A stretch of DNA of 60,817 bases, the filler included, from Dimargaris cristalligena (Eukaryota), in the NCBI GenBank assembly GCA_003614675.1. It is 2 parts of 2 records of this genome, joined end to end, with 100 filler letters (N's around TTAATTAATTAA, not from the genome) between each part and the next. Parts side by side here need not be neighbours in the genome. Positions count along the whole stretch, not along the records: positions 1 to 30,371 come from ML002460.1; 1 more part is not named here. One strand, written 5' to 3'. Below the pieces are notes generated by a model that made no database searches, was not told the origin of the DNA, and saw only the letters and a list, made by a program, of their open reading frames with translations. The position numbers were made by a program, and so were the translations under genes. Position 1 is the first letter of the stretch. Each line of letters starts with the position of its first letter. This document shows, piece by piece, positions 1 through 60,817 of this stretch.

Positions 1-695
1 TTTATTATCTATCTTTTCAAATAAAGTTCAGTTTTCAAGGATTTGATTTCAGTTCTTTACACCAAGTAATAACCAAAGGCCTATACCTAGAATAAGTAAC
101 AGAAATACACACACAAGAAGTTGATATGGAAGGCACTTTTTAGAAAATAATATGGGAAATATCAATAGGTCAAGATTATAAATAAAGGAAATATATAATG
201 AATATTAATTTACTAAGAATAATTATAGAGATTGACTTGGTATTATATAGCTGAGCAGACTAGTGATAGAGATAATGAGCCAGTACAGAACATACTGGAA
301 GATAATACAAGATAGCAATGTGAATAATAGCTAATAATAGGTTGGTATAAAGAATAGGATGTGAAATGAATGAACTGAGCAGTGGGAATGGCTGAAGTAT
401 GGGTAGCCTTTGCTAAGGCCAAATTCCTGTGACTTGTTGATGGAACTAGGTGATGATGGCACCTAGTCCCTAAAGATCAGTTGATTTTACTCATATTGAT
501 TATTAAGCATGACAAATCCCTTATTCACTATATTTAAATAGAAACATAGATAGGGTTCATTACATAAAGGTCTGAGAGGGAAAATGTACTGATTAATACC
601 ATCTCATCCAACAATAGGGAATTAAGTATGGTCAGTAAGACAGTCTGGCAAAGGCCTGTAATTGATTGACCAGATTAAGTCACCCAGGGTTGGAA

Positions 696-1403
696 TCATT
701 CATTGCTGGCTGGGCAGTTGCTGCCCTGGCCACAGTTTTTAATCATCTTATGCCTATTTAGGTTATATTGAGAGGTATATGATTTAACACAAGAATCACA
801 GTTGGATTTTGCCTTCCCTGCATGGACCTGCATGTGCTGTTTGAAGTTATAAAAATAAGCAGTGGTAGAATCATATTCTTTACAAGTATGACTTCCATCA
901 ATTGGATTGTATTCCACTTTTTGAAGGTTGGTGGTTTGGGGTTGTTTGTTATTAATACATCATTTCAATGTCCGCCTAAACTTATGCTGAGAAGTCAGAT
1001 TAGGCCATTTTCCACAACTTAGATCAGAACCACTTGCCCGAGTGCGAAGGTTTGCGCACCATAATTCAATCTCTTTGAGGCATTGGCCAATGGTAATTGG
1101 CTGGCCAGTGCCATAATCCTGGCCAACACCCCTATCGGCCATATGATGTTCGGGAAAGCTCGCCTGGTCTGCTAAACCATAGCCACTGTGTTGGTCGCGG
1201 GACTCCAAAAGTTGCTAAATGGACCAAGGTTGGGGTGGAAGCACTTGGGTTAGATCCTGAAGTACTTCCTGTTGGCTGATGTCGAGGTCGTCGGCCTTGT
1301 TGAGCAGGTTGGTGATGCTCATGGGATTTTCATCTGGGGTGGAGGCACGACTGAGGGCGACAGAGCCCAGAAGACACAGAAAGGTTGTTCTGAAAATATA
1401 CAT
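696..1403 (-). pseudogene. Pseudogene of the secreted tandem C2H2 zinc-finger protein family (signal peptide + 2 fingers)
   Basis: ORFs 1215..1439, 960..1208 and 696..917 share one frame, separated only by TAG (1215-1217) and TGA (960-962). Read through from ATG 1403, the 236 codons (MYIFRTTFLCLLGSVALSRA...MSITNLLN...QPITIGQ...RASGSD...HAGKAKSNCDSCVKSYTSQYNLNRHKMIKNCGQGSNCPASNE*) are collinear with 3415..4149. Finger 1 has lost its second Cys (CKEY). Confidence 0.85.
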
Positions 1404-3414
1404 TATGTTGGTGACGGACGGTGGAGGAAGTAGAATCAAATAATGCCTGGTCAGTTAGGTAAGGACCTTTGTCAAGAAAAATTATAGGATAAGTGTATCC
1501 GTAACAGAACTCATTAATGTACATCCCAAATTGAATGGGGTGAAGTGGCGAAAAAAAAAAAGAGCAGGAGCACCCCTGTTTATATAATTTAAAAATGGAT
1601 GCCCAGTCGGCCAGCGAAATTACCCAGGTCTGTTGAAGTGCTACCATGCGCCTCCTGGAGTAACTAGTTCATACATTTGGACATATGAAAGTAATATCCT
1701 ACATGTTCAAGTATTTCACTGGACATAAATGAAATGCTCTATAATATACCCGAGGCAGAGGACAGCAATACTTCGTTGTAATACCGTGTCAGAAGACGGT
1801 CGTTCCCAATTATATTAGAAATTGTCTGAACGGGGGTCATCAAACGGGTTACAGCCAAAATATCGTTGCAGATTGACCTATGTCTCTCCTCCCCTTTCCT
1901 GTTTCATCAATGGAAACTGAATCAGTGCACCGCCAGGCCACAGTCGCAGGACGCAGGGATGCAGGTCGAACTATTAATACACCCTTGCGGTAGCCATATT
2001 TAGGCATGTATTAGCCAGCTTCTTATTAATAAAAAGGACCCGCCCTACAATGAGCGTTGGGCTTCAAGCCACCTGGACATCGCCCCACCCTTCCGAATGG
2101 ACATTCTATAGTAGTACAGGTAACTCTGGGAATTCCGGAGTCCAGCACTTCGGTCTTGTCTTGACCGAGGTGACTGCCCAATTAGTTGTACAATATCACT
2201 TGAATTGCTGTAGAGAGAACATCCCATCTTAATGGCAATATTGTGGGGGTGTAATTTAATGTGGTCCAATGGCTTATAGACCGAACCCCAATATAACCTA
2301 CTTAAAATAGATAAACACGGGTAGGAGGAGGTATTCATTATTGCGGCCGAAATATACTTCACTAATGGCCTTTTGGGCCAAGTATTATCAGTTGGGAGTG
2401 CAATTTCCGAAACTATACCATATGAAGTGGGGAAATTGAGGTATCTTTGTAAATTACATATTTACGGGTAAGTGCTAATGCATAGGTCGGTAATGGGCAT
2501 CCAAGAAGGACTTGCTTGGGGCAAGTATCAATGTAAATATATATCCTGAAATATCCGTGAGAGACAAGCTGTCAATTTAATTGATTTTGTATTTTTAGTG
2601 TCAAAATAGTCGACCAATTTAATACTGACGAGAGACCACGTTGGCCGACTTCCTGAAAAACGGCTTGGAAGGGCAGAGTGCCTCTCATTTGGTTTGAAGA
2701 TCAGTGCAAGTTGAGGGAGGGGGCATTTCAGTGACGTAGGCATATATAATAGGCGGATAAATATGACTGCTACGAGTGTGTTCCGATGGATTGACTGGCA
2801 GGCCAGTCTCTTGTGAATGAGGTTAAGTGATACCATAATCCAGTTCCCATTGGGTAAAAAGGAAAGGGGAAAGGGGGGCATAGACTAACTTGCTACAAAA
2901 CTTTGGTTGTAGTCAGAGAAACAACCATTTGGATAATGATAGCAATACTTTTGGGTACGATGGCCTTTGGATATGGTATCACAGCGGAGTGTTGCTGTCC
3001 TTTAACCCTAGGATGGGGTTGTATATACCATGTACCCCCAGTATGGTTCTTGCGAGAGTTAGGTTACACTTAAGAGCGACTTGGTCGTACGTTTTTACTA
3101 ACAAGACATGAAAACTGCAACCAGGGCGTCTTTGGGATTTCCCACCCCAACTGTTGTCATCAGTCGAACAGGTAACAGTTTTTAGGCTATAATAATCTAG
3201 ATACCCCCACCCCTGTTTTTCACCTCACCCTTCACCCCCCTTACATTTGGGGTACACTCTAATTTGATTATTTTACGGGTATACTTTTCATTACATATTA
3301 TTTCTTCGCTTCCGACTATTTTATCCGCTTTTTTGTACACTGCTCATCACAAGAATCTATATCTGACTAACTGTGCTTTAATAGATTATACAGTATTCAC
3401 TGTCCGTCGCCAAA

Positions 3415-4149
3415 ATGCGTAGTTTTGGAACAGCATGCCTGTATCTCCTGGGCTTAATTGCCCTTAGCCGTGCCTATGAACAGGTGAAACTAGCCATGGG
3501 CCTTAGGAACCTACTCAATGACTATACCTCCGAAAACAGCAACCGGGACGCAACTCAATATCGAGTACAAGAATCTCTACCCCGACCTTCATCAATTGGG
3601 CAACTTAAGGAGCCTTACGAAAAAATAACAGAGAATGGTTTAGCAATCCCGGCTCACTTTTCCGAACAAAACATGCCCGAAGAGGACGTTGGCCAAGTGC
3701 ACCCCCTTGAACAGCCAACCACCATTGGTCGGTTCACCGAAGAACCTGAATCTAGTTGCCCCGATCTTCAGGCCGAGGTCAGGGGTTCTGGTTCAGGCAG
3801 TAGAATCCACCCTGATACGACTTCTCTACCTAAGTTAAAGGATAACCCCCGTTGGCGCCTGAATGACGGACCACCCAAAGCCACCGACGTCCAAGCAAAC
3901 CACAATACAATTACGAGAAATTGGCATTGTTTTACATGCCAAAAATCCTATAACCGAAAAGCTGACCTCATTCGTCACATAAAACTGCATGCAGGGAACA
4001 GGCCTTTTAGCTGCAATTATTGTCACAAACGCTATACTGCCCAATATAGTGTGAGTAGGCATCAGAGGAAATCAAAAAACTGTAGACAGGGAAGCGACGG
4101 TTCATCCACCAATGAATCGTTCCAACCACCAGCGGCTTTATTTAGTTAA
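3415..4149 (+). CDS. Putative secreted protein with two C-terminal C2H2/C2HC zinc fingers (244 aa)
   Basis: Signal-peptide-like N-terminus MRSFGTACLYLLGLIALSRA. Fingers CFTC...RKADLIRHIKLH and CNYC...AQYSVSRHQRKSKNC are joined by a TGEKP-like linker (AGNRPF). Intronless, with AAAATG start context; paralogous to 696-1403 and 22618-23340. Confidence 0.85.
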   Translation: MRSFGTACLYLLGLIALSRAYEQVKLAMGLRNLLNDYTSENSNRDATQYRVQESLPRPSSIGQLKEPYEKITENGLAIPAHFSEQNMPEEDVGQVHPLEQPTTIGRFTEEPESSCPDLQAEVRGSGSGSRIHPDTTSLPKLKDNPRWRLNDGPPKATDVQANHNTITRNWHCFTCQKSYNRKADLIRHIKLHAGNRPFSCNYCHKRYTAQYSVSRHQRKSKNCRQGSDGSSTNESFQPPAALFS

Positions 4150-6353
4150 TATATGAGCTACTATTTCCGAGCCGACTCACTGAGTATAGCTAGTTTCCTA
4201 TTCCAAGATGCCTGACTGTTAACCTGTTCAATTTCCATACCAAACCTTAACCATGAAATAAACCATGTCCATGGCGGGACCATTTTTAAAAATTGTGGGC
4301 GGAGCTGAGTTCTATCTGCAAATTCAACCCCGGGTTACTCTGTTAGCAATATATTTTTCCCATCCCACCAGATTTATTATCCTAGACGCGCTGTCCTGTA
4401 CTTGGGACGTATTTTTTTATATCTATAATTTCTCCTTTATTTCATAACTGGCCTAATAGAACAAAACGCGGATATTTGCCCATGCCAAATGCAGTTCGCT
4501 CTTACACTTTCTCTTTGATTACTCTTTTAAATTTCAATTGGATGGCCGCCACAGTGGTTTGCCGCTCATAATCTATATACCAAAGGAGTTATTTTCCGTA
4601 AAAATGTATGGGGCTAACATATTTTCACCCAGACTGGGTATTTCCGGTCACCTGATTCCAAACTCTCAGTGCTCGATTAGAACTGCGGCCTAGTTACTAT
4701 CTATATACTATCTATATATCTAGCTATTATTTATACCTTTCTTATGTCACAGCATTCGTCACAGAGAGAGCACACCCGTACCGCAAGGTGAAATGAGGGG
4801 TCCCAGGGGGGTTTATTTCCTCGGTCTCTCGTGAAGTGAGCAAGAATCCAGTGAAAGGAACAAGAATGCCGTAGGGATTAAAGACAAAATTATGGATTTT
4901 GTGCAATCATGCTCGTTTTTGCAGTGCCTGGAAAATCAATACTCGTACACCCAAAAATCCATACGGGTACACTTTTATTGGGTTTAGCTTTGGGAATACC
5001 CCCGGCAAGTGCCTTTAACTCAATTGGTACGGATGATTATCATATAGAGATGCCAGTAAATAGAGACGGGTCAATACAGGGAATTGACATAAACAGAGGA
5101 GGATCATAAGCTACTAATTTAATAGGTTATATTATATGCCAGGAGGATACTGAGGGGCTGGTAGAAAAGGAATACTAACGAGCTTGGTCTGGGGTTGTTG
5201 GCACCAGGAAGGCTTTGCTGGAAACAGCAGTGTCTTCGGATAAATACTTAGCTAAAAAAGGTAGACTCTAACAGTAGCAGCTGGGGAGTTGACTAGGGGA
5301 TCATTGTGGTACTTGGCGTACCTTTGAAACAATGCCATGTCACTAAGGACTAATGTGGGCGAGTCACTCATAAAGCTCTCAGCCCTACTAAGTTGGATCA
5401 GCCAGTGCAATTTCCTCTATAATTCGGACAATGATACAGTGTCTACATGGATAATGTAGGAGCTATGGATGGAGTTCTTCTTATGATTTAATGGGCATCA
5501 TCGAATTCGCTACCATAAACTGGTGAGCTAGTATCTAGAATTTTTAGTATCACCTATATCAATTAGCCAGTATGGTATTTCCAGGTATGGCTAGGTTAGC
5601 TCTACACTTTGTTTAATAGTCCAGAATAGTCACAGTTAATTACATATGGTCCATGAATGTATCCCGCCAGGTAGGAGAGTCAGGTCACGACAGGGGGTCG
5701 TAGGGCCAAAATGCTGGTCTCTGGGAGACGGAGGAGAAGGCCGATCGGAAGTCGATGCTAATTATGTAGTCGCTAACAGAGAGACAGAGCGGTGATAGAA
5801 AGATCCATATATAGTAATTCAACGCGTGATAATTTATTTATAAGGCTGAATCGATTGAGTGGATTAACTTAAAATTGTAGTTACTTTAGCCTCTAATCTT
5901 GCAGGTTCCTTCTCTGAAAATATAAAGGGATAATTACCTTAAAATATATTTATTCGAAAACGTACTAGGCATAAAAACATCGAAAATACTCGGGAGCGAT
6001 AATGTTACATTTGGTCGAGGAGGACTAGTGTTTAAGGGAGCCGAGTAGGGTGTGGGGTCTTTAAGATATATATGGTTATTTTATTAGAACATAAAGAACC
6101 CATGTTATGGCGAGCTAACCCCTATTTTATACTCTGGGCACATTAGTATTGATGGTAAGTCTTGTAACTGTTCGCTCCCCACTTGGTGGTGCACTCTCAC
6201 TGAGGGAGTCAGGTGACCACTCTAGTTCGGGGGGACTGGTTCCCTCTGATGGTTGCAATGACCATTTGCGAAACTAGGTGTCAGACTCAGACTTTGGTTT
6301 TGGCTCGGGATCACGTTTTGGATAATGCTCAGGTGTATTTTCCCCATCTTTGG

Positions 6354-6356
<3 letters not shown>

Positions 6357-6384
<28 letters not shown>
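6357..6384. repeat. (AT)n microsatellite
   Basis: Uninterrupted AT dinucleotide run; similar runs at ~7755-7771, 8627-8640 and 9219-9242. Confidence 0.9.
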
Positions 6385-6388
<4 letters not shown>

Positions 6389-8846
6389 TAACAGATTTAA
6401 ATGAAACGGACTGTAAAACTAAGTGAAATCAATCTTATAAGGGTCTACGCGGTCATCAGCGAAGGGACCTTCGTTATCGACGGCCTCTACTTTTGAATTG
6501 GATCTCATTTTTATGGATGGCCTTCCACTTATAACGTTTAGAGGCGATGAAGGATTCCTTAATAGAGGCCGGTGGCAGCACTTGTTTTGAGATAGGCTGG
6601 ATTATTTTGGAAATAATGATTGTGGCTGATAAATTCAAGTTCAAACTTATATTCCTCCAATCCTGTACTATGCAGCAATACCGATAGATACATGTGCACG
6701 TGCCTGGCTCAAGGAATATGCTCGGCTCCACCATAAGACACTGCTGCAGAGCTTAGGTGAAAAGTTGTGGGACATGACAGGTGGGGTTTGACTCAAATGA
6801 TACCTTGTCAATTAAGCAGTCCCAATAAGTTCGAATACACTTATTTTTATTTTAGAGAGGGCTGGCAATACTTAAATGAAGTTTATCTCCACATAAATTT
6901 GAATATTACCTATTACAAACCCCCCCCCCCACCCCAGCGCCTTTGCTCGGGTATAATGCATCCAATTCCAAGGTGGACCTAAGAAGATTATATGAAACAC
7001 TCATCGACACAATGTGGTCTGTACTCCCCGTTCCCCTCCCTATCGACCATTACCGGATCGACAATGACACACACCAGCATGTGCTTTGGGGGTCGGTTGG
7101 GTGTATTGTAGAAGGGATATTAATATTGCCAAACCTAGCCTCACACCATATGCTAAAGGACTAAAATTTCACACTTTCATGTAGCACGCTCGTATCACCT
7201 AACCTCGTGCGTTTACCCTGGCCATTGTTGGTGCATAACTTCTCGGGGATATTTCTTACTATTGGGAGAGAAGAAGTGGGAGAGAGAAATGACCAAGGTT
7301 CGGCTAATAGTATATAACCCGTGGAAACTAAAGGCTATGCCGTTTTCATAATTATAATTGCCACTAGAGTCTGCGGCCTGGTCTAGTTTGGAGCAAAGGC
7401 CTTCCCAACCAAGCAACCCCGTAGTAATATCCATATATACGGTTGGAGGAAGTCTGAACCGACTGCAGCTATAAAGAGACTACCATAAAAGTACTTGGGT
7501 TCTTTCTTAAGGAGCTGCACCTACCAGGGGAAACAAGGGGGCGCAACTACGGTAGGTGTTCGGAAATATTACGGGGGTTTTCATACATAATAATAAGAAC
7601 AGGGGGGATGCTTTGTGGGGGCATTATGGCCTAGGTTAAACCAACTCAACGGAAACAAGAAAGGACACCTACTCCTATGAATCACTGTTACATATGATCT
7701 AAGGCCAAACCTAAAAGATGTCAGTAATTATAAGTGTTGGTAGTATTATAGAGTATATATATATATATATACGAGTAAGGAATGTTGGACTGAATCCCCG
7801 TTAGGACCGGATGTGCTTCTTTCTTAACTCTAATCCATTCTACTTTTCCGAAATGGTGGCGTGCGTTTGTGGTACCCTATGGGATTGAATGTGGGCCCAT
7901 GATACATTATTACATATTGACAGGACCAACCCCCCCTATAATATTACAGCTCTTTTTCACCCTACACCATCCTCCTCCCCTTTTTTACTGACCATCCCGC
8001 GTGCTAGCCAGCCCGCGGGTCTAAAAACTACGCCATCTCAAAATAAAAAATTATCGCTGCTAACGGAGTGATTGGAAATATGTAAAAATGGGGGATAGCC
8101 ATCTAGCTTTATGAAATGTCAGTGGTAATGGCCGGCGAAGGGGGGGAAATGGTGTGTATGGGTGGGTGGGTGAGAGCATGGTGGAACTGCCGAGTAACCG
8201 ACCAAGTCAGCTGAGTGAACAGTTTCGGGCACACGACATGGTTATCGGTTATAATAGATTCAACTACGGAGACTCCCCAACCGTCCGAATATGGCAATCA
8301 GATTATGACATCTCTAATTGCACAAAGGGAATACGTCCATGGTAAGTCAGTTTTTCAACTAGTCACCATTGCCATGTTTCGGCACACACACACGTATATC
8401 CATTAGGCTTTATTTAATTTGGAAAGCGAGCTATTCATGGTCGGGAGGTTCTAATAGCCGAAAAGGGCTGTCAAACTCCACAGGTCTACCTTCTTACAGT
8501 TACACCTTACCTGCTAGTGACTGTAGAGCTACAACATTAGTTTTGGGCCAGGGGAGGGTGGTGGAGTAGAAGCAAAAAAGGTGTCGAAAGCATCCCACGA
8601 AAACAACCGATAGGGCTGGTCCCTAGATATATATATATATAAGGGAGCATTGCCAGTTCAATAGGGTTCAGTATTCAGATCTGGCCAACGCTTTCCTCCC
8701 CACCCCTATATCATTCACCGCAACCCCGTTGACCTCTAGTCTAATACCACCAACATACCCCTTCTCCGTCTATTTTATGTCCCCTCAGCTGCTCTCCACC
8801 AGTAATCCTGAACCTTAGCACCACCACCATTATCATCAGCATCATC

Positions 8847-9146
8847 ATGCAGTTCCTCCCAGTGTCCACTTGGGCCATTTTGGTTACCTTGATCTCCATG
8901 TCCGCTACCGCCGTCGCCTCCCCCACCGGTATGAATAGCCCCGATCATGACCACTACTCAATCGACCTGCCGGTGGTGAATCAGGCCACCGCCTCCTCTT
9001 TCCATGGGGCCACCTCCGAAAGGTTTTCTCGTCCGGGCCGAAACTATAATACCAACGGCAGTTGGAAATGTAAACCCTGCGGTATTACCTTCGATACCAA
9101 ACGGGACTGGGCCCAGCACCAGTTGGATCATTTGTTTGGTTCATAG
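8847..9146 (+). CDS. Small putative secreted protein with a single C-terminal C2H2 zinc finger (99 aa)
   Basis: Signal-peptide-like MQFLPVSTWAILVTLISMSATAVA|SP with an A-V-A cleavage motif. The C-terminus WKCKPCGITFDTKRDWAQHQLDH fits C-x2-C-x3-F-x8-H-x3-H. A TATA-like (AT)n run lies ~210 nt upstream. Confidence 0.75.
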   Translation: MQFLPVSTWAILVTLISMSATAVASPTGMNSPDHDHYSIDLPVVNQATASSFHGATSERFSRPGRNYNTNGSWKCKPCGITFDTKRDWAQHQLDHLFGS

Positions 9147-11053
9147 TCCAGTATGTACACGCGCCCGTACTTGGAAGAAAGTGGATAGAAAGACAGATGT
9201 AAGGGTCCCCCTCCCCAAATATATATATATATATATATATATGAGAATATAAAGACAACCGTTTTCCTCTCCCTTTGGACTGTTGTACTTCTCAACTACT
9301 TATTTTTAATAAAGCAAATTGAAGCGGAGTAACTCTTACCTCTACTTACTCGTCCTATTAGCTCAAAAAATCCATGGGATGGGCAGTGTCGGTCGGTATT
9401 GAACTGACCTGGGGGATGTGGGGGTCAGTCATGGCACAGTTGTTGCAACACAGCACCGCTTTCCTCCTGGAACTCCCTCTCCCCCCCCTTCATCCCTTAC
9501 CTCGTTTCGGGACTATCTCCCCTGGGTCTTGGCAACATGCTTGATTTCCAGTGAGGTATATTTCAGAACTGGTTCAGCTCTGGTCCACATAGAATGATAT
9601 ATTTTATGAAGATATATGCAACCCTGCCCAAATACTCTCGACATTTTACCACACCTCTTTTGCGGGCCAGATAGTCCTCCCCCTCATCCCTATTCATCTT
9701 CGGGTAGTATTAAAGTAACTTATTGGAACTTCTCTAAAAAGGTTTATCCTGCACCATTCATATCCTTTCATAAATGACTTACGAACTATCAATTAACCGC
9801 TTCGATAAATCAATTAGAAAGTTGCAAAATCCAGTACAGGGAAAACATAACACTCACTAAGCCCGAGCCATGGTATTTCTGCTTAGTGAAGGGTGTGATC
9901 AGACATACATGTATCTAATATTTTAAACTATTAAATGTCTCCGGATTACTAGCTAGATATTTTAGATTGGCCTATACCGGGGCGAAATGCCATCTATGTA
10001 TACTAAATAAGCCACAGCAACTCGACGCTCCCCATTATTAGCTCTGCCGGCTAAAACTGATGCGAAGTTCGTTAGCAATCTACGTCTAGAATAAAGTATT
10101 TTTGCCAATATATTACTCAATGCGAAATACACATCTTGTGAGATATTTACCCGAGTACTCTATGCTTGTACTCACACGTAAGCCATGTTCAATCTATATG
10201 TTTACATTCACATTTTACACTTTACTTTACATTAAATACTCAGTATCTAGAAAAACTATAGAATATATATTTCGAAATGGTTTATATTAACAGTGGTTAT
10301 TACTCACTTGTTTGTATCCACCGCCCTGATCTCTCGAAACGGGATGATCGAAGTGCGATTAGGAATCGGAGGCACATAAAGGAAGTGAGGAGAGGGGCTG
10401 TGTGTGTGTGGAGAAGTCCAGGGAATTGGTTACAGGTAAAGTAGACAGCTGTAACTAAGACACGAAAATTGCCCGACGCAGAGGACGAAGCGAGAAAGGC
10501 CGGGGGGGTGGAAGGGGAGGGGATTCTATTTCTGTGGGGATTGGCGGTGTACTACGAAAGGCAACATTATACGTGTAATGTGGGGATTCACAAAAGCTGT
10601 ATATGATTCAGGTGTGATTTAGGGGCAGTGCCACTCACTGAACTAAGGGATGCTATTCGAATAATAATTTTTTTAAAAAACCATGCTCAACTATAGACGA
10701 GTGTGATCTAAAATTAAGAACACGGTTGGCCCTGGGGGTTGGTGGGTCCAATAAATTAGCTTAACCCCAAACAAATATGCAATCTCACTGACATGCAATT
10801 AATAGATAGGTAGGTAGCATGGTGGTATTCGACCAGCAGGAGATGCCGAGACGGAGTATGGAAGGTGGGTGGGTGGTAAAGTACCGCAGAAATAACCAAC
10901 CCAACCCAACCCAAAATAAAATATAGATGTATTAGTCAGCAGCCACCCAAAATATAAAATACCAAAGTAGACATTTTTAGCTAAAAAATATTCCCATCCA
11001 CTAGTATAGTCCTATTCTCCCAGCAGAAGCAGAGTCATACAATGGATGCCCGA

Positions 11054-13246
11054 TCACTGGCAAAAATAGGGGTGATTGGACTGCATTTGGACCTGTGCTT
11101 GTGCGATGGCCTGATTATGGGGTTGCTGTTGGTGCTGGGGTTGTTGTTGGTGCTGTTGCTGCTGGGGTTGTTGTTGGTGCTGTTGCTGCTGTTGTCGCTG
11201 TTGCTGAAACAAAAGCTGTTGGCGGTGGTGTTGCTGTTGCTGTTGCTGGATAGTAGCAGTCATCTGTGATTGGGACACCATTACCACTGGAAGACCGGTC
11301 AAACTTGCGGTAGAATTGGCATTAACCTCCGCATAGGGCGAATCCACACTAACCGAGCTTCCCACCGGGAGGGCCGGTAGGGCCCCGGCGATTTGGGCTG
11401 TTGTAGGTGGAGCTGGCTGCTGTGACTGCGATCGGTTAGTCTGGGGGACTGCCATCATGGGGTGAGCGTGGGTGTGGGGCGGGAGTGACTGCTGGGGTTG
11501 CGTCTGGGGGTGATGGTGGTGATGATTTGGACTAGGATGTTGCTGAAACGAATTAAGGGCCGGCGAATTGGTGACCGAAATTCCACCTCCTCCTCCGGCA
11601 GGCGCCGCTGCCATCGTTGCACTAGGGGTAATCATAGATGAATCAACAGCGCCCACGTACTGATTAGCCGACGCCTCGAGTTGTTGACGCCGTTCGAGAA
11701 GACCCTTGAGGCTCTTGAGTAATTCAGCACTCTGCTCATGAGTTTGCCCCCCCGCCAATTGATTAGGTACCGCAGTACCGTTATGGGGGGCGTTAGTATG
11801 GTTGCTATTAGTGGCACTCATGGTAACGGGCGACACAGTGGACAGTGGAGTGGACATGGCACCTCCTAATGTCATCGTATTGACATAGGAATTAGGCAGT
11901 TGAGGGGTGACAGTGGAAGCAGTAGTAGTGCCGATTGGGGGTGGGTGTGGGCTCAAATTCGTAGGGGCGGGCATGGTCACTTCCATTTTTAGGTAGGGTT
12001 CGGAGTGTGCCAAACTGCTGATATCAGGTTCAGACTTAGCGATGATGAACGAGCCCACATTGGTGCCCCCCCTCGGGGTATTTTGCGGGACGGGTGCGGA
12101 TGTATTCGCGGCGAGGGCCGGTGTTTTGACAGGGGTAGTAGATGGGGCGGGATTCTTCTTGGCGCGTTTCCGGTTGACCCGTGGAGGCTTAGACGGCGTA
12201 TCAGGGGCAGCTGGGGAGATGCCTGAGTCTTTGCCGGACGGAGGGGCGGGGGATTTTGTGGCAGTAGGGCTAAATTCAATGGAATGCACCTTACGCTGAT
12301 GGGTGCGCAGATTGCCCATCTGGGTGAACTGCTTGGAGCACCCGTCAATATCACAAAAGAAGGGCTTCACGTTAAGGTGGGTCCGCTCGTGGGTACGCAA
12401 ATTACCGAGCTGGGAAAAGCCCTTGCCACAGCCCTCGTGGCAGCATTTGTAGGGCCGTTCGCCCGTGTGCCGCCGCTCGTGGGTCTTGAGGTTACCCAGC
12501 TGGGTGAATGACTTGTCACAGTCCTCGAAACTGCACTTGTAGGGGCGGTAACCGGTGTGGGACCGTTCGTGGATCTTGAGATGGGCCCGTTGGTAGAACA
12601 TTTTACCGCAGGCGGGTTCGAGACACGGGTAGCAGCGCTGGCGTTTGGCATTGGGGTCCCGGGAATTATTCGTGTCTCCATCGTCTGAGTCGTCGTTGGA
12701 GTGATCACGGCGATTACCAGACCTCTGGTTATTTCCACCACTGCTGCCACTACTGTCGCCCCCTTTTCCTTCCTCTCTACCGCCATTAGTATTTCCCGCG
12801 TGATTCGAATCTGTGGGTGTTCGCCCGTTTCCGCTATAGGAATGTGAGCCATTAGCATTGGACGAGCCCCCTCCACCGCTGGTGGAGTTATAACCATGCC
12901 CAGACCGCTGGGTGGCCGCCACCGAAGCCGGATTGGTTGGTTTCCGTGGGCTAGTAGAAGAATTGAGCAACAAAGCACCGTCGGCTGGATGAAACCATCC
13001 TGGGATGGCGGGGTGAATTGGGCGGAGATCCGTGGGCGGGTGGGGTTTAGTGGGACTGGGCGACGGTGACAAAGAGGAGGGAAGCAAGGAGGGCGACACG
13101 TGGCGGGGAGCAGCAATCAACAGTGGGATGCGTGGTGTGGTAGAGGGGCCTTGGAAAGAGGCAGTGGTAGGCATCTGCGGATGCTTAGTGTCACCACTCG
13201 ATTGGCCCCAGGAACGGACCGACCCTTTCAGTATGATTTCGCTCAT
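11054..13246 (-). CDS. AZF1: AZF1-like C2H2 zinc-finger transcription factor (4 fingers, C-terminal poly-Gln)
   Basis: 730-aa ORF with four tandem fingers, HTGERPY-type linkers and QLGNLKTHERRH helices typical of Azf1. Basic NLS-like RKRAKK; poly-Q tail. Confidence 0.8.
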   Translation of the reverse strand: MSEIILKGSVRSWGQSSGDTKHPQMPTTASFQGPSTTPRIPLLIAAPRHVSPSLLPSSLSPSPSPTKPHPPTDLRPIHPAIPGWFHPADGALLLNSSTSPRKPTNPASVAATQRSGHGYNSTSGGGGSSNANGSHSYSGNGRTPTDSNHAGNTNGGREEGKGGDSSGSSGGNNQRSGNRRDHSNDDSDDGDTNNSRDPNAKRQRCYPCLEPACGKMFYQRAHLKIHERSHTGYRPYKCSFEDCDKSFTQLGNLKTHERRHTGERPYKCCHEGCGKGFSQLGNLRTHERTHLNVKPFFCDIDGCSKQFTQMGNLRTHQRKVHSIEFSPTATKSPAPPSGKDSGISPAAPDTPSKPPRVNRKRAKKNPAPSTTPVKTPALAANTSAPVPQNTPRGGTNVGSFIIAKSEPDISSLAHSEPYLKMEVTMPAPTNLSPHPPPIGTTTASTVTPQLPNSYVNTMTLGGAMSTPLSTVSPVTMSATNSNHTNAPHNGTAVPNQLAGGQTHEQSAELLKSLKGLLERRQQLEASANQYVGAVDSSMITPSATMAAAPAGGGGGISVTNSPALNSFQQHPSPNHHHHHPQTQPQQSLPPHTHAHPMMAVPQTNRSQSQQPAPPTTAQIAGALPALPVGSSVSVDSPYAEVNANSTASLTGLPVVMVSQSQMTATIQQQQQQHHRQQLLFQQQRQQQQQHQQQPQQQQHQQQPQHQQQPHNQAIAQAQVQMQSNHPYFCQ

Positions 13247-15498
13247 TACCTAGTTTTTGAATAGGTACGGTGGTGGTATTAGCTATGGCGGCAGGGATCA
13301 GGATAGCAGAGGCATATAGCAGGGAAGAGGGGGTGGTTAGGGTAGGGTAGGGTAGGCGATGTGACATACCACCTGGTATATCGGCAGGCTGCAAAGGTGG
13401 GGTGTGTAGAGGGATTAAGCTGGCTGCTATTTGGATAAATAGGCAGTGTAATAATAGGGCCATGGCGGTTGACAGGTTGGGGCAACCCTGAATGGGTAAA
13501 TTGGGGGATTATACTATACACTGCTGTGACACCATCCCCGGGCGGGCAAGGTATATCGAAGGGGGGATGTGGACTATCCAATGGCAGCTAAAATTAAATT
13601 GGAGAGGAGTTTACCTGATGGATTATATGCGGTAGTGGCAGTGGCAGGAGTCGTGCGCGTAAGTTCCGGGCAATGCAGTAGTATATCTACTAATATATAG
13701 CTGCTAATTGTCGTAATATCGATGGACTCCAATGGCGTGGGGCGCAGCAGTGGAAAGTGGGGGCGTGTTTGTATGCGCGGGAGAGGGAAGGGGCCTCCTC
13801 ACCAAGTGTACGACTAACTAACGCGAATGAGGCTCGAATGTAATAGAAATGAATAGAATTGAGAAGGGAATCTACCTCGCCGTAGGGCGCCAAGTCTAAG
13901 GGTGACCTTTTGTTTGGAGGTTGAGGTTGCGGCTATTGCGATGAGTAATTAAACGGGAGTATATTCGAACTGCCTAGGCCACAAAGAGGGTATATGCTAT
14001 GTATGGGCTGTCGAACACGCGGGGGTCTAGCCGACTGTTGCGTACGAGAGAAGGAGAGAGGAGGTGGTGTGGACGACGTAGAAACGACCGCGAGGGTTAT
14101 TAAGACACGCGGGGTCGATGGGTGGTACTTCGCCCGTTTACGTCGATATTCCAACCAAGTTTTATTTCAAAAACCCGTTCAGTCAAATAAAAAAAATGAC
14201 AGAAAGAAAGAGAAGGGACGGGGAGAGGGCGAGTGAAACCCGCCTGATAACTCCTACCCTGACTTACCACACAATTGCCGATTTCCGGCTCTCTTTTTTT
14301 TTTCCTTCTTTCCTTCCCGCCATTGACTACCACACACCAATACCCTAACCCTAAAGCAATAGGTACACGGTAAAAAATATTCGGTCCATGGGAAAAAAAA
14401 CTATCCCCGCAACATGTGGGTACTGGTCAATCGAAATGTGGTAACCAATCAGCGCTCAATTTGGACTAAGCTAAGTTCACTCCGTCACCAGTTTTTTTTT
14501 TTTTGGTTGCGCTAAAAAAAATCATAAGTAACAATGTAATATAAATTAAAAAAAATAGAATATATATATCTATAGCAAATCTTAAGCATATACACTCGCT
14601 CAGCTCTCCTCTATTCGGCATAGGGTGTATGAATAAAAGGAGTTTAGTAGTGTCTCCCACTCACCCTCTCTGCGCGTGTGATACTAAATATTCCCCACCC
14701 CCTTAATCCACAGTGTGGCTCCTCTATCTGGGCATGTATGTCAACTACTGTAAAGAGAACAAGGGCTTGTCGTTGTTCCCAGTGCCAAGTATAAAGCGGA
14801 GCCGAACTAGACCTGTTCGATTGGCTGGTATGGCCAAACGGATGTGCACGAGGAATGTACACTAGCTAGTATTGACAATATAGTAGCGATTACTGCCCTA
14901 AAATGACTCACTTGGGTCGATATATAATCACCTTCCATGGCCTTCTCCTACTATCTCATCTCGATCTTCCGGCCAATCCCCGCTTCAAATCGGCCACAAC
15001 CTCCCACTAAAACTAAAGCCCCCCATGTTTAAATTGGCCATTATCCGTATAACAAGGCTAATGCATATTCGAACCGGGGGGGGGGGGCTCTGCGTACATC
15101 ATCAGCACTGTAATGAGAACCCCATGTGCGGCTACGTGGGAGGCTCATAGGCAACCGCATATCATTACTATCTGGTATACCATCGCGATATTAAGCTAAC
15201 CCCATGTACATGATCTACTTCCTCGCATTCACCCCCCCCCCCCACGTTCGGTCTACTAACCTATTAGCTACTAGAGTCAGCCTAACTCGTAGACCGCGCA
15301 AAACCCTAAAGAGTCATTTTCAAATAATAGACGCGAATACAAGGCCATTCATTACATACTACCCATTACATCCTCCACTTTACCAGAATAATAAAAACAC
15401 CGCTCCATACACTTATACATTTATATATATATATATCAATCAAACGTACTATCGCCGGCTTAGGCAGAATCCGAACTTGATCGAATTGCGAAACTAAT

Positions 15499-17703
15499 CT
15501 AATGGTAACGCTCATGAGGTAGGTAGGACCGCTCGGGGTAAAATACATAGTCTAGCGGGTAGTTGCCGAGGTTTTCCAAATCGGACGTATATCTGTTGAG
15601 CGGTAGAATGAAATAGAGAATATTCGGGAATATGTAAGAGAAGCCAGTAAAAACGGTCAATATAGTATCAGGCGAATTCAGCATACACACGTAAATCTAT
15701 CTATCAAGATATATGCATCATAAAAATAGATGGAGTGGCACAGAAAACACGAGACGGCCTCAGCACTCCAGCAACTTACACATCGGCAAAAGAAATCACC
15801 TTATTGGCAAAGTACGACGGGTTCTGATGGGCCCGGAACACCGACCCAAACTGCCGGTTAAACGGCAGCATTGACGCCCGACGCACCCGGCGCCGTTCAT
15901 CACGCCACGACTCAAGCATCGCACTATATTCCCGGTACGGCTCATTATCCTCCTCGTCCAACCGCATCACCGCCGACTGCGCCTGGCCCAACAGTTGTTC
16001 CAGCCGGGTCATCCACTGCCGCATGCGTTGGTACCCTTCGGTATTCTGGATCCCGATTTCCCGGCGCAGTTCGTCAATAATGGCTCCGGTCTTCCACCCC
16101 TGTTGCAGAGTCGGATCACGGAGGTCCGAAAAGACGTGGTCGCCAATGTACATGACCCGGTGTCCCGACCAACCCGTGAATTGACTGAATAAATTGAGAT
16201 TGCCGCCCTGGTACACTTCACCCGGTAGAAGAGTATCCACGTACGCCCAGGAGGTCCCTCCTCCTCCTCCTCCTCCTCCTGCTCCTCCTCCTAATACTCC
16301 GGGGCTGGTACTACCGTTGCTGGTGAACCGGGTATTAAGGCGTCGGAAAGGGCGTCGGGAATTGTAGAACCCCGGTTTACCCGCCGATACAATCACCACA
16401 TCAAACAAATCGATCCAGCGGTCCAGACCCGTCACTACCGATAGACCCTTGTCGACGAACTCGAAGCTGCTGTTGGTCAGCAAAAAGAGTTTCTTACCGC
16501 TCCCCTTCAGCTTCTCCAGGTAGTGCACAATGCGGGGGTTGGGTTCCAAATAATCCGTGATATTGGCCATGATGCGCTGGTGGAGGGGTCCGGGTCCGAT
16601 GCCCCCGTGTCCGTGCAGCACCTGGGCCATACCCCGGATATCGTCGGCCAAATAGCGCGGATGGAACGGAATGTTATGGTCCAAGAAGTACTGAACCACG
16701 TCGGCCAACAGGCAGGCCTCGGGCAAACTGAACAAATCGTTGAGGTGATGCAGATTATGCGTCAAGTAGTTCGGGGCCACGTGTTTGCCCCGGTGCCGGT
16801 CGATGACCACCTCGGGGTTCTTGATTGTTTCGCGCCCGTAGTGGACTCCGTCGACTTGGATGTTATGGAAAGCATCCAACTTGAAAAGCCAGCCCGTTTC
16901 AAAGTCATAGTGCAGGCCGCGGATGGCGAAATCGGGGTCGTATTCGGTGGCCCGGAGTCCGCGGGGGTAGCCCAGTTTGTCGATCAGCATATCCCGCAGC
17001 ATGCTGTAAATGGTGATGGGGAGCATCGGTGTATAGTTGGCCAACGTGTAGTCGTAGTCGAACCCGTACACCGATACTCGGCTGAGCAGAATTTCGTTGT
17101 TCGGGAAGCTACAGGCGGTATTGGATAAATTATTAAAAGACCAGGATAATAATACCAGCCCAATCAGCGATGGGTGTGTGTGGGTGGATGATTAATAAAT
17201 GCGTAGCACAGGGCGCGCGGGCATGGGTGCCCAATTACTATTGGAGGGGGGGGAAAAAGACCAGCCATCGCAGGTGTAACAGGTGTAATATACCCCACGG
17301 CGGTGTACCGTCCTCTAGGGGATATGCAGGCCTCTACCAACCAGCCCCATTCACGAAGCAGCCTAACGGTTTCCTTAACTTACACATCGTTGGGTCGAAT
17401 TGCCGTCCCGACGGTCTGGGACAGTTCCTGCAGACTACTGGCCGAGGCCGGCGTGCCGTGTTCAATGCAGTTCTTTTCCCATTCGAATTGGGCGCGGTAG
17501 TACTGGGTCAAGTAGCTCAACTCAATTTCGGACGACATGCAACGCACCGAGGTCGCCGAGGGGAGAGGGGTAGGCTTTGTTAGCCGAGAGGGTTTGGGGC
17601 ATCGAAGGGATATCAAGGCAGAACCCGTGAATAGACCCGGGGGTCGAGACACTAGGGAGTGAAAGGCCCGGTTGAAGGGGGCCGTCACCGTATTGCGCAA
17701 CAT
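15499..17703 (-). CDS. HAD-superfamily 5'-nucleotidase domain protein (NT5DC2/3-like), 3 exons: 17703-17384, 17108-15780, 15592-15499
   Basis: HAD motif I (YGFDYDYTL), LLTNS, KP and YIGDHVFSDL motifs. Introns 17109-17383 and 15593-15779 (GTAAGT...AG) restore DVFPNNEILL and FADVYTSDLENL...LPHE. The N-terminus is Arg/Ser-rich, resembling a mitochondrial presequence. Confidence 0.9.
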
Positions 17704-19150
17704 GGTGGTGGGGGGGAGAGGTTTCTCTCTACCTTGGAGGTGTGTCGTCAGGCTTGAGGGGATTAGAAAGAATAGAGACGTGTTAAGAAGAAAAGCCGGC
17801 GGCTAACAAGACCCCGGGGGCACCGCTACGTATGTATATATAATATTATGCCTGGCTTGTGTATTATTAAACAATGCTAATGAGAAAGAACCGCAATGGG
17901 CGATGACCAATGGGAAAGAAGGTAAAGTAAAGTAGCCAAAAGTACACCAGGAGGAGGGACTTTTAGGTTTGAAGCGCCCATCTCCCTTTCACCTATTATT
18001 TACCCGCCCCGCCCCGCGCCCCTGCAATTGCCCGATTGGAACTGAACGGGCCAATACAGTTAACAAATTCCCCCCCCCCTCCTTATCTTCGCTCTCCACT
18101 CACTCACTCACACGCACCACTACTGCCTTGCCTTTCGGGGATATTTCTCGACATTGAACCCAGCACGTGCCGCATCCAACGACAGGCGAGAATAATAGAT
18201 TTGGCCATGACGACATTATCCAAGGCGACCTTTTTAAATTTTTGCACCTTTAATGGACCATTAACACGCGATTAATTGGGTTCTAAGCTATATCCTTAAT
18301 TGGAGGCGGTGTCTATTACGTAACGATTAAGAGCACTACTCTATACTACCAACGCCTATGTCGGTCTCCTCGTTTTCTATTTGCCCTAGGACGGCTTTCC
18401 ACCGGACCGTGGTTAGGGTACGCAACGGCGGTCAAAATGCCAAGGGTTTGCATAAGTGCATACTCGTTTTAAAGGGGGCAGCCTAAATCACATGGTGCAC
18501 AGTCCTTAAATACTCCCTAGAAGGGCAGCACCCATGGGCCACAATGATTTTTTCATCTACCAACATCGTAGCAGTTAATCCCCGACCTCCAGAAATTAAA
18601 TAATTGGCCCTTTTAGTCGAGTTATATATATGGGGCTCTCCTCCTCCGCCATGCCCTCACAACCTAACAAAAGAATATACCTATATGCGCCGATAGAGTA
18701 TGTCAAGTCAACTGGAAAGGGATCGTTTATGAATCAGTGGTATTACTGATGGAGAAAAATCATAGATCGAGGAGTGATATACAAACAAAACTGCCTGGTA
18801 TCTAAAGACGATACAAGGAAAAAGGAAAAAGGGGCGTGGCGTAGGACTGGAATGTATTTGCATACAAGAGAACAGCATTGAATAAAGATGGGTAAGGGCT
18901 ACAACAACTTGGGGTACTTTCATTCAGAGATACCTTGTTACATCCACCCACCACCTATACATGTGCGGAATTCGGCACAACCGTACCCAATTTGTAATGA
19001 AATGTGAATATGAGAATAGCAGGGAAATCCATTCCTAAGTAGAGAAATGCCCCTCATCAAACGAAGGGTTCATTATACAGCCGCCAGGCCTAACTTTTCC
19101 CGGATATAACTTAGACGAGGCCCCTCAGCTCATTCCATCCAGATAGATGC

Positions 19151-20683
19151 CTAGGCCCATTCCCGGTCAGGTAGTATCAGGGGCCCAACAAGAGTCCAAG
19201 CATATAGACCCATGGCCAACCAACTCGACAGCACTTTGGCCCACACCGCGGCCATACTCCGACCAATGATGGTTAGTTCGCCTGAGTCGCCGATATCCAC
19301 GGTGTTCCAACTTGTTAGAAGCATGGCCACATACATGGCGGCCATCGCGAAAATAAAGTGGAAGAACGTGTAGTTGTAGGTCACGCCGTACTTTTCATCG
19401 TCCAGGCGACGGCGCCGACCGGCTGGACTATCGTTATCAGCATCAGCATCAGCATCATCGTCATTATCGCTGTCATCCACGGCCCGGCGGTAACAGCCCC
19501 CGCTACCACTCTCCCGGCTCGGTTGCTGGAGAGCCGAGGCCGGCAAAGCCCCACTGGCGACGGCGTCGATCAGGGCTTGGTTACGTACGCCGTCGCCGTC
19601 GGACATGGCGTAGTCGCTACTGAGCAGGGGTACCGCGGAGGAAGCGTTTTCTTCGTCGTAGTCGGCGTTATGGATCAGCGAGCGTCCCTGGGTGGCCGCG
19701 CGGGACGTGGAATAGACAATGGCCACGATGGTGAATATGGCACCGATGGCAACGGCGGTGGTGCGGGTGCTGCGGCTGCGGGCCAACGGGTTACACATAC
19801 CCAGGTCCCCCTCTCCACCCGCATCGTCGGCGGGCGTCGGTTCGTTAATCAGGGCACTGGCAATCAAATAGGTGGCGTAGGCGGTGACCATGGCGGCCTG
19901 GGCCAGACCGGACTTGGCGTTGGCTTCCTGCACGGCGGGATGAACGGCCAGCACCGACACCACCAGGGCCACCAGCAAATTCACCGTAACCAAAAACTGG
20001 TTCAGACTGCACCCGGTTCCGGCGAAGAAAAGGTACAACAGAATGGTGCCCACGGCGGTAAACAGAAAAAGGCCCCCGGAGGACCCCACCAGGAGCCACT
20101 GCCACTTGGTTTCCCCCCGCGTTTCCCAACGCTCCAGACATAGTTCACACCAGTGGTGGGCCAAGTCCACCAGGAGCACCAGCTGGATAAGGATAAATAA
20201 GGTAGACCCGACCAAACTGACGTAATTCCCCCATACTTCGAAGAACCCGTTGGGAATGAAGAAAGCCAAGACCACCAGCCCCAGCCACAGGACCACTTTC
20301 GGGCCCCACCAGCCATTTTGGATGGCCGCGCGGGGTTCCTTACTACTCTCGACCCCCAAGACCAGCAACCCATTCACCGCATGGAATAGCGTCAGGGCAA
20401 AACACCACCGGTGGACGGCCAGAATGCCGTAGCATTCGCCGGAGGGACACTCGAGGTGTAAGTAGCCGTACGTCCATTCCTGCAGGCGTTGCGCCGCCCA
20501 GTCGGTCAGCATGAGCCAGGCAAACGTGGAATTGAGGAGAAAGACCAGGGCGTACATGATGCGCGTGGACGTGGACCCCGATAGGGAAAGGAGTTGACAC
20601 GTGCAGAAACAAGCGGCCGAACTGAAACACGAAAGGGCTTGGGCGCCGAGGCAGCCCAGTGACGGGAGGAGAAACGGAAACAT
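19151..20683 (-). CDS. TMS1: Serine incorporator (SERINC/TMS1/TDE) membrane protein
   Basis: 510 aa, multi-TM, Cys-rich N-terminus. Family motifs RAAIQNGWWGPK, SGLAQAAMV, YNYTFFHFIF...YVAMLLTSW and a C-terminal WTLVGPLILPDRE. Confidence 0.93.
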   Translation of the reverse strand: MFPFLLPSLGCLGAQALSCFSSAACFCTCQLLSLSGSTSTRIMYALVFLLNSTFAWLMLTDWAAQRLQEWTYGYLHLECPSGECYGILAVHRWCFALTLFHAVNGLLVLGVESSKEPRAAIQNGWWGPKVVLWLGLVVLAFFIPNGFFEVWGNYVSLVGSTLFILIQLVLLVDLAHHWCELCLERWETRGETKWQWLLVGSSGGLFLFTAVGTILLYLFFAGTGCSLNQFLVTVNLLVALVVSVLAVHPAVQEANAKSGLAQAAMVTAYATYLIASALINEPTPADDAGGEGDLGMCNPLARSRSTRTTAVAIGAIFTIVAIVYSTSRAATQGRSLIHNADYDEENASSAVPLLSSDYAMSDGDGVRNQALIDAVASGALPASALQQPSRESGSGGCYRRAVDDSDNDDDADADADNDSPAGRRRRLDDEKYGVTYNYTFFHFIFAMAAMYVAMLLTSWNTVDIGDSGELTIIGRSMAAVWAKVLSSWLAMGLYAWTLVGPLILPDREWA

Positions 20684-21149
20684 GGCTGTGGGGAGCCGGT
20701 GAATGCAATGGAATAGAGATAGAGATAGAGAGGGAGAAGGGAGAGGGATTCCGGACCTTAAGGGTAAACGGGGTGCCCAAGGATAATAAAGGAGGGGGGT
20801 ACGGAAATTGAAAGGGCAATACGGAGAGAAATAGCTAGCGTAATGTATCTAATTAGAAACAAGAGGGAGAGTTGCACCGAGAAGTTCACGTAGAACTGAA
20901 AAAGGCATGAGAGAGGAAATAGAAGCGCAGTATAAAAATAGCCAAGAAAAAGAGCACTACCAAGGTTTACTTATCATTAGAGTGATTGGTAATGAGAGAG
21001 AAGATACGCGGGGGAAATCCCCCAAAGGGGTCTCGTCAGTCGATGTGAAATAATACCCCACAGTCACATTGGGAAATATTAATCACGGGTGCGCCAGCTC
21101 AAAAAATTAGGGAATATTTGGGTTTGCCGGTGGTTTAGTGGATTGACAT

Positions 21150-21238
21150 TTGGGTGAAATTCAAACTAGCTGTATAAGGTTTTACATAATATGTGTATAG
21201 GCAAATATATGTGATAATAGTTTTTAACCAGTAATATC
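21150..21238 (+). repeat. Partial copy of a ~140-bp dispersed repeat
   Basis: TGGGTGAAATTCAAACTAGCTGTATAAGGTTTTACATAAT...TTTTAACCAGTAATAT matches 38559-38648 and the reverse complement of ~57073-57160. Confidence 0.75.
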
Positions 21239-22617
21239 TGCACTAACTTTGGTAAAGGGCACAATACTCATTGCAGCCTAAGACATCCAAACAACTTCAA
21301 TACCTCCAAAGGGCACCGTTTAAAATCAGTTTGGTTAACACACAAGACACTCAAATTTTTAAGTATATCCGCACCTCAAATACACACGGATTTCTTGTAT
21401 ATCATTTTATCTAGTTAAATTATAGGGCTATAGGAGTATACTATTTTACCTTCCCCTCCCCACCCTGGTGAGCATTTTTTTGGTTACCATTAACTGGCTA
21501 TTGCGTTGATACTTATCCGCTATTCCGTGTATTTCTGGGACATCCCTCTCGCCCCCGATTATTTTGTTCTGCTTAAGGGTTACACGCCCACCTGACAACA
21601 ATTGACCCAATGTATGTATGTATGGTGTCCATTCTGTAGGACTCTATCCTCCTTCCTCCCCTCCCCCCCATGCAAATTCCCCAATTCCCAGTGCATGCCA
21701 TTGGATCTTAACCTTCACCCACAAACTTGCATTACACCGTACTCCCATAATACTTTGAATACCGTAGAGAACCTTATTCAGCCCATAGATGAACAACAAA
21801 GAGCCCACCAACCATATAGCAGATAGCGCGGCCGAAAACAGACTGAAGGGGCAGTACAAGGCCATGATATATCACCATGTAATACAATGGAATGTTCGCT
21901 CGAAGGGATGATGTAGCACCAAAATAGCTCCAAGGTCAACACTGGCTGTAGGAAAGGGTAGTTTCAGTTCCAAAGGAGATCAGACATGTTAAATGGGTCA
22001 TCGAGGCTTCCATAAGAGTAAATGTAACCTGCCTTATGTACCTTCCATGTGCAACTATGGCTTCGTACCACAGCCATCCGGTTATTGATAGGCGGGAGTT
22101 AGATATGAACCAGTATGTAGCGGCGGGACCTTGGCTGGTCAAGGGGAGAAATGACACACATTCTTTTAGTGAAAAACCTATCTTTAAACGATGACCATAC
22201 TAGACAGCGCCCCGGTGGCGGGCTGCCATTCATTAGACCCTGTATGAAACTGCTTGCATTGTGTAGCCCCGCCCTAATGTTGATACACATGATGGCAAGT
22301 AGTCCAAAATGTCCTTGCCTAATTCTAGAATAAACGGGGCGGCTTGAAAGCCGCAGGGCAATGCTTGTCTAAATTTATCTGGGTGGTACAGAGTCACCAG
22401 TTGAACAGGCAATGTTCTTAAAACCATATAAAAAGGCCAAGCCCCGCCCCTCTATACCCAAACACCATCCACCACGTTTGGGATACACATTGACCTATTC
22501 CGCTACAACCATATGCACCTTTCCATTATATCTTCGCCACCAACTGTTTTAATAATTCAAATCTATCTGCCCTGGTTTTGTTAAGCACTGCATCTCCGGC
22601 CGTCTATCGTCAACAAA

Positions 22618-23340
22618 ATGCGTTTCACTAGAACAGTCAGTCTGTTTTTCCTAGGCTCACTCGCTGTCAACCGGGCCTCCGAACAGGCTAACCATCCCAA
22701 TGATATCGACGAACTCCTTTCCGTCAGCAACCCCAGCAGTATCTGCGACGAAGAAGCTGCATACCTAACCAACGATCCTTTTTTCCATACTTGGTCAACG
22801 GATCAGAACCTAGTGTATATCAGTCAACTAAGTAGTACCCAGTTGGCCTACTACAATGCCTTTCTCGAACAAAACAAAAACAACGAGGGTGTTGAATCCG
22901 CACAAGCTAATGAACAACCGGCCACTATTGATCAGATCACCCCAGGATCCTCCGGGACTATCGGTTCATGTTCCCGCGCCGAAGCCAGTGGTTCCGGTTC
23001 GGGAAGTGGAAGTCTCCCCTCTCCAGCGACCCAGTCCTCCTCCACCCCAGTGGCAATGAAGACGTTCACCTTCAAAATAAGATATCCATACCTATCCAAT
23101 AGAGAAATGCAATACCGGGATTCGGGTTCTATGGAGAAACAATTTGGTTGTCCATTATGTCCCACCGATTTTACCCGTCCGAGTGACCTTGACCGCCACA
23201 TCCATATACACACAGGCGACAAAAACTTTCCCTGCCTTCGGTGTGGTAGAGAGTTCGCTCGTAAAGATGCCCGGAATAGACATACATCGAGCTCAAATTG
23301 CTCTAGTCAAGGTGCCGAAGGGCCCTCTAGCAACGAATGA
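22618..23340 (+). CDS. Putative secreted protein with two C-terminal C2H2/C2HC zinc fingers (240 aa)
   Basis: Signal-peptide-like MRFTRTVSLFFLGSLAVNRA. Shares EQPATI, EASGSGSGS and a terminal NC..QG..GPSSNE block with its paralogs. Fingers CPLC...RPSDLDRHIHIH-TGDKNF-PCLRC...RKDARNRHTSSSNC. TATAAAAA at 22427. Confidence 0.87.
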   Translation: MRFTRTVSLFFLGSLAVNRASEQANHPNDIDELLSVSNPSSICDEEAAYLTNDPFFHTWSTDQNLVYISQLSSTQLAYYNAFLEQNKNNEGVESAQANEQPATIDQITPGSSGTIGSCSRAEASGSGSGSGSLPSPATQSSSTPVAMKTFTFKIRYPYLSNREMQYRDSGSMEKQFGCPLCPTDFTRPSDLDRHIHIHTGDKNFPCLRCGREFARKDARNRHTSSSNCSSQGAEGPSSNE

Positions 23341-24650
23341 TTCCAACCACCGACAGGTTAATTCAGTTGAGCTACATGATTCACCCTTGTCATAGGCAAT
23401 CTCACCTCATTCCATTGGGGTAGTATGTTTGAACCGAGTTATTGTCATAAGACCATAAACTCTCTCGACCTCTTCCCTTTTCTAAAACCCAATTGCTCTG
23501 ACCCATTTCAGCAAATAGAGAATCGGATGGCTCATGAATATACAGAAGGAGAGATGAGCCAGCCCACTTCCATTGGTACTAAGTCAATATAATCCATTTA
23601 TACCGGACTAATTATCCCCAGGGATGAATGACCAAACCCCGTAGATTGCCAGTCGTTAGTCTGGATAAACAGTTATTTCAGCCTGCGAAGGACTGCAGTT
23701 ATATTTTTGCGTGTTAAGTGTTACCCCGCGGATTTAGCTATCGTTAAAAACCGCCCGAAACTAGTTGCTGGCTAGACCAAACAATGCAAATAGCGAGAAG
23801 CTCTGGATGCTTCACTGTACACACAGGCACTGTCTGGCGGAAAGTGAACACAGCTGTGGATGCCAGCCATGGTATAAAGGCACCTTCGAGTAGTTTCAAA
23901 CAGTACAGGGACGAAATAGTAATGCCAAATAGGGCTTTCATCCTCCAGATTTGGCAAAACGGACAAATTTTCCGATAGTTCTAAGTCAGTAGCCAAGTCC
24001 CTGGTTTGCTATATTTTTCATTACTGGCTTAATGGGTCATAGTTGATTACGGAAATCACTATAGCCGACATCTCTCGGGCAACAGTCCCCGTACGATCCC
24101 AATCTTATCAATGAACGAAAGTGGTTAATCATCTTCCGAATTCAACTATTCGATACCCTTATTCCATAGGCACCTACCCGGTACTCGCTTTATATATATT
24201 ACCATTTATGTATATCCTTTACTTTAGTCTTAGTTACCTTTATAATTCAATGCCACTGGTCTGCTCCTCCATATTAGGTTGTACTTATTTTTATCCGATA
24301 ACTCGTCGGTTACCTAGGCGTGCAATATACTCCCCTTAACTAGCCAGCTGACTTACTGTATATCCCAAGTCGATGGTACCATACATTTTATAAAGTGCCT
24401 TTAGCCGCACTATGTTATGGGCACCGTAATATATTGTTCCCAGGCGTAGACAATCCCAGTATTTACTGGAACTACGGCCTATGCCATATTAGTACGGTTC
24501 GTAATTACAAGAATATAGAAACGGATTAGCAAAAGTGGTATAGTGGGCCAATAGATTAATAGCCGTCCTATATTAGTACGTCCCGTGAAACACGAGTCAA
24601 TTAACTGGCAGGGGGGCGGGTGTAAAGCCAAAGGGAATAAGATGAAGCGA

Positions 24651-27101
24651 CTAGATAAACAAATAGGTGCGGTACATGCGCTCAATAGTTCGAATACGCT
24701 GCCTGCAGTCTAAGCGGGGGTCTTCCAAGTCGCGCACGTCCTCCAGGAAGCGTCGGCGCAAATTGGGGAGTTCCGGTCTGGCCGAGTCCCAGATCCAGCC
24801 CACCATGGGGATACCAAAAGGGGTTGCTGAACCGCCGTTGGGGAGTACTTGGGCCAGATGCCGTAGGCGGTGGGTCAAGCAGAGTAAGAAACCCTGAATC
24901 TCGTAGGGCAGAGTCAGCCCCGCGCAGAGTTTCGATTCTGATTCCAACTCCGCACCCAAAGTCGAAGTCGAACATTCGCCATCATGGAGGTTCAGCAGAC
25001 GCTCGATGGTCCGAAGCGTACCCCTAATTTCCACCCCGGTGCGCCGCCCGGTACCGCCCCGCCAACTGCTCCACAGGCGGCGGATTTGGAATCCCACCGC
25101 GGACATGACCACCAGGGCGGGGGCAACCGCCAGGAAAGCGAAATTAAGTTCGTTGGACTTGAGCAGTTTATCCAGGGAGGTCATGGCGAGTTGGAGGTCT
25201 ACTTTAGATTTCTGGACCTGGATCAGCAGGGTTTGGATCAAGTCTCCGAAAAGGGCCCCCCGGATCGGGGCCTGGAGGGCCGACTCGTAAGACCGGAGGA
25301 CTAAGCTGAGGTCGCCTTCGCGAACCTGGTCTACCAAATGCCGTGCTTGCTCCGATGACACGTCCATCCCTTGGTGCTGGTGGGCAAAGGTCACCACCAT
25401 TCGCTCCAGCGATTCGAGATCGGAGTGGAGCGACTCGGCACTGGCCAGGGCCAGGGTTTGGTCCTGGTGGCGGATTGTATGCCATACGTTCTGGAGCGGC
25501 TTGAGCACCCAGTGCTGAAGGTAGTCCCGTGCCGTTAGGCGGATTTCGTGAGCGATGCGCGTCAAATCACCCCGGTGGCCGTACAGCCAGCGGCCCGTAA
25601 GGTGAACCGCCAAACCAGTGGTAGCAACGGGGAGCCAATACCGGGTAAGCCAAGAGGGCGAATAGAGATGGGCTACTTCGGCCCGGGTTCGCAGCTGATA
25701 GGTGTCTAGCGCACTCTGGAGGGCCCTCAGGGAGTCTAGCATTATTGAAATGATAGGCGTCGGCCGTTCCGTTTCGGCTGACACATCCAGTCCGTTCAAA
25801 GTAGGGATCGATTGCAATGCCGACCGGGAGCCCACATTGGCGTTGAGATAATCGAGGGTGTTCCGCATAGCCAGGGTATGGTTCACCAGTCTTTGTTTGA
25901 TACTGAAGCCTTCCGCGGCGGTGGTCGAGGGTTGCAACGTAGGTCCCAATCGAGAATTAGCACTCGACATAAATTGACCCATGGAAACCGAAAGGTAACT
26001 TTGGATGGCCAGGAGTTGGTTTCGCTTTTGACGGATTTCCTGTCGTGCCAGATGGAGAAGCAACGATGGTGTCAAAGGAAACGGATGTGTAGTCAAATGC
26101 GAAGACTTAGCGACGTCGCCGGAAATATGCCGGTGGAAGAGATCGGGGAACAGTGAAGTCGACCAGTGGATGGAACCACTGGCAATATTATTGATACTGC
26201 TGTCGGATGCCGATGCATTCTGGACGGAAGGTGATATGAGCCATGGGGCGAAAAGAGGACGTCCATGGAATTGGAGCAGGGTATGGGCCCAATTGTAAAG
26301 CCGTGCTGGTCCAGTGGCCAGTAGATACCCGCCAATCTGGCGGGCCCCACCGTCCTGCGCCTCCCAGAAATCGATTTCCTGCATTAAGGGTAAAGTGGCA
26401 TCCAAGAGCTGCCTCATAATCGTGGCATAGAAGCCCACCGCAATCCGGCCCGCAAGCCACCACTGGTACAACTCCAACTCACCGTCGGCATCCACACTAC
26501 TAGTGGGTAAGTCATGGCTTTCCCTGTCGAGAGCAATGGTATCGGAGTCAGCGAAGGCGATGGGCGGCTGTTCACTCGACGATCGGTTAAGGTAGCTCCA
26601 CTCCCCGTGCCATTCCGTAAGATCCCGTAAATCACACAGCAGTTCGGTATATTGGGGCAATTTAGTCCGGGTCGCCGCATTGGATAAGGCTGAGGCCGAT
26701 TCCATGAATAGCTGAGCAATACTAACCGAAGCCAGTCGCCCTCCCGTGACTGAACCAGTCGGGGCGCTAGCGGCCTGCAAATCCCCTCCTTTAGGTTCGT
26801 CGAGGGAAAGCCCGTCACTGAGGTTAATTTTGGTGCGAACCCAATCCTGAAGCTTCTGGGCCAATTCGAGTTTGCGCGGGAGATTTGGGGAGTGAACGTC
26901 AGCCGTGGCACCGAGGGGACCGGTCACTAATTGAGTTAGCCGTGCTGACGAACTATCGAATAGCCGTAGGGCCGGTGGTGTCGGGGAGGTTGAGCGGTCG
27001 TTCCCCGCCGTGGGGTTCCGATCCGTGGATCCCAGCTGGTCCATGAACTGCCGGTCAAGAGACCGCAGCAGGGTCGCGTATTGCTCGTCAACGAATGACA
27101 T
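24651..27101 (-). CDS. NCA2: NCA2 family protein (nuclear control of ATP synthase)
   Basis: 816-aa ORF with NCA2-type segments RYWLP, SLHSDLESLERMV and LLIQVQKSKVDLQLAMTSLDKLLKSNELNFAFLAVAP. Confidence 0.88.
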   Translation of the reverse strand: MSFVDEQYATLLRSLDRQFMDQLGSTDRNPTAGNDRSTSPTPPALRLFDSSSARLTQLVTGPLGATADVHSPNLPRKLELAQKLQDWVRTKINLSDGLSLDEPKGGDLQAASAPTGSVTGGRLASVSIAQLFMESASALSNAATRTKLPQYTELLCDLRDLTEWHGEWSYLNRSSSEQPPIAFADSDTIALDRESHDLPTSSVDADGELELYQWWLAGRIAVGFYATIMRQLLDATLPLMQEIDFWEAQDGGARQIGGYLLATGPARLYNWAHTLLQFHGRPLFAPWLISPSVQNASASDSSINNIASGSIHWSTSLFPDLFHRHISGDVAKSSHLTTHPFPLTPSLLLHLARQEIRQKRNQLLAIQSYLSVSMGQFMSSANSRLGPTLQPSTTAAEGFSIKQRLVNHTLAMRNTLDYLNANVGSRSALQSIPTLNGLDVSAETERPTPIISIMLDSLRALQSALDTYQLRTRAEVAHLYSPSWLTRYWLPVATTGLAVHLTGRWLYGHRGDLTRIAHEIRLTARDYLQHWVLKPLQNVWHTIRHQDQTLALASAESLHSDLESLERMVVTFAHQHQGMDVSSEQARHLVDQVREGDLSLVLRSYESALQAPIRGALFGDLIQTLLIQVQKSKVDLQLAMTSLDKLLKSNELNFAFLAVAPALVVMSAVGFQIRRLWSSWRGGTGRRTGVEIRGTLRTIERLLNLHDGECSTSTLGAELESESKLCAGLTLPYEIQGFLLCLTHRLRHLAQVLPNGGSATPFGIPMVGWIWDSARPELPNLRRRFLEDVRDLEDPRLDCRQRIRTIERMYRTYLFI

Positions 27102-27940
27102 GGGTACGATTCAATAACATACGGAATGAGCGGAAAGGATGTAAATGTCGAATTGGAATTGAATTGAAAGTGCCACAAATGGGGGTTTAATTAGAATCTC
27201 CCTGAACGTTTTTGTAAGTATAGGGGCGGTGGGGCAACAAAAGTAACCCCACAGCGTGGTTCAAATAAAAGGTGCTATAATTCGAACTAAGCTGCTGGCT
27301 GCGGCAGCCTGCTCCCATTTCGTTAAAATACTAGACCGTCACAGTATAGTAATGGTTTCGGTTAACTATGCCACTGATTAATAGATTCTAAAAATAGGCC
27401 ATGGGTTTTTAATAAAGGTGGGGTTCAATATGGCTGCGGGAAAGTGAGTGGTATTTATATATTAATTTAGCTAACATTAACCATCGTATCAAGGGGACTT
27501 CATAATGTATAACAAGTTTGAACCTCCTCCAAATGCACATCTTGGCGAGCACAGGGGGTACAGCAGGAGGGATAAACGACAAATCGAATATGCTCTCCAA
27601 TATTTTGAGGACGGCTGGTCAAACCTTCAATGCCAATCCCGCAGCAAATTATGTTTGGAAATAACTGCGGTAAAGACTACTCCACATTATTACCCATAGC
27701 TTGTTTAGGCAATACCGCCCCCGTCCATCTAACTGGTGCATATTCGATTAGTTGGTTTGAGGCGCCGTTTAACAGTCCCGTAGCGGATATCCTCAAATTG
27801 AGTAACCTCCAACGATTTTATTAATTGACTAGTATTTCACGATATTGCAGGTGAAACGAAAGCGGTTTCTGAGCAATGGGAGAAATCGCTTAACGAGGAG
27901 TAAATGTCAGAAATATTAAAAGAAACCAGTCGCTGACTAG

Positions 27941-28885
27941 TTACTGGGCTCGAATGACCTTGTTATCCGAAAGTACACGCACAATCGTACCCAAGCCCCC
28001 GACCTCGATCACCTAGATATAAAGAGTAAATTAAACGCATTTTCGATCCAAGATCTACTCAGTTAGCCATGTGTTTTGGTAAAATACCCAATGCAGACAT
28101 TGCGTATAACCAGAGTTCGCCTGGGATATAAGACAAGGCAACTCAGACTGATGCCAACGGAACCCAGATCCTTAGAAACAGAGGAGTTGGAATGTCTCTG
28201 AATTTTTAATAGTGAAATTTCTAACAATTACCTTTTCGTGCCAGCTAAGCAGCACACCACAGTTATAAGTGGCGGGGTGGGCAAGGCCGTGGTAAATATA
28301 TTTGGCCAGAGTATCAATCTCCTGCGGGGAAAGGGTCTTGATGATGGAAGAAATATCGGACGACTTGACGGAGTTCAGCACATCCATAACGACTTGGCCA
28401 TTCAGTTTCTAACGAGTCGCCGATAAATGGAGGGCGGTAATATAAAAAGTACAGTCGTATCAGGAGAGGGCATATCATATTGGAAATATTAGTTGGTGCC
28501 ATTGGACTATGGTCGCACAACGCTAGTGAAGGCAACAAGCGACCTAGGGTAGTTCATTTCAATTTAAAATGCGCCTATAATAGGCGAGCTGGGCTCGAGA
28601 GCTGACATTGTCAGTCCATAAGTAAGCCCCGCTGTGGCCAGTAAGGTGTATTTAATAGTAGGGACGTACCTGAGCACCGTGGAATTGCTTGCCGTATGGG
28701 GGATCGCTCAGGGCAATGTGGAGGGCCTCTTCGCTGTTACCACGCGATAGAGCCGTGCGGACGGACCCAGCCTTGGTCTGGACCTGGGCCTCCACCTCCT
28801 CGGCCGTCTTGGTGGTTAGCGCTTCAAACTCATCTACGTACCGGTCGTCATTGAGGGCGTCGATGTCGATTTGGCGATGGGACAT
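27941..28885 (-). CDS. ARC15: Arp2/3 complex subunit 5 (p16/Arc15), 3 exons: 28885-28670, 28408-28232, 28012-27941
   Basis: MSHRQIDIDAL...ALSDPPYG, DTLAKYIYHGL...VLLSWHEK and VIEVGGLGTIVRVLSD are joined in frame by GT-AG introns 28409-28669 and 28013-28231. Confidence 0.93.
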
Positions 28886-29442
28886 GGTGATGTAAGAGGG
28901 AATTGCAAGTAAACAGACCCCTATAGACTAAAGTAGCGAAAAGTTATAATGTGGAAAAGCTAAGAGATGATAAGTATGACAAATCCAAGCAGTGGAATAG
29001 GAGACCGCCAGGTGTGGGGTAGTACCTCATGGGCTTGACAGTGGCACGCGGAATCCCCCTGGTACCCTCCCACTGCCAAGTCCAACCAAAGGCTCATTTG
29101 ACCAAGGCTGGTCAATATGGGAATAAACGGGTCGTATTCGTATACCTCTTACCCCAGCGGGTCAGTCTAGATTCAAACACAGTGTTAATGGCATCACACC
29201 TTCCTCTCTCTAAATACCTTGCCCTCCCCCATTAAATTCCTTCAAAAATATACATCACAAAAAGTAAACCTGATTTATTGGAATGACACCATGGAAAGTA
29301 TGTTGGTGGGTATGCGTAATGCTAAAAAAAAAGTACAGTGGGTGGGAGTAGGGGGGAATTGGTGGTTCTATATCAGAGTAAAATACACCAGTGGTATAGA
29401 GAACTAAGTTAGCAGTGAATATTGTACATTTATGCCAACTAT

Positions 29443-29649
29443 TCAAATGATGGGGCTATAGATATCAACTATGCTGTTGAAGGCCCTTCCATCAGCACCA
29501 GTTGGGACATTGGTCAGGATGCCTTTCCCTGAAGCATGAATAGAGTCATGGAGAAGGAGGGTGGGATGGCAGGGAACCCAAGAGTTGGCCATGGTTAACA
29601 TCAGGCCTAACCCAGCAAACATGGCAATGAGAAGCTGAACTTTTAACAT
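29443..29649 (-). CDS. Possible small secreted protein, or eroded pseudogene, in a CpG-depleted tract
   Basis: ATG 29649 gives the signal-like MLKVQLLIAMFAGLGLMLTMA followed by ~47 aa; no recognisable domain. Confidence 0.4.
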   Translation of the reverse strand: MLKVQLLIAMFAGLGLMLTMANSWVPCHPTLLLHDSIHASGKGILTNVPTGADGRAFNSIVDIYSPII

Positions 29650-30371
29650 GATAAATAATAAATGAAATATATGGAAGTGTAGGGGTGGGATATAAATAGA
29701 TTTGTAATGAAATGGACAAACCTCACAGTGAAAATGAAGATTGCAGGTTAACATGTAATGCAAATGGGCTGAGACAGTGGGGTGGGTGCCCTGGACTATT
29801 TATAATTGTGCCCAGAAAATTTGCCCACCAGTAGCCCTGGGAAAGTGACCCAATGCAATACTGACTCCCTCAAGTTTAGTGAGTGCCAGCCACATTTGAG
29901 AGGACAGAGGGACCTTCTTCACTTTGTACAATAGTATTAAATGAAAAGATATAAAGGAATTTGGAGATAACACTAGGGTTATTATTTTGCTAGATTGGCT
30001 TAAGGCAACCCTGCAATCATCAATACATGGAGAAAGTACTGTAGCTGTCCAAGTACTCTGGCCCCTTAGACCCACTGCAGTACACCCCATATACCTTAAA
30101 GGCCCAAGCACATTCTTAATTCATCAACTATGGGTTAAATAAGTAATATGTCAGTATTATCACTATGGTGAACTTACCACATTTTTTACCTACTTTTATT
30201 TTTAATCCATTTTTGGCACTTATCGGAAGTACACCCCTGATGAGTGAATGAGCCCTTGCCCCTGACGAGTATGGTCATTTTTCCTCCATTTTCATTATTA
30301 TATTGTTTTTCCTATTATTATATTTTATACCCTTGACTGTGATGCACCCCTGCCCCTGACTGGATGATACC

Positions 30372-30471
30372 NNNNNNNNNNNNNNNNNNNNNNNNNNNNN
30401 NNNNNNNNNNNNNNNTTAATTAATTAANNNNNNNNNNNNNNNNNNNNNNNNNNNNNNNNNNNNNNNNNNNN
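30372..30471. other. Assembly gap/contig linker (N run + TTAATTAATTAA + N run)
   Basis: TTAATTAATTAA at 30416-30427 puts stops in all six frames and is flanked symmetrically by Ns. Confidence 0.97.
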
Positions 30472-33400
30472 CTTGGTAGCTGGGGCGGACTTGCTCCTCC
30501 AAAGGCGACGGTTGCATCGCATTGATCTGAACTTGGGCTTGGGCAAACTCGCGAATCGAGGCTTCAAATCGACCCGAGGTATTTCTCAGCGCCATCAGAA
30601 GACGGATTAGCTCGGGTACCAAGGTATAACTGGCGGCCGCTGTAACCCGCTGTACGTTTTCGAGAGCAGTGGGGTCCGAGCGGTGAGTGGAAAGTTGTAG
30701 AAACAGGAGGCGAATGCTCTGTAAAGCCCCCGTGACCACCTTGAAGTGCTTACCCTGCAAGGCCGCTGCAACATCCTGGAAATAGCCCAACAAATGATCG
30801 TTAGGGATACGAATACCCCGGAGCGAACTGCAAAGCAGGGCCGCAAACGAAAACCCCTGGGAACATTTGAGTAGGTCCGGATAGGTCCATTCATTTTTCA
30901 TCTGGCAACAACGGCCCATCACAGCATCTAGGGCCTCCACCACAGCAGCGGTTAGCGTTTGTTCGGCGGGTTCCCCGGAGGTTGCGGTGACCATGGGGGT
31001 GTAATCAATGACTAGCCACGATCGAAGCACCCGAAGAACTAGGCCAGTATTACGACCCTGTAAGGGACTCTCGGCCACTAGGGTTGTTAGTAAATGGAGA
31101 CCCATTGCAGCAATCTCAGCCGCCAATACGGGTGGCAGTAGGGTACAAGTCATAATCAGCTGGGAGAAGCGCTCCAACGTACTGCACACCAGCTGAAGCT
31201 CGGGGGCCTCGCATTTATCCATTGTGAGGGGAATCCGAGCCACTGAGGCCCGAGTATGCTTATGCACATTGAGTAGCAGCGCCAACACCTGCCAGAGACG
31301 ACAGTCAGGGGGTAACTGAGTGACATGATCAATGCGAGTAACAATATGGGGGCGCAGGTCAATAACATCATCGGAAATCATGTGCACGGGTGGGACTGAA
31401 AGAACTGCGTCGGCGAGTAGGGTGTTATGGGTCAGGGAAACCACCTGGTGTACCAGGTCCACGATGGCCTGACGAATCACTGTCGATTCCAATTGAACCA
31501 TGCGATCCAGGACACACCACAGCTCAGTGAAGATGGGCTGGTCCTCCAGGGCAGTCAGAGCAAACGGGGCTTCGTCGGAGGACTGCGTGCGGAGCAGGGG
31601 GTTAGCGGCCGCAATTTCGACGCTGGTTGAACACGGAACCTGCAGAGTGGCGCCCAAGGTGCGCAGGCAAGTGGACATGGCATCGGCGTGTTCTAGGGTT
31701 TTGGGGGCCGTGTAAAGATACTGGACGCACAGGCCGTAGACAATGTACTCGGCCCGGGGGAACGGCGGGGAAGTCGGCGACCATGTAGTTTCGGTAACTG
31801 AAGTGGCCCCTCCAAGACGGTGGTCATGGCGACTGTTAAACTCGGTCAAGGTGGCCAGCATTACGGGCTGCCGATGAGCGAGCAGCTGGCCAACTGCGTC
31901 CAGGACTCGCACCCACTCCAGCTGAAAGAAGTGGGCCAAGATATTGCGTGTGGCGGCAGCGTAGGTGGGCTCCAGGCCAAGCGACAAGCCCATCTCCGGC
32001 GAGTCTCCCTCCTCGGGGTCCCCAGTGCTGCAGTGAAGTAGCACTTGGGACTTGGACCGAGCTACGGAACTTGATGCAAAATTATGGGATGCGGCCACTT
32101 CGTCAATTGGAGAGGGGGGCTCGGATCGACTGGCCAAATCGACCAGTGAAGTATTACCTGGACCATTGAAGGCCTGCGATACAGCACCCGTCAAGGTAAA
32201 AAATACCGAATTGAGCTGGATAAGAATCGAATCTTTGAGGGTATCGATCCAGGACCGACACAAGTGAGCCAAGTGTGGTTCCAACAAGGGGAGCAGGTAG
32301 GACGCGGGGCCCTGTGACGCAATATACATATCAGCCCAGGCTCGCAGCAAGGCCAAACGTAAAATGACCGTGACATGGGGGTTAAGGAAATCAGTAATGG
32401 TTCCCTCCGTAGCACTGGACCGGAACGAAATTGCACGCTCGCGCGAGAGGGGAGTGGCCACCACAGACGACCGACGCCGGCTACGGGACAGCGGACTCGC
32501 ACTACCCTCAAGGGGAGATAGGCAAGCACTTGAATTAACGACCGATATACCATCATTATGTAGAGGAAGTATGAGGGGTTTGAGGATTCGCTGTAGGGTA
32601 AGCGGATCTCTTGTAATCCCGCTACCCGCAAAGACGGCCCCTAGCTTGATGGCTAGTACCTGAATCGATGGCGAATAGTCCGTTCCGAGACCGCCCACAC
32701 TTCCGGAGCCACTCGCGAGTCCGGCCCGAGGATCCGATACTCGGATACTCGCGGTGGCAGAGGCAGGCATCTGCAATGTTCCTGCCAGTGCCGGTGCAAA
32801 AGCAGCCGTGATTTGGGCCTGGTACTGCTCCAACATGGAAGCCCCGGGGAAGTCAGGGTCGTCGTAGCCAGCGAACAACTGGATAACCATTTGAAGGAGA
32901 CCGAGACCCTCGGCTTGGAGAGTCTCGTGGTGGCAGGTAGCGGCGATAAAGGCGATCCGAATCAGATCGGCCACGTGAGTGGCAAAGGGCAGCAGGCGGG
33001 CGGGGATGGTTGGGCCTTTGGGTCCATAGTCGTCTTCAAAAGAAGTGGGTAAGGGCATTGATGATGGACTTTGGGTAGGCGGCTGCACCAACTGAAGCTG
33101 GCTCAGGAGGAGGAAGCGAAGGCAACGCAATGATAGGGCCCGGGTAGGTGTACTGAAAGTGGCCGGCAGACCGGCTTTGCTCACAGTCGAGGCTGAAGAA
33201 TTGATCCCCTCCATCGGCACAAACGAAGCCCCCTCTTCATCCAAAGCGGCTGACTCGCCGACGGCGGCCGGCTCTTGGGCCAAGGAGTCCCCCCGCTCGC
33301 GGAATCGCGTGAAAATCCCACGCAGCATCTGAGTAAGAGGGACGAGTTGGTCACTTTCAATCTGTTCCAGAAGACTCCGAAGGATCCGCACGGTATCGCC

Positions 33401-36400
33401 TAGGCTGGGGTGCCGGTCCGCCAGGACAAACAGCTGGATCATCATATGATCCCGGCCGATCAAGCGCAGCACGTCGGGTGCATTCCGCTTCACCAGCTGA
33501 AGCAAACAGGCCGCGCCGACCGCCCGAACCGCCGGCTCAGGGGCTCGGATAGCCTCCCGCAGAAACTGGAGTAGAGGCGGGATGGCCATTTCTTGGGGGG
33601 CAAACATTAGAACTTGTTGGCAGCAACGGATATATTCGATTGTCGTTAGCTCCTGTCGATTGTAGCGTAACTCTCGCATCATCACCATACACAGTCCCTT
33701 GATCTGTTCATCAAAGGGGAGTTCAGGTCCGTAAGCCCCCAGGAGGGCACACAGTACCTGGCCCAGCCCCCGGGAAGCATGCTCAACATGAAGGTCGTGG
33801 GCCAGGGCCTCGGCGGGGGCCTCTAACGTGTATTCGTGGGTCTCGCTCATGAATAGCTTGGCCAGCATCATGACGGTAATGCTTACGTAAGGGACAAACA
33901 TCATACCAGCGGCATCGATGGTGATGGCCAGTGCATGCAAGCCCCAGTTGTGGACCACAGGGTTAGAATCACGGCTCAAGGAGTGTAGAAGAACCACTAC
34001 CGATTTGAGGTGGACACTGGCGGTCATACTACCGGCGTGACTGTAGATACTCCCTAAACCCAAGGCGACACCGGCACGGGCGAAGTGGTCCCGATTGTGG
34101 ATGGCCTGCATGGTTAGCTGATTGACGGTATGGGAGATAAATTTAGCACCCGCCTGGTTGGCCAGGTGGCCGAGAGTCTCACAAGCGGCGATACGCAGTT
34201 TCACGTCAAGGTGCATAATAGGGCCTCGTAAGACCTCGAACATAAGCTGGACGACCCGGGTCGATATGGTACCAGTAGGGCGAGGTCCGAGTGGGCTGAG
34301 ATCCGACTGAGACGCCGTAGGACTGGTTGGATCGTCGAGGACATCCGACGGACGGCGACCGCCCCCGGTGGTTGCAGCAGCGGCCAAAGCACGTAGGGAG
34401 TAGAACAGGGCCAGAACACAGTTGACCTGGATAGCATAGCGACGATCCGAGTACCGGTCAAAGCCGGAGTATTGCTGTACGTTGAGGAAATCTTGCAGGA
34501 GCGAGATTTGCACCGCCTCGTTGGTGTGGCTAAAGAGAATACCAAAGAGTTCAATGGCCGCGTCAACCGCCGAGGTGTAGGGAGCCATCACCGAGCCGGT
34601 AGGGTAGCCAGCGGGATTGGGACCAGAGCAGACCTGGGAATTGGCGAGCGACCCAGGGGTAGGGTGATCGGCGAGGGGGTCAGCTCCCTCGGAAGGGGGG
34701 GTTGGAGTTAGAGTATCTCCGGTGGAGGAATAGCCAGCGTCGGTGGGCACGTAGAGCAGATTGTTGACGTCATGTTCGAACGCACCAAAGTAGCAATGGC
34801 TAAAATCGGTGAACCCGGCCGAGTCAAACAGGTTTTCGGTGATGGCAAATCCCCGACGCCGGTGCTGGGGTTCCCGCAGAAGGCGTAAGAGTAAACTCGT
34901 CATACCAATGTTAGTCTCATGGCCCCAGCGACTGGCAGAGGCCCCGAAAGCGGGGGAAGACTGGTACGCGATATAACTCCCCGCAAACGAGGGATTTGAG
35001 CTGGAGTAGGGGCCGGCGCCGGAATTTTGAGGACCAGAGCCGGGTAGGACATTATTGCCAGACTTGGAGTAGATAAAATCACCCATGCCTGAAAAGGTGG
35101 GCTCCGGGTTGGTAATGAGATCGGCTACGCACCGGAAAAGGGGGGGATATAGGGCTTCGTAGGGTTGGATTGGCAGTAAAAGGGTGAAGCAGGCCATCAG
35201 GCGCCGACGGACGAGGAAATTGGCCTCCATCAATCCCAGTGTGCTGGGCAAACTGGTGGCGGATCCGGTCGGGGAGGGGCCCTGATTTGACCCATACGAA
35301 TTTTGGGACACGCCGGGGGAAGACGAGCTAGATAAGAGTACGGCCGTGGAGGTGATCCGGGTGATGGGATGGGTTTGCAGGTACTGTAAGGCGGTTTGCA
35401 ACAGGCCCGTTACCCGTTTGGCACTATCACCACTGACTACAAGGCGCCGGTTGTACACTAAAAGATGGTAGAGAGCCCCAAGGGCTACTTCACGGATCTG
35501 GTAACCGTGTAGTAAGTCCGTGTCAGCGGGGGGATCAGTGGTCCCATCCGCTGGAGATCCAGGGCCCAGAGCCAGCTTCCAAAAATGCAGCCAGGTGCTA
35601 AAATGGAGACGAACAAATTCGGGGCCAAGGGTCAAGAGGGCGGCCACCAAGATCCAACCCATGCGAAGCTGGGCGTTGGTTACCCGTAAATCAACGGAAC
35701 GGCTAGAGGGCCGAGAGCCAGGTGGGTGACCAGGGCCAGGTCCGGGCCGGGGCATATTAGCGGGAGTCAGGGCGGCCTTGAGAAGTTGGTTGGCCACAGA
35801 GGCCACCCACATGGTTAGTTCGTATGAAACAAAAAGGGGACACTGGACCACGACAGTGACAACCGCGGCAAGGCCGAGGGCGTAACCATAGCAGCGCTTG
35901 AGTACGCCAAGCGAGATGCCCGAGTTGCTAATGTTGGCAATATCCTTCTGGAGCAGGTTGAGCAGTCGGGTTAGTAGGCGGGGAAGACGGGCCGGTACCG
36001 CAAGGGCGAATTGCTTCAAGCATTCAGCTGCAGCAATTTGGATGGTGTATTTGGGATAGGATAGCAAGGTGAGTAGAGGACCGACCATACCATCCTGGAC
36101 TAAATGGGCGTCGTTTCCTAAATCGGCCAAGAGATGGGATAGCTCATGGATAGCACAGGTAAGTACTACTTCCTTGGCCACTGACAAATCACCCGAGGAC
36201 GACGACGTTGAGAGACGGCTAGAGGACGACGGGGCACCCCCGGAATAAAAAGGAAGCTGGGACGGTAGTTTGATCCAGTGGGTCAGAAGCTCCTGTACGG
36301 CGGTCACCTTACCCCGCTCGGAGAGGGTGATGCCACGCCGAAGCAAGTCAGACACAAAGGCGCGGTAGCTTAGCCGCTCGACACGGGATGAGACGGAACC

Positions 36401-37786
36401 CTGTAAAGAACCGAGGAAATCCACAAAAAGATGGCGGAGTAGTACCGGATACTGAGCCTCGACGAACTCGGGGCCCCAGAGGGCCCACAGGACCCGATAG
36501 GTCTCGGCGATACCCGCCCGAAGGTCACGGGTGCATTGGGTTCGGCCAAAGGGGCTGGATAGATGGCGCAGTACGTCGGATAAGGTAACGAATGGCAGAG
36601 TGTTGGAGCGGGACATGCGCTGACGGATAGCGTTGGCCGTAGTGGAAGAGGTAGAATGGGTACGCGGGATAGGTACACTGGATAGACCGGGTTCGGCAAC
36701 ATTTGCCTGGGAGGAGGAGGATCGGGCCATGAACTGCGGAGACAGGGCCCCGGGAGACGAGACCGGGGGAATGGATGGCTCGGGGAGCAGGTTAGATGGC
36801 TCATTGACCACTTTGAATTTGTAGATTGCAGCCAGGATACCAGCCAACAGCGAGGCAATGGCCGTTCGAAGAACTAGGACGGGAGTATCCAGCCACTTGA
36901 GCACAGTGGCCAGAAGCTGATCCAAGTCGTAGGGAGACAGCTGGTTGATGTAGTTGGTATGTTGGACCAGGGCTAACAAGGCCCGGGAAGCTACCAGTAC
37001 TATTGATGTGGGTTTCTCGGTCATAATGGACCGCAGGCATTTAGCCAGATCCTTAATGGTGGCATCGGAAGCGATACGGCCAGCACCCTGCAGCGAGGCG
37101 GCCATGGCATCGACAGCGATGAGACGCAGGGGTAAAGCGTCGCCATTTGTTTTGGCGACCTTGACGCACAACAACACAACATCAGTAAACTGGCTTAAAA
37201 TGCGGTCGCCGAGGGCAGCAAAAAGCTGGCCGATTACGTAGAGAGCGGCCATTTTGGTTTCGCGCACCTCGCCAGACCCCTGCTTAGCCAGGATTAGGGA
37301 GCGGAGCCGCTGGAGCGTATCGAGTAACGTCCGAGTCTCACCGTGTAGATAGAGGTGGACGAAGCAGCGGGCGACGATTTCACGGAGGGGTTTCGAGGGT
37401 TTAAGGGCAGGGTAGGATATCGACCGAATGAGGTCCACCTCCAGCTGTGGCTGGATGGCCTTTAGCTCATTCTGTTGGTACGGACCGGGGTTGGGGCACG
37501 GGGGCAGAGTAGATGACCGGTACAGTAAATAAGTAAGTTTGGTTAATTAGGGAGGCCAGGTTGGATGGGGCACCTGGGAGCTAAGGAATAGCTGTCAAAG
37601 CCCAGAGCCAAGAAAGATCTCGGTTGAAAGCCCGGCGGGCCAATACTGGGTTTAACAAACACCTACCTGGTCGAGCGACCCCAGACGGGCCTCCATGTCG
37701 GACAACCATAGAAACAGAAACTGCTCTCGCTCGGCCGGAGACCGGATGGCCTGCAAGCGATGGTCATCGAGAGCGAAGGGGGCCAT
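30472..37786 (-). CDS. LAA1: HEAT-repeat protein HEATR5/Laa1 (AP-1 accessory), 3'-truncated by the gap; exon 1 37786-37667, exon 2 from 37471
   Basis: Helical-repeat ORF of more than 2300 aa with HEATR5-type segments (RAGVALGLGSIYSHAGSM, VHNWGLHAL, DPDFPGASMLEQYQAQITAA). Upstream exon MAPFALDD...EREQFLFLWLSDME joins in frame via intron 37472-37666 (GTAGGT...CAG). Confidence 0.88.
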
Positions 37787-38555
37787 GACAGAGAAATGGC
37801 CTAAAGAGAGGCACGGCGATGATAATGATAAGAGCAGTAAGATTAGGACAAGAAAAGTAGTAAAGTGCCCGCTGGAAAATAGTGCGGATGGCTTAGTCGA
37901 GGCTGGAGTGCATACAAGTAAGTGGGTTTGGAGGCACTGGGTGTTTGCCAGTCTCTCTATGCACCCTAAACCACCGGAATGGTTCTATTGTATGGAGACT
38001 ATTCCGAATCCCACTCTAATAGGTGAGAGTAATAATCTGCCCGCCCGCCTCCCTACTGGACCCCCCTCCTAAGGTGCAACCGTCTACTCCCAGGGGACAT
38101 GGGGAATAACAAAGGCCTCCTTGGACACTTGGTTTTCTGGATACCCATAAAAACTAAGTACGCCTTGAGTGTTATACTGACAGGCATTTATAATAAATAC
38201 TTGTCACTAACCGCATTGCAATTAATATCCTCCCAGGTTGGTAGAATCTATCGGAAATTTCAAGTCGCTATTACTGCGAAATGAAATACCCTCGATGCTA
38301 CGGCATCCACAGTAGGGGGGGCTGTGCGCTAACTAGCCGCCCCCGCTTAGCATAGCTGGGGTGGGGTTTACGTTGGTCTGGTTAGTGGAAACCCGTTCAG
38401 TCTGATTCTAGTCACACACCTAAGTCATTATACCACGTGATGTTGGAATACGACTCAAATGCCCTTCCTCTACTATACTTACTAGTGTATGTAGTTAGTT
38501 CATCACCTATTAATAACCCAATAATAGTCACCTTATAAGCCATGAAACAGGATTG

Positions 38556-38699
38556 ATATGGGTGAAATTCAAGCTGGCTGTATAGGGTATTTACATAATA
38601 CACGTATGGACTAATATATGTGAGAATAGCTTTTAACCAGTAATATTGGCCTCGTCCAATGGATTTTTCATTATACAGTCTGAATGAACCTCTCCCATT
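38556..38699 (+). repeat. Full-length copy of the ~140-bp dispersed repeat
   Basis: ATATGGGTGAAATTCAAGCTGGCTGTATAG...TTTTAACCAGTAATATTGG...TTATACAGTCTGAATGAACCTCTCCCAT aligns with copies at 21150, 57019-57298 (minus) and 60340-60478. Confidence 0.78.
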
Positions 38700-39303
38700 T
38701 GCTTTACTAATCTACCCCCCTCTTGCTCAATCCCATCAGATAATCGTGCCAGGGGCAGGGTTCGTCAACGTTGCTGCTGGTCATTTCATACCTGGTCTGA
38801 CTAATCGGGAATGATTTAGTTGTATTCCATAGGGTAGCTTAGGGTGAGTCTCGCCCCGACTGGTTCCGGGGAGTTTTGTCGAATAGTAATTAGTTGACGT
38901 CCGTAAGCAGCCGATACTAATACAAACCCGGCTACATACGGTTGTTTATCAATCGGAGCATGCAATAATTTTATATGTATGCCCCTCCTCAACCAAAACA
39001 GAAACATAAACATAGTCAGGTGCTTATCGGACTTTATATGGCGGATAATCACGGGAGTCCTTTGATGTACCGCCGGACGGATTAGGAAACGAAGCCAACA
39101 TCAAGGGAAACATATAGGCTGAGAGGTAGGCATTCTCTAAAAGTTAGTTAGTATATTAAGGAGGCAGAGACTGTTGTTAGTAAAATCAAAGTACGGTAAT
39201 GCCCTCCTTCTCTATGGCCAGTGTGCCAAGATTGCCCATGGACTGGGCTGGTGAACTCACCTAATGCACAGGGAGAAGCGAGGCGCAGCCCTAAAGTTGG
39301 ACG

Positions 39304-39591
39304 ACGCGTCGCTGAGTCAGCTTGCCCAACGCGTAGAGTTCCACTCACCCCACTAAGTGTAAATAAACAATTGGGCTAAAACCAAAACAAACGGTTCGAG
39401 CCGGACGCGCTTGAGACATCCACCTTAATCTGATTGGTGGATTTTTTGTTGGGGTAAACAGAGCCGTTTTCCACCACCCAGCTCCCCCTCCCCCAAAAAG
39501 CGCGTTTGTGTATGTGCATTTCCGAGCCAATGGCCGTTGGAATACAATGTTCGACTCTTCAAGGCCAGCCGGCTAGTGGAAAATATATAAA
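39304..39591 (+). promoter_or_regulatory. RNR2 promoter: MCB (ACGCGT) elements, AP-1-like site, CCAAT boxes, TATA
   Basis: ACGCGT at 39304 and 39329, further CGCG cores at ~39406 and ~39501, TGAGTCA at 39313, ATTGG/CCAAT at ~39370, ~39433 and ~39527, TATATAAA at ~39584. Confidence 0.6.
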
Positions 39592-39969
39592 CCCCCCCCT
39601 AGCCCCTCCACTAGGCTCCATATTCACACTGAATTCGACCTCACCCATTCCCCACACTCCAGCGCTCCATTCGCCGTATATTCCACCCCCTCCTCCGCTA
39701 CCCTTCCGATTTGGGTATTACGCCACCATAGCTCTACTCAACGTACACCCCGCCTTTTTAGCCCTTGCCGCAGCATCCCCGATTGCGATTTTTTTTTTCG
39801 CTCCCGCTTGCTCCATATCGCTTCCCTCCATCTATATTGACTGGCTGGTTTTTTCCTTTGGCCAGTTAGTGCTCTTTTTATACCCTATTATTTCCGCTCA
39901 GTCTTCCCCACACAACTTTTCCCTTTTTCGGATCCCGCTTTTCCCCTTCAACCTTTCCTTAAAACCACA

Positions 39970-41055
39970 ATGTCTTTCAATATTCCCCTCGTCCCTGCCG
40001 AAGCCAGTGCCCTGATCCGCCAGCGTCCCCACGTTAAGGACGACGCGGAGTTGGAACGGGTTCGCGCCCTGGAGGCCCAGGAACCTATCCTCAAGTCTAA
40101 CCCCGGCCGCTTTGTCCTCTTCCCTATCAAGTACCACGAGATCTGGCAGATGTACAAGAAGGCCGAAGCCTCCTTCTGGACTGCCGAAGAAGCCGACCTG
40201 TCCAAGGACTTGGGCGACTGGGAACGCCTGTCTGATAACGAGCGCTACTTTGTCAAGCACGTCCTGGCTTTCTTCGCCGCGTCCGACGGTATCGTCAACG
40301 AGAACTTGCTCGAACGCTTCAGTAACGAGGTCCAGATTCCCGAAGCCCGTTGCTTCTACGGCTTCCAAATTATGATTGAGAACATCCACGCTGAAATGTA
40401 CAGTCTGCTGATTGATTCCAACATCCGTGAACCCAAAGAGCGCGACTATCTGTTCAACGCCCTCGATAACATCCCCTGTATCCGCCTCAAGGCTGACTGG
40501 GCCCTCCGCTGGATTGGTGACCAGCGCTCTACCTTTGGTGAGCGCTTGGTGGCCTTCGCCGCCGTTGAGGGCATTTTCTTCTCCGGCTCCTTCGCCTCCA
40601 TCTTTTGGCTCAAGAAGCGTGGTCTGATGCCCGGCCTCACCTTCTCCAACGAACTCATCTCCCGTGACGAGGGCCTGCACACTGACTTTGCCTGCCTGCT
40701 CTTCTCCCACCTGAAGCATCGCCCCTCGCCCGAGGTCGTCAAGGCCATCATCGTGGAGGCCGTTGCCATTGAGCAGGATTTCCTGACCGATGCCCTGCCC
40801 GTCAGCCTTATCGGTATGAACTCTACCCTGATGAAACAGTACATTGAATTCGTTGCCGATCGCCTGCTGGTCGCCCTCGGCTGCCCCAAGCACTACCACT
40901 CCGAGAACCCCTTCGACTTTATGGACCTGATTTCTCTGCAGGGCAAGACCAACTTCTTCGAAAAGCGGGTATCCGACTACCAGAAGGCCGGTGTCATGAA
41001 GAACTCCTCCTCGAACGAGAACGGCCACGCCTTTGTCATGGACGCCGACTTTTAG
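39970..41055 (+). CDS. RNR2: Ribonucleoside-diphosphate reductase small subunit
   Basis: [39 protein letters not shown] and SRDEGLH di-iron/tyrosyl-radical motifs; C-terminal [10 protein letters not shown]...F. Confidence 0.98.
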
Positions 41056-41469
41056 ATGTGCAGTGTTGTTTTTTTATTTTTTTTTCTCTAGATACCCTCT
41101 GCCCATCCTTTGACTCTGTCGACTGTTAATAGGCACCTAATATTCTCACCCCTTTCCTTTTGATGTGTCACCGTTTCATTCCTTGTCGCTTGGTTTTTCT
41201 CCTCAATTTCTACCTTATCATTTGTAATATTGTGAGCCTGCTAGACTGCTTCATCTCGCTCACCTATACCATCCCCTCGGGCTACTGATGTAGACCATCT
41301 GTATTATGTCATCACTCTCCCTATATCTTAGTTATAGTAATAGCTCCCTCTATTTTTAATATTAAATTGTGTTTCTAAAATACGCTTAATGGCAGTTGAG
41401 TGATTATATGGAGGTGGAGCAATATATTATATACTTTTGAAATAGAAACAGGCTCGTCGTAACCCAATA

Positions 41470-42687
41470 TTAGGCTGATACGTTTTGGGTTTCGGCGGGC
41501 TGCTGACGACTGCGCAGAATATTGGTGATGAAGAGCTCGCCGGCCTTGTAGGATGACCGAACCAGCGGACCGGACGCCGTATATTTGAAACCCAATTCTT
41601 CGCCCACCTTGGCCCAGTGGTCGAACTTCTGGGGGGTCACATAGGCTGAGACCTTCATATGGCCCTTGGTAGGCCGCATGTACTGACCGAGGGTCACGCA
41701 GTCCACACCAACGGCCCGTAGGTCCTTCAGAGTCTGCAGCACTTCCTCGTCCGTCTCACCGCACCCGAGCATGATGGATGTCTTGGTAATCAGCGACGGT
41801 TTGGCTTCTTTAGCGTGTTGCAGGACCCGGAGGGTCTGGCGGTACTTGGCCCGCCGGTCCCGCACAAAAGGGGTCAACTCCTCGACCGTCTCCACGTTAT
41901 GGGCATACACGTCCAGGCCCGACCGGGCTACACGGGCCACGTCCTCTAAGTTACCCTGGAAATCACCCGTCAGGCACTCCACTAGGATCTGGGGCGCCTT
42001 TTGCTTAATCAGTTGCACGGTTTCGGCAAAGTGGGCCGAACCACCGTCAATAAGATCGTCACGGTCCACCGAGGTCAGCACCACATAGTCTAGACCCCAG
42101 CGGGCGATGGCTTCCGCCGTGCTCTCGGGTTCCATGGGGTTCAGGGGTTTGGGCTTGCGGCTGGTCTTGACGGAACAGAACCGACAAGCCCGGGTGCACT
42201 CGTCACCCATGAGCATAATGGTGGCCGTGGCCGTCTGGTGTTCGCCCCCGCCCCAACACTCGCCAATGTTGGGGCACCGGGCTTCTTCGCACACCGTGTG
42301 CAGCTTGAGTTCCCGCAGATTACTCTTGATGCGGTTGTAGTTGGCACTGGTCGGGTAGCGGGTCTTGAGCCAGGGGGGCAGGCGCTTCTTGCCGTCGGGG
42401 GTTTGGGCGTTGGCCAACTCCAGGGCCTCCTCGGCCGACAGGGCGTCGCTGCTCATGGTCTGGGTACCGTTCAGGGCGAATTCGCCCAGGTTGGGGCCGC
42501 TGCGAAGCTTTTCCCGGAGCGCCTCCAGGCGGGAGGACTGGTCAATGGTTTCGGACTGAACAGGGGCTGACTGGGTCAAATGGCGACGACTTCCGAGAGT
42601 TCCCCAGACGCGGGTGGACGGTAACGGCGAGTAGGACGTCGGGCCAGCCCGGTATAGAGCACGGGTGATAGCTGAGGTAAGGGCCAT
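41470..42687 (-). CDS. LIP5: Mitochondrial lipoyl synthase
   Basis: [12 protein letters not shown] auxiliary-cluster motif, CTRACRFC radical-SAM motif, [10 protein letters not shown]; presequence-like N-terminus. Confidence 0.97.
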
Positions 42688-43195
42688 GTCGGTAGTATAT
42701 TAGGTAGTAGCTGCGAAAAGCCCGTGTATTTAGGAAAATCCGAATGAACGAGGGAAGAGGCGGTTACTGGGTCGATTGCCACGGCTAAAAGAAAATAAGA
42801 GAATCCCCCCGAATATGAAAGGTCCGTAATGTATTGGGTACAATGCGAGGTGCGCTGGGTTGGCTTAGGTGAATGAAAAGGTATGGTCTAGTAGCAAGAT
42901 CAGGCCACTGGGTTCCTAGCCAGTAAGTGGTAAAGAGAGTGGAATAACACAACCAGTAATACTACTTATAAGTGGCTTCTTATGTAAGTGACTCCTACTA
43001 CATGTAAGGGAGATTCCCTTCACTTAGTTTATCCGCTGGGATACTCCCTCCGCCAAGTAAGGGGGATCCCGGTGGATATATTATTGCACTATACTCCCCA
43101 TATCGGTGTTAACTTAAGCATGGCTTGTTTATTACAACATCTATAGGCAGTTTATCAGGGCACCACCCCCGCCTGGGTAGGCCATAAAGGGATTT

Positions 43196-43408
43196 CTAGG
43201 CCTTTGGGGATTCCGCGGGCTTTGCTTCACTAGTAGTTTCGGAGGTTGGTACAGCTTTGGACTCAGTTGGTTGTTCCTCTTTAGCGGGAGATGTGTTGCC
43301 GGAGGGCTGGACGGCCTGTTGGGCCAGGTAGGGCTGCCAAATGTAGAATCCGCTGGCTACTCCTACGGCAGCTGCCACCAGGGGTGGAAGGATCTTTTGC
43401 AACGACAT
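43196..43408 (-). CDS. Single-TM microprotein, PIGBOS1-like (70 aa)
   Basis: Hydrophobic LVAAAVGVASGFYIWQP resembles the GxxGxYIFxP segment I recall from PIGBOS1. Polar tail, ACCATG start context. Confidence 0.6.
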   Translation of the reverse strand: MSLQKILPPLVAAAVGVASGFYIWQPYLAQQAVQPSGNTSPAKEEQPTESKAVPTSETTSEAKPAESPKA

Positions 43409-43813
43409 GGTAGTTCGTAGTTAAGAAAATGTGCGAAAATTAGAAGACGGGCTAGAAAGGTTCAAGAGTAGATCTTGAAATGGAGATGGACAAAAGTATG
43501 TTCGAAGAATGGACGACTCAGTCCTAGCTTTAACCTTTACCAAAAATACATCACATTGGTTTCTTAGGGGGGGTCCCCGCCAAGTAGCCAATACACTTTA
43601 CATTGATTTGTATCTCAATGTATCGTATTGCAGTTTTGAATGGTTTTGCGTATCATTATTTTATAGAGCGAGAGGCCCGTACACCTACTTGCAAGATTTT
43701 CCCCCACATTGAGGTTTTATAAAGCCATTTATTAGAAGAAATGTATTCGTATGTACAATAAGGAGCTCTAGGGCCAACCGTTAATGCCTATAACCACGCT
43801 CAGTGGCCGTTTT

Positions 43814-46041
43814 CTACCGTTGGAATATCAGGCAGCGCTCCATTCCGTGAGGGTCTCGGACCGTTGCCAGGTAGCTTAAAGTGCCTTCGAAGATCCTTTT
43901 TACCCGCGGAGTCATACCCTGACCCGCCTCAAGAACAAGTATTCCCCCCGACCGCAAAACGCGATTGTGGGTGGTTCGTAGCACCTCCGCAAGAGCGTAA
44001 TAATGCTCATATCCGTCCTGATCGGCGAACAGTGCTTGCGCTGGTTCGTGTTGCTGGGCCATCCGGTCCAGTTTCCGGGCCCCTCGTACAGAGCTCAAGT
44101 AGGGCGGATTACAGACGATTAAATCGAAAGGTGAGTGAGTGGTCAGGTATGTTTGGGTCTGGTCGAGAGTGGCCATGTCGTCTTGGAGCCAGGTGACTCG
44201 ATCGGACTCCACACCGTGCCGTTGGCCGTTTTCTCGGGCCACATTCAGGGCTCCTTCACTGATGTCAAGGCCCACCCCTCGGGTCTGCGGAGCTCGCAGT
44301 AGAAGGGGAATCAAGAGGCACCCGCAGCCCGTACCGATATCTAGGACATGGAGTAGGGGGTGGGGGTCGCTACTGTTGGTCACACTGGAGGGCTGCGGAG
44401 TAATGGCCTCGGTCCGAATAAGCTGCAGGGCAGCCTCAACAAGGGTTTCGGACGCTGGTCGAGGAATTAGGGTGTCGGGGGTCACTTTGAATGCGAGCGA
44501 ACAGAACGTCTAAACCAAATGGTACGGGGGCATGGGTAGTTACAATACACATTACTAAGACGATGGGGACTTTGGGAATCGAACTGGTGGATCTAGTCGC
44601 TTGTAGTAATTCGTACCCATCGATATCCAACTGAACCCTTCCCTCAATTTTACTCTATAAATCTGGTATGGTGAAATAAAATAGCAACTCACCTTTTCTC
44701 CCACTTGGTACGCCAGAGGCATGTCTCGGGTATGATCAAACGTTTGGCCCAGCGTCATTAGGTCCGAGGACTGACCTTCAACTACCGCTTGTTCCAAGCT
44801 CGCAAGCTCATTCAGGATTTTGGCCGCCTTGCGCTGGTAGAATTGGGCCTCCCGTTCACGTAACCGCCCGAACTTTTCGGGCTCGGGTAGACAGACTGCA
44901 ACTCGTTCGCCGGTGGTGGGGTGGGTGAATTCTAATTCCGTCAGAGCCAGCAAGAGTCCCTTGCCACTGGCCTTAAGGGGTCGGGTGCGGGTACCGATCC
45001 CCACCACGGGGTAGCCGTGCTCTATCATAATTCGGCGAACGTACGCCCCACCGAGCGGGCTGTTGGGGGCAATCCGAAGCGTGGTCAGATAGCCGCTCGA
45101 GTTGCTTCGGCTGGTACTCACAACCCCCAGGTCTCTAAGATTGGGGTCCTCGGTTACGGTTTTGGTATTAGCCAACAAGGCAGCCACGTCGCCGTGGCAA
45201 ATGACGATGTACGTTTCGTTCACCGCGCCCTCCTTGTACAGAGCCTGTAGCTGGGTGAAGGTCTCGGCATTCTTGGCCACGAGCGTCTGCAAGTTCGGAT
45301 ATGGGGCGGGTGGCGGTAGACAAGATGTGTTAAGGTTAGCATATGGGCCCGTTTATGGAGAGGCTCCCGCGAGAGTGGTTAAATTAGACCCCTCCCCAGT
45401 CCTTCTAATAAAGACAGGCCCGCGTTAAAGCGATCTCAAAGTTTTGCAGGGCGGCAATATCAGCTTAAACCATCAGTCTATTCGTCACCCCAAAGGATGA
45501 CTGTCCCAACTACACTGAATCCCCCCTTTTATATTAGTTAGCACATGCACACTGGGCACACTCAACCGTAAAGGTGGCTTACCAGACCATGGGCGGCCTT
45601 TTCGACTCGGTTAACCGACCACACTCGGAGAAGACCCGACTCGGGGTCCATGACGCAGTTGGTCAAGGCAAACGGGGCCGTGGTTTCGAGGTTAACCACG
45701 TCCAAACCCGGGGTTTTATGCACCACCGCCAGTTGGCTATCTTCCCACAGGACCTTTAAGTCGGACTTATGGGCCACCTTGTCGCGCTGGGTTAGTACGG
45801 CATTGGCGTGGACTTCGACTCGATCCCCGGCTTGAAGAATCTTGCTGTCAACCACCACTTGGCCGTTCACTGTGATTTCCTCGCGTTTAAAAGCCTGGCG
45901 GACGGCCAGGCCCGTAGCGTAGCGGTGTCGGAAGTAGTGTTTGATGTATTTGAGAGCTCGCATGCCGTGTTCGGCGGGCGTAACCACCCGGTCCTCGTGC
46001 TGCACAGAATCGGCAAAGGGAGGTGGCAAGGGTGTAGCCAT
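43814..46041 (-). CDS. Fusion of an S4 + degenerate RluA/RluD-type pseudouridine-synthase domain to a HemK/PrmC glutamine methyltransferase; exons 46041-45583, 45286-44693, 44509-43814 (~582 aa)
   Basis: Two phase-0 GT-AG introns join the S4-like EITVNG...LQAGDRV, VLWEDSQLAVVHKTPGL, NRVEKAAHGL|TLVAKN and LEFTHPTTGE to PLAYQVGEK|TFCSLAFKVTPDTLIPRP, LDIGTGCG and DLIVCNPPY. Confidence 0.85.
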
Positions 46042-46373
46042 GGTAAGAAGTAGGAATCAATGTCAGTAAACAGGAGTAACAACGACGGAACTGAATAGGG
46101 TGGAGTTGGGCCCGGGCATCCCTAAGTTAGGTCAAGGAAAGGTACGCGACCTGGGGTTTGGGGGAAACCCTCCCAAGTGAAAGCCCCGCCTTTTATGAAG
46201 TTGGATAATGTGGCAGGGGAGAGGGGGTGCCACAGTAGGCCGGGCCTTGTTCCTTCGTTCCTTGTACTTACTTGCCAGTCTCTATTTAACTGTCTTCTTG
46301 CGAGTCCTTTTATTCGTACTTGTGCTCTATATATTACCTACCGCCTCCGACCCCTTCCCTAGTTCTATTCACG

Positions 46374-48566
46374 ATGGACCCTTCGTACTCTACCCTCATT
46401 GACGAGCTCTACCAGCAGGTCCGCTCCGCCCCTACCATTACCGCTGCCTGCTTCCTCCCTTCTCCAAACACCAGCCCAAAGTGCCTCAACCTCAGTGTAA
46501 CCACCAGCCAGGCCGACCCGCGCCGTAAGGCCCAGCGCACCGTGGTCCACCAGCAAGTTATTCAGGTGACTCCCGAGGACCCCTCCAACCACTTCACTCG
46601 CCTGGCCACCACGGCTCCCGTCGAGCTGACCCAAGTCAGTCTGCAGCAGTGGTCACCCTCACGTACCAAACTTGCCGTGCTCCGGGTCGCTCCCGGGGAC
46701 TCCGACGGCGGTAAGCCCAAGCGCTATGTCGAAGTCTGGCAGGGAGTGACCCTCGTGACCAACGTGGAGGTCACTAAAACCCACGGTGATTTCTACACGA
46801 ACGATACGTTCGCCCAATTGAGCTGGGCCCGCGGCGAAGACCAGCTGGTTTACATTGCCGAGGCCAGCACCGACGAGAATGATACGACTAAATTCGATTA
46901 CATTCCCGACTGGGGCGAGCGCTTCACCGGCTACACTTCCCCCACCATCGTGGTGGTGGATCTGGCGGCCAAGTCCGCGCGAACCGTGCCCCTCGATCCC
47001 CACGAGCTTAGCCCCGGCCAGGTGCTGTTTGGACCCAATGCCACTTCGCTGGTTTTCAGCGGCTACAAGCGCTGCCCCCAGCCCCTGGGGGTGGTCTACT
47101 GCTTTAACCGGCCCATTAGTATTTACCAAATGGACCTCCAAGGCCACAACCTGGAGCGCCTTACTCCCACCGACCAGTCTTGTCGATCCCCCCGCCTCGC
47201 TAAGGATGGGTCCCGTCTTCTTTACCTCACCAATGTGCTGGGGGGTCCCCATAACTCCTGCACGAGCCTGGCCGAGTACCGCTGGGCCGACCGTTCGGTG
47301 CGGGACGTGGTTCCCACTTCCATGGATTTTGCCAGCAACCCGGATGGCTTCCCGGGGCTTTATCTGAATCTGTTGCTCGATTCCCCGTGGCTCTCGGATA
47401 AGTCCAACGATGACTATGTCGTGTGTGCATCCAACTGGGGCAGTCGGTCCACCGTGCTTTTGATCCACACCTTTACCGGCGTAGTTCGCAATTTGACCCC
47501 TGATGTCTCAGCGGGGTCCTGGGCGGTCCTGGATACCTACCAGAACATGATCTTAGCTGCGCGTAGCACCCCTAACCAGCCACGCACACTCCACCTCGCA
47601 GTGGTGGACCCTCAACGACCGGACGCCCCCGTGAACTTCCAACCGCTCCCTAGCGAGCCCTCCCCGCTGGACTTTGAGTCCGTAATGAGCTGGGACGTTG
47701 TCCGTTTCCCCGAACGTCTTTCCTGCCTCGAGGCCCTTTTGATCACCCCCCGTGTGGACGTCAGTTCGACCAGAACCGGCCCGCTGGCCCAATGTGTACG
47801 CACCTGGCGTGAACGGACCGGATTCACCAAGGCCCCTTTGATCGTGTTTCCCCACGGCGGCCCCCACTCGGTATCCACGACGGATTTCACTTGGCTCGTA
47901 GCCGCCTACGCCTTGGCCGGTTTCGCCACTCTCTTTACCAACTACCGCGGCTCGTTAGGCTTCGGCCAGACACATGTAGAGAGCCTAGTGGGTCGCATTG
48001 GGGAGGTGGAGGTGGAGGATGTTCAGTACATGGCCGAGGCCGTGCTCCGCCAACACGCGGACCAGTTGGACGACCAGCGGGTCTTTTATTTCGGTGGCTC
48101 GCACGGGGGCTTCATCGGGGCCCACGTTTCGGGGCGTTACCCCGATTTCTACCGCGCGGTGGTACTGCGCAATCCCGTCATCAACGTCGGGGCCATGGCG
48201 GCCACCACCGATATCCCCGACTGGTGTGCCGTGGAAAGTGGTTTCACCTATTCGTACGATGGCTACAATATGATCCACCCCGACCGGTTCCGGGCCATGT
48301 TCGAAAAATCCCCCATTCGGGCGGCGGATCAGGTAAAGGCCGCCACCCTCCTTCTGATTGGGGAAGGCGACCGACGTGTGCCTCCTACCGATGGCAAGGC
48401 GTGGTTCGCTGCCCTTCGCGGCCGCCAGGACCCCAACTTAGTGGTGGATATGAAATGCTACCCCAAGGTTGGGCATGCTCTGGATACAGTGGAGGTGGAA
48501 GGGTCCAACTTTTTCCATACCATGCGTTTCTTCATGGTGCAGGGATTCGGAATCCAATGGGAATGA
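46374..48566 (+). CDS. APEH: Acylamino-acid-releasing enzyme (acylpeptide hydrolase, peptidase S9C)
   Basis: PHGGPHS, NYRGSLGFG, catalytic GGSHGG, RNPVIN, TDIPDW, D-R-R-V-P and GHAL motifs; first ATG at 46374. Confidence 0.92.
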   Translation: MDPSYSTLIDELYQQVRSAPTITAACFLPSPNTSPKCLNLSVTTSQADPRRKAQRTVVHQQVIQVTPEDPSNHFTRLATTAPVELTQVSLQQWSPSRTKLAVLRVAPGDSDGGKPKRYVEVWQGVTLVTNVEVTKTHGDFYTNDTFAQLSWARGEDQLVYIAEASTDENDTTKFDYIPDWGERFTGYTSPTIVVVDLAAKSARTVPLDPHELSPGQVLFGPNATSLVFSGYKRCPQPLGVVYCFNRPISIYQMDLQGHNLERLTPTDQSCRSPRLAKDGSRLLYLTNVLGGPHNSCTSLAEYRWADRSVRDVVPTSMDFASNPDGFPGLYLNLLLDSPWLSDKSNDDYVVCASNWGSRSTVLLIHTFTGVVRNLTPDVSAGSWAVLDTYQNMILAARSTPNQPRTLHLAVVDPQRPDAPVNFQPLPSEPSPLDFESVMSWDVVRFPERLSCLEALLITPRVDVSSTRTGPLAQCVRTWRERTGFTKAPLIVFPHGGPHSVSTTDFTWLVAAYALAGFATLFTNYRGSLGFGQTHVESLVGRIGEVEVEDVQYMAEAVLRQHADQLDDQRVFYFGGSHGGFIGAHVSGRYPDFYRAVVLRNPVINVGAMAATTDIPDWCAVESGFTYSYDGYNMIHPDRFRAMFEKSPIRAADQVKAATLLLIGEGDRRVPPTDGKAWFAALRGRQDPNLVVDMKCYPKVGHALDTVEVEGSNFFHTMRFFMVQGFGIQWE

Positions 48567-49043
48567 GCACCGTGGTTGTAATCATTGCTTAATTCTTTTT
48601 ACTATTATTATTATTCGGACAATTATCCGATTACTGATTAACTTTTCTTAAATTACATTCCTCCAGTTGGTCAACTTTGGGTATCATTGTATTCATAAAG
48701 TGAGTCGACTACAGAGTTGCTAACATGGGGCAATTTCCCCAAACGAACTCTTTGGGATACCTTTCAACCAGGTACTATTGAGACCTGAACCTGGGTCTGT
48801 GCTTTTGACCAGTCTCACATTCGTATAGCAAACTCCCGCCCCACTATAAATCGCATTGATTGCATTTAATTCCCAATATAATGGCATACAGACTTCATGT
48901 GGTAAGGTAATATTGCTACAATGGGTTATATAAATATAGAAAGTATGAGAAACAGAGTCTTGCCGAACGAACAAATTGCATGATTGATATTAGGGATCAG
49001 TGGGGGTTCCCGGCCCCGTTATTAGGCGGGGAAAAATCTGGAG

Positions 49044-50987
49044 TCAAAAGAGCAATCGGTATGTAGTCGCCGAGCCACCGTAAGCCCGCCAGAGCCGGTA
49101 GGACCATGGTCCCGCGACCGCCGCTAGGCCAATTAGTAACGACACAGTGACTAGGCGCCGGACTGTGGGGTCATTGATCAGTTTTCCCCCGCGCGAAGCG
49201 CTCGGTGCCGAAACACTCGGGTCCATCGCTGCTTTAAGCAGTACATCAAAGACATGGGTGTGGCTCGAGGCCCCCGATGGCCGGCAGTCCATACCCAGAG
49301 GTGATACCAGGCCCACATGTCGACAGTACTTGGCCGGGTCATTTCCAGTTGGGTATGTAGCAGTAGACTGGTCCGAGTGGGTCTGTATCAAAAGCTGGGG
49401 GAAGTCATTTAAATCGTACTGCTCCCTGAGCCGCCGGAGAAACCGGAAGGACGATGCACTGGTACCGTCATAGACCAGGCCGAGGACATCGTACCGGGCT
49501 AGTTTACGTCGGCTGCGCAATAAGGAAATCAAGTCGGGATGGCCCTCGGGGAAAGCTTCCAAGATGAGGTATTTTTCGACCCCAGTGGGTGTGGAAACTA
49601 AACGAACCGCTGTCCGCGGAGAAAATGTATCGTTGGTCTTTTCCAGCAAGCCATCGTCCAAAGGCTTACCTACAAAAGCCCGGAGCATGGCCTGCTTGCC
49701 GGCGCCCGGGGCTCCAATCAGAAGTGCGCGGTAGATGACGCGATTTGGTTTGACCCGTAGGAAGCCGGTTGCCGATCGGGCCTTGACGGTTTGTAGACCG
49801 GTCCGGCTGTCAGAGTCGGGGTAGCCCAGATAGGCCAGATAAGAGAGCACCGTATCCGGATCCAAGTGGGCCGTCATATGCCACTGGGCCAGGAAGCTAG
49901 CCAAGGGTACAGCATCGTTGACGGTTACTACCGCATCGGGGAACTCGGGTGAGGGCCAAGGAGGGCTAGGGGCCACCTGGAAGAACCGTTCCATTTCGGT
50001 TGCATTCAGGGCCCCGTCCCCGTCCTGATCAAATGCCTTGAAACGCTGGGTCAAGAAGTCCCGGCCCGCGGGGCTGAGTTCTGTTCGGCAATCTGACGGT
50101 ACATCCCACGTTGGGAACAAAAAGTCTTCGCGGAGCTCTAACTTAGTGTCGTATCCAAATACCCGCAGGACCCGCCAGGTGGTTTCCGACCGGCCCCGCT
50201 CGATGAACCGGCGGTGTAGAAACAGGAACCCCGCCGGGGTCAAACCAACATCCGAGATACCTTCGGGAAAATGCACTTGTAGGGTGGACCGGAGCGAAGC
50301 CAGCTCCAGGGGGTGGAGGGGGGCGCCGAAGCAGCGGGTCTGGAACGCATTCAGTTCCTGGTCATCCAATAGCCCATCGTGGTTGTCATCGCACAGTTGG
50401 AAGATGCGCTCCAGGGCCCCGGTGGCGGCTTGGCGGATGGACCCGTCCCGCCGGTCCCACAGTACGGAGGTAGGGTATAGAACGGCCTTTTGAGCGAGGT
50501 AGAATACTTCGGTTACCTGGGCCGGCTGTTTGGCGGAGCACTTGACGGCGGCTTCGACAGATTCCCACTCGGCCCAGGGTACCGCCGGTTCCTCAGAGTC
50601 TTTCTCGTCGGAAATTGGCGTGTCGGCGACCAGGTCCTGCTTATTGCCAATCACCAGAACCGGTATCCGGGTGCCGAAGGACTTGAGGTAGGGCAGCCAA
50701 AAGTCAGTCACCCGTTGGGCACTCTCGGGTTGGTCCAGGGCATAGACCACTCCCACGGCATGGGCCTTGCGGATTTCCACGGCCAGTTGGTGCCGATGGG
50801 CCTCTTCGGGGGACGAATCAATTAAGTGGGTGGTCACACTCTCAGAAGTGAGTTCTGGTGGAATGGTGATTTCGGGAACGACGGGCTGGACCTCAGGAAC
50901 GAAGTCCTCTTTAATGAGAGTGGCAATCAGGGTGCTCTTACCCACGCCGGAGTCACCGACGAGTAAGATGCGAATGTCACCCGGCAT
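49044..50987 (-). CDS. GEM1: Mitochondrial Rho GTPase (Miro)
   Basis: GDSGVGKST P-loop, two EF-hands (DDNHDGLLDDQE, DQDGDGALNATE), GRSETTWRVLRVFGY, a second GTPase domain and a C-terminal TM anchor. Confidence 0.95.
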   Translation of the reverse strand: MPGDIRILLVGDSGVGKSTLIATLIKEDFVPEVQPVVPEITIPPELTSESVTTHLIDSSPEEAHRHQLAVEIRKAHAVGVVYALDQPESAQRVTDFWLPYLKSFGTRIPVLVIGNKQDLVADTPISDEKDSEEPAVPWAEWESVEAAVKCSAKQPAQVTEVFYLAQKAVLYPTSVLWDRRDGSIRQAATGALERIFQLCDDNHDGLLDDQELNAFQTRCFGAPLHPLELASLRSTLQVHFPEGISDVGLTPAGFLFLHRRFIERGRSETTWRVLRVFGYDTKLELREDFLFPTWDVPSDCRTELSPAGRDFLTQRFKAFDQDGDGALNATEMERFFQVAPSPPWPSPEFPDAVVTVNDAVPLASFLAQWHMTAHLDPDTVLSYLAYLGYPDSDSRTGLQTVKARSATGFLRVKPNRVIYRALLIGAPGAGKQAMLRAFVGKPLDDGLLEKTNDTFSPRTAVRLVSTPTGVEKYLILEAFPEGHPDLISLLRSRRKLARYDVLGLVYDGTSASSFRFLRRLREQYDLNDFPQLLIQTHSDQSTATYPTGNDPAKYCRHVGLVSPLGMDCRPSGASSHTHVFDVLLKAAMDPSVSAPSASRGGKLINDPTVRRLVTVSLLIGLAAVAGPWSYRLWRAYGGSATTYRLLF

Positions 50988-51514
50988 TGCGGTGCGAAGA
51001 AACGAATATAGGGATAAAGGGGCAGACGGGTCCCAGGGAGGCGTTATGGGTATACGAGGCCAGCCAGTGTCGAATGAAGAACAAGTGGATACAATCGAAG
51101 GGAAACGGATGCTGATTAGTAGTTGGGAGAGTTTGACCGGTGAAGTTGCTGGCCAGTCTTGGCAATGGGGGTGAATTGGCCTTGCGCAATACGCAGATAT
51201 CCCCTCCCCTTCCCACCCTTCAACTGTCCAAAATCAACCACGACATTCCAACATAGTAGGCCAGTTGTACATGGCCTGAGACGGAGTGGTATACAAGCAA
51301 CCCAGTTCCTTTTAGTCAATTTTCTACTTTACTTCACCTTTGGACCCATGCATAGTCTCCTCGTGTCTACTTAACCGTTCTGGCCGCTGCCTTTGAGTGC
51401 TCCACCCCCATCACTGCCGGACTATTCAACGACCCCCCCACCTTTTAGTTTTCCTTCGTTTTCCTCCGGGCTAAAGTCCCCCACTGCCACAGATTCCCAG
51501 CCTCTTAAATACGC

Positions 51515-53686
51515 ATGCGCTACCTCCAATGGGCTCTATTGGCCACCAGCGGCTGGCTGACTGGTGCTCTGGCCAGCGAGGTCGGCTCAATGACGAACTC
51601 CACTAGCACTGAAATAGAAACCGCCCCTCCGGTCAAGGCGGCTACTGACTACCCATCGGCAACCGCATCTCGAGACCCAAGTGCCGAGTCCTCCACCAGT
51701 TTGGTAGCTAGCCTCATAGCAACCGGCTCAGACGTAGACGAGAGCCTGGTTGGACACACGGCTGACCACGCGATCGAACCGTCTTTAGGAGCCGATGGCT
51801 ATTCCACCGGGCTACCTTCCTTTGAGGAGTGGCGTAAACAGGCCCACTCAGTCGGCACCGACCCCTCGGTGGTCCCCTCGTCGCCCAGCTGCGACCCCGC
51901 GATCGAATCCAGCTGTGAACCCATCCAGGCCGAGGCGGTGGCCCCTCTCGTTCCCGGAATCCCGGCCACTACCACAGCGTCCACCGTCTCTGCGACCCAT
52001 TCCCCCGCCCGAGAAACCAAGTCCCCTGCGGATACCATCATCCGCCCCGGTACCGCCAGCGATCTAACGGAAGTCAAAGGTCGATTTAACCACGCCTCTG
52101 TGGACTGTGCCGCCGTGGTGATAAAAGCCAACCCGGAGGCCAAGGGCTCGTCGGCCATCTTGACCAATAGCAAGGAGAAATATATGCTCAATCCATGTTC
52201 CGCTTCCCGATTTGTAATCATTGAGCTGTGCGACGATATTTTAATTGATGCCATTGCCATCGCCAACTTCGAGTTCTTTTCCTCGACGTTCAAGGAGTTT
52301 ACGGTGCAGGTGACCGATCGCTACCCCCCCAAGCATAACCAATGGAAGCCTTTGGGCCGGTTTCAAGCCAAGAACTCCCGCGAGACTCAAATTTTCCTTG
52401 TCCGCGACCCCATCATGTGGACCCGATTTATTCGTATCGATTTTGTGACCCACTACGGCAGCGAGTACTACTGCCCGGTTAGCATGGTCCGGGTCTACGG
52501 TAACACCATAATGGAACAGTATAAGAAAGAGGAGGAAGACTTAGTCGCGGGTATTGACGAACCACTGGACTCCCTGTTACCCGCCTCGCGGCCGGATCCG
52601 CAACCCAAGCCCTGGATTGACCCACCTCCACCTCCACCGCCGGCCACAACTGCCGCCGCCCCGAAAACTGCCAGCCATCTGGACCCCTCGCAGACCCTCA
52701 AGTCCTATTGGGACCGCTTGGATAGCATCATGAATGACGATGGGCCCACGAGCGACGTGTTCGCGGAGCGACCGGAGCTAAATATGCCCATCTCGGCGTC
52801 GCTACCCCGAATGCCCTTTGACCAACCGGTTTCGGAAGGGTCCACCCCAGCGTCCGGTGGGGACGCGGAAGATTCCATTCCCGAATCGGGATTCGATTCC
52901 TTCCCGGACGGGCTGACTCCGCCGATTGAGGGCGGGGATCCGTTGGATATAGACGGTGAAGCTGAATCCACTCGCTCGGAAATGGACCCGGAGGAGGGCG
53001 AATCTACGACCACCTCCACGCCCACCTACCGGCCACCGCCATCCTCCGGGGGCACCCAGGAGAGTATCTTTAAAACAATCATGAAGCGGCTGGGTTGGTT
53101 GGACCGTAACCTCACCCTAACCTACCAGTACCTCGAACAACAGAGCCACGCCATTAACGATGTTTTAACTAAAATTGACTACTCCCACCACCAGCAACTC
53201 CAGCAGGCATTTTCCTACCTCAATTCCACAACCACGAAACAGATTCAGGCGCTGGTAAGTTGGCTATCCATTCCCAGGCCTTTATATATATATACACCCG
53301 CCACGGTTTGCTGTTCAAACGCATGTTGATAATTCTAGTGCCAAAGGGTTTGTTGTACTCTGTTCCTTGCAGGAAACAGACTAACCAGCTGACCCACGCC
53401 ATCCCACCTTTACTTTTACTTAAACCCACCTATATAGAAAATCACCTGTGAAGAGATTTGGAAGGCCATTATCTTTGACGTGGAGGATTACGAACACAAA
53501 AGCCGCAAGGAAATTGAGGATATCCACACCCGGTTACACTACCTTACCCAGGAACTGATTTTTGAGAAGCGGATGCGAATTGCTCAACTTATCTTACTGC
53601 TGGTTGTGATTTTGGTGATTGGGCTGAGTAAGGCCCTTAAAGTGGTTGCTCCCCCCGCCCTTCCGGAGGATAAGAAGGATAAATAG
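51515..53686 (+). CDS. SLP1: SUN-domain ER membrane protein (Slp1/SUCO-like); exons 51515-53254, 53438-53686
   Basis: Signal peptide; SFEEW; RFNHASVDCAA...KYMLNPC...ANFEFFSS...HYGSEYYCPVSMVRVYG; QESIFKTIMKRL; in-frame GT-AG intron 53255-53437; C-terminal TM. Confidence 0.9.
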
Positions 53687-54082
53687 GTGTTAGTGAACGG
53701 CTGTTTTATATGATCAGTAACCGCTCCAACATTCCTTGTCTGTATATTTCATAAACATTTTATATTTCCCGCTAATAATCGGATAATAGTGTTAATAGCT
53801 ATGCAGGGCCTTAAACAATCTAGTGCTAAATTTAAGGTGGTGGTAAAGGTAGTAGGGGTATCCCAGCGCTTTGATAACCCATAGCTGGGACATATGACCT
53901 CCCATTCAAAAACCGCCTCGGGGTCGCCAATTGGCTTACATACCACTCTATTCCACTTCTTTGTTCTTCTTGTCCATTTCATTCCAACATTGACACCCTC
54001 AGTAGTTTAGTACAAGGTCAAGATTCCTTTGGTTCTCCGTCAGACTTACCCACTTGACCAAATCGGTATATAGCATAGCACC

Positions 54083-55160
54083 ATGCGGCCCGATGCTTAC
54101 AAGAAAAAAGCAACTCGTAAACACAAAGCCAAACTAAAGCAACGTGGGGAGACTCCTACCACCAGCGCCAAGACTCCAGCAGGTACCTCTTCGTCCAAAC
54201 GAACGGCCCGTGCCCAGGTGCCCACGGAACCGCCAAAACCCAGCGATGCGAACCAAGCGGAGAGTGACTCGGAAGATTCCCCTCGACCTTCGTTCTCCCG
54301 CCGGGCCGTCGTCAGTAATGCCTTCCGGTACGAGGGTCTGTCAGATAGCGGCGGTGAAGAGGAGGGCACTGGGTCTGAAACCGAAGCAGCCCCGACTGTA
54401 GCTGCCCAAGGCCCCAGGAAGACAGTCCCTTCCCAAGACAGTCGGACAGAAACCCGGAGATTAAAGGCACACGAAGCAGCCCGGAAGGGCTCAGCTTCCA
54501 CTAATAATCCTCCCGCCTCTAAGTATCAAGATTCACCCAGGACCACGCCCAATGTGAATCCGCGGAATAAAGTCCCGGACCTCTTCCAGCGAACCCAGGG
54601 ACTAAGTCTTAACGCCAGAAACCGTAATAACGCGGACAAGTCCGATCCTAACCCCAACTCCAGGCAGCCGGCCCCATCGCCTCAGCTCGCTAATACCAAC
54701 AGGCCCCTTCGTGGTATTTCGTCAGCAAACAGGTCGTCCACCGAGCCATCACCATTTAATAGCATGCCAGCGAAGGCTGCATTGAAAGGTAAGTTGCATT
54801 CACCACTGTTGCCGAGTTTTTTACTAATAGTTTGTTTGGTTTTAGCAATATTGGATTCGCCCTAACTATTATGCACCTAACTATAGTGATGGCTCTCTTC
54901 AATTTTTTCATACTCATGCTTTAACTGTAGAAACCCCCCCTGCTTACCCGGCGGCACACGCCTCCCCAGCCGTGCAGGTTTCGACGCCTGTAGCCCCACT
55001 CTCCGCCAGCCAGCCCGCTACACCAAGCGATGCATTACCTAGTGTATCCAGCGGATCAGGCCACCACCAAGTCACTCCAATGTCAAACGTGCAGCCTAGT
55101 GGGCCCCTTATAACTGATGTTGATGATCTGGAATCCTGGCTAGACGATGTTTTGGGCTAG
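54083..55160 (+). CDS. Aven-like low-complexity protein; exons 54083-54788, 54931-55160
   Basis: Intron GTAAGT...TAG (54789-54930) joins the two ORFs in frame. FSRRAVVSNAFRY and the terminal DDLESWLDDVLG resemble the two conserved Aven blocks as I recall them. Confidence 0.6.
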
Positions 55161-55631
55161 CTAGATAACGGAACATCAGCGGAAATAGTCCCTCACTATT
55201 TTACATTTCGGCAATTTAACTATAAATCCCAGAAACCTCACGCCAATGGTGAATTACCATCGCATGCACCACATTCATGGTTTTCTATGGTTCGGGTCAT
55301 TTCACATCTCTCGTTCGCCATATATATCTAACTCTTGGCTTAGCGGAGTAGTAGTTAGAAGCCTGATTATTGCTTGTTTCTAAAAATAACATTGTATCAT
55401 TCCCGAAATGGTGGAGGCTTCAGACGGCTTTACATTAGGGATTGGTCCTACTAGAAGATTGGAGTTTAGGGGCGATGTATGGCCCGGAAATTTATTGAAC
55501 AAGTAATTGGCATGATAAATTTTAGCCCTGCCTGAGCATATTCTGACCTGTTTTGGCGCTTATTTAGTTCTAAAGGGATCCGCACGGATGGCCTTCGGAC
55601 ATTTTTGATTATGTAAAAACAAATAGCAAAT

Positions 55632-56618
55632 TTAAAAAGGGCGGAAGTTCCGGATATTTTTGAAATCGTTGATTCGCTGCTTATCGGCCTCAAACTTGGC
55701 TCGAAGGTCCGCAAGCTCGTTTTTCTTGGCCTCCCGTTGCTGGAAGCGGTAGAAATCGACAACATTATGGTCGCGGGTCTGCAATTTTTGGGCGGAACGA
55801 TAGTCCACTGAATTGACATTAATCAGGGATTTACCCACATAGGTGGAGCGCAGCCGCTTGCCCACAAGCTGGAAACCGTCGTCATCTTCCGTCACCGCCA
55901 GATGTTTCTGGACGCGGCGGCGGGCCGCCTCCGTTTGCTGTTGCCGGGCCAAGTATTTCTCGGCCTGGGCCTGTAGGATTTCAGGCTCGGCCCGGGCCGC
56001 CCGGAATTGAGCTAAGTAGCGGGATAATCCGCGATGGGCGACACCGTCGGATTTAGTCGAGGCGGGAAGCCATTCTCGTGGTTGGGACGGGCTGTCGGTC
56101 TCTTCAGCGGCACTGCGCACAAACGCGGCCAAATCTTCGGCCCGGGCAAACACAATCTGGGCCGAGGCTCCACTGGCCAACAGTGACTGTAGCTTGGGAG
56201 TGGGAGCACGGTCGGTGACCCAGAATTGGTTCAATCGGCTCAAATCGGTTTCTTTGTGAAGGGCCGAAATCAGAGGGGTACCCCAATCCATCTCTAGCAA
56301 AGCCGGGTGGGCTTGGGCCAGGGCCAGATCATCGATGCTACCGTCTTCGAGATATACCCGTTCTAGCTCACCCCACTCGCTAAAAATACGCCGGATATGC
56401 TCCTCCTGGGAATCCGTGGGCAAATTGGTTACGAAAAGTGTGCGGCCTTTGGGATGTTCGGGGGTCGAGGCCAGGTATTTGTCGGCGTTACTTGCCGATC
56501 CTTGCCGTGCCGTGGGGCGAGCGTATAGGTAATGCAGCCCGGTCGAGGCGGAGCCGGGCATCTGAATGGGGACGGCGATAAAGCGGCCATTGGTGAATGG
56601 CTTAAATTCGGTAGGCAT
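55632..56618 (-). CDS. RRP7: Ribosomal RNA-processing protein 7
   Basis: N-terminal RRM-like RTLFVTNLP; DDDGFQLV; C-terminal DFYRFQQREAKKNELADLRAKFEADKQRI...RNFRPF; ATG at 56618. Confidence 0.92.
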   Translation of the reverse strand: MPTEFKPFTNGRFIAVPIQMPGSASTGLHYLYARPTARQGSASNADKYLASTPEHPKGRTLFVTNLPTDSQEEHIRRIFSEWGELERVYLEDGSIDDLALAQAHPALLEMDWGTPLISALHKETDLSRLNQFWVTDRAPTPKLQSLLASGASAQIVFARAEDLAAFVRSAAEETDSPSQPREWLPASTKSDGVAHRGLSRYLAQFRAARAEPEILQAQAEKYLARQQQTEAARRRVQKHLAVTEDDDGFQLVGKRLRSTYVGKSLINVNSVDYRSAQKLQTRDHNVVDFYRFQQREAKKNELADLRAKFEADKQRINDFKNIRNFRPF

Positions 56619-57018
56619 GGTGAGGTAGACTTTGCACAAAATGGGTGGTTTAAAGGTGGCAGTCTCAAATAGAGATTTCGAAAATATATGATAATAAGAG
56701 TCTGCTATAATAAGGGACTTGTCAGGCGGAAACTAGGCGATTCCAAGCCCACTTTTTCGACACCTTTCGTCTGTGTCGATGTGATTTTTTTTATTTGGGC
56801 TGGCTGGCTGGATGGTGAACACTTAATTGCACCTATATTAAATATACTACCACCTAATGTCTCCGCCAACATTCACAAGGAGTTCTGCCCACCCATTTAG
56901 AGGCAAACCGATATGGCTTAAAGGTCACGTGCCCTTGTAAGACTAATCCAACCTCTCAGCTTTGGCATTTAAATGATCACCATAAAATAAAGTGTGGAAT
57001 GTCTCCCCTACAAGTAGA

Positions 57019-57298
57019 TATGGGAGAAGTTCATCCAAGCTGTATAACGAAAAATCCATTAGATGGGGCCAACATTACTGGTTAAAATGGCTACTCCCGC
57101 ATACTATCCCATACACAAATCATGTAAAACTATATATAGCTGGCTTGAATTTCACCCATATGTAAAAGGTTCAACCAGGCTGTATAACGAAATACCCAAT
57201 AGATGGGGCAAATTTTACTGGTCAAAAATGAATCACCTACCTATTTTCCTATACACATACCACTTAACGTTATACAGTTGGCCCGCATTTCACCCATA
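57019..57298 (-). repeat. Two tandem copies (period 140 bp) of the dispersed repeat
   Basis: TGTATAACGAAA...AGATGGGGC...TTACTGGT recurs at 57041 and 57181; both units end in TTTCACCCATA. Confidence 0.8.
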
Positions 57299-58919
57299 CT
57301 CTATTCAAAAGATGATATACTATCGCGTTATTAATGTATTCATTCGACAGTTTAGATGCCACTATGTCCCACTCCGATCATGTTTCTTCTAACACAGCCA
57401 AGATCCCTCTCACTATCGTCCAGAATATGCCTTTTTGATGCCAGGATATTCCATGAAAAAATATGCGGCCCCCAGCCATACCCCCAAGCCTAGTGCCATG
57501 AGAGCGGTAATACAGTTGCATGTCCATTAGTTCTATAAACCCACCATTAAACCTGACTTTGATTATGCTGGTCCTGTTATGCCTGACTCCATTTCACACT
57601 TTCTTAACTGCTAGTATAGAGCGATATTACTTTGGTATAGGTCTTAAAAAGCGAAATAGTCCCTAGTCCCGCGGCCCTTAATGGTTCTTTCCCCCGGCTT
57701 ACTCACTTGGATAATGGGCCACTTGGGCCGTGGGGTTAAACGCCCTTGCAGATATCTGCATCACAAAGTCCTACAATATACTCCAGCGATATGGCTGGGT
57801 CAAGCTGTCTCCATTCTCTATTGTGATTAGGGATGCCATGTATTAATTTCCACCAGTCGGATGTATGGAAATTACCAAGGACATGATGCGCCTCTAAGGG
57901 ACAAATAGCACTTGTATCCGGACACCCCCCTATGCGGGAGCCTTGGCCCGATGTGTTCGACCAGTTATATTGGCCGGGGCCCGAACACTGCCCTAGCTAT
58001 TCAAATAATTAATACATTTAGACGTTTAAAGTAAAGAGGTAGAAATAATAGCCGAGATATTGCCAAGACTTTGAGGATGGAAGCTTGGGTATTGAGACAA
58101 TAGCTCTAATTCATCATTTCCACTACCATACTTGGAGCCGTGGAGGAATTTACGAAAAATCTCCGTATGTTCACAGTATGATAGTCATGGAAAGTAGCCT
58201 ATGCATTTGGGCTAGCCATTACATCTTCCTTGACAATCACGGTGGTTGGTTTAGCCGATAGGTTAGGGACGCCAAGAGTGCAAATCCGAATCCCCCACAC
58301 CGGCCCCACTTTGTATTATTTTACCCCAAAATGTATTTTTTGGAAATATAAATTCGGTCCCTACATAAGTTTGCCCAGAGGGCCAAGGTGGCCAATCGTA
58401 TGTGGAACGCCCTATGATCTTCGACGCCTCTTTGAAGCTCGGTGTATTATAGACCCAGCTACTAATGTAAATAGGCGGATATCTGTGAATGACCAATGGT
58501 TTACTCGCCACCTTTTCGGTATGGAATAGCTCCTTTCCTGTTTTATTTATTGAAACACGGATGTAATGGTTGGGGGGAAGGAACCACTCGAGCAGTAGGA
58601 CTCTCCGTTAACATTTCCCGGCTAAAAGTAATCAACCATGGACCACAAGAGTGTCAGCACCATGAATATCAGGGTCACCAGGGTCCGGCAAAATGTAGAT
58701 ACGCCAGTCTACCATGAGGTCATCAATGCCCATCGTTAAACCTGCCCCCCCCATCAGCTCCACTATAAATACCGGCCGCCTTGGCGCATTAATGAAACTA
58801 ATATCCTCAGCTCCTTCACTTCCAACGTCGAACTCTTCCCTTTACTACTGCTGTAGCCCAACCAACCGATTTGCCAACTGCAATTCCGACTCCACCCCAC
58901 CCCCTTGTATCAGTTTAAA

Positions 58920-59174
58920 ATGCGTTTCACCTCCTCCGCCGTCACCGTCTGCCTTTTGGGTCTCGTGGCTTTGTCGTTTGCCAATGCCAGTAACCCCGGA
59001 TCCGGACCTGATACCCATACCCCCAGCCATGGTTCTGATGTCGGTAGCCGTCCCTCTGGCAAAAGCAACATTTCCCCCCACTCTCCTGGCCAAGGCAAGA
59101 ATAAGCCTGCCTCGGACCGCAAGACCGATCCCTCCAAAGGCTCTAATGGCCCTGGTGGCCCCAATCACTACTAA
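58920..59174 (+). CDS. Small secreted Gly/Ser/Pro-rich protein (84 aa)
   Basis: Signal peptide MRFTSSAVTVCLLGLVALSFANA, Cys-free polar mature part, AAAATG context, TATAAATA at ~58764. Confidence 0.72.
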   Translation: MRFTSSAVTVCLLGLVALSFANASNPGSGPDTHTPSHGSDVGSRPSGKSNISPHSPGQGKNKPASDRKTDPSKGSNGPGGPNHY

Positions 59175-60339
59175 TCCGACCCAGGGTTCTTGTATTCTGA
59201 CCATTTTTCCTCCTAGTGGGGTGCCTTATGTTGCCCCAATAGGTTTTAAACTGTAAATTGTCTGATTGATTTTACTTACGCTTGCCACAAACCTTCCCAT
59301 TTCCAAATGGAAGATACCTCCCATGCTTGATTTATTTTGTTGACCCAACTATATCGTACTTGGAACCATTTTCACAATTCAATACTCTTTAAATTGTTGG
59401 TAACCATACCTTCACTGAAATTGACCTGGTATGCTCAGAATCCCCTTGACCATTCGCAAGTGTTGTATAATGGAAAATAAAAGTATCTACAGCTATATTG
59501 TTTCAAGGGATCAGATTTAATGTACAATGTTCACGTAAGTGCAGACACATACCCATAATTGGTGTCTTTTTACACCGGTGGGGCGCTGTTTAATTGTATC
59601 TCATGAGTGGCAATTTCTTCAAATAATCCGATATAGTTTATCAATTCGGTCCTAAACCATGCATATTCTACTATGGAGAGGGCTATCAGGCAGAAGCCAG
59701 AAGCTTTTGTATGAGATACGGGGAGGCAAAGGGTTGACTCCCTATTACTACACATTTGCTTCCTAAACTCAAAGGTTGTATTCGGCCATGTTAAAGGTAT
59801 ATAGATTAGGTTTGTTGAGAAATGTCCCAAAGGGTCTATTATTAGCTCCTGTTTCTGACTAAGTATGCTGGTTTATGTTTTTATTATATACCCTTTCGTT
59901 TTAACCACAAAATGCTTCCTGTCGACTATAGTATTTGATAAAACTAACTACCTAGAGGCACCCACAATCCCCCAAATGCTTTCTTTCCTTATAAACAGTA
60001 TCACTGGTACATCTTCAGTATTTCCAACACAAGTATCCCAGTACCATGCACCTAGGTCACTTTTCTATTATTATATATTTCTGTCCAAAGTAGTTAAAAA
60101 GCGATATATAACTTTATTGAATTACAGTATAGTACCTAATTTAATTTATTGTGATTTCATGGAGTGAATCGGCTGAGCGCCAAAGTTTTATAGAAAAGTG
60201 TAATTTTCATACGCTAAGCCAGGCAGTGGGCAATCAAGCTGAGGTGATTGTCTGGTATAAATGTACAAAAATAAATAAAAGAAGCAAAGGGATTCTGAGA
60301 CAAAAAGCCACCTATTTAGGCCACCAAATAATATAGATC

Positions 60340-60710
60340 TGGGTATATTTTGGCCTACATGTAGAAGGTTTTAAATGATGTGTATATAAGTATATGTGGT
60401 GGATTCATCTACAGTCAGTAGTATTTAACTTATCCAATGGTTTATTCACTATACAGCCTAGTTGAACTTCTCCCATATTAATTATGTCTGCTTGTTCACA
60501 TATGAAAGTAATTATACATCCATAATTATGAAGCATACTTAACCTACACCTACAAATTTAAGCCAACTAATAAGCAAATTATATTGAGTAAACCCTAATC
60601 AATTACATGATTTAATAATACTAAATAAAATCCATTTATTTTAGAATTTTTTGGTTATGTTATTTTTGGGTCAAGCTTAATATGGGAGTAGTTCAGCAAG
60701 GCTGTATAAC
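60340..60710. repeat. Degenerate copy of the ~140-bp repeat (60340-60478) plus an inverted terminal fragment (60678-60710)
   Basis: TATACAGCCTAGTTGAACTTCTCCCATATTA (~60450-60480) is an imperfect inverted repeat of TAATATGGGAGTAGTTCAGCAAGGCTGTATA (~60678-60708); both match the repeat end at 57019-57047. Confidence 0.7.
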
Positions 60711-60817
60711 AATGTCACCCGAGTTAACCACTCTCAGTCCATCAAGAGTCTCGGGGGTAGGCTTCTAACAGTAGGCGGGGCATTGGACACGGCCAAGCGG
60801 GCTACTAGTGTTAGGGG

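Follow-up and report, generated by a model that had tools for sequence, protein, structure and literature searches.

Predicted secreted zinc-finger proteins of the mycoparasite Dimargaris cristalligena as candidate nuclear effectors

Described secreted zinc-finger effectors and the Dimargaris proteins

For Magnaporthe oryzae, Kim et al. 2020 reported 20 predicted-secreted proteins that contain a DNA-binding domain, which in half of the cases is of the C2H2 type, and MoHTR1 and MoHTR2 were demonstrated in host nuclei (PMC7672089). In MoHTR1, MoHTR2 and MoHTR3, a signal peptide occurs together with a C2H2 finger at the C-terminus; the three proteins are secreted and enter host nuclei (PMC7672089, PMC10189765). 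They form a published exception to the premise of the preliminary description of the DNA studied here, namely that linker-joined C2H2 fingers are kept out of the secretory pathway (PMC7672089), and because such effectors have been published, the novelty implied in that description was overstated; the idea of a secreted C2H2 nuclear effector is not new in kind. According to the published descriptions, MoHTR1-3 resemble the Dimargaris family in being small (<300 aa), in the succession of an N-terminal signal peptide (predicted for the Dimargaris proteins), an intervening region and a C-terminal C2H2 domain, in a distribution restricted to one species, and in a producer that is a biotroph feeding through an intimate interface. 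In contrast to the single C2H2 domain described for the MoHTRs, the Dimargaris family has two linked fingers, the second being of the C2HC type, while the additional gene g4 described below has a single one; moreover, the host would be a fungus and not a plant, and the producer is an early-diverging fungus of the Zoopagomycota. In the profile search, no homology to the MoHTRs was detected, the N-terminal profile of the family matching nothing beyond one species label. Secretion, host-nuclear localisation and DNA binding have been demonstrated for MoHTR proteins, whereas they are putative in the Dimargaris family.

The RXLR and CRN effectors of oomycetes, modular host-translocated families in which the N-terminus is conserved and the C-terminus variable, provide a further parallel: as in these, the conserved part that defines the family consists of the signal peptide and the N-terminal region next to it, a short conserved motif, here [ILV]-x-[DNE]-[FLI]-[LI], lies 8-14 residues past the predicted cleavage site, and signs of birth-and-death evolution are found in the family. 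However, the Dimargaris proteins have no RXLR, LFLAK or other known motif, and the sole case of a different C-terminus (P0004/P0011) is probably a fused gene model. A translocation role for the N-terminal region would be pure conjecture.

D. cristalligena is a haustorial biotrophic mycoparasite. The Dimargaritales are described as parasites of Mucoromycota that act via an appressorium and a haustorium (PMC9866270), and they are treated as obligate mycoparasites (PMC6784888). Effectors of biotrophic mycoparasites are not treated as a topic in the main text of these two genome papers: that of PMC6784888 has no occurrence of 'secreted', 'effector' or 'zinc finger', and in PMC9866270 'secreted' occurs three times and 'effector' twice, one of the 'effector' passages concerning fungalysins. 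Among the literature matches listed, none joined mycoparasitism with a nuclear effector.

The gene family and its N-terminal leader

The stretch of DNA analysed here (the window, 60.8 kb) contains three collinear paralogues, g1, g2 and g3 (Table 1), at the positions given in the preliminary description, which had recognised them as a family of ~240-codon genes. In tblastn searches of the window, g1 matched g3 (E 6e-32, 34% identity) and g2 (E 1.5e-18, 29% identity) over the full length, and no additional copies were found. The frames of g1 and g2 stay open over 240-244 codons in DNA of ~45% GC, and g3 can likewise be read through in one frame, which is interrupted by a TAG at 1215-1217 and a TGA at 960-962. 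The family is surrounded by AT-richer DNA with few ORFs; together with the g3 pseudogene and the truncated or fused gene models discussed below, this favours the earlier view of duplication and pseudogenisation in gene-poor DNA. GC3 is 0.43 in g1 and 0.49 in g2, whereas seven other ORFs of the window range from 0.58 to 0.78; the low values fit weakly expressed, young or decaying genes equally as well as effectors. Two DNA runs differ in g1 by four non-synonymous changes and one synonymous change, all within the spacer, indicating a constraint no greater than neutrality on a tiny count of five changes; in a neighbouring 730-aa nuclear transcription factor, five of five changes, among those listed, are non-synonymous. 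At the g2 locus, a contig of the second DNA run (X5) spans 21169-23331 with two differing letters and one gap.

A fourth gene, g4, was overlooked previously. It lies 4.7 kb from g1 and has the same architecture of a leader and C-terminal finger, with one finger only; two public annotations include it as a gene model (98/99 identical). Its leader has no K/R in the n-region and A-V-A/S at the putative cleavage site, as determined by the heuristic. Outside the finger, no relatedness to g1-g3 was detected by hhalign, which aligned g4 to the family over 31 columns around the finger only (probability 56%, E 1e-4).

Table 1. Features of the Dimargaris genes within the window; a slash marks a predicted cleavage site.
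Feature	Position	Strand	Description	Basis
g1	3415..4149	+	intact, 244 codons; leader, disordered spacer, C2H2/C2HC finger pair	ORF scan
g1 leader	3415..3474	+	residues 1-20: n-region MRS, uncharged hydrophobic core FGTACLYLLGLIAL, then S-R-A/Y	heuristic scan
g1 finger 1	3928..3990	+	CFTCQKSYNRKADLIRHIKLH, C172-H192	regex scan; PDB phmmer alignment to ZNF568 tandem fingers
g1 finger 2	4012..4083	+	C2HC variant; C200, C203, H216, C223	alignment columns
g1 upstream block	3189..3414	+	TATA-like TATAATAA, C-rich run, conserved TTTGGGGTACAC, start context CCGTCGCCAAAATG	
g2	22618..23340	+	intact, 240 codons; architecture as g1	ORF scan
g2 leader	22618..22677	+	MRFTRTVSLFFLGSLAVNRA; Asn at -3 atypical	heuristic scan
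g2 finger pair	23149..23301	+	C178-H198 (C2H2), C206-C228 (C2HC)	
g2 upstream block	22427..22617	+	TATAAA 191 nt 5' of ATG; conserved elements as g1; one ATG at -105	
g3	696..1403	-	pseudogenised copy; finger 1 degenerate, finger 2 intact	
g3 upstream block	1404..1584	-	TATAAA 181 nt 5' of ATG; ATGs at -121, -111	
g4	8847..9146	+	99-codon ORF; leader MQFLPVSTWAILVTLISMSATAVA/SP, ~50-residue spacer, one C-terminal C2H2 finger (9069-9131)	

The hydrophobic leaders noted earlier are present in all three paralogues (MRSFGTACLYLLGLIALSRA, MRFTRTVSLFFLGSLAVNRA and MYIFRTTFLCLLGSVALSRA) and end in (S/N)RA. They comprise one or two basic residues, 10-14 uncharged hydrophobic residues, small residues at -3/-1 (S-R-A) and acidic or polar residues directly thereafter. 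We scored leaders by a home-made heuristic (positive n-region, uncharged hydrophobic h-region 7-15 residues long, small residues at -3/-1, 15-30 residues overall), and g1 and g3 display every one of these features, with S-R-A at residue 20; in g2 an alternative site, S-L-A/V after residue 16, obeys the (-3,-1) rule. Of the window's 44 ATG-ORFs with a length of 100 aa or more, one passed the heuristic in its strict form; it is crude and conservative, since it missed g2, owing to the Asn in position -3, as well as a further ORF that is likely secreted. The leader is shaped like a cleavable signal peptide.

Among the seven aligned members of the family, the leader is the best-conserved segment, with a mean pairwise identity of 0.50 compared to 0.16-0.34 elsewhere; it has no indels over 20 codons, and the uncharged core is uninterrupted in all seven. 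In-frame stops occur 11, 12 and 18 codons 5' of the three start ATGs, and a conserved promoter-like block with an A(-3) start context precedes the first ATG, with no ATG between the TATA-like site and the start codon of g1. A methionine at or near Met28 of g1, which itself has a good start context (GCCATGG), occurs in only two of the seven, g1 and g3. The absence of indels, the identity, the upstream stops, the distribution of Met28 and the promoter-like block strongly suggest that the leader is translated and constrained.

As described before, neither a second transmembrane segment nor an ER-retention signal is apparent: in the mature part of g1 and g2 no 19-residue TM-like window was found (Kyte-Doolittle maximum -0.22 and 0.67, respectively), and KDEL/HDEL is absent from their C-termini. 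The N-terminal core with its basic n-region is the sole hydrophobic segment. A membrane-tethered transcription factor of the ATF6/SREBP type was considered and rejected, as the fingers would face the lumen and the mature part has no TM-grade window of 19 residues.

Zinc fingers, spacer and taxonomic range

The family had been described as carrying two tandem C2H2 fingers with a TGEKP-like linker. The finger pair and the linker hold, and the zf-C2H2 scores of g1 (29.0 bits) and g2 (33.2 bits) exceed the whole-protein gathering cut-off of Pfam PF00096 (25.2 bits), whereas the C-terminal piece of g3 remains below it (18.4 bits). In a regex scan, the pattern C-x2-4-C-x12-H-x3-5-H was matched by finger 1 in both g1 and g2 and by the finger of g4, but finger 1 of g3 is degenerate by the loss of one Cys and a 3-residue insertion, and finger 2 is of the C2HC type: in g1, g2 and g3 the last His is missing and a conserved Cys is located 5-6 residues past the first His, with ligand columns invariant across the three window copies. 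The seven-residue H-to-C linkers (H-AGNRPFS-C, H-TGDKNFP-C, H-AGKAKSN-C) are TGEKP-like, and in a phmmer search of the PDB both fingers and the linker align to the tandem fingers of ZNF568, CTCF and Zif268 with 25-32 bits per two-finger unit. The family thus shares with classical Krueppel/Zif268 fingers this linker and the C-x2-C-x12-H-x3-H arrangement of finger 1; it differs from them in having two fingers only, in the exchange of the last His in finger 2 and in the junction to a secretion-type leader. Arg at helix positions -1/+6 and Asp/Ser at +2/+3 of finger 1 fit the Zif268-type contact pattern. In the AF2 model of g1, pLDDT is ~83 for finger 1 and only 58-62 for finger 2. No clear classical NLS was found; the sole basic cluster, RHQRKSK, is located within finger 2 of g1. 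Zinc ligands and leader are kept despite an overall identity of ~30%.

The spacer is predicted to be disordered (AF2 pLDDT <50 at residues 37-162 of g1). It is less poorly conserved than had been stated, as it carries conserved motifs, including the one downstream of the predicted cleavage site, and as a profile of residues 1-167 alone retrieves the paralogues at E 1e-12 to 1e-24.

The N-terminal profile gave eight matches at E<=1e-3 among 1,835,955,588 proteins, seven of which belong to the family and represent two pieces of g3 and five other loci. The named family matches are all labelled D. cristalligena, and one identical record bears a Syncephalis label as well. As judged by these matches, the family is lineage-restricted and comprises, within one species, the intact g1 and g2, the decayed copy g3 and five or more additional loci. 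The exact g2 protein is present in the public collection (P0009); full-length g1 is missing and is represented by a 51-aa finger fragment (P0015), and g3 appears as two differing models, one with an intron drawn over the first stop (P0001) and one ending there (P0002). None of the public models from loci outside the window has an intact finger pair: P0003, P0006 and P0007 stop ahead of any finger, P0012 derails inside finger 1, and P0004/P0011 continue into an AI-2E transporter-like protein. New in the present analysis are g4, the five further loci, the conservation of the leader and the truncated or fused gene models.

Candidate effectors and competing explanations

We estimate a probability of roughly 45% that the family consists of secreted candidate effectors which would enter the fungal host and bind host DNA in its nucleus. 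The parasitic lifestyle predicted earlier fits, as every homologue found carries the label of a haustorial biotrophic mycoparasite (PMC9866270), and a secreted-effector role is therefore regarded as the most likely one. The earlier interpretation is supported in part: the effector role itself is favoured by the anatomy and conservation of the leader, the lack of another membrane segment, the DNA-binding type of the fingers, the parasite label, the MoHTR precedent and g4 as a second architecture of this kind, and the implied novelty was overstated. The putative cleavable signal peptide would direct the protein into the secretory pathway, and the mature protein, predicted to consist of a mostly disordered region of ~150 residues and a two-finger Krueppel-type nucleic-acid-binding module, might then be taken up by the fungal host cell and imported into the nucleus, where the module would bind host DNA, in analogy to MoHTR1-3. 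Points against this reading are that the Cys/His zinc sites must survive the oxidising ER, and that in finger 2 the last His is missing and the AF2 model is of low confidence; the low GC3, the strain differences in g1, the lack of a clear classical NLS and of intact finger pairs in the public models from outside the window, and the failure of g2 in the strict leader scan likewise speak against it.

The proteins might also enter the secretory pathway without serving as host-nuclear transcription factors, their site of action being the haustorial interface, the cytoplasm of the host or the extracellular space; in that case the fingers would bind protein or RNA, and the function would reside in the conserved N-terminal region. 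The family is defined by this region alone, which persists in the fingerless models P0003, P0006 and P0007, and the lack of a clear NLS and the C2HC type of finger 2 point in the same direction; CCHC-type derivatives of the classical finger, such as those of the FOG family, make contacts with proteins. However, finger 1 and the linker are of the canonical DNA-binding type with Arg/Asp contact residues, and the absence of fingers from some models may stem from truncated annotation or from pseudogenisation. We consider this explanation improbable. We see still less of a chance that the proteins are ordinary intracellular zinc-finger regulators of the parasite, in which the N-terminus is no working signal peptide but a conserved helix, a weak or dual-targeting signal, or a part bypassed by a downstream start. 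C2H2 pairs are overwhelmingly found in nuclear proteins, Met28 of g1 is in good context and g2 has Asn at -3; yet such a methionine is restricted to two of the seven members, no segment is better conserved than the leader with its unbroken core, the stretch from the TATA-like box of g1 to the leader ATG is free of other ATGs, and a core of 10-14 residues followed by acidic ones is unlike a mitochondrial presequence or a TM anchor.

It appears just as unlikely that the family is young, decaying and largely non-functional, residing in repeat-bearing AT-richer DNA, and that the intact ORFs are recent survivors with no current role. The pseudogene g3, the truncated or fused paralogues, the low GC3, the 4:1 ratio of non-synonymous to synonymous strain differences in g1, the mostly disordered mature protein (AF2) and the incomplete public annotation of g1 would all be in accordance with such a decay, but two 240-codon frames remain open, all zinc ligands and the leader persist at low overall identity, the five strain differences in g1 spare leader and fingers, the g2 locus is nearly invariant between the runs, and the upstream blocks are conserved.

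Returning to the secreted-effector reading, an extended form of it seems rather doubtful: that the mycoparasite independently evolved clustered transcription-factor effectors which are carried over the haustorial interface and reprogram the mucoralean host via its promoters. The signal peptide and the conserved disordered N-terminal module would carry the proteins across this interface, and the two-finger module, or the single finger of g4, would bind host promoters.

Effectors have hardly been studied in biotrophic mycoparasites or in the Zoopagomycota as a whole. If not secreted, the proteins are no more than a zinc-finger family of small size and rapid evolution whose N-terminus is unusual. 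If they are effectors, they would represent a further case, independent of the MoHTRs, from an early-diverging lineage whose hosts are themselves fungi. If the extended form holds, the first 23 kb of the window would form a small effector compartment with four such genes, and the transfer of DNA-binding effectors from one fungus to another would be described for the first time. Delivery to host nuclei would widen the MoHTR paradigm from plant hosts to a fungal host and to a lineage far from the Dikarya, and the proteins would offer short, tractable DNA-binding modules with mappable host targets.

Paralogues and their surroundings

The window is eukaryotic DNA whose long ORFs are poor in introns. 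GC content is 40-46% over the first ~11 kb, where ORFs are few, and 50-58% in the gene-dense remainder. Two intact paralogues and a broken one, each with a leader, a spacer and a C-terminal zinc-finger pair (g1, g2 and g3), had been proposed in the preliminary description, and this is borne out by the ORFs, the in-frame stops and the tblastn E-values. Searching each copy against the window by tblastn revealed full-length collinear matches between g1 and g3 (E 6e-32, 34% identity), g1 and g2 (E 1.5e-18, 29% identity) and g2 and g3 (E about 1e-10 to 5e-12), and no further family copy in the window; to judge from these alignments, the paralogy is far above chance level. GC3 is 0.43 in g1 and 0.49 in g2, compared to 0.58-0.78 in seven other window ORFs.

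Features of the window discussed in the text
Feature	Coordinates	Strand	Description
g1	3415-4149	+	intact ORF, 244 aa
g2	22618-23340	+	intact ORF, 240 aa
g3	696-1403	-	one frame throughout, broken by TAG 1215-1217 and TGA 960-962
g4	8847-9146	+	99-aa ORF between g1 and the 730-aa zinc-finger factor
730-aa C2H2 factor	11054-13246	-	Gln/Ser/Pro-rich, four canonical C2H2 fingers, no leader
Contig pile-up	6018-6684		summed depth about 4,500-5,200
Contig pile-up	20692-21358		summed depth 17,000-52,000
2278-codon ORF	30416-37252	-	3' end broken by N runs
604-aa ORF	51515-53329	+	leader MRYLQWALLATSGWLTGALA, followed by SE

About 200 nt of upstream sequence can be aligned among the three loci, with an additional common block 350-580 nt upstream in g1 and g3 only. 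In all three, the sequence upstream of the ATG carries a TATA-like element (at a distance of 180-225 nt), a C-rich run and a conserved TTTGGG(A/G)TACAC block, and the start codon lies in an A(-3) context. From the TATA-like site to the leader start, g1 contains no other ATG, g2 one and g3 two.

Among nine other ORFs of the sparse regions Pfam identified no transposon domain, the sole match being the weak finger through which g4 was reached. The g4 product begins with a leader (MQFLPVSTWAILVTLISMSATAVA, followed by SP) and, after a short spacer, carries a single canonical C2H2 finger at its C-terminus. Two public annotations include it as a gene model (98/99 identical). When compared with the g1-g3 family, 31 columns around the finger aligned and nothing beyond (hhalign probability 56%); by this comparison g4 has no relation to g1-g3 outside the finger.

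A repeat-finder scan of positions 1-24000 yielded solely the finger repeats within the 730-aa factor. In all three DNA runs contigs pile up in two regions, while the summed depth in other covered bins is roughly 10-950, and many loose contig ends occur near 21147-21237. The two regions are evidently dispersed repeats beside the leader and finger genes; tRNA and Rfam scans, which included both, gave no match. The N runs at 30372-30415 and 30428-30471 (44 bases each), which break the 2278-codon ORF, mark where the window is joined.

Leader, spacer and fingers

In g1, g2 and g3 the leader starts at the first in-frame ATG past a stop located 11-18 codons upstream and comprises one or two basic residues, a hydrophobic core of 10-14 uncharged residues and (S/N)-R-A, followed by polar/acidic sequence. 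Both the alignment and this anatomy agree with the original description of a hydrophobic leader ending in this motif in all three copies. Signal peptides were predicted by a crude, conservative von Heijne-style heuristic, weaker than SignalP, which fully flagged the leaders of g1 and g3; that of g2 fails its strict form solely through Asn at -3 and has an alternative S-L-A|V site after residue 16. The strict heuristic was passed by one of 44 window ATG-ORFs of at least 100 aa, and its sensitivity is limited since it overlooked the leader of the 604-aa ORF. The mature parts contain no TM-grade segment and no KDEL/HDEL, as anticipated by the earlier statement that a second TM or ER-retention signal is lacking.

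Among the conserved islands of the seven-member family alignment (A4) is the motif [ILV]-x-[DNE]-[FLI]-[LI] (g1 residues ~28-36), which occurs in all seven members 8-14 residues past the predicted cleavage site. Others are NEQPxTIDQ and a GSGSGSG run; the public protein model P0006 lacks this run, and in g3 and the public model P0007 it is degenerate. An AlphaFold2 model of g1 based on the seven-member alignment has a mean pLDDT of 47.8, with residues 37-162 below 50, consistent with a disordered spacer; finger 1 reaches ~83 and finger 2 58-62.

The domain zf-C2H2 scores above the Pfam cut-off in g1 and g2, and both fingers together with their linker align with the tandem fingers found in ZNF568, CTCF and Zif268, scoring 25-32 bits for each two-finger unit (phmmer, PDB). 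The proposed pair of tandem C2H2 fingers nevertheless stands only in part. Finger 1 is canonical in g1 and g2 (C-x2-C-x12-H-x3-H) but degenerate in g3, where one Cys is lost and three residues are gained. Finger 2 is without the final His in all three window copies, with an invariant Asn-Cys 5-6 residues past the first His, and by this residue pattern is a C2HC variant. C2H2 motif matches number eight in the window as opposed to 0-2 in its block shuffles. The pattern is found in five stop-to-stop ORFs of the whole window: g1, g2 and g4, each of which has a secretion-type leader, the 730-aa factor and one probable chance match. To judge from its domains, the 730-aa protein is an ordinary nuclear factor; within its poly-Gln-coding tail the runs have a 27-base deletion at 11133 relative to the window.

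Relatives of the family and lifestyle of the fungus

An N-terminal profile of 168 positions, which excluded the fingers, was searched against 1.84 billion representative proteins at E<=1e-3. The eight hits were two pieces or models of g3, five other loci (P0003, 175 aa; P0004, 1491 aa; P0005, 114 aa; P0006, 123 aa; P0007, 156 aa) and one false positive, the repetitive Cys/Gly-rich P0008, ruled out as a family member as it matches the low-complexity part only, in 13 stretches. The g3 models P0001 and P0002 equal g3 letter for letter, except for an intron that P0001 draws over the first stop; the g2 protein is present exactly in the public collection, and g1 solely as a 51-aa finger fragment. 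Word-index searches gave no hits among 281 candidates with the single g1 sequence, three among 2931 with the family alignment (two of them family members, the third a generic multi-finger protein) and two among four with the C-terminal finger alignment (fragments of g1 and g2 themselves). For g1, the ESM Atlas returned only generic fungal C2H2 clusters (0.93-0.94) with few shared features.

Every named member of the homologue clusters is labelled Dimargaris cristalligena, and by the g2 and g3 matches the window evidently stems from this species. One identical 156-aa record (P0013/P0007) is filed under this species and also under Syncephalis pseudoplumigaleata, which points to cross-labelling or cross-contamination rather than to a gene present in both species. 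A parasitic lifestyle had been predicted from sequence alone and holds for the order: in the parts of the literature consulted, Dimargaritales are described as biotrophic mycoparasites which attack Mucoromycota via appressorium and haustorium (PMC9866270), and are treated as obligate mycoparasites (PMC6784888).

Relative to the window, contigs of a second DNA run (X5) show five listed changes in g1, four non-synonymous (S54Y, Q94R, I131S, P133S) and one synonymous, all in the spacer, leaving leader and fingers free; the contig covering g2 differs by two letters and one gap over 2162 nt. In the neighbouring 730-aa factor, five of five listed between-run changes are non-synonymous; all these counts are too small for a selection test.

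A candidate effector family

With a probability of roughly 0.45, we regard the g1-g3 family as lineage-restricted candidate effectors, secreted and equipped with a nucleic-acid-binding module, which would act in the manner of MoHTR1-3 from the rice blast fungus; we infer secretion, expression, uptake, nuclear import and DNA binding. It is rather unlikely that the proteins are secreted and yet are no host transcription factors. That they are intracellular regulators with a non-functional leader appears doubtful. The first 20 residues are gapless across the seven family members, and the leader is the best-conserved segment, with a mean pairwise identity of 0.50 versus 0.16-0.34 in five other segments; its differences amount to 21, 23 and 30 at codon positions 1, 2 and 3, without a clear excess at the third. 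As read from the alignment, the leader is part of the gene. Among the seven, only g1 and g3 have a Met at or close to g1 Met28 (nt 3496), and an exact look-up in the protein collection found no g1 protein starting there.

A decaying gene family is likewise improbable, and the state of the public models bears on it. Outside the window, none of the public family models contains both fingers intact: P0003, P0006 and P0007 end ahead of any finger, and in P0012, the longer member of the P0005 cluster, the finger opens with FTCPQCPKSFA and then derails. P0004/P0011 share the N-terminal 157 residues of the family, followed by a membrane protein of ~1,300 residues with an AI-2E transporter domain, most likely a fused gene model; if the fusion were real, the N-terminal module would be portable. 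As read from protein models alone, the missing fingers may reflect annotation truncation, mutation or genuine domain loss.

The earlier observation holds, subject to corrections, and g4 is added to it. Its interpretation, that leader and finger proteins are exported into another organism's cells to act there as transcription factors, is partly supported: the parasitic lifestyle speaks for it, but its novelty in kind does not stand, since MoHTR1-3 already represent secreted DNA-binding effectors. In the portions of the reports drawn on here, Magnaporthe oryzae has 20 predicted-secreted proteins with DNA-binding domains, half of them C2H2, and secretion, entry into rice nuclei and DNA binding were demonstrated for MoHTR1 and MoHTR2 (PMC7672089), while MoHTR3 has an NLS in addition to its signal peptide and C-terminal C2H2 finger (PMC10189765). 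If the effector reading of the g1-g3 family is true, its novelty would lie in an independent origin, in a host that is itself a fungus and in a producer from an early-diverging lineage.
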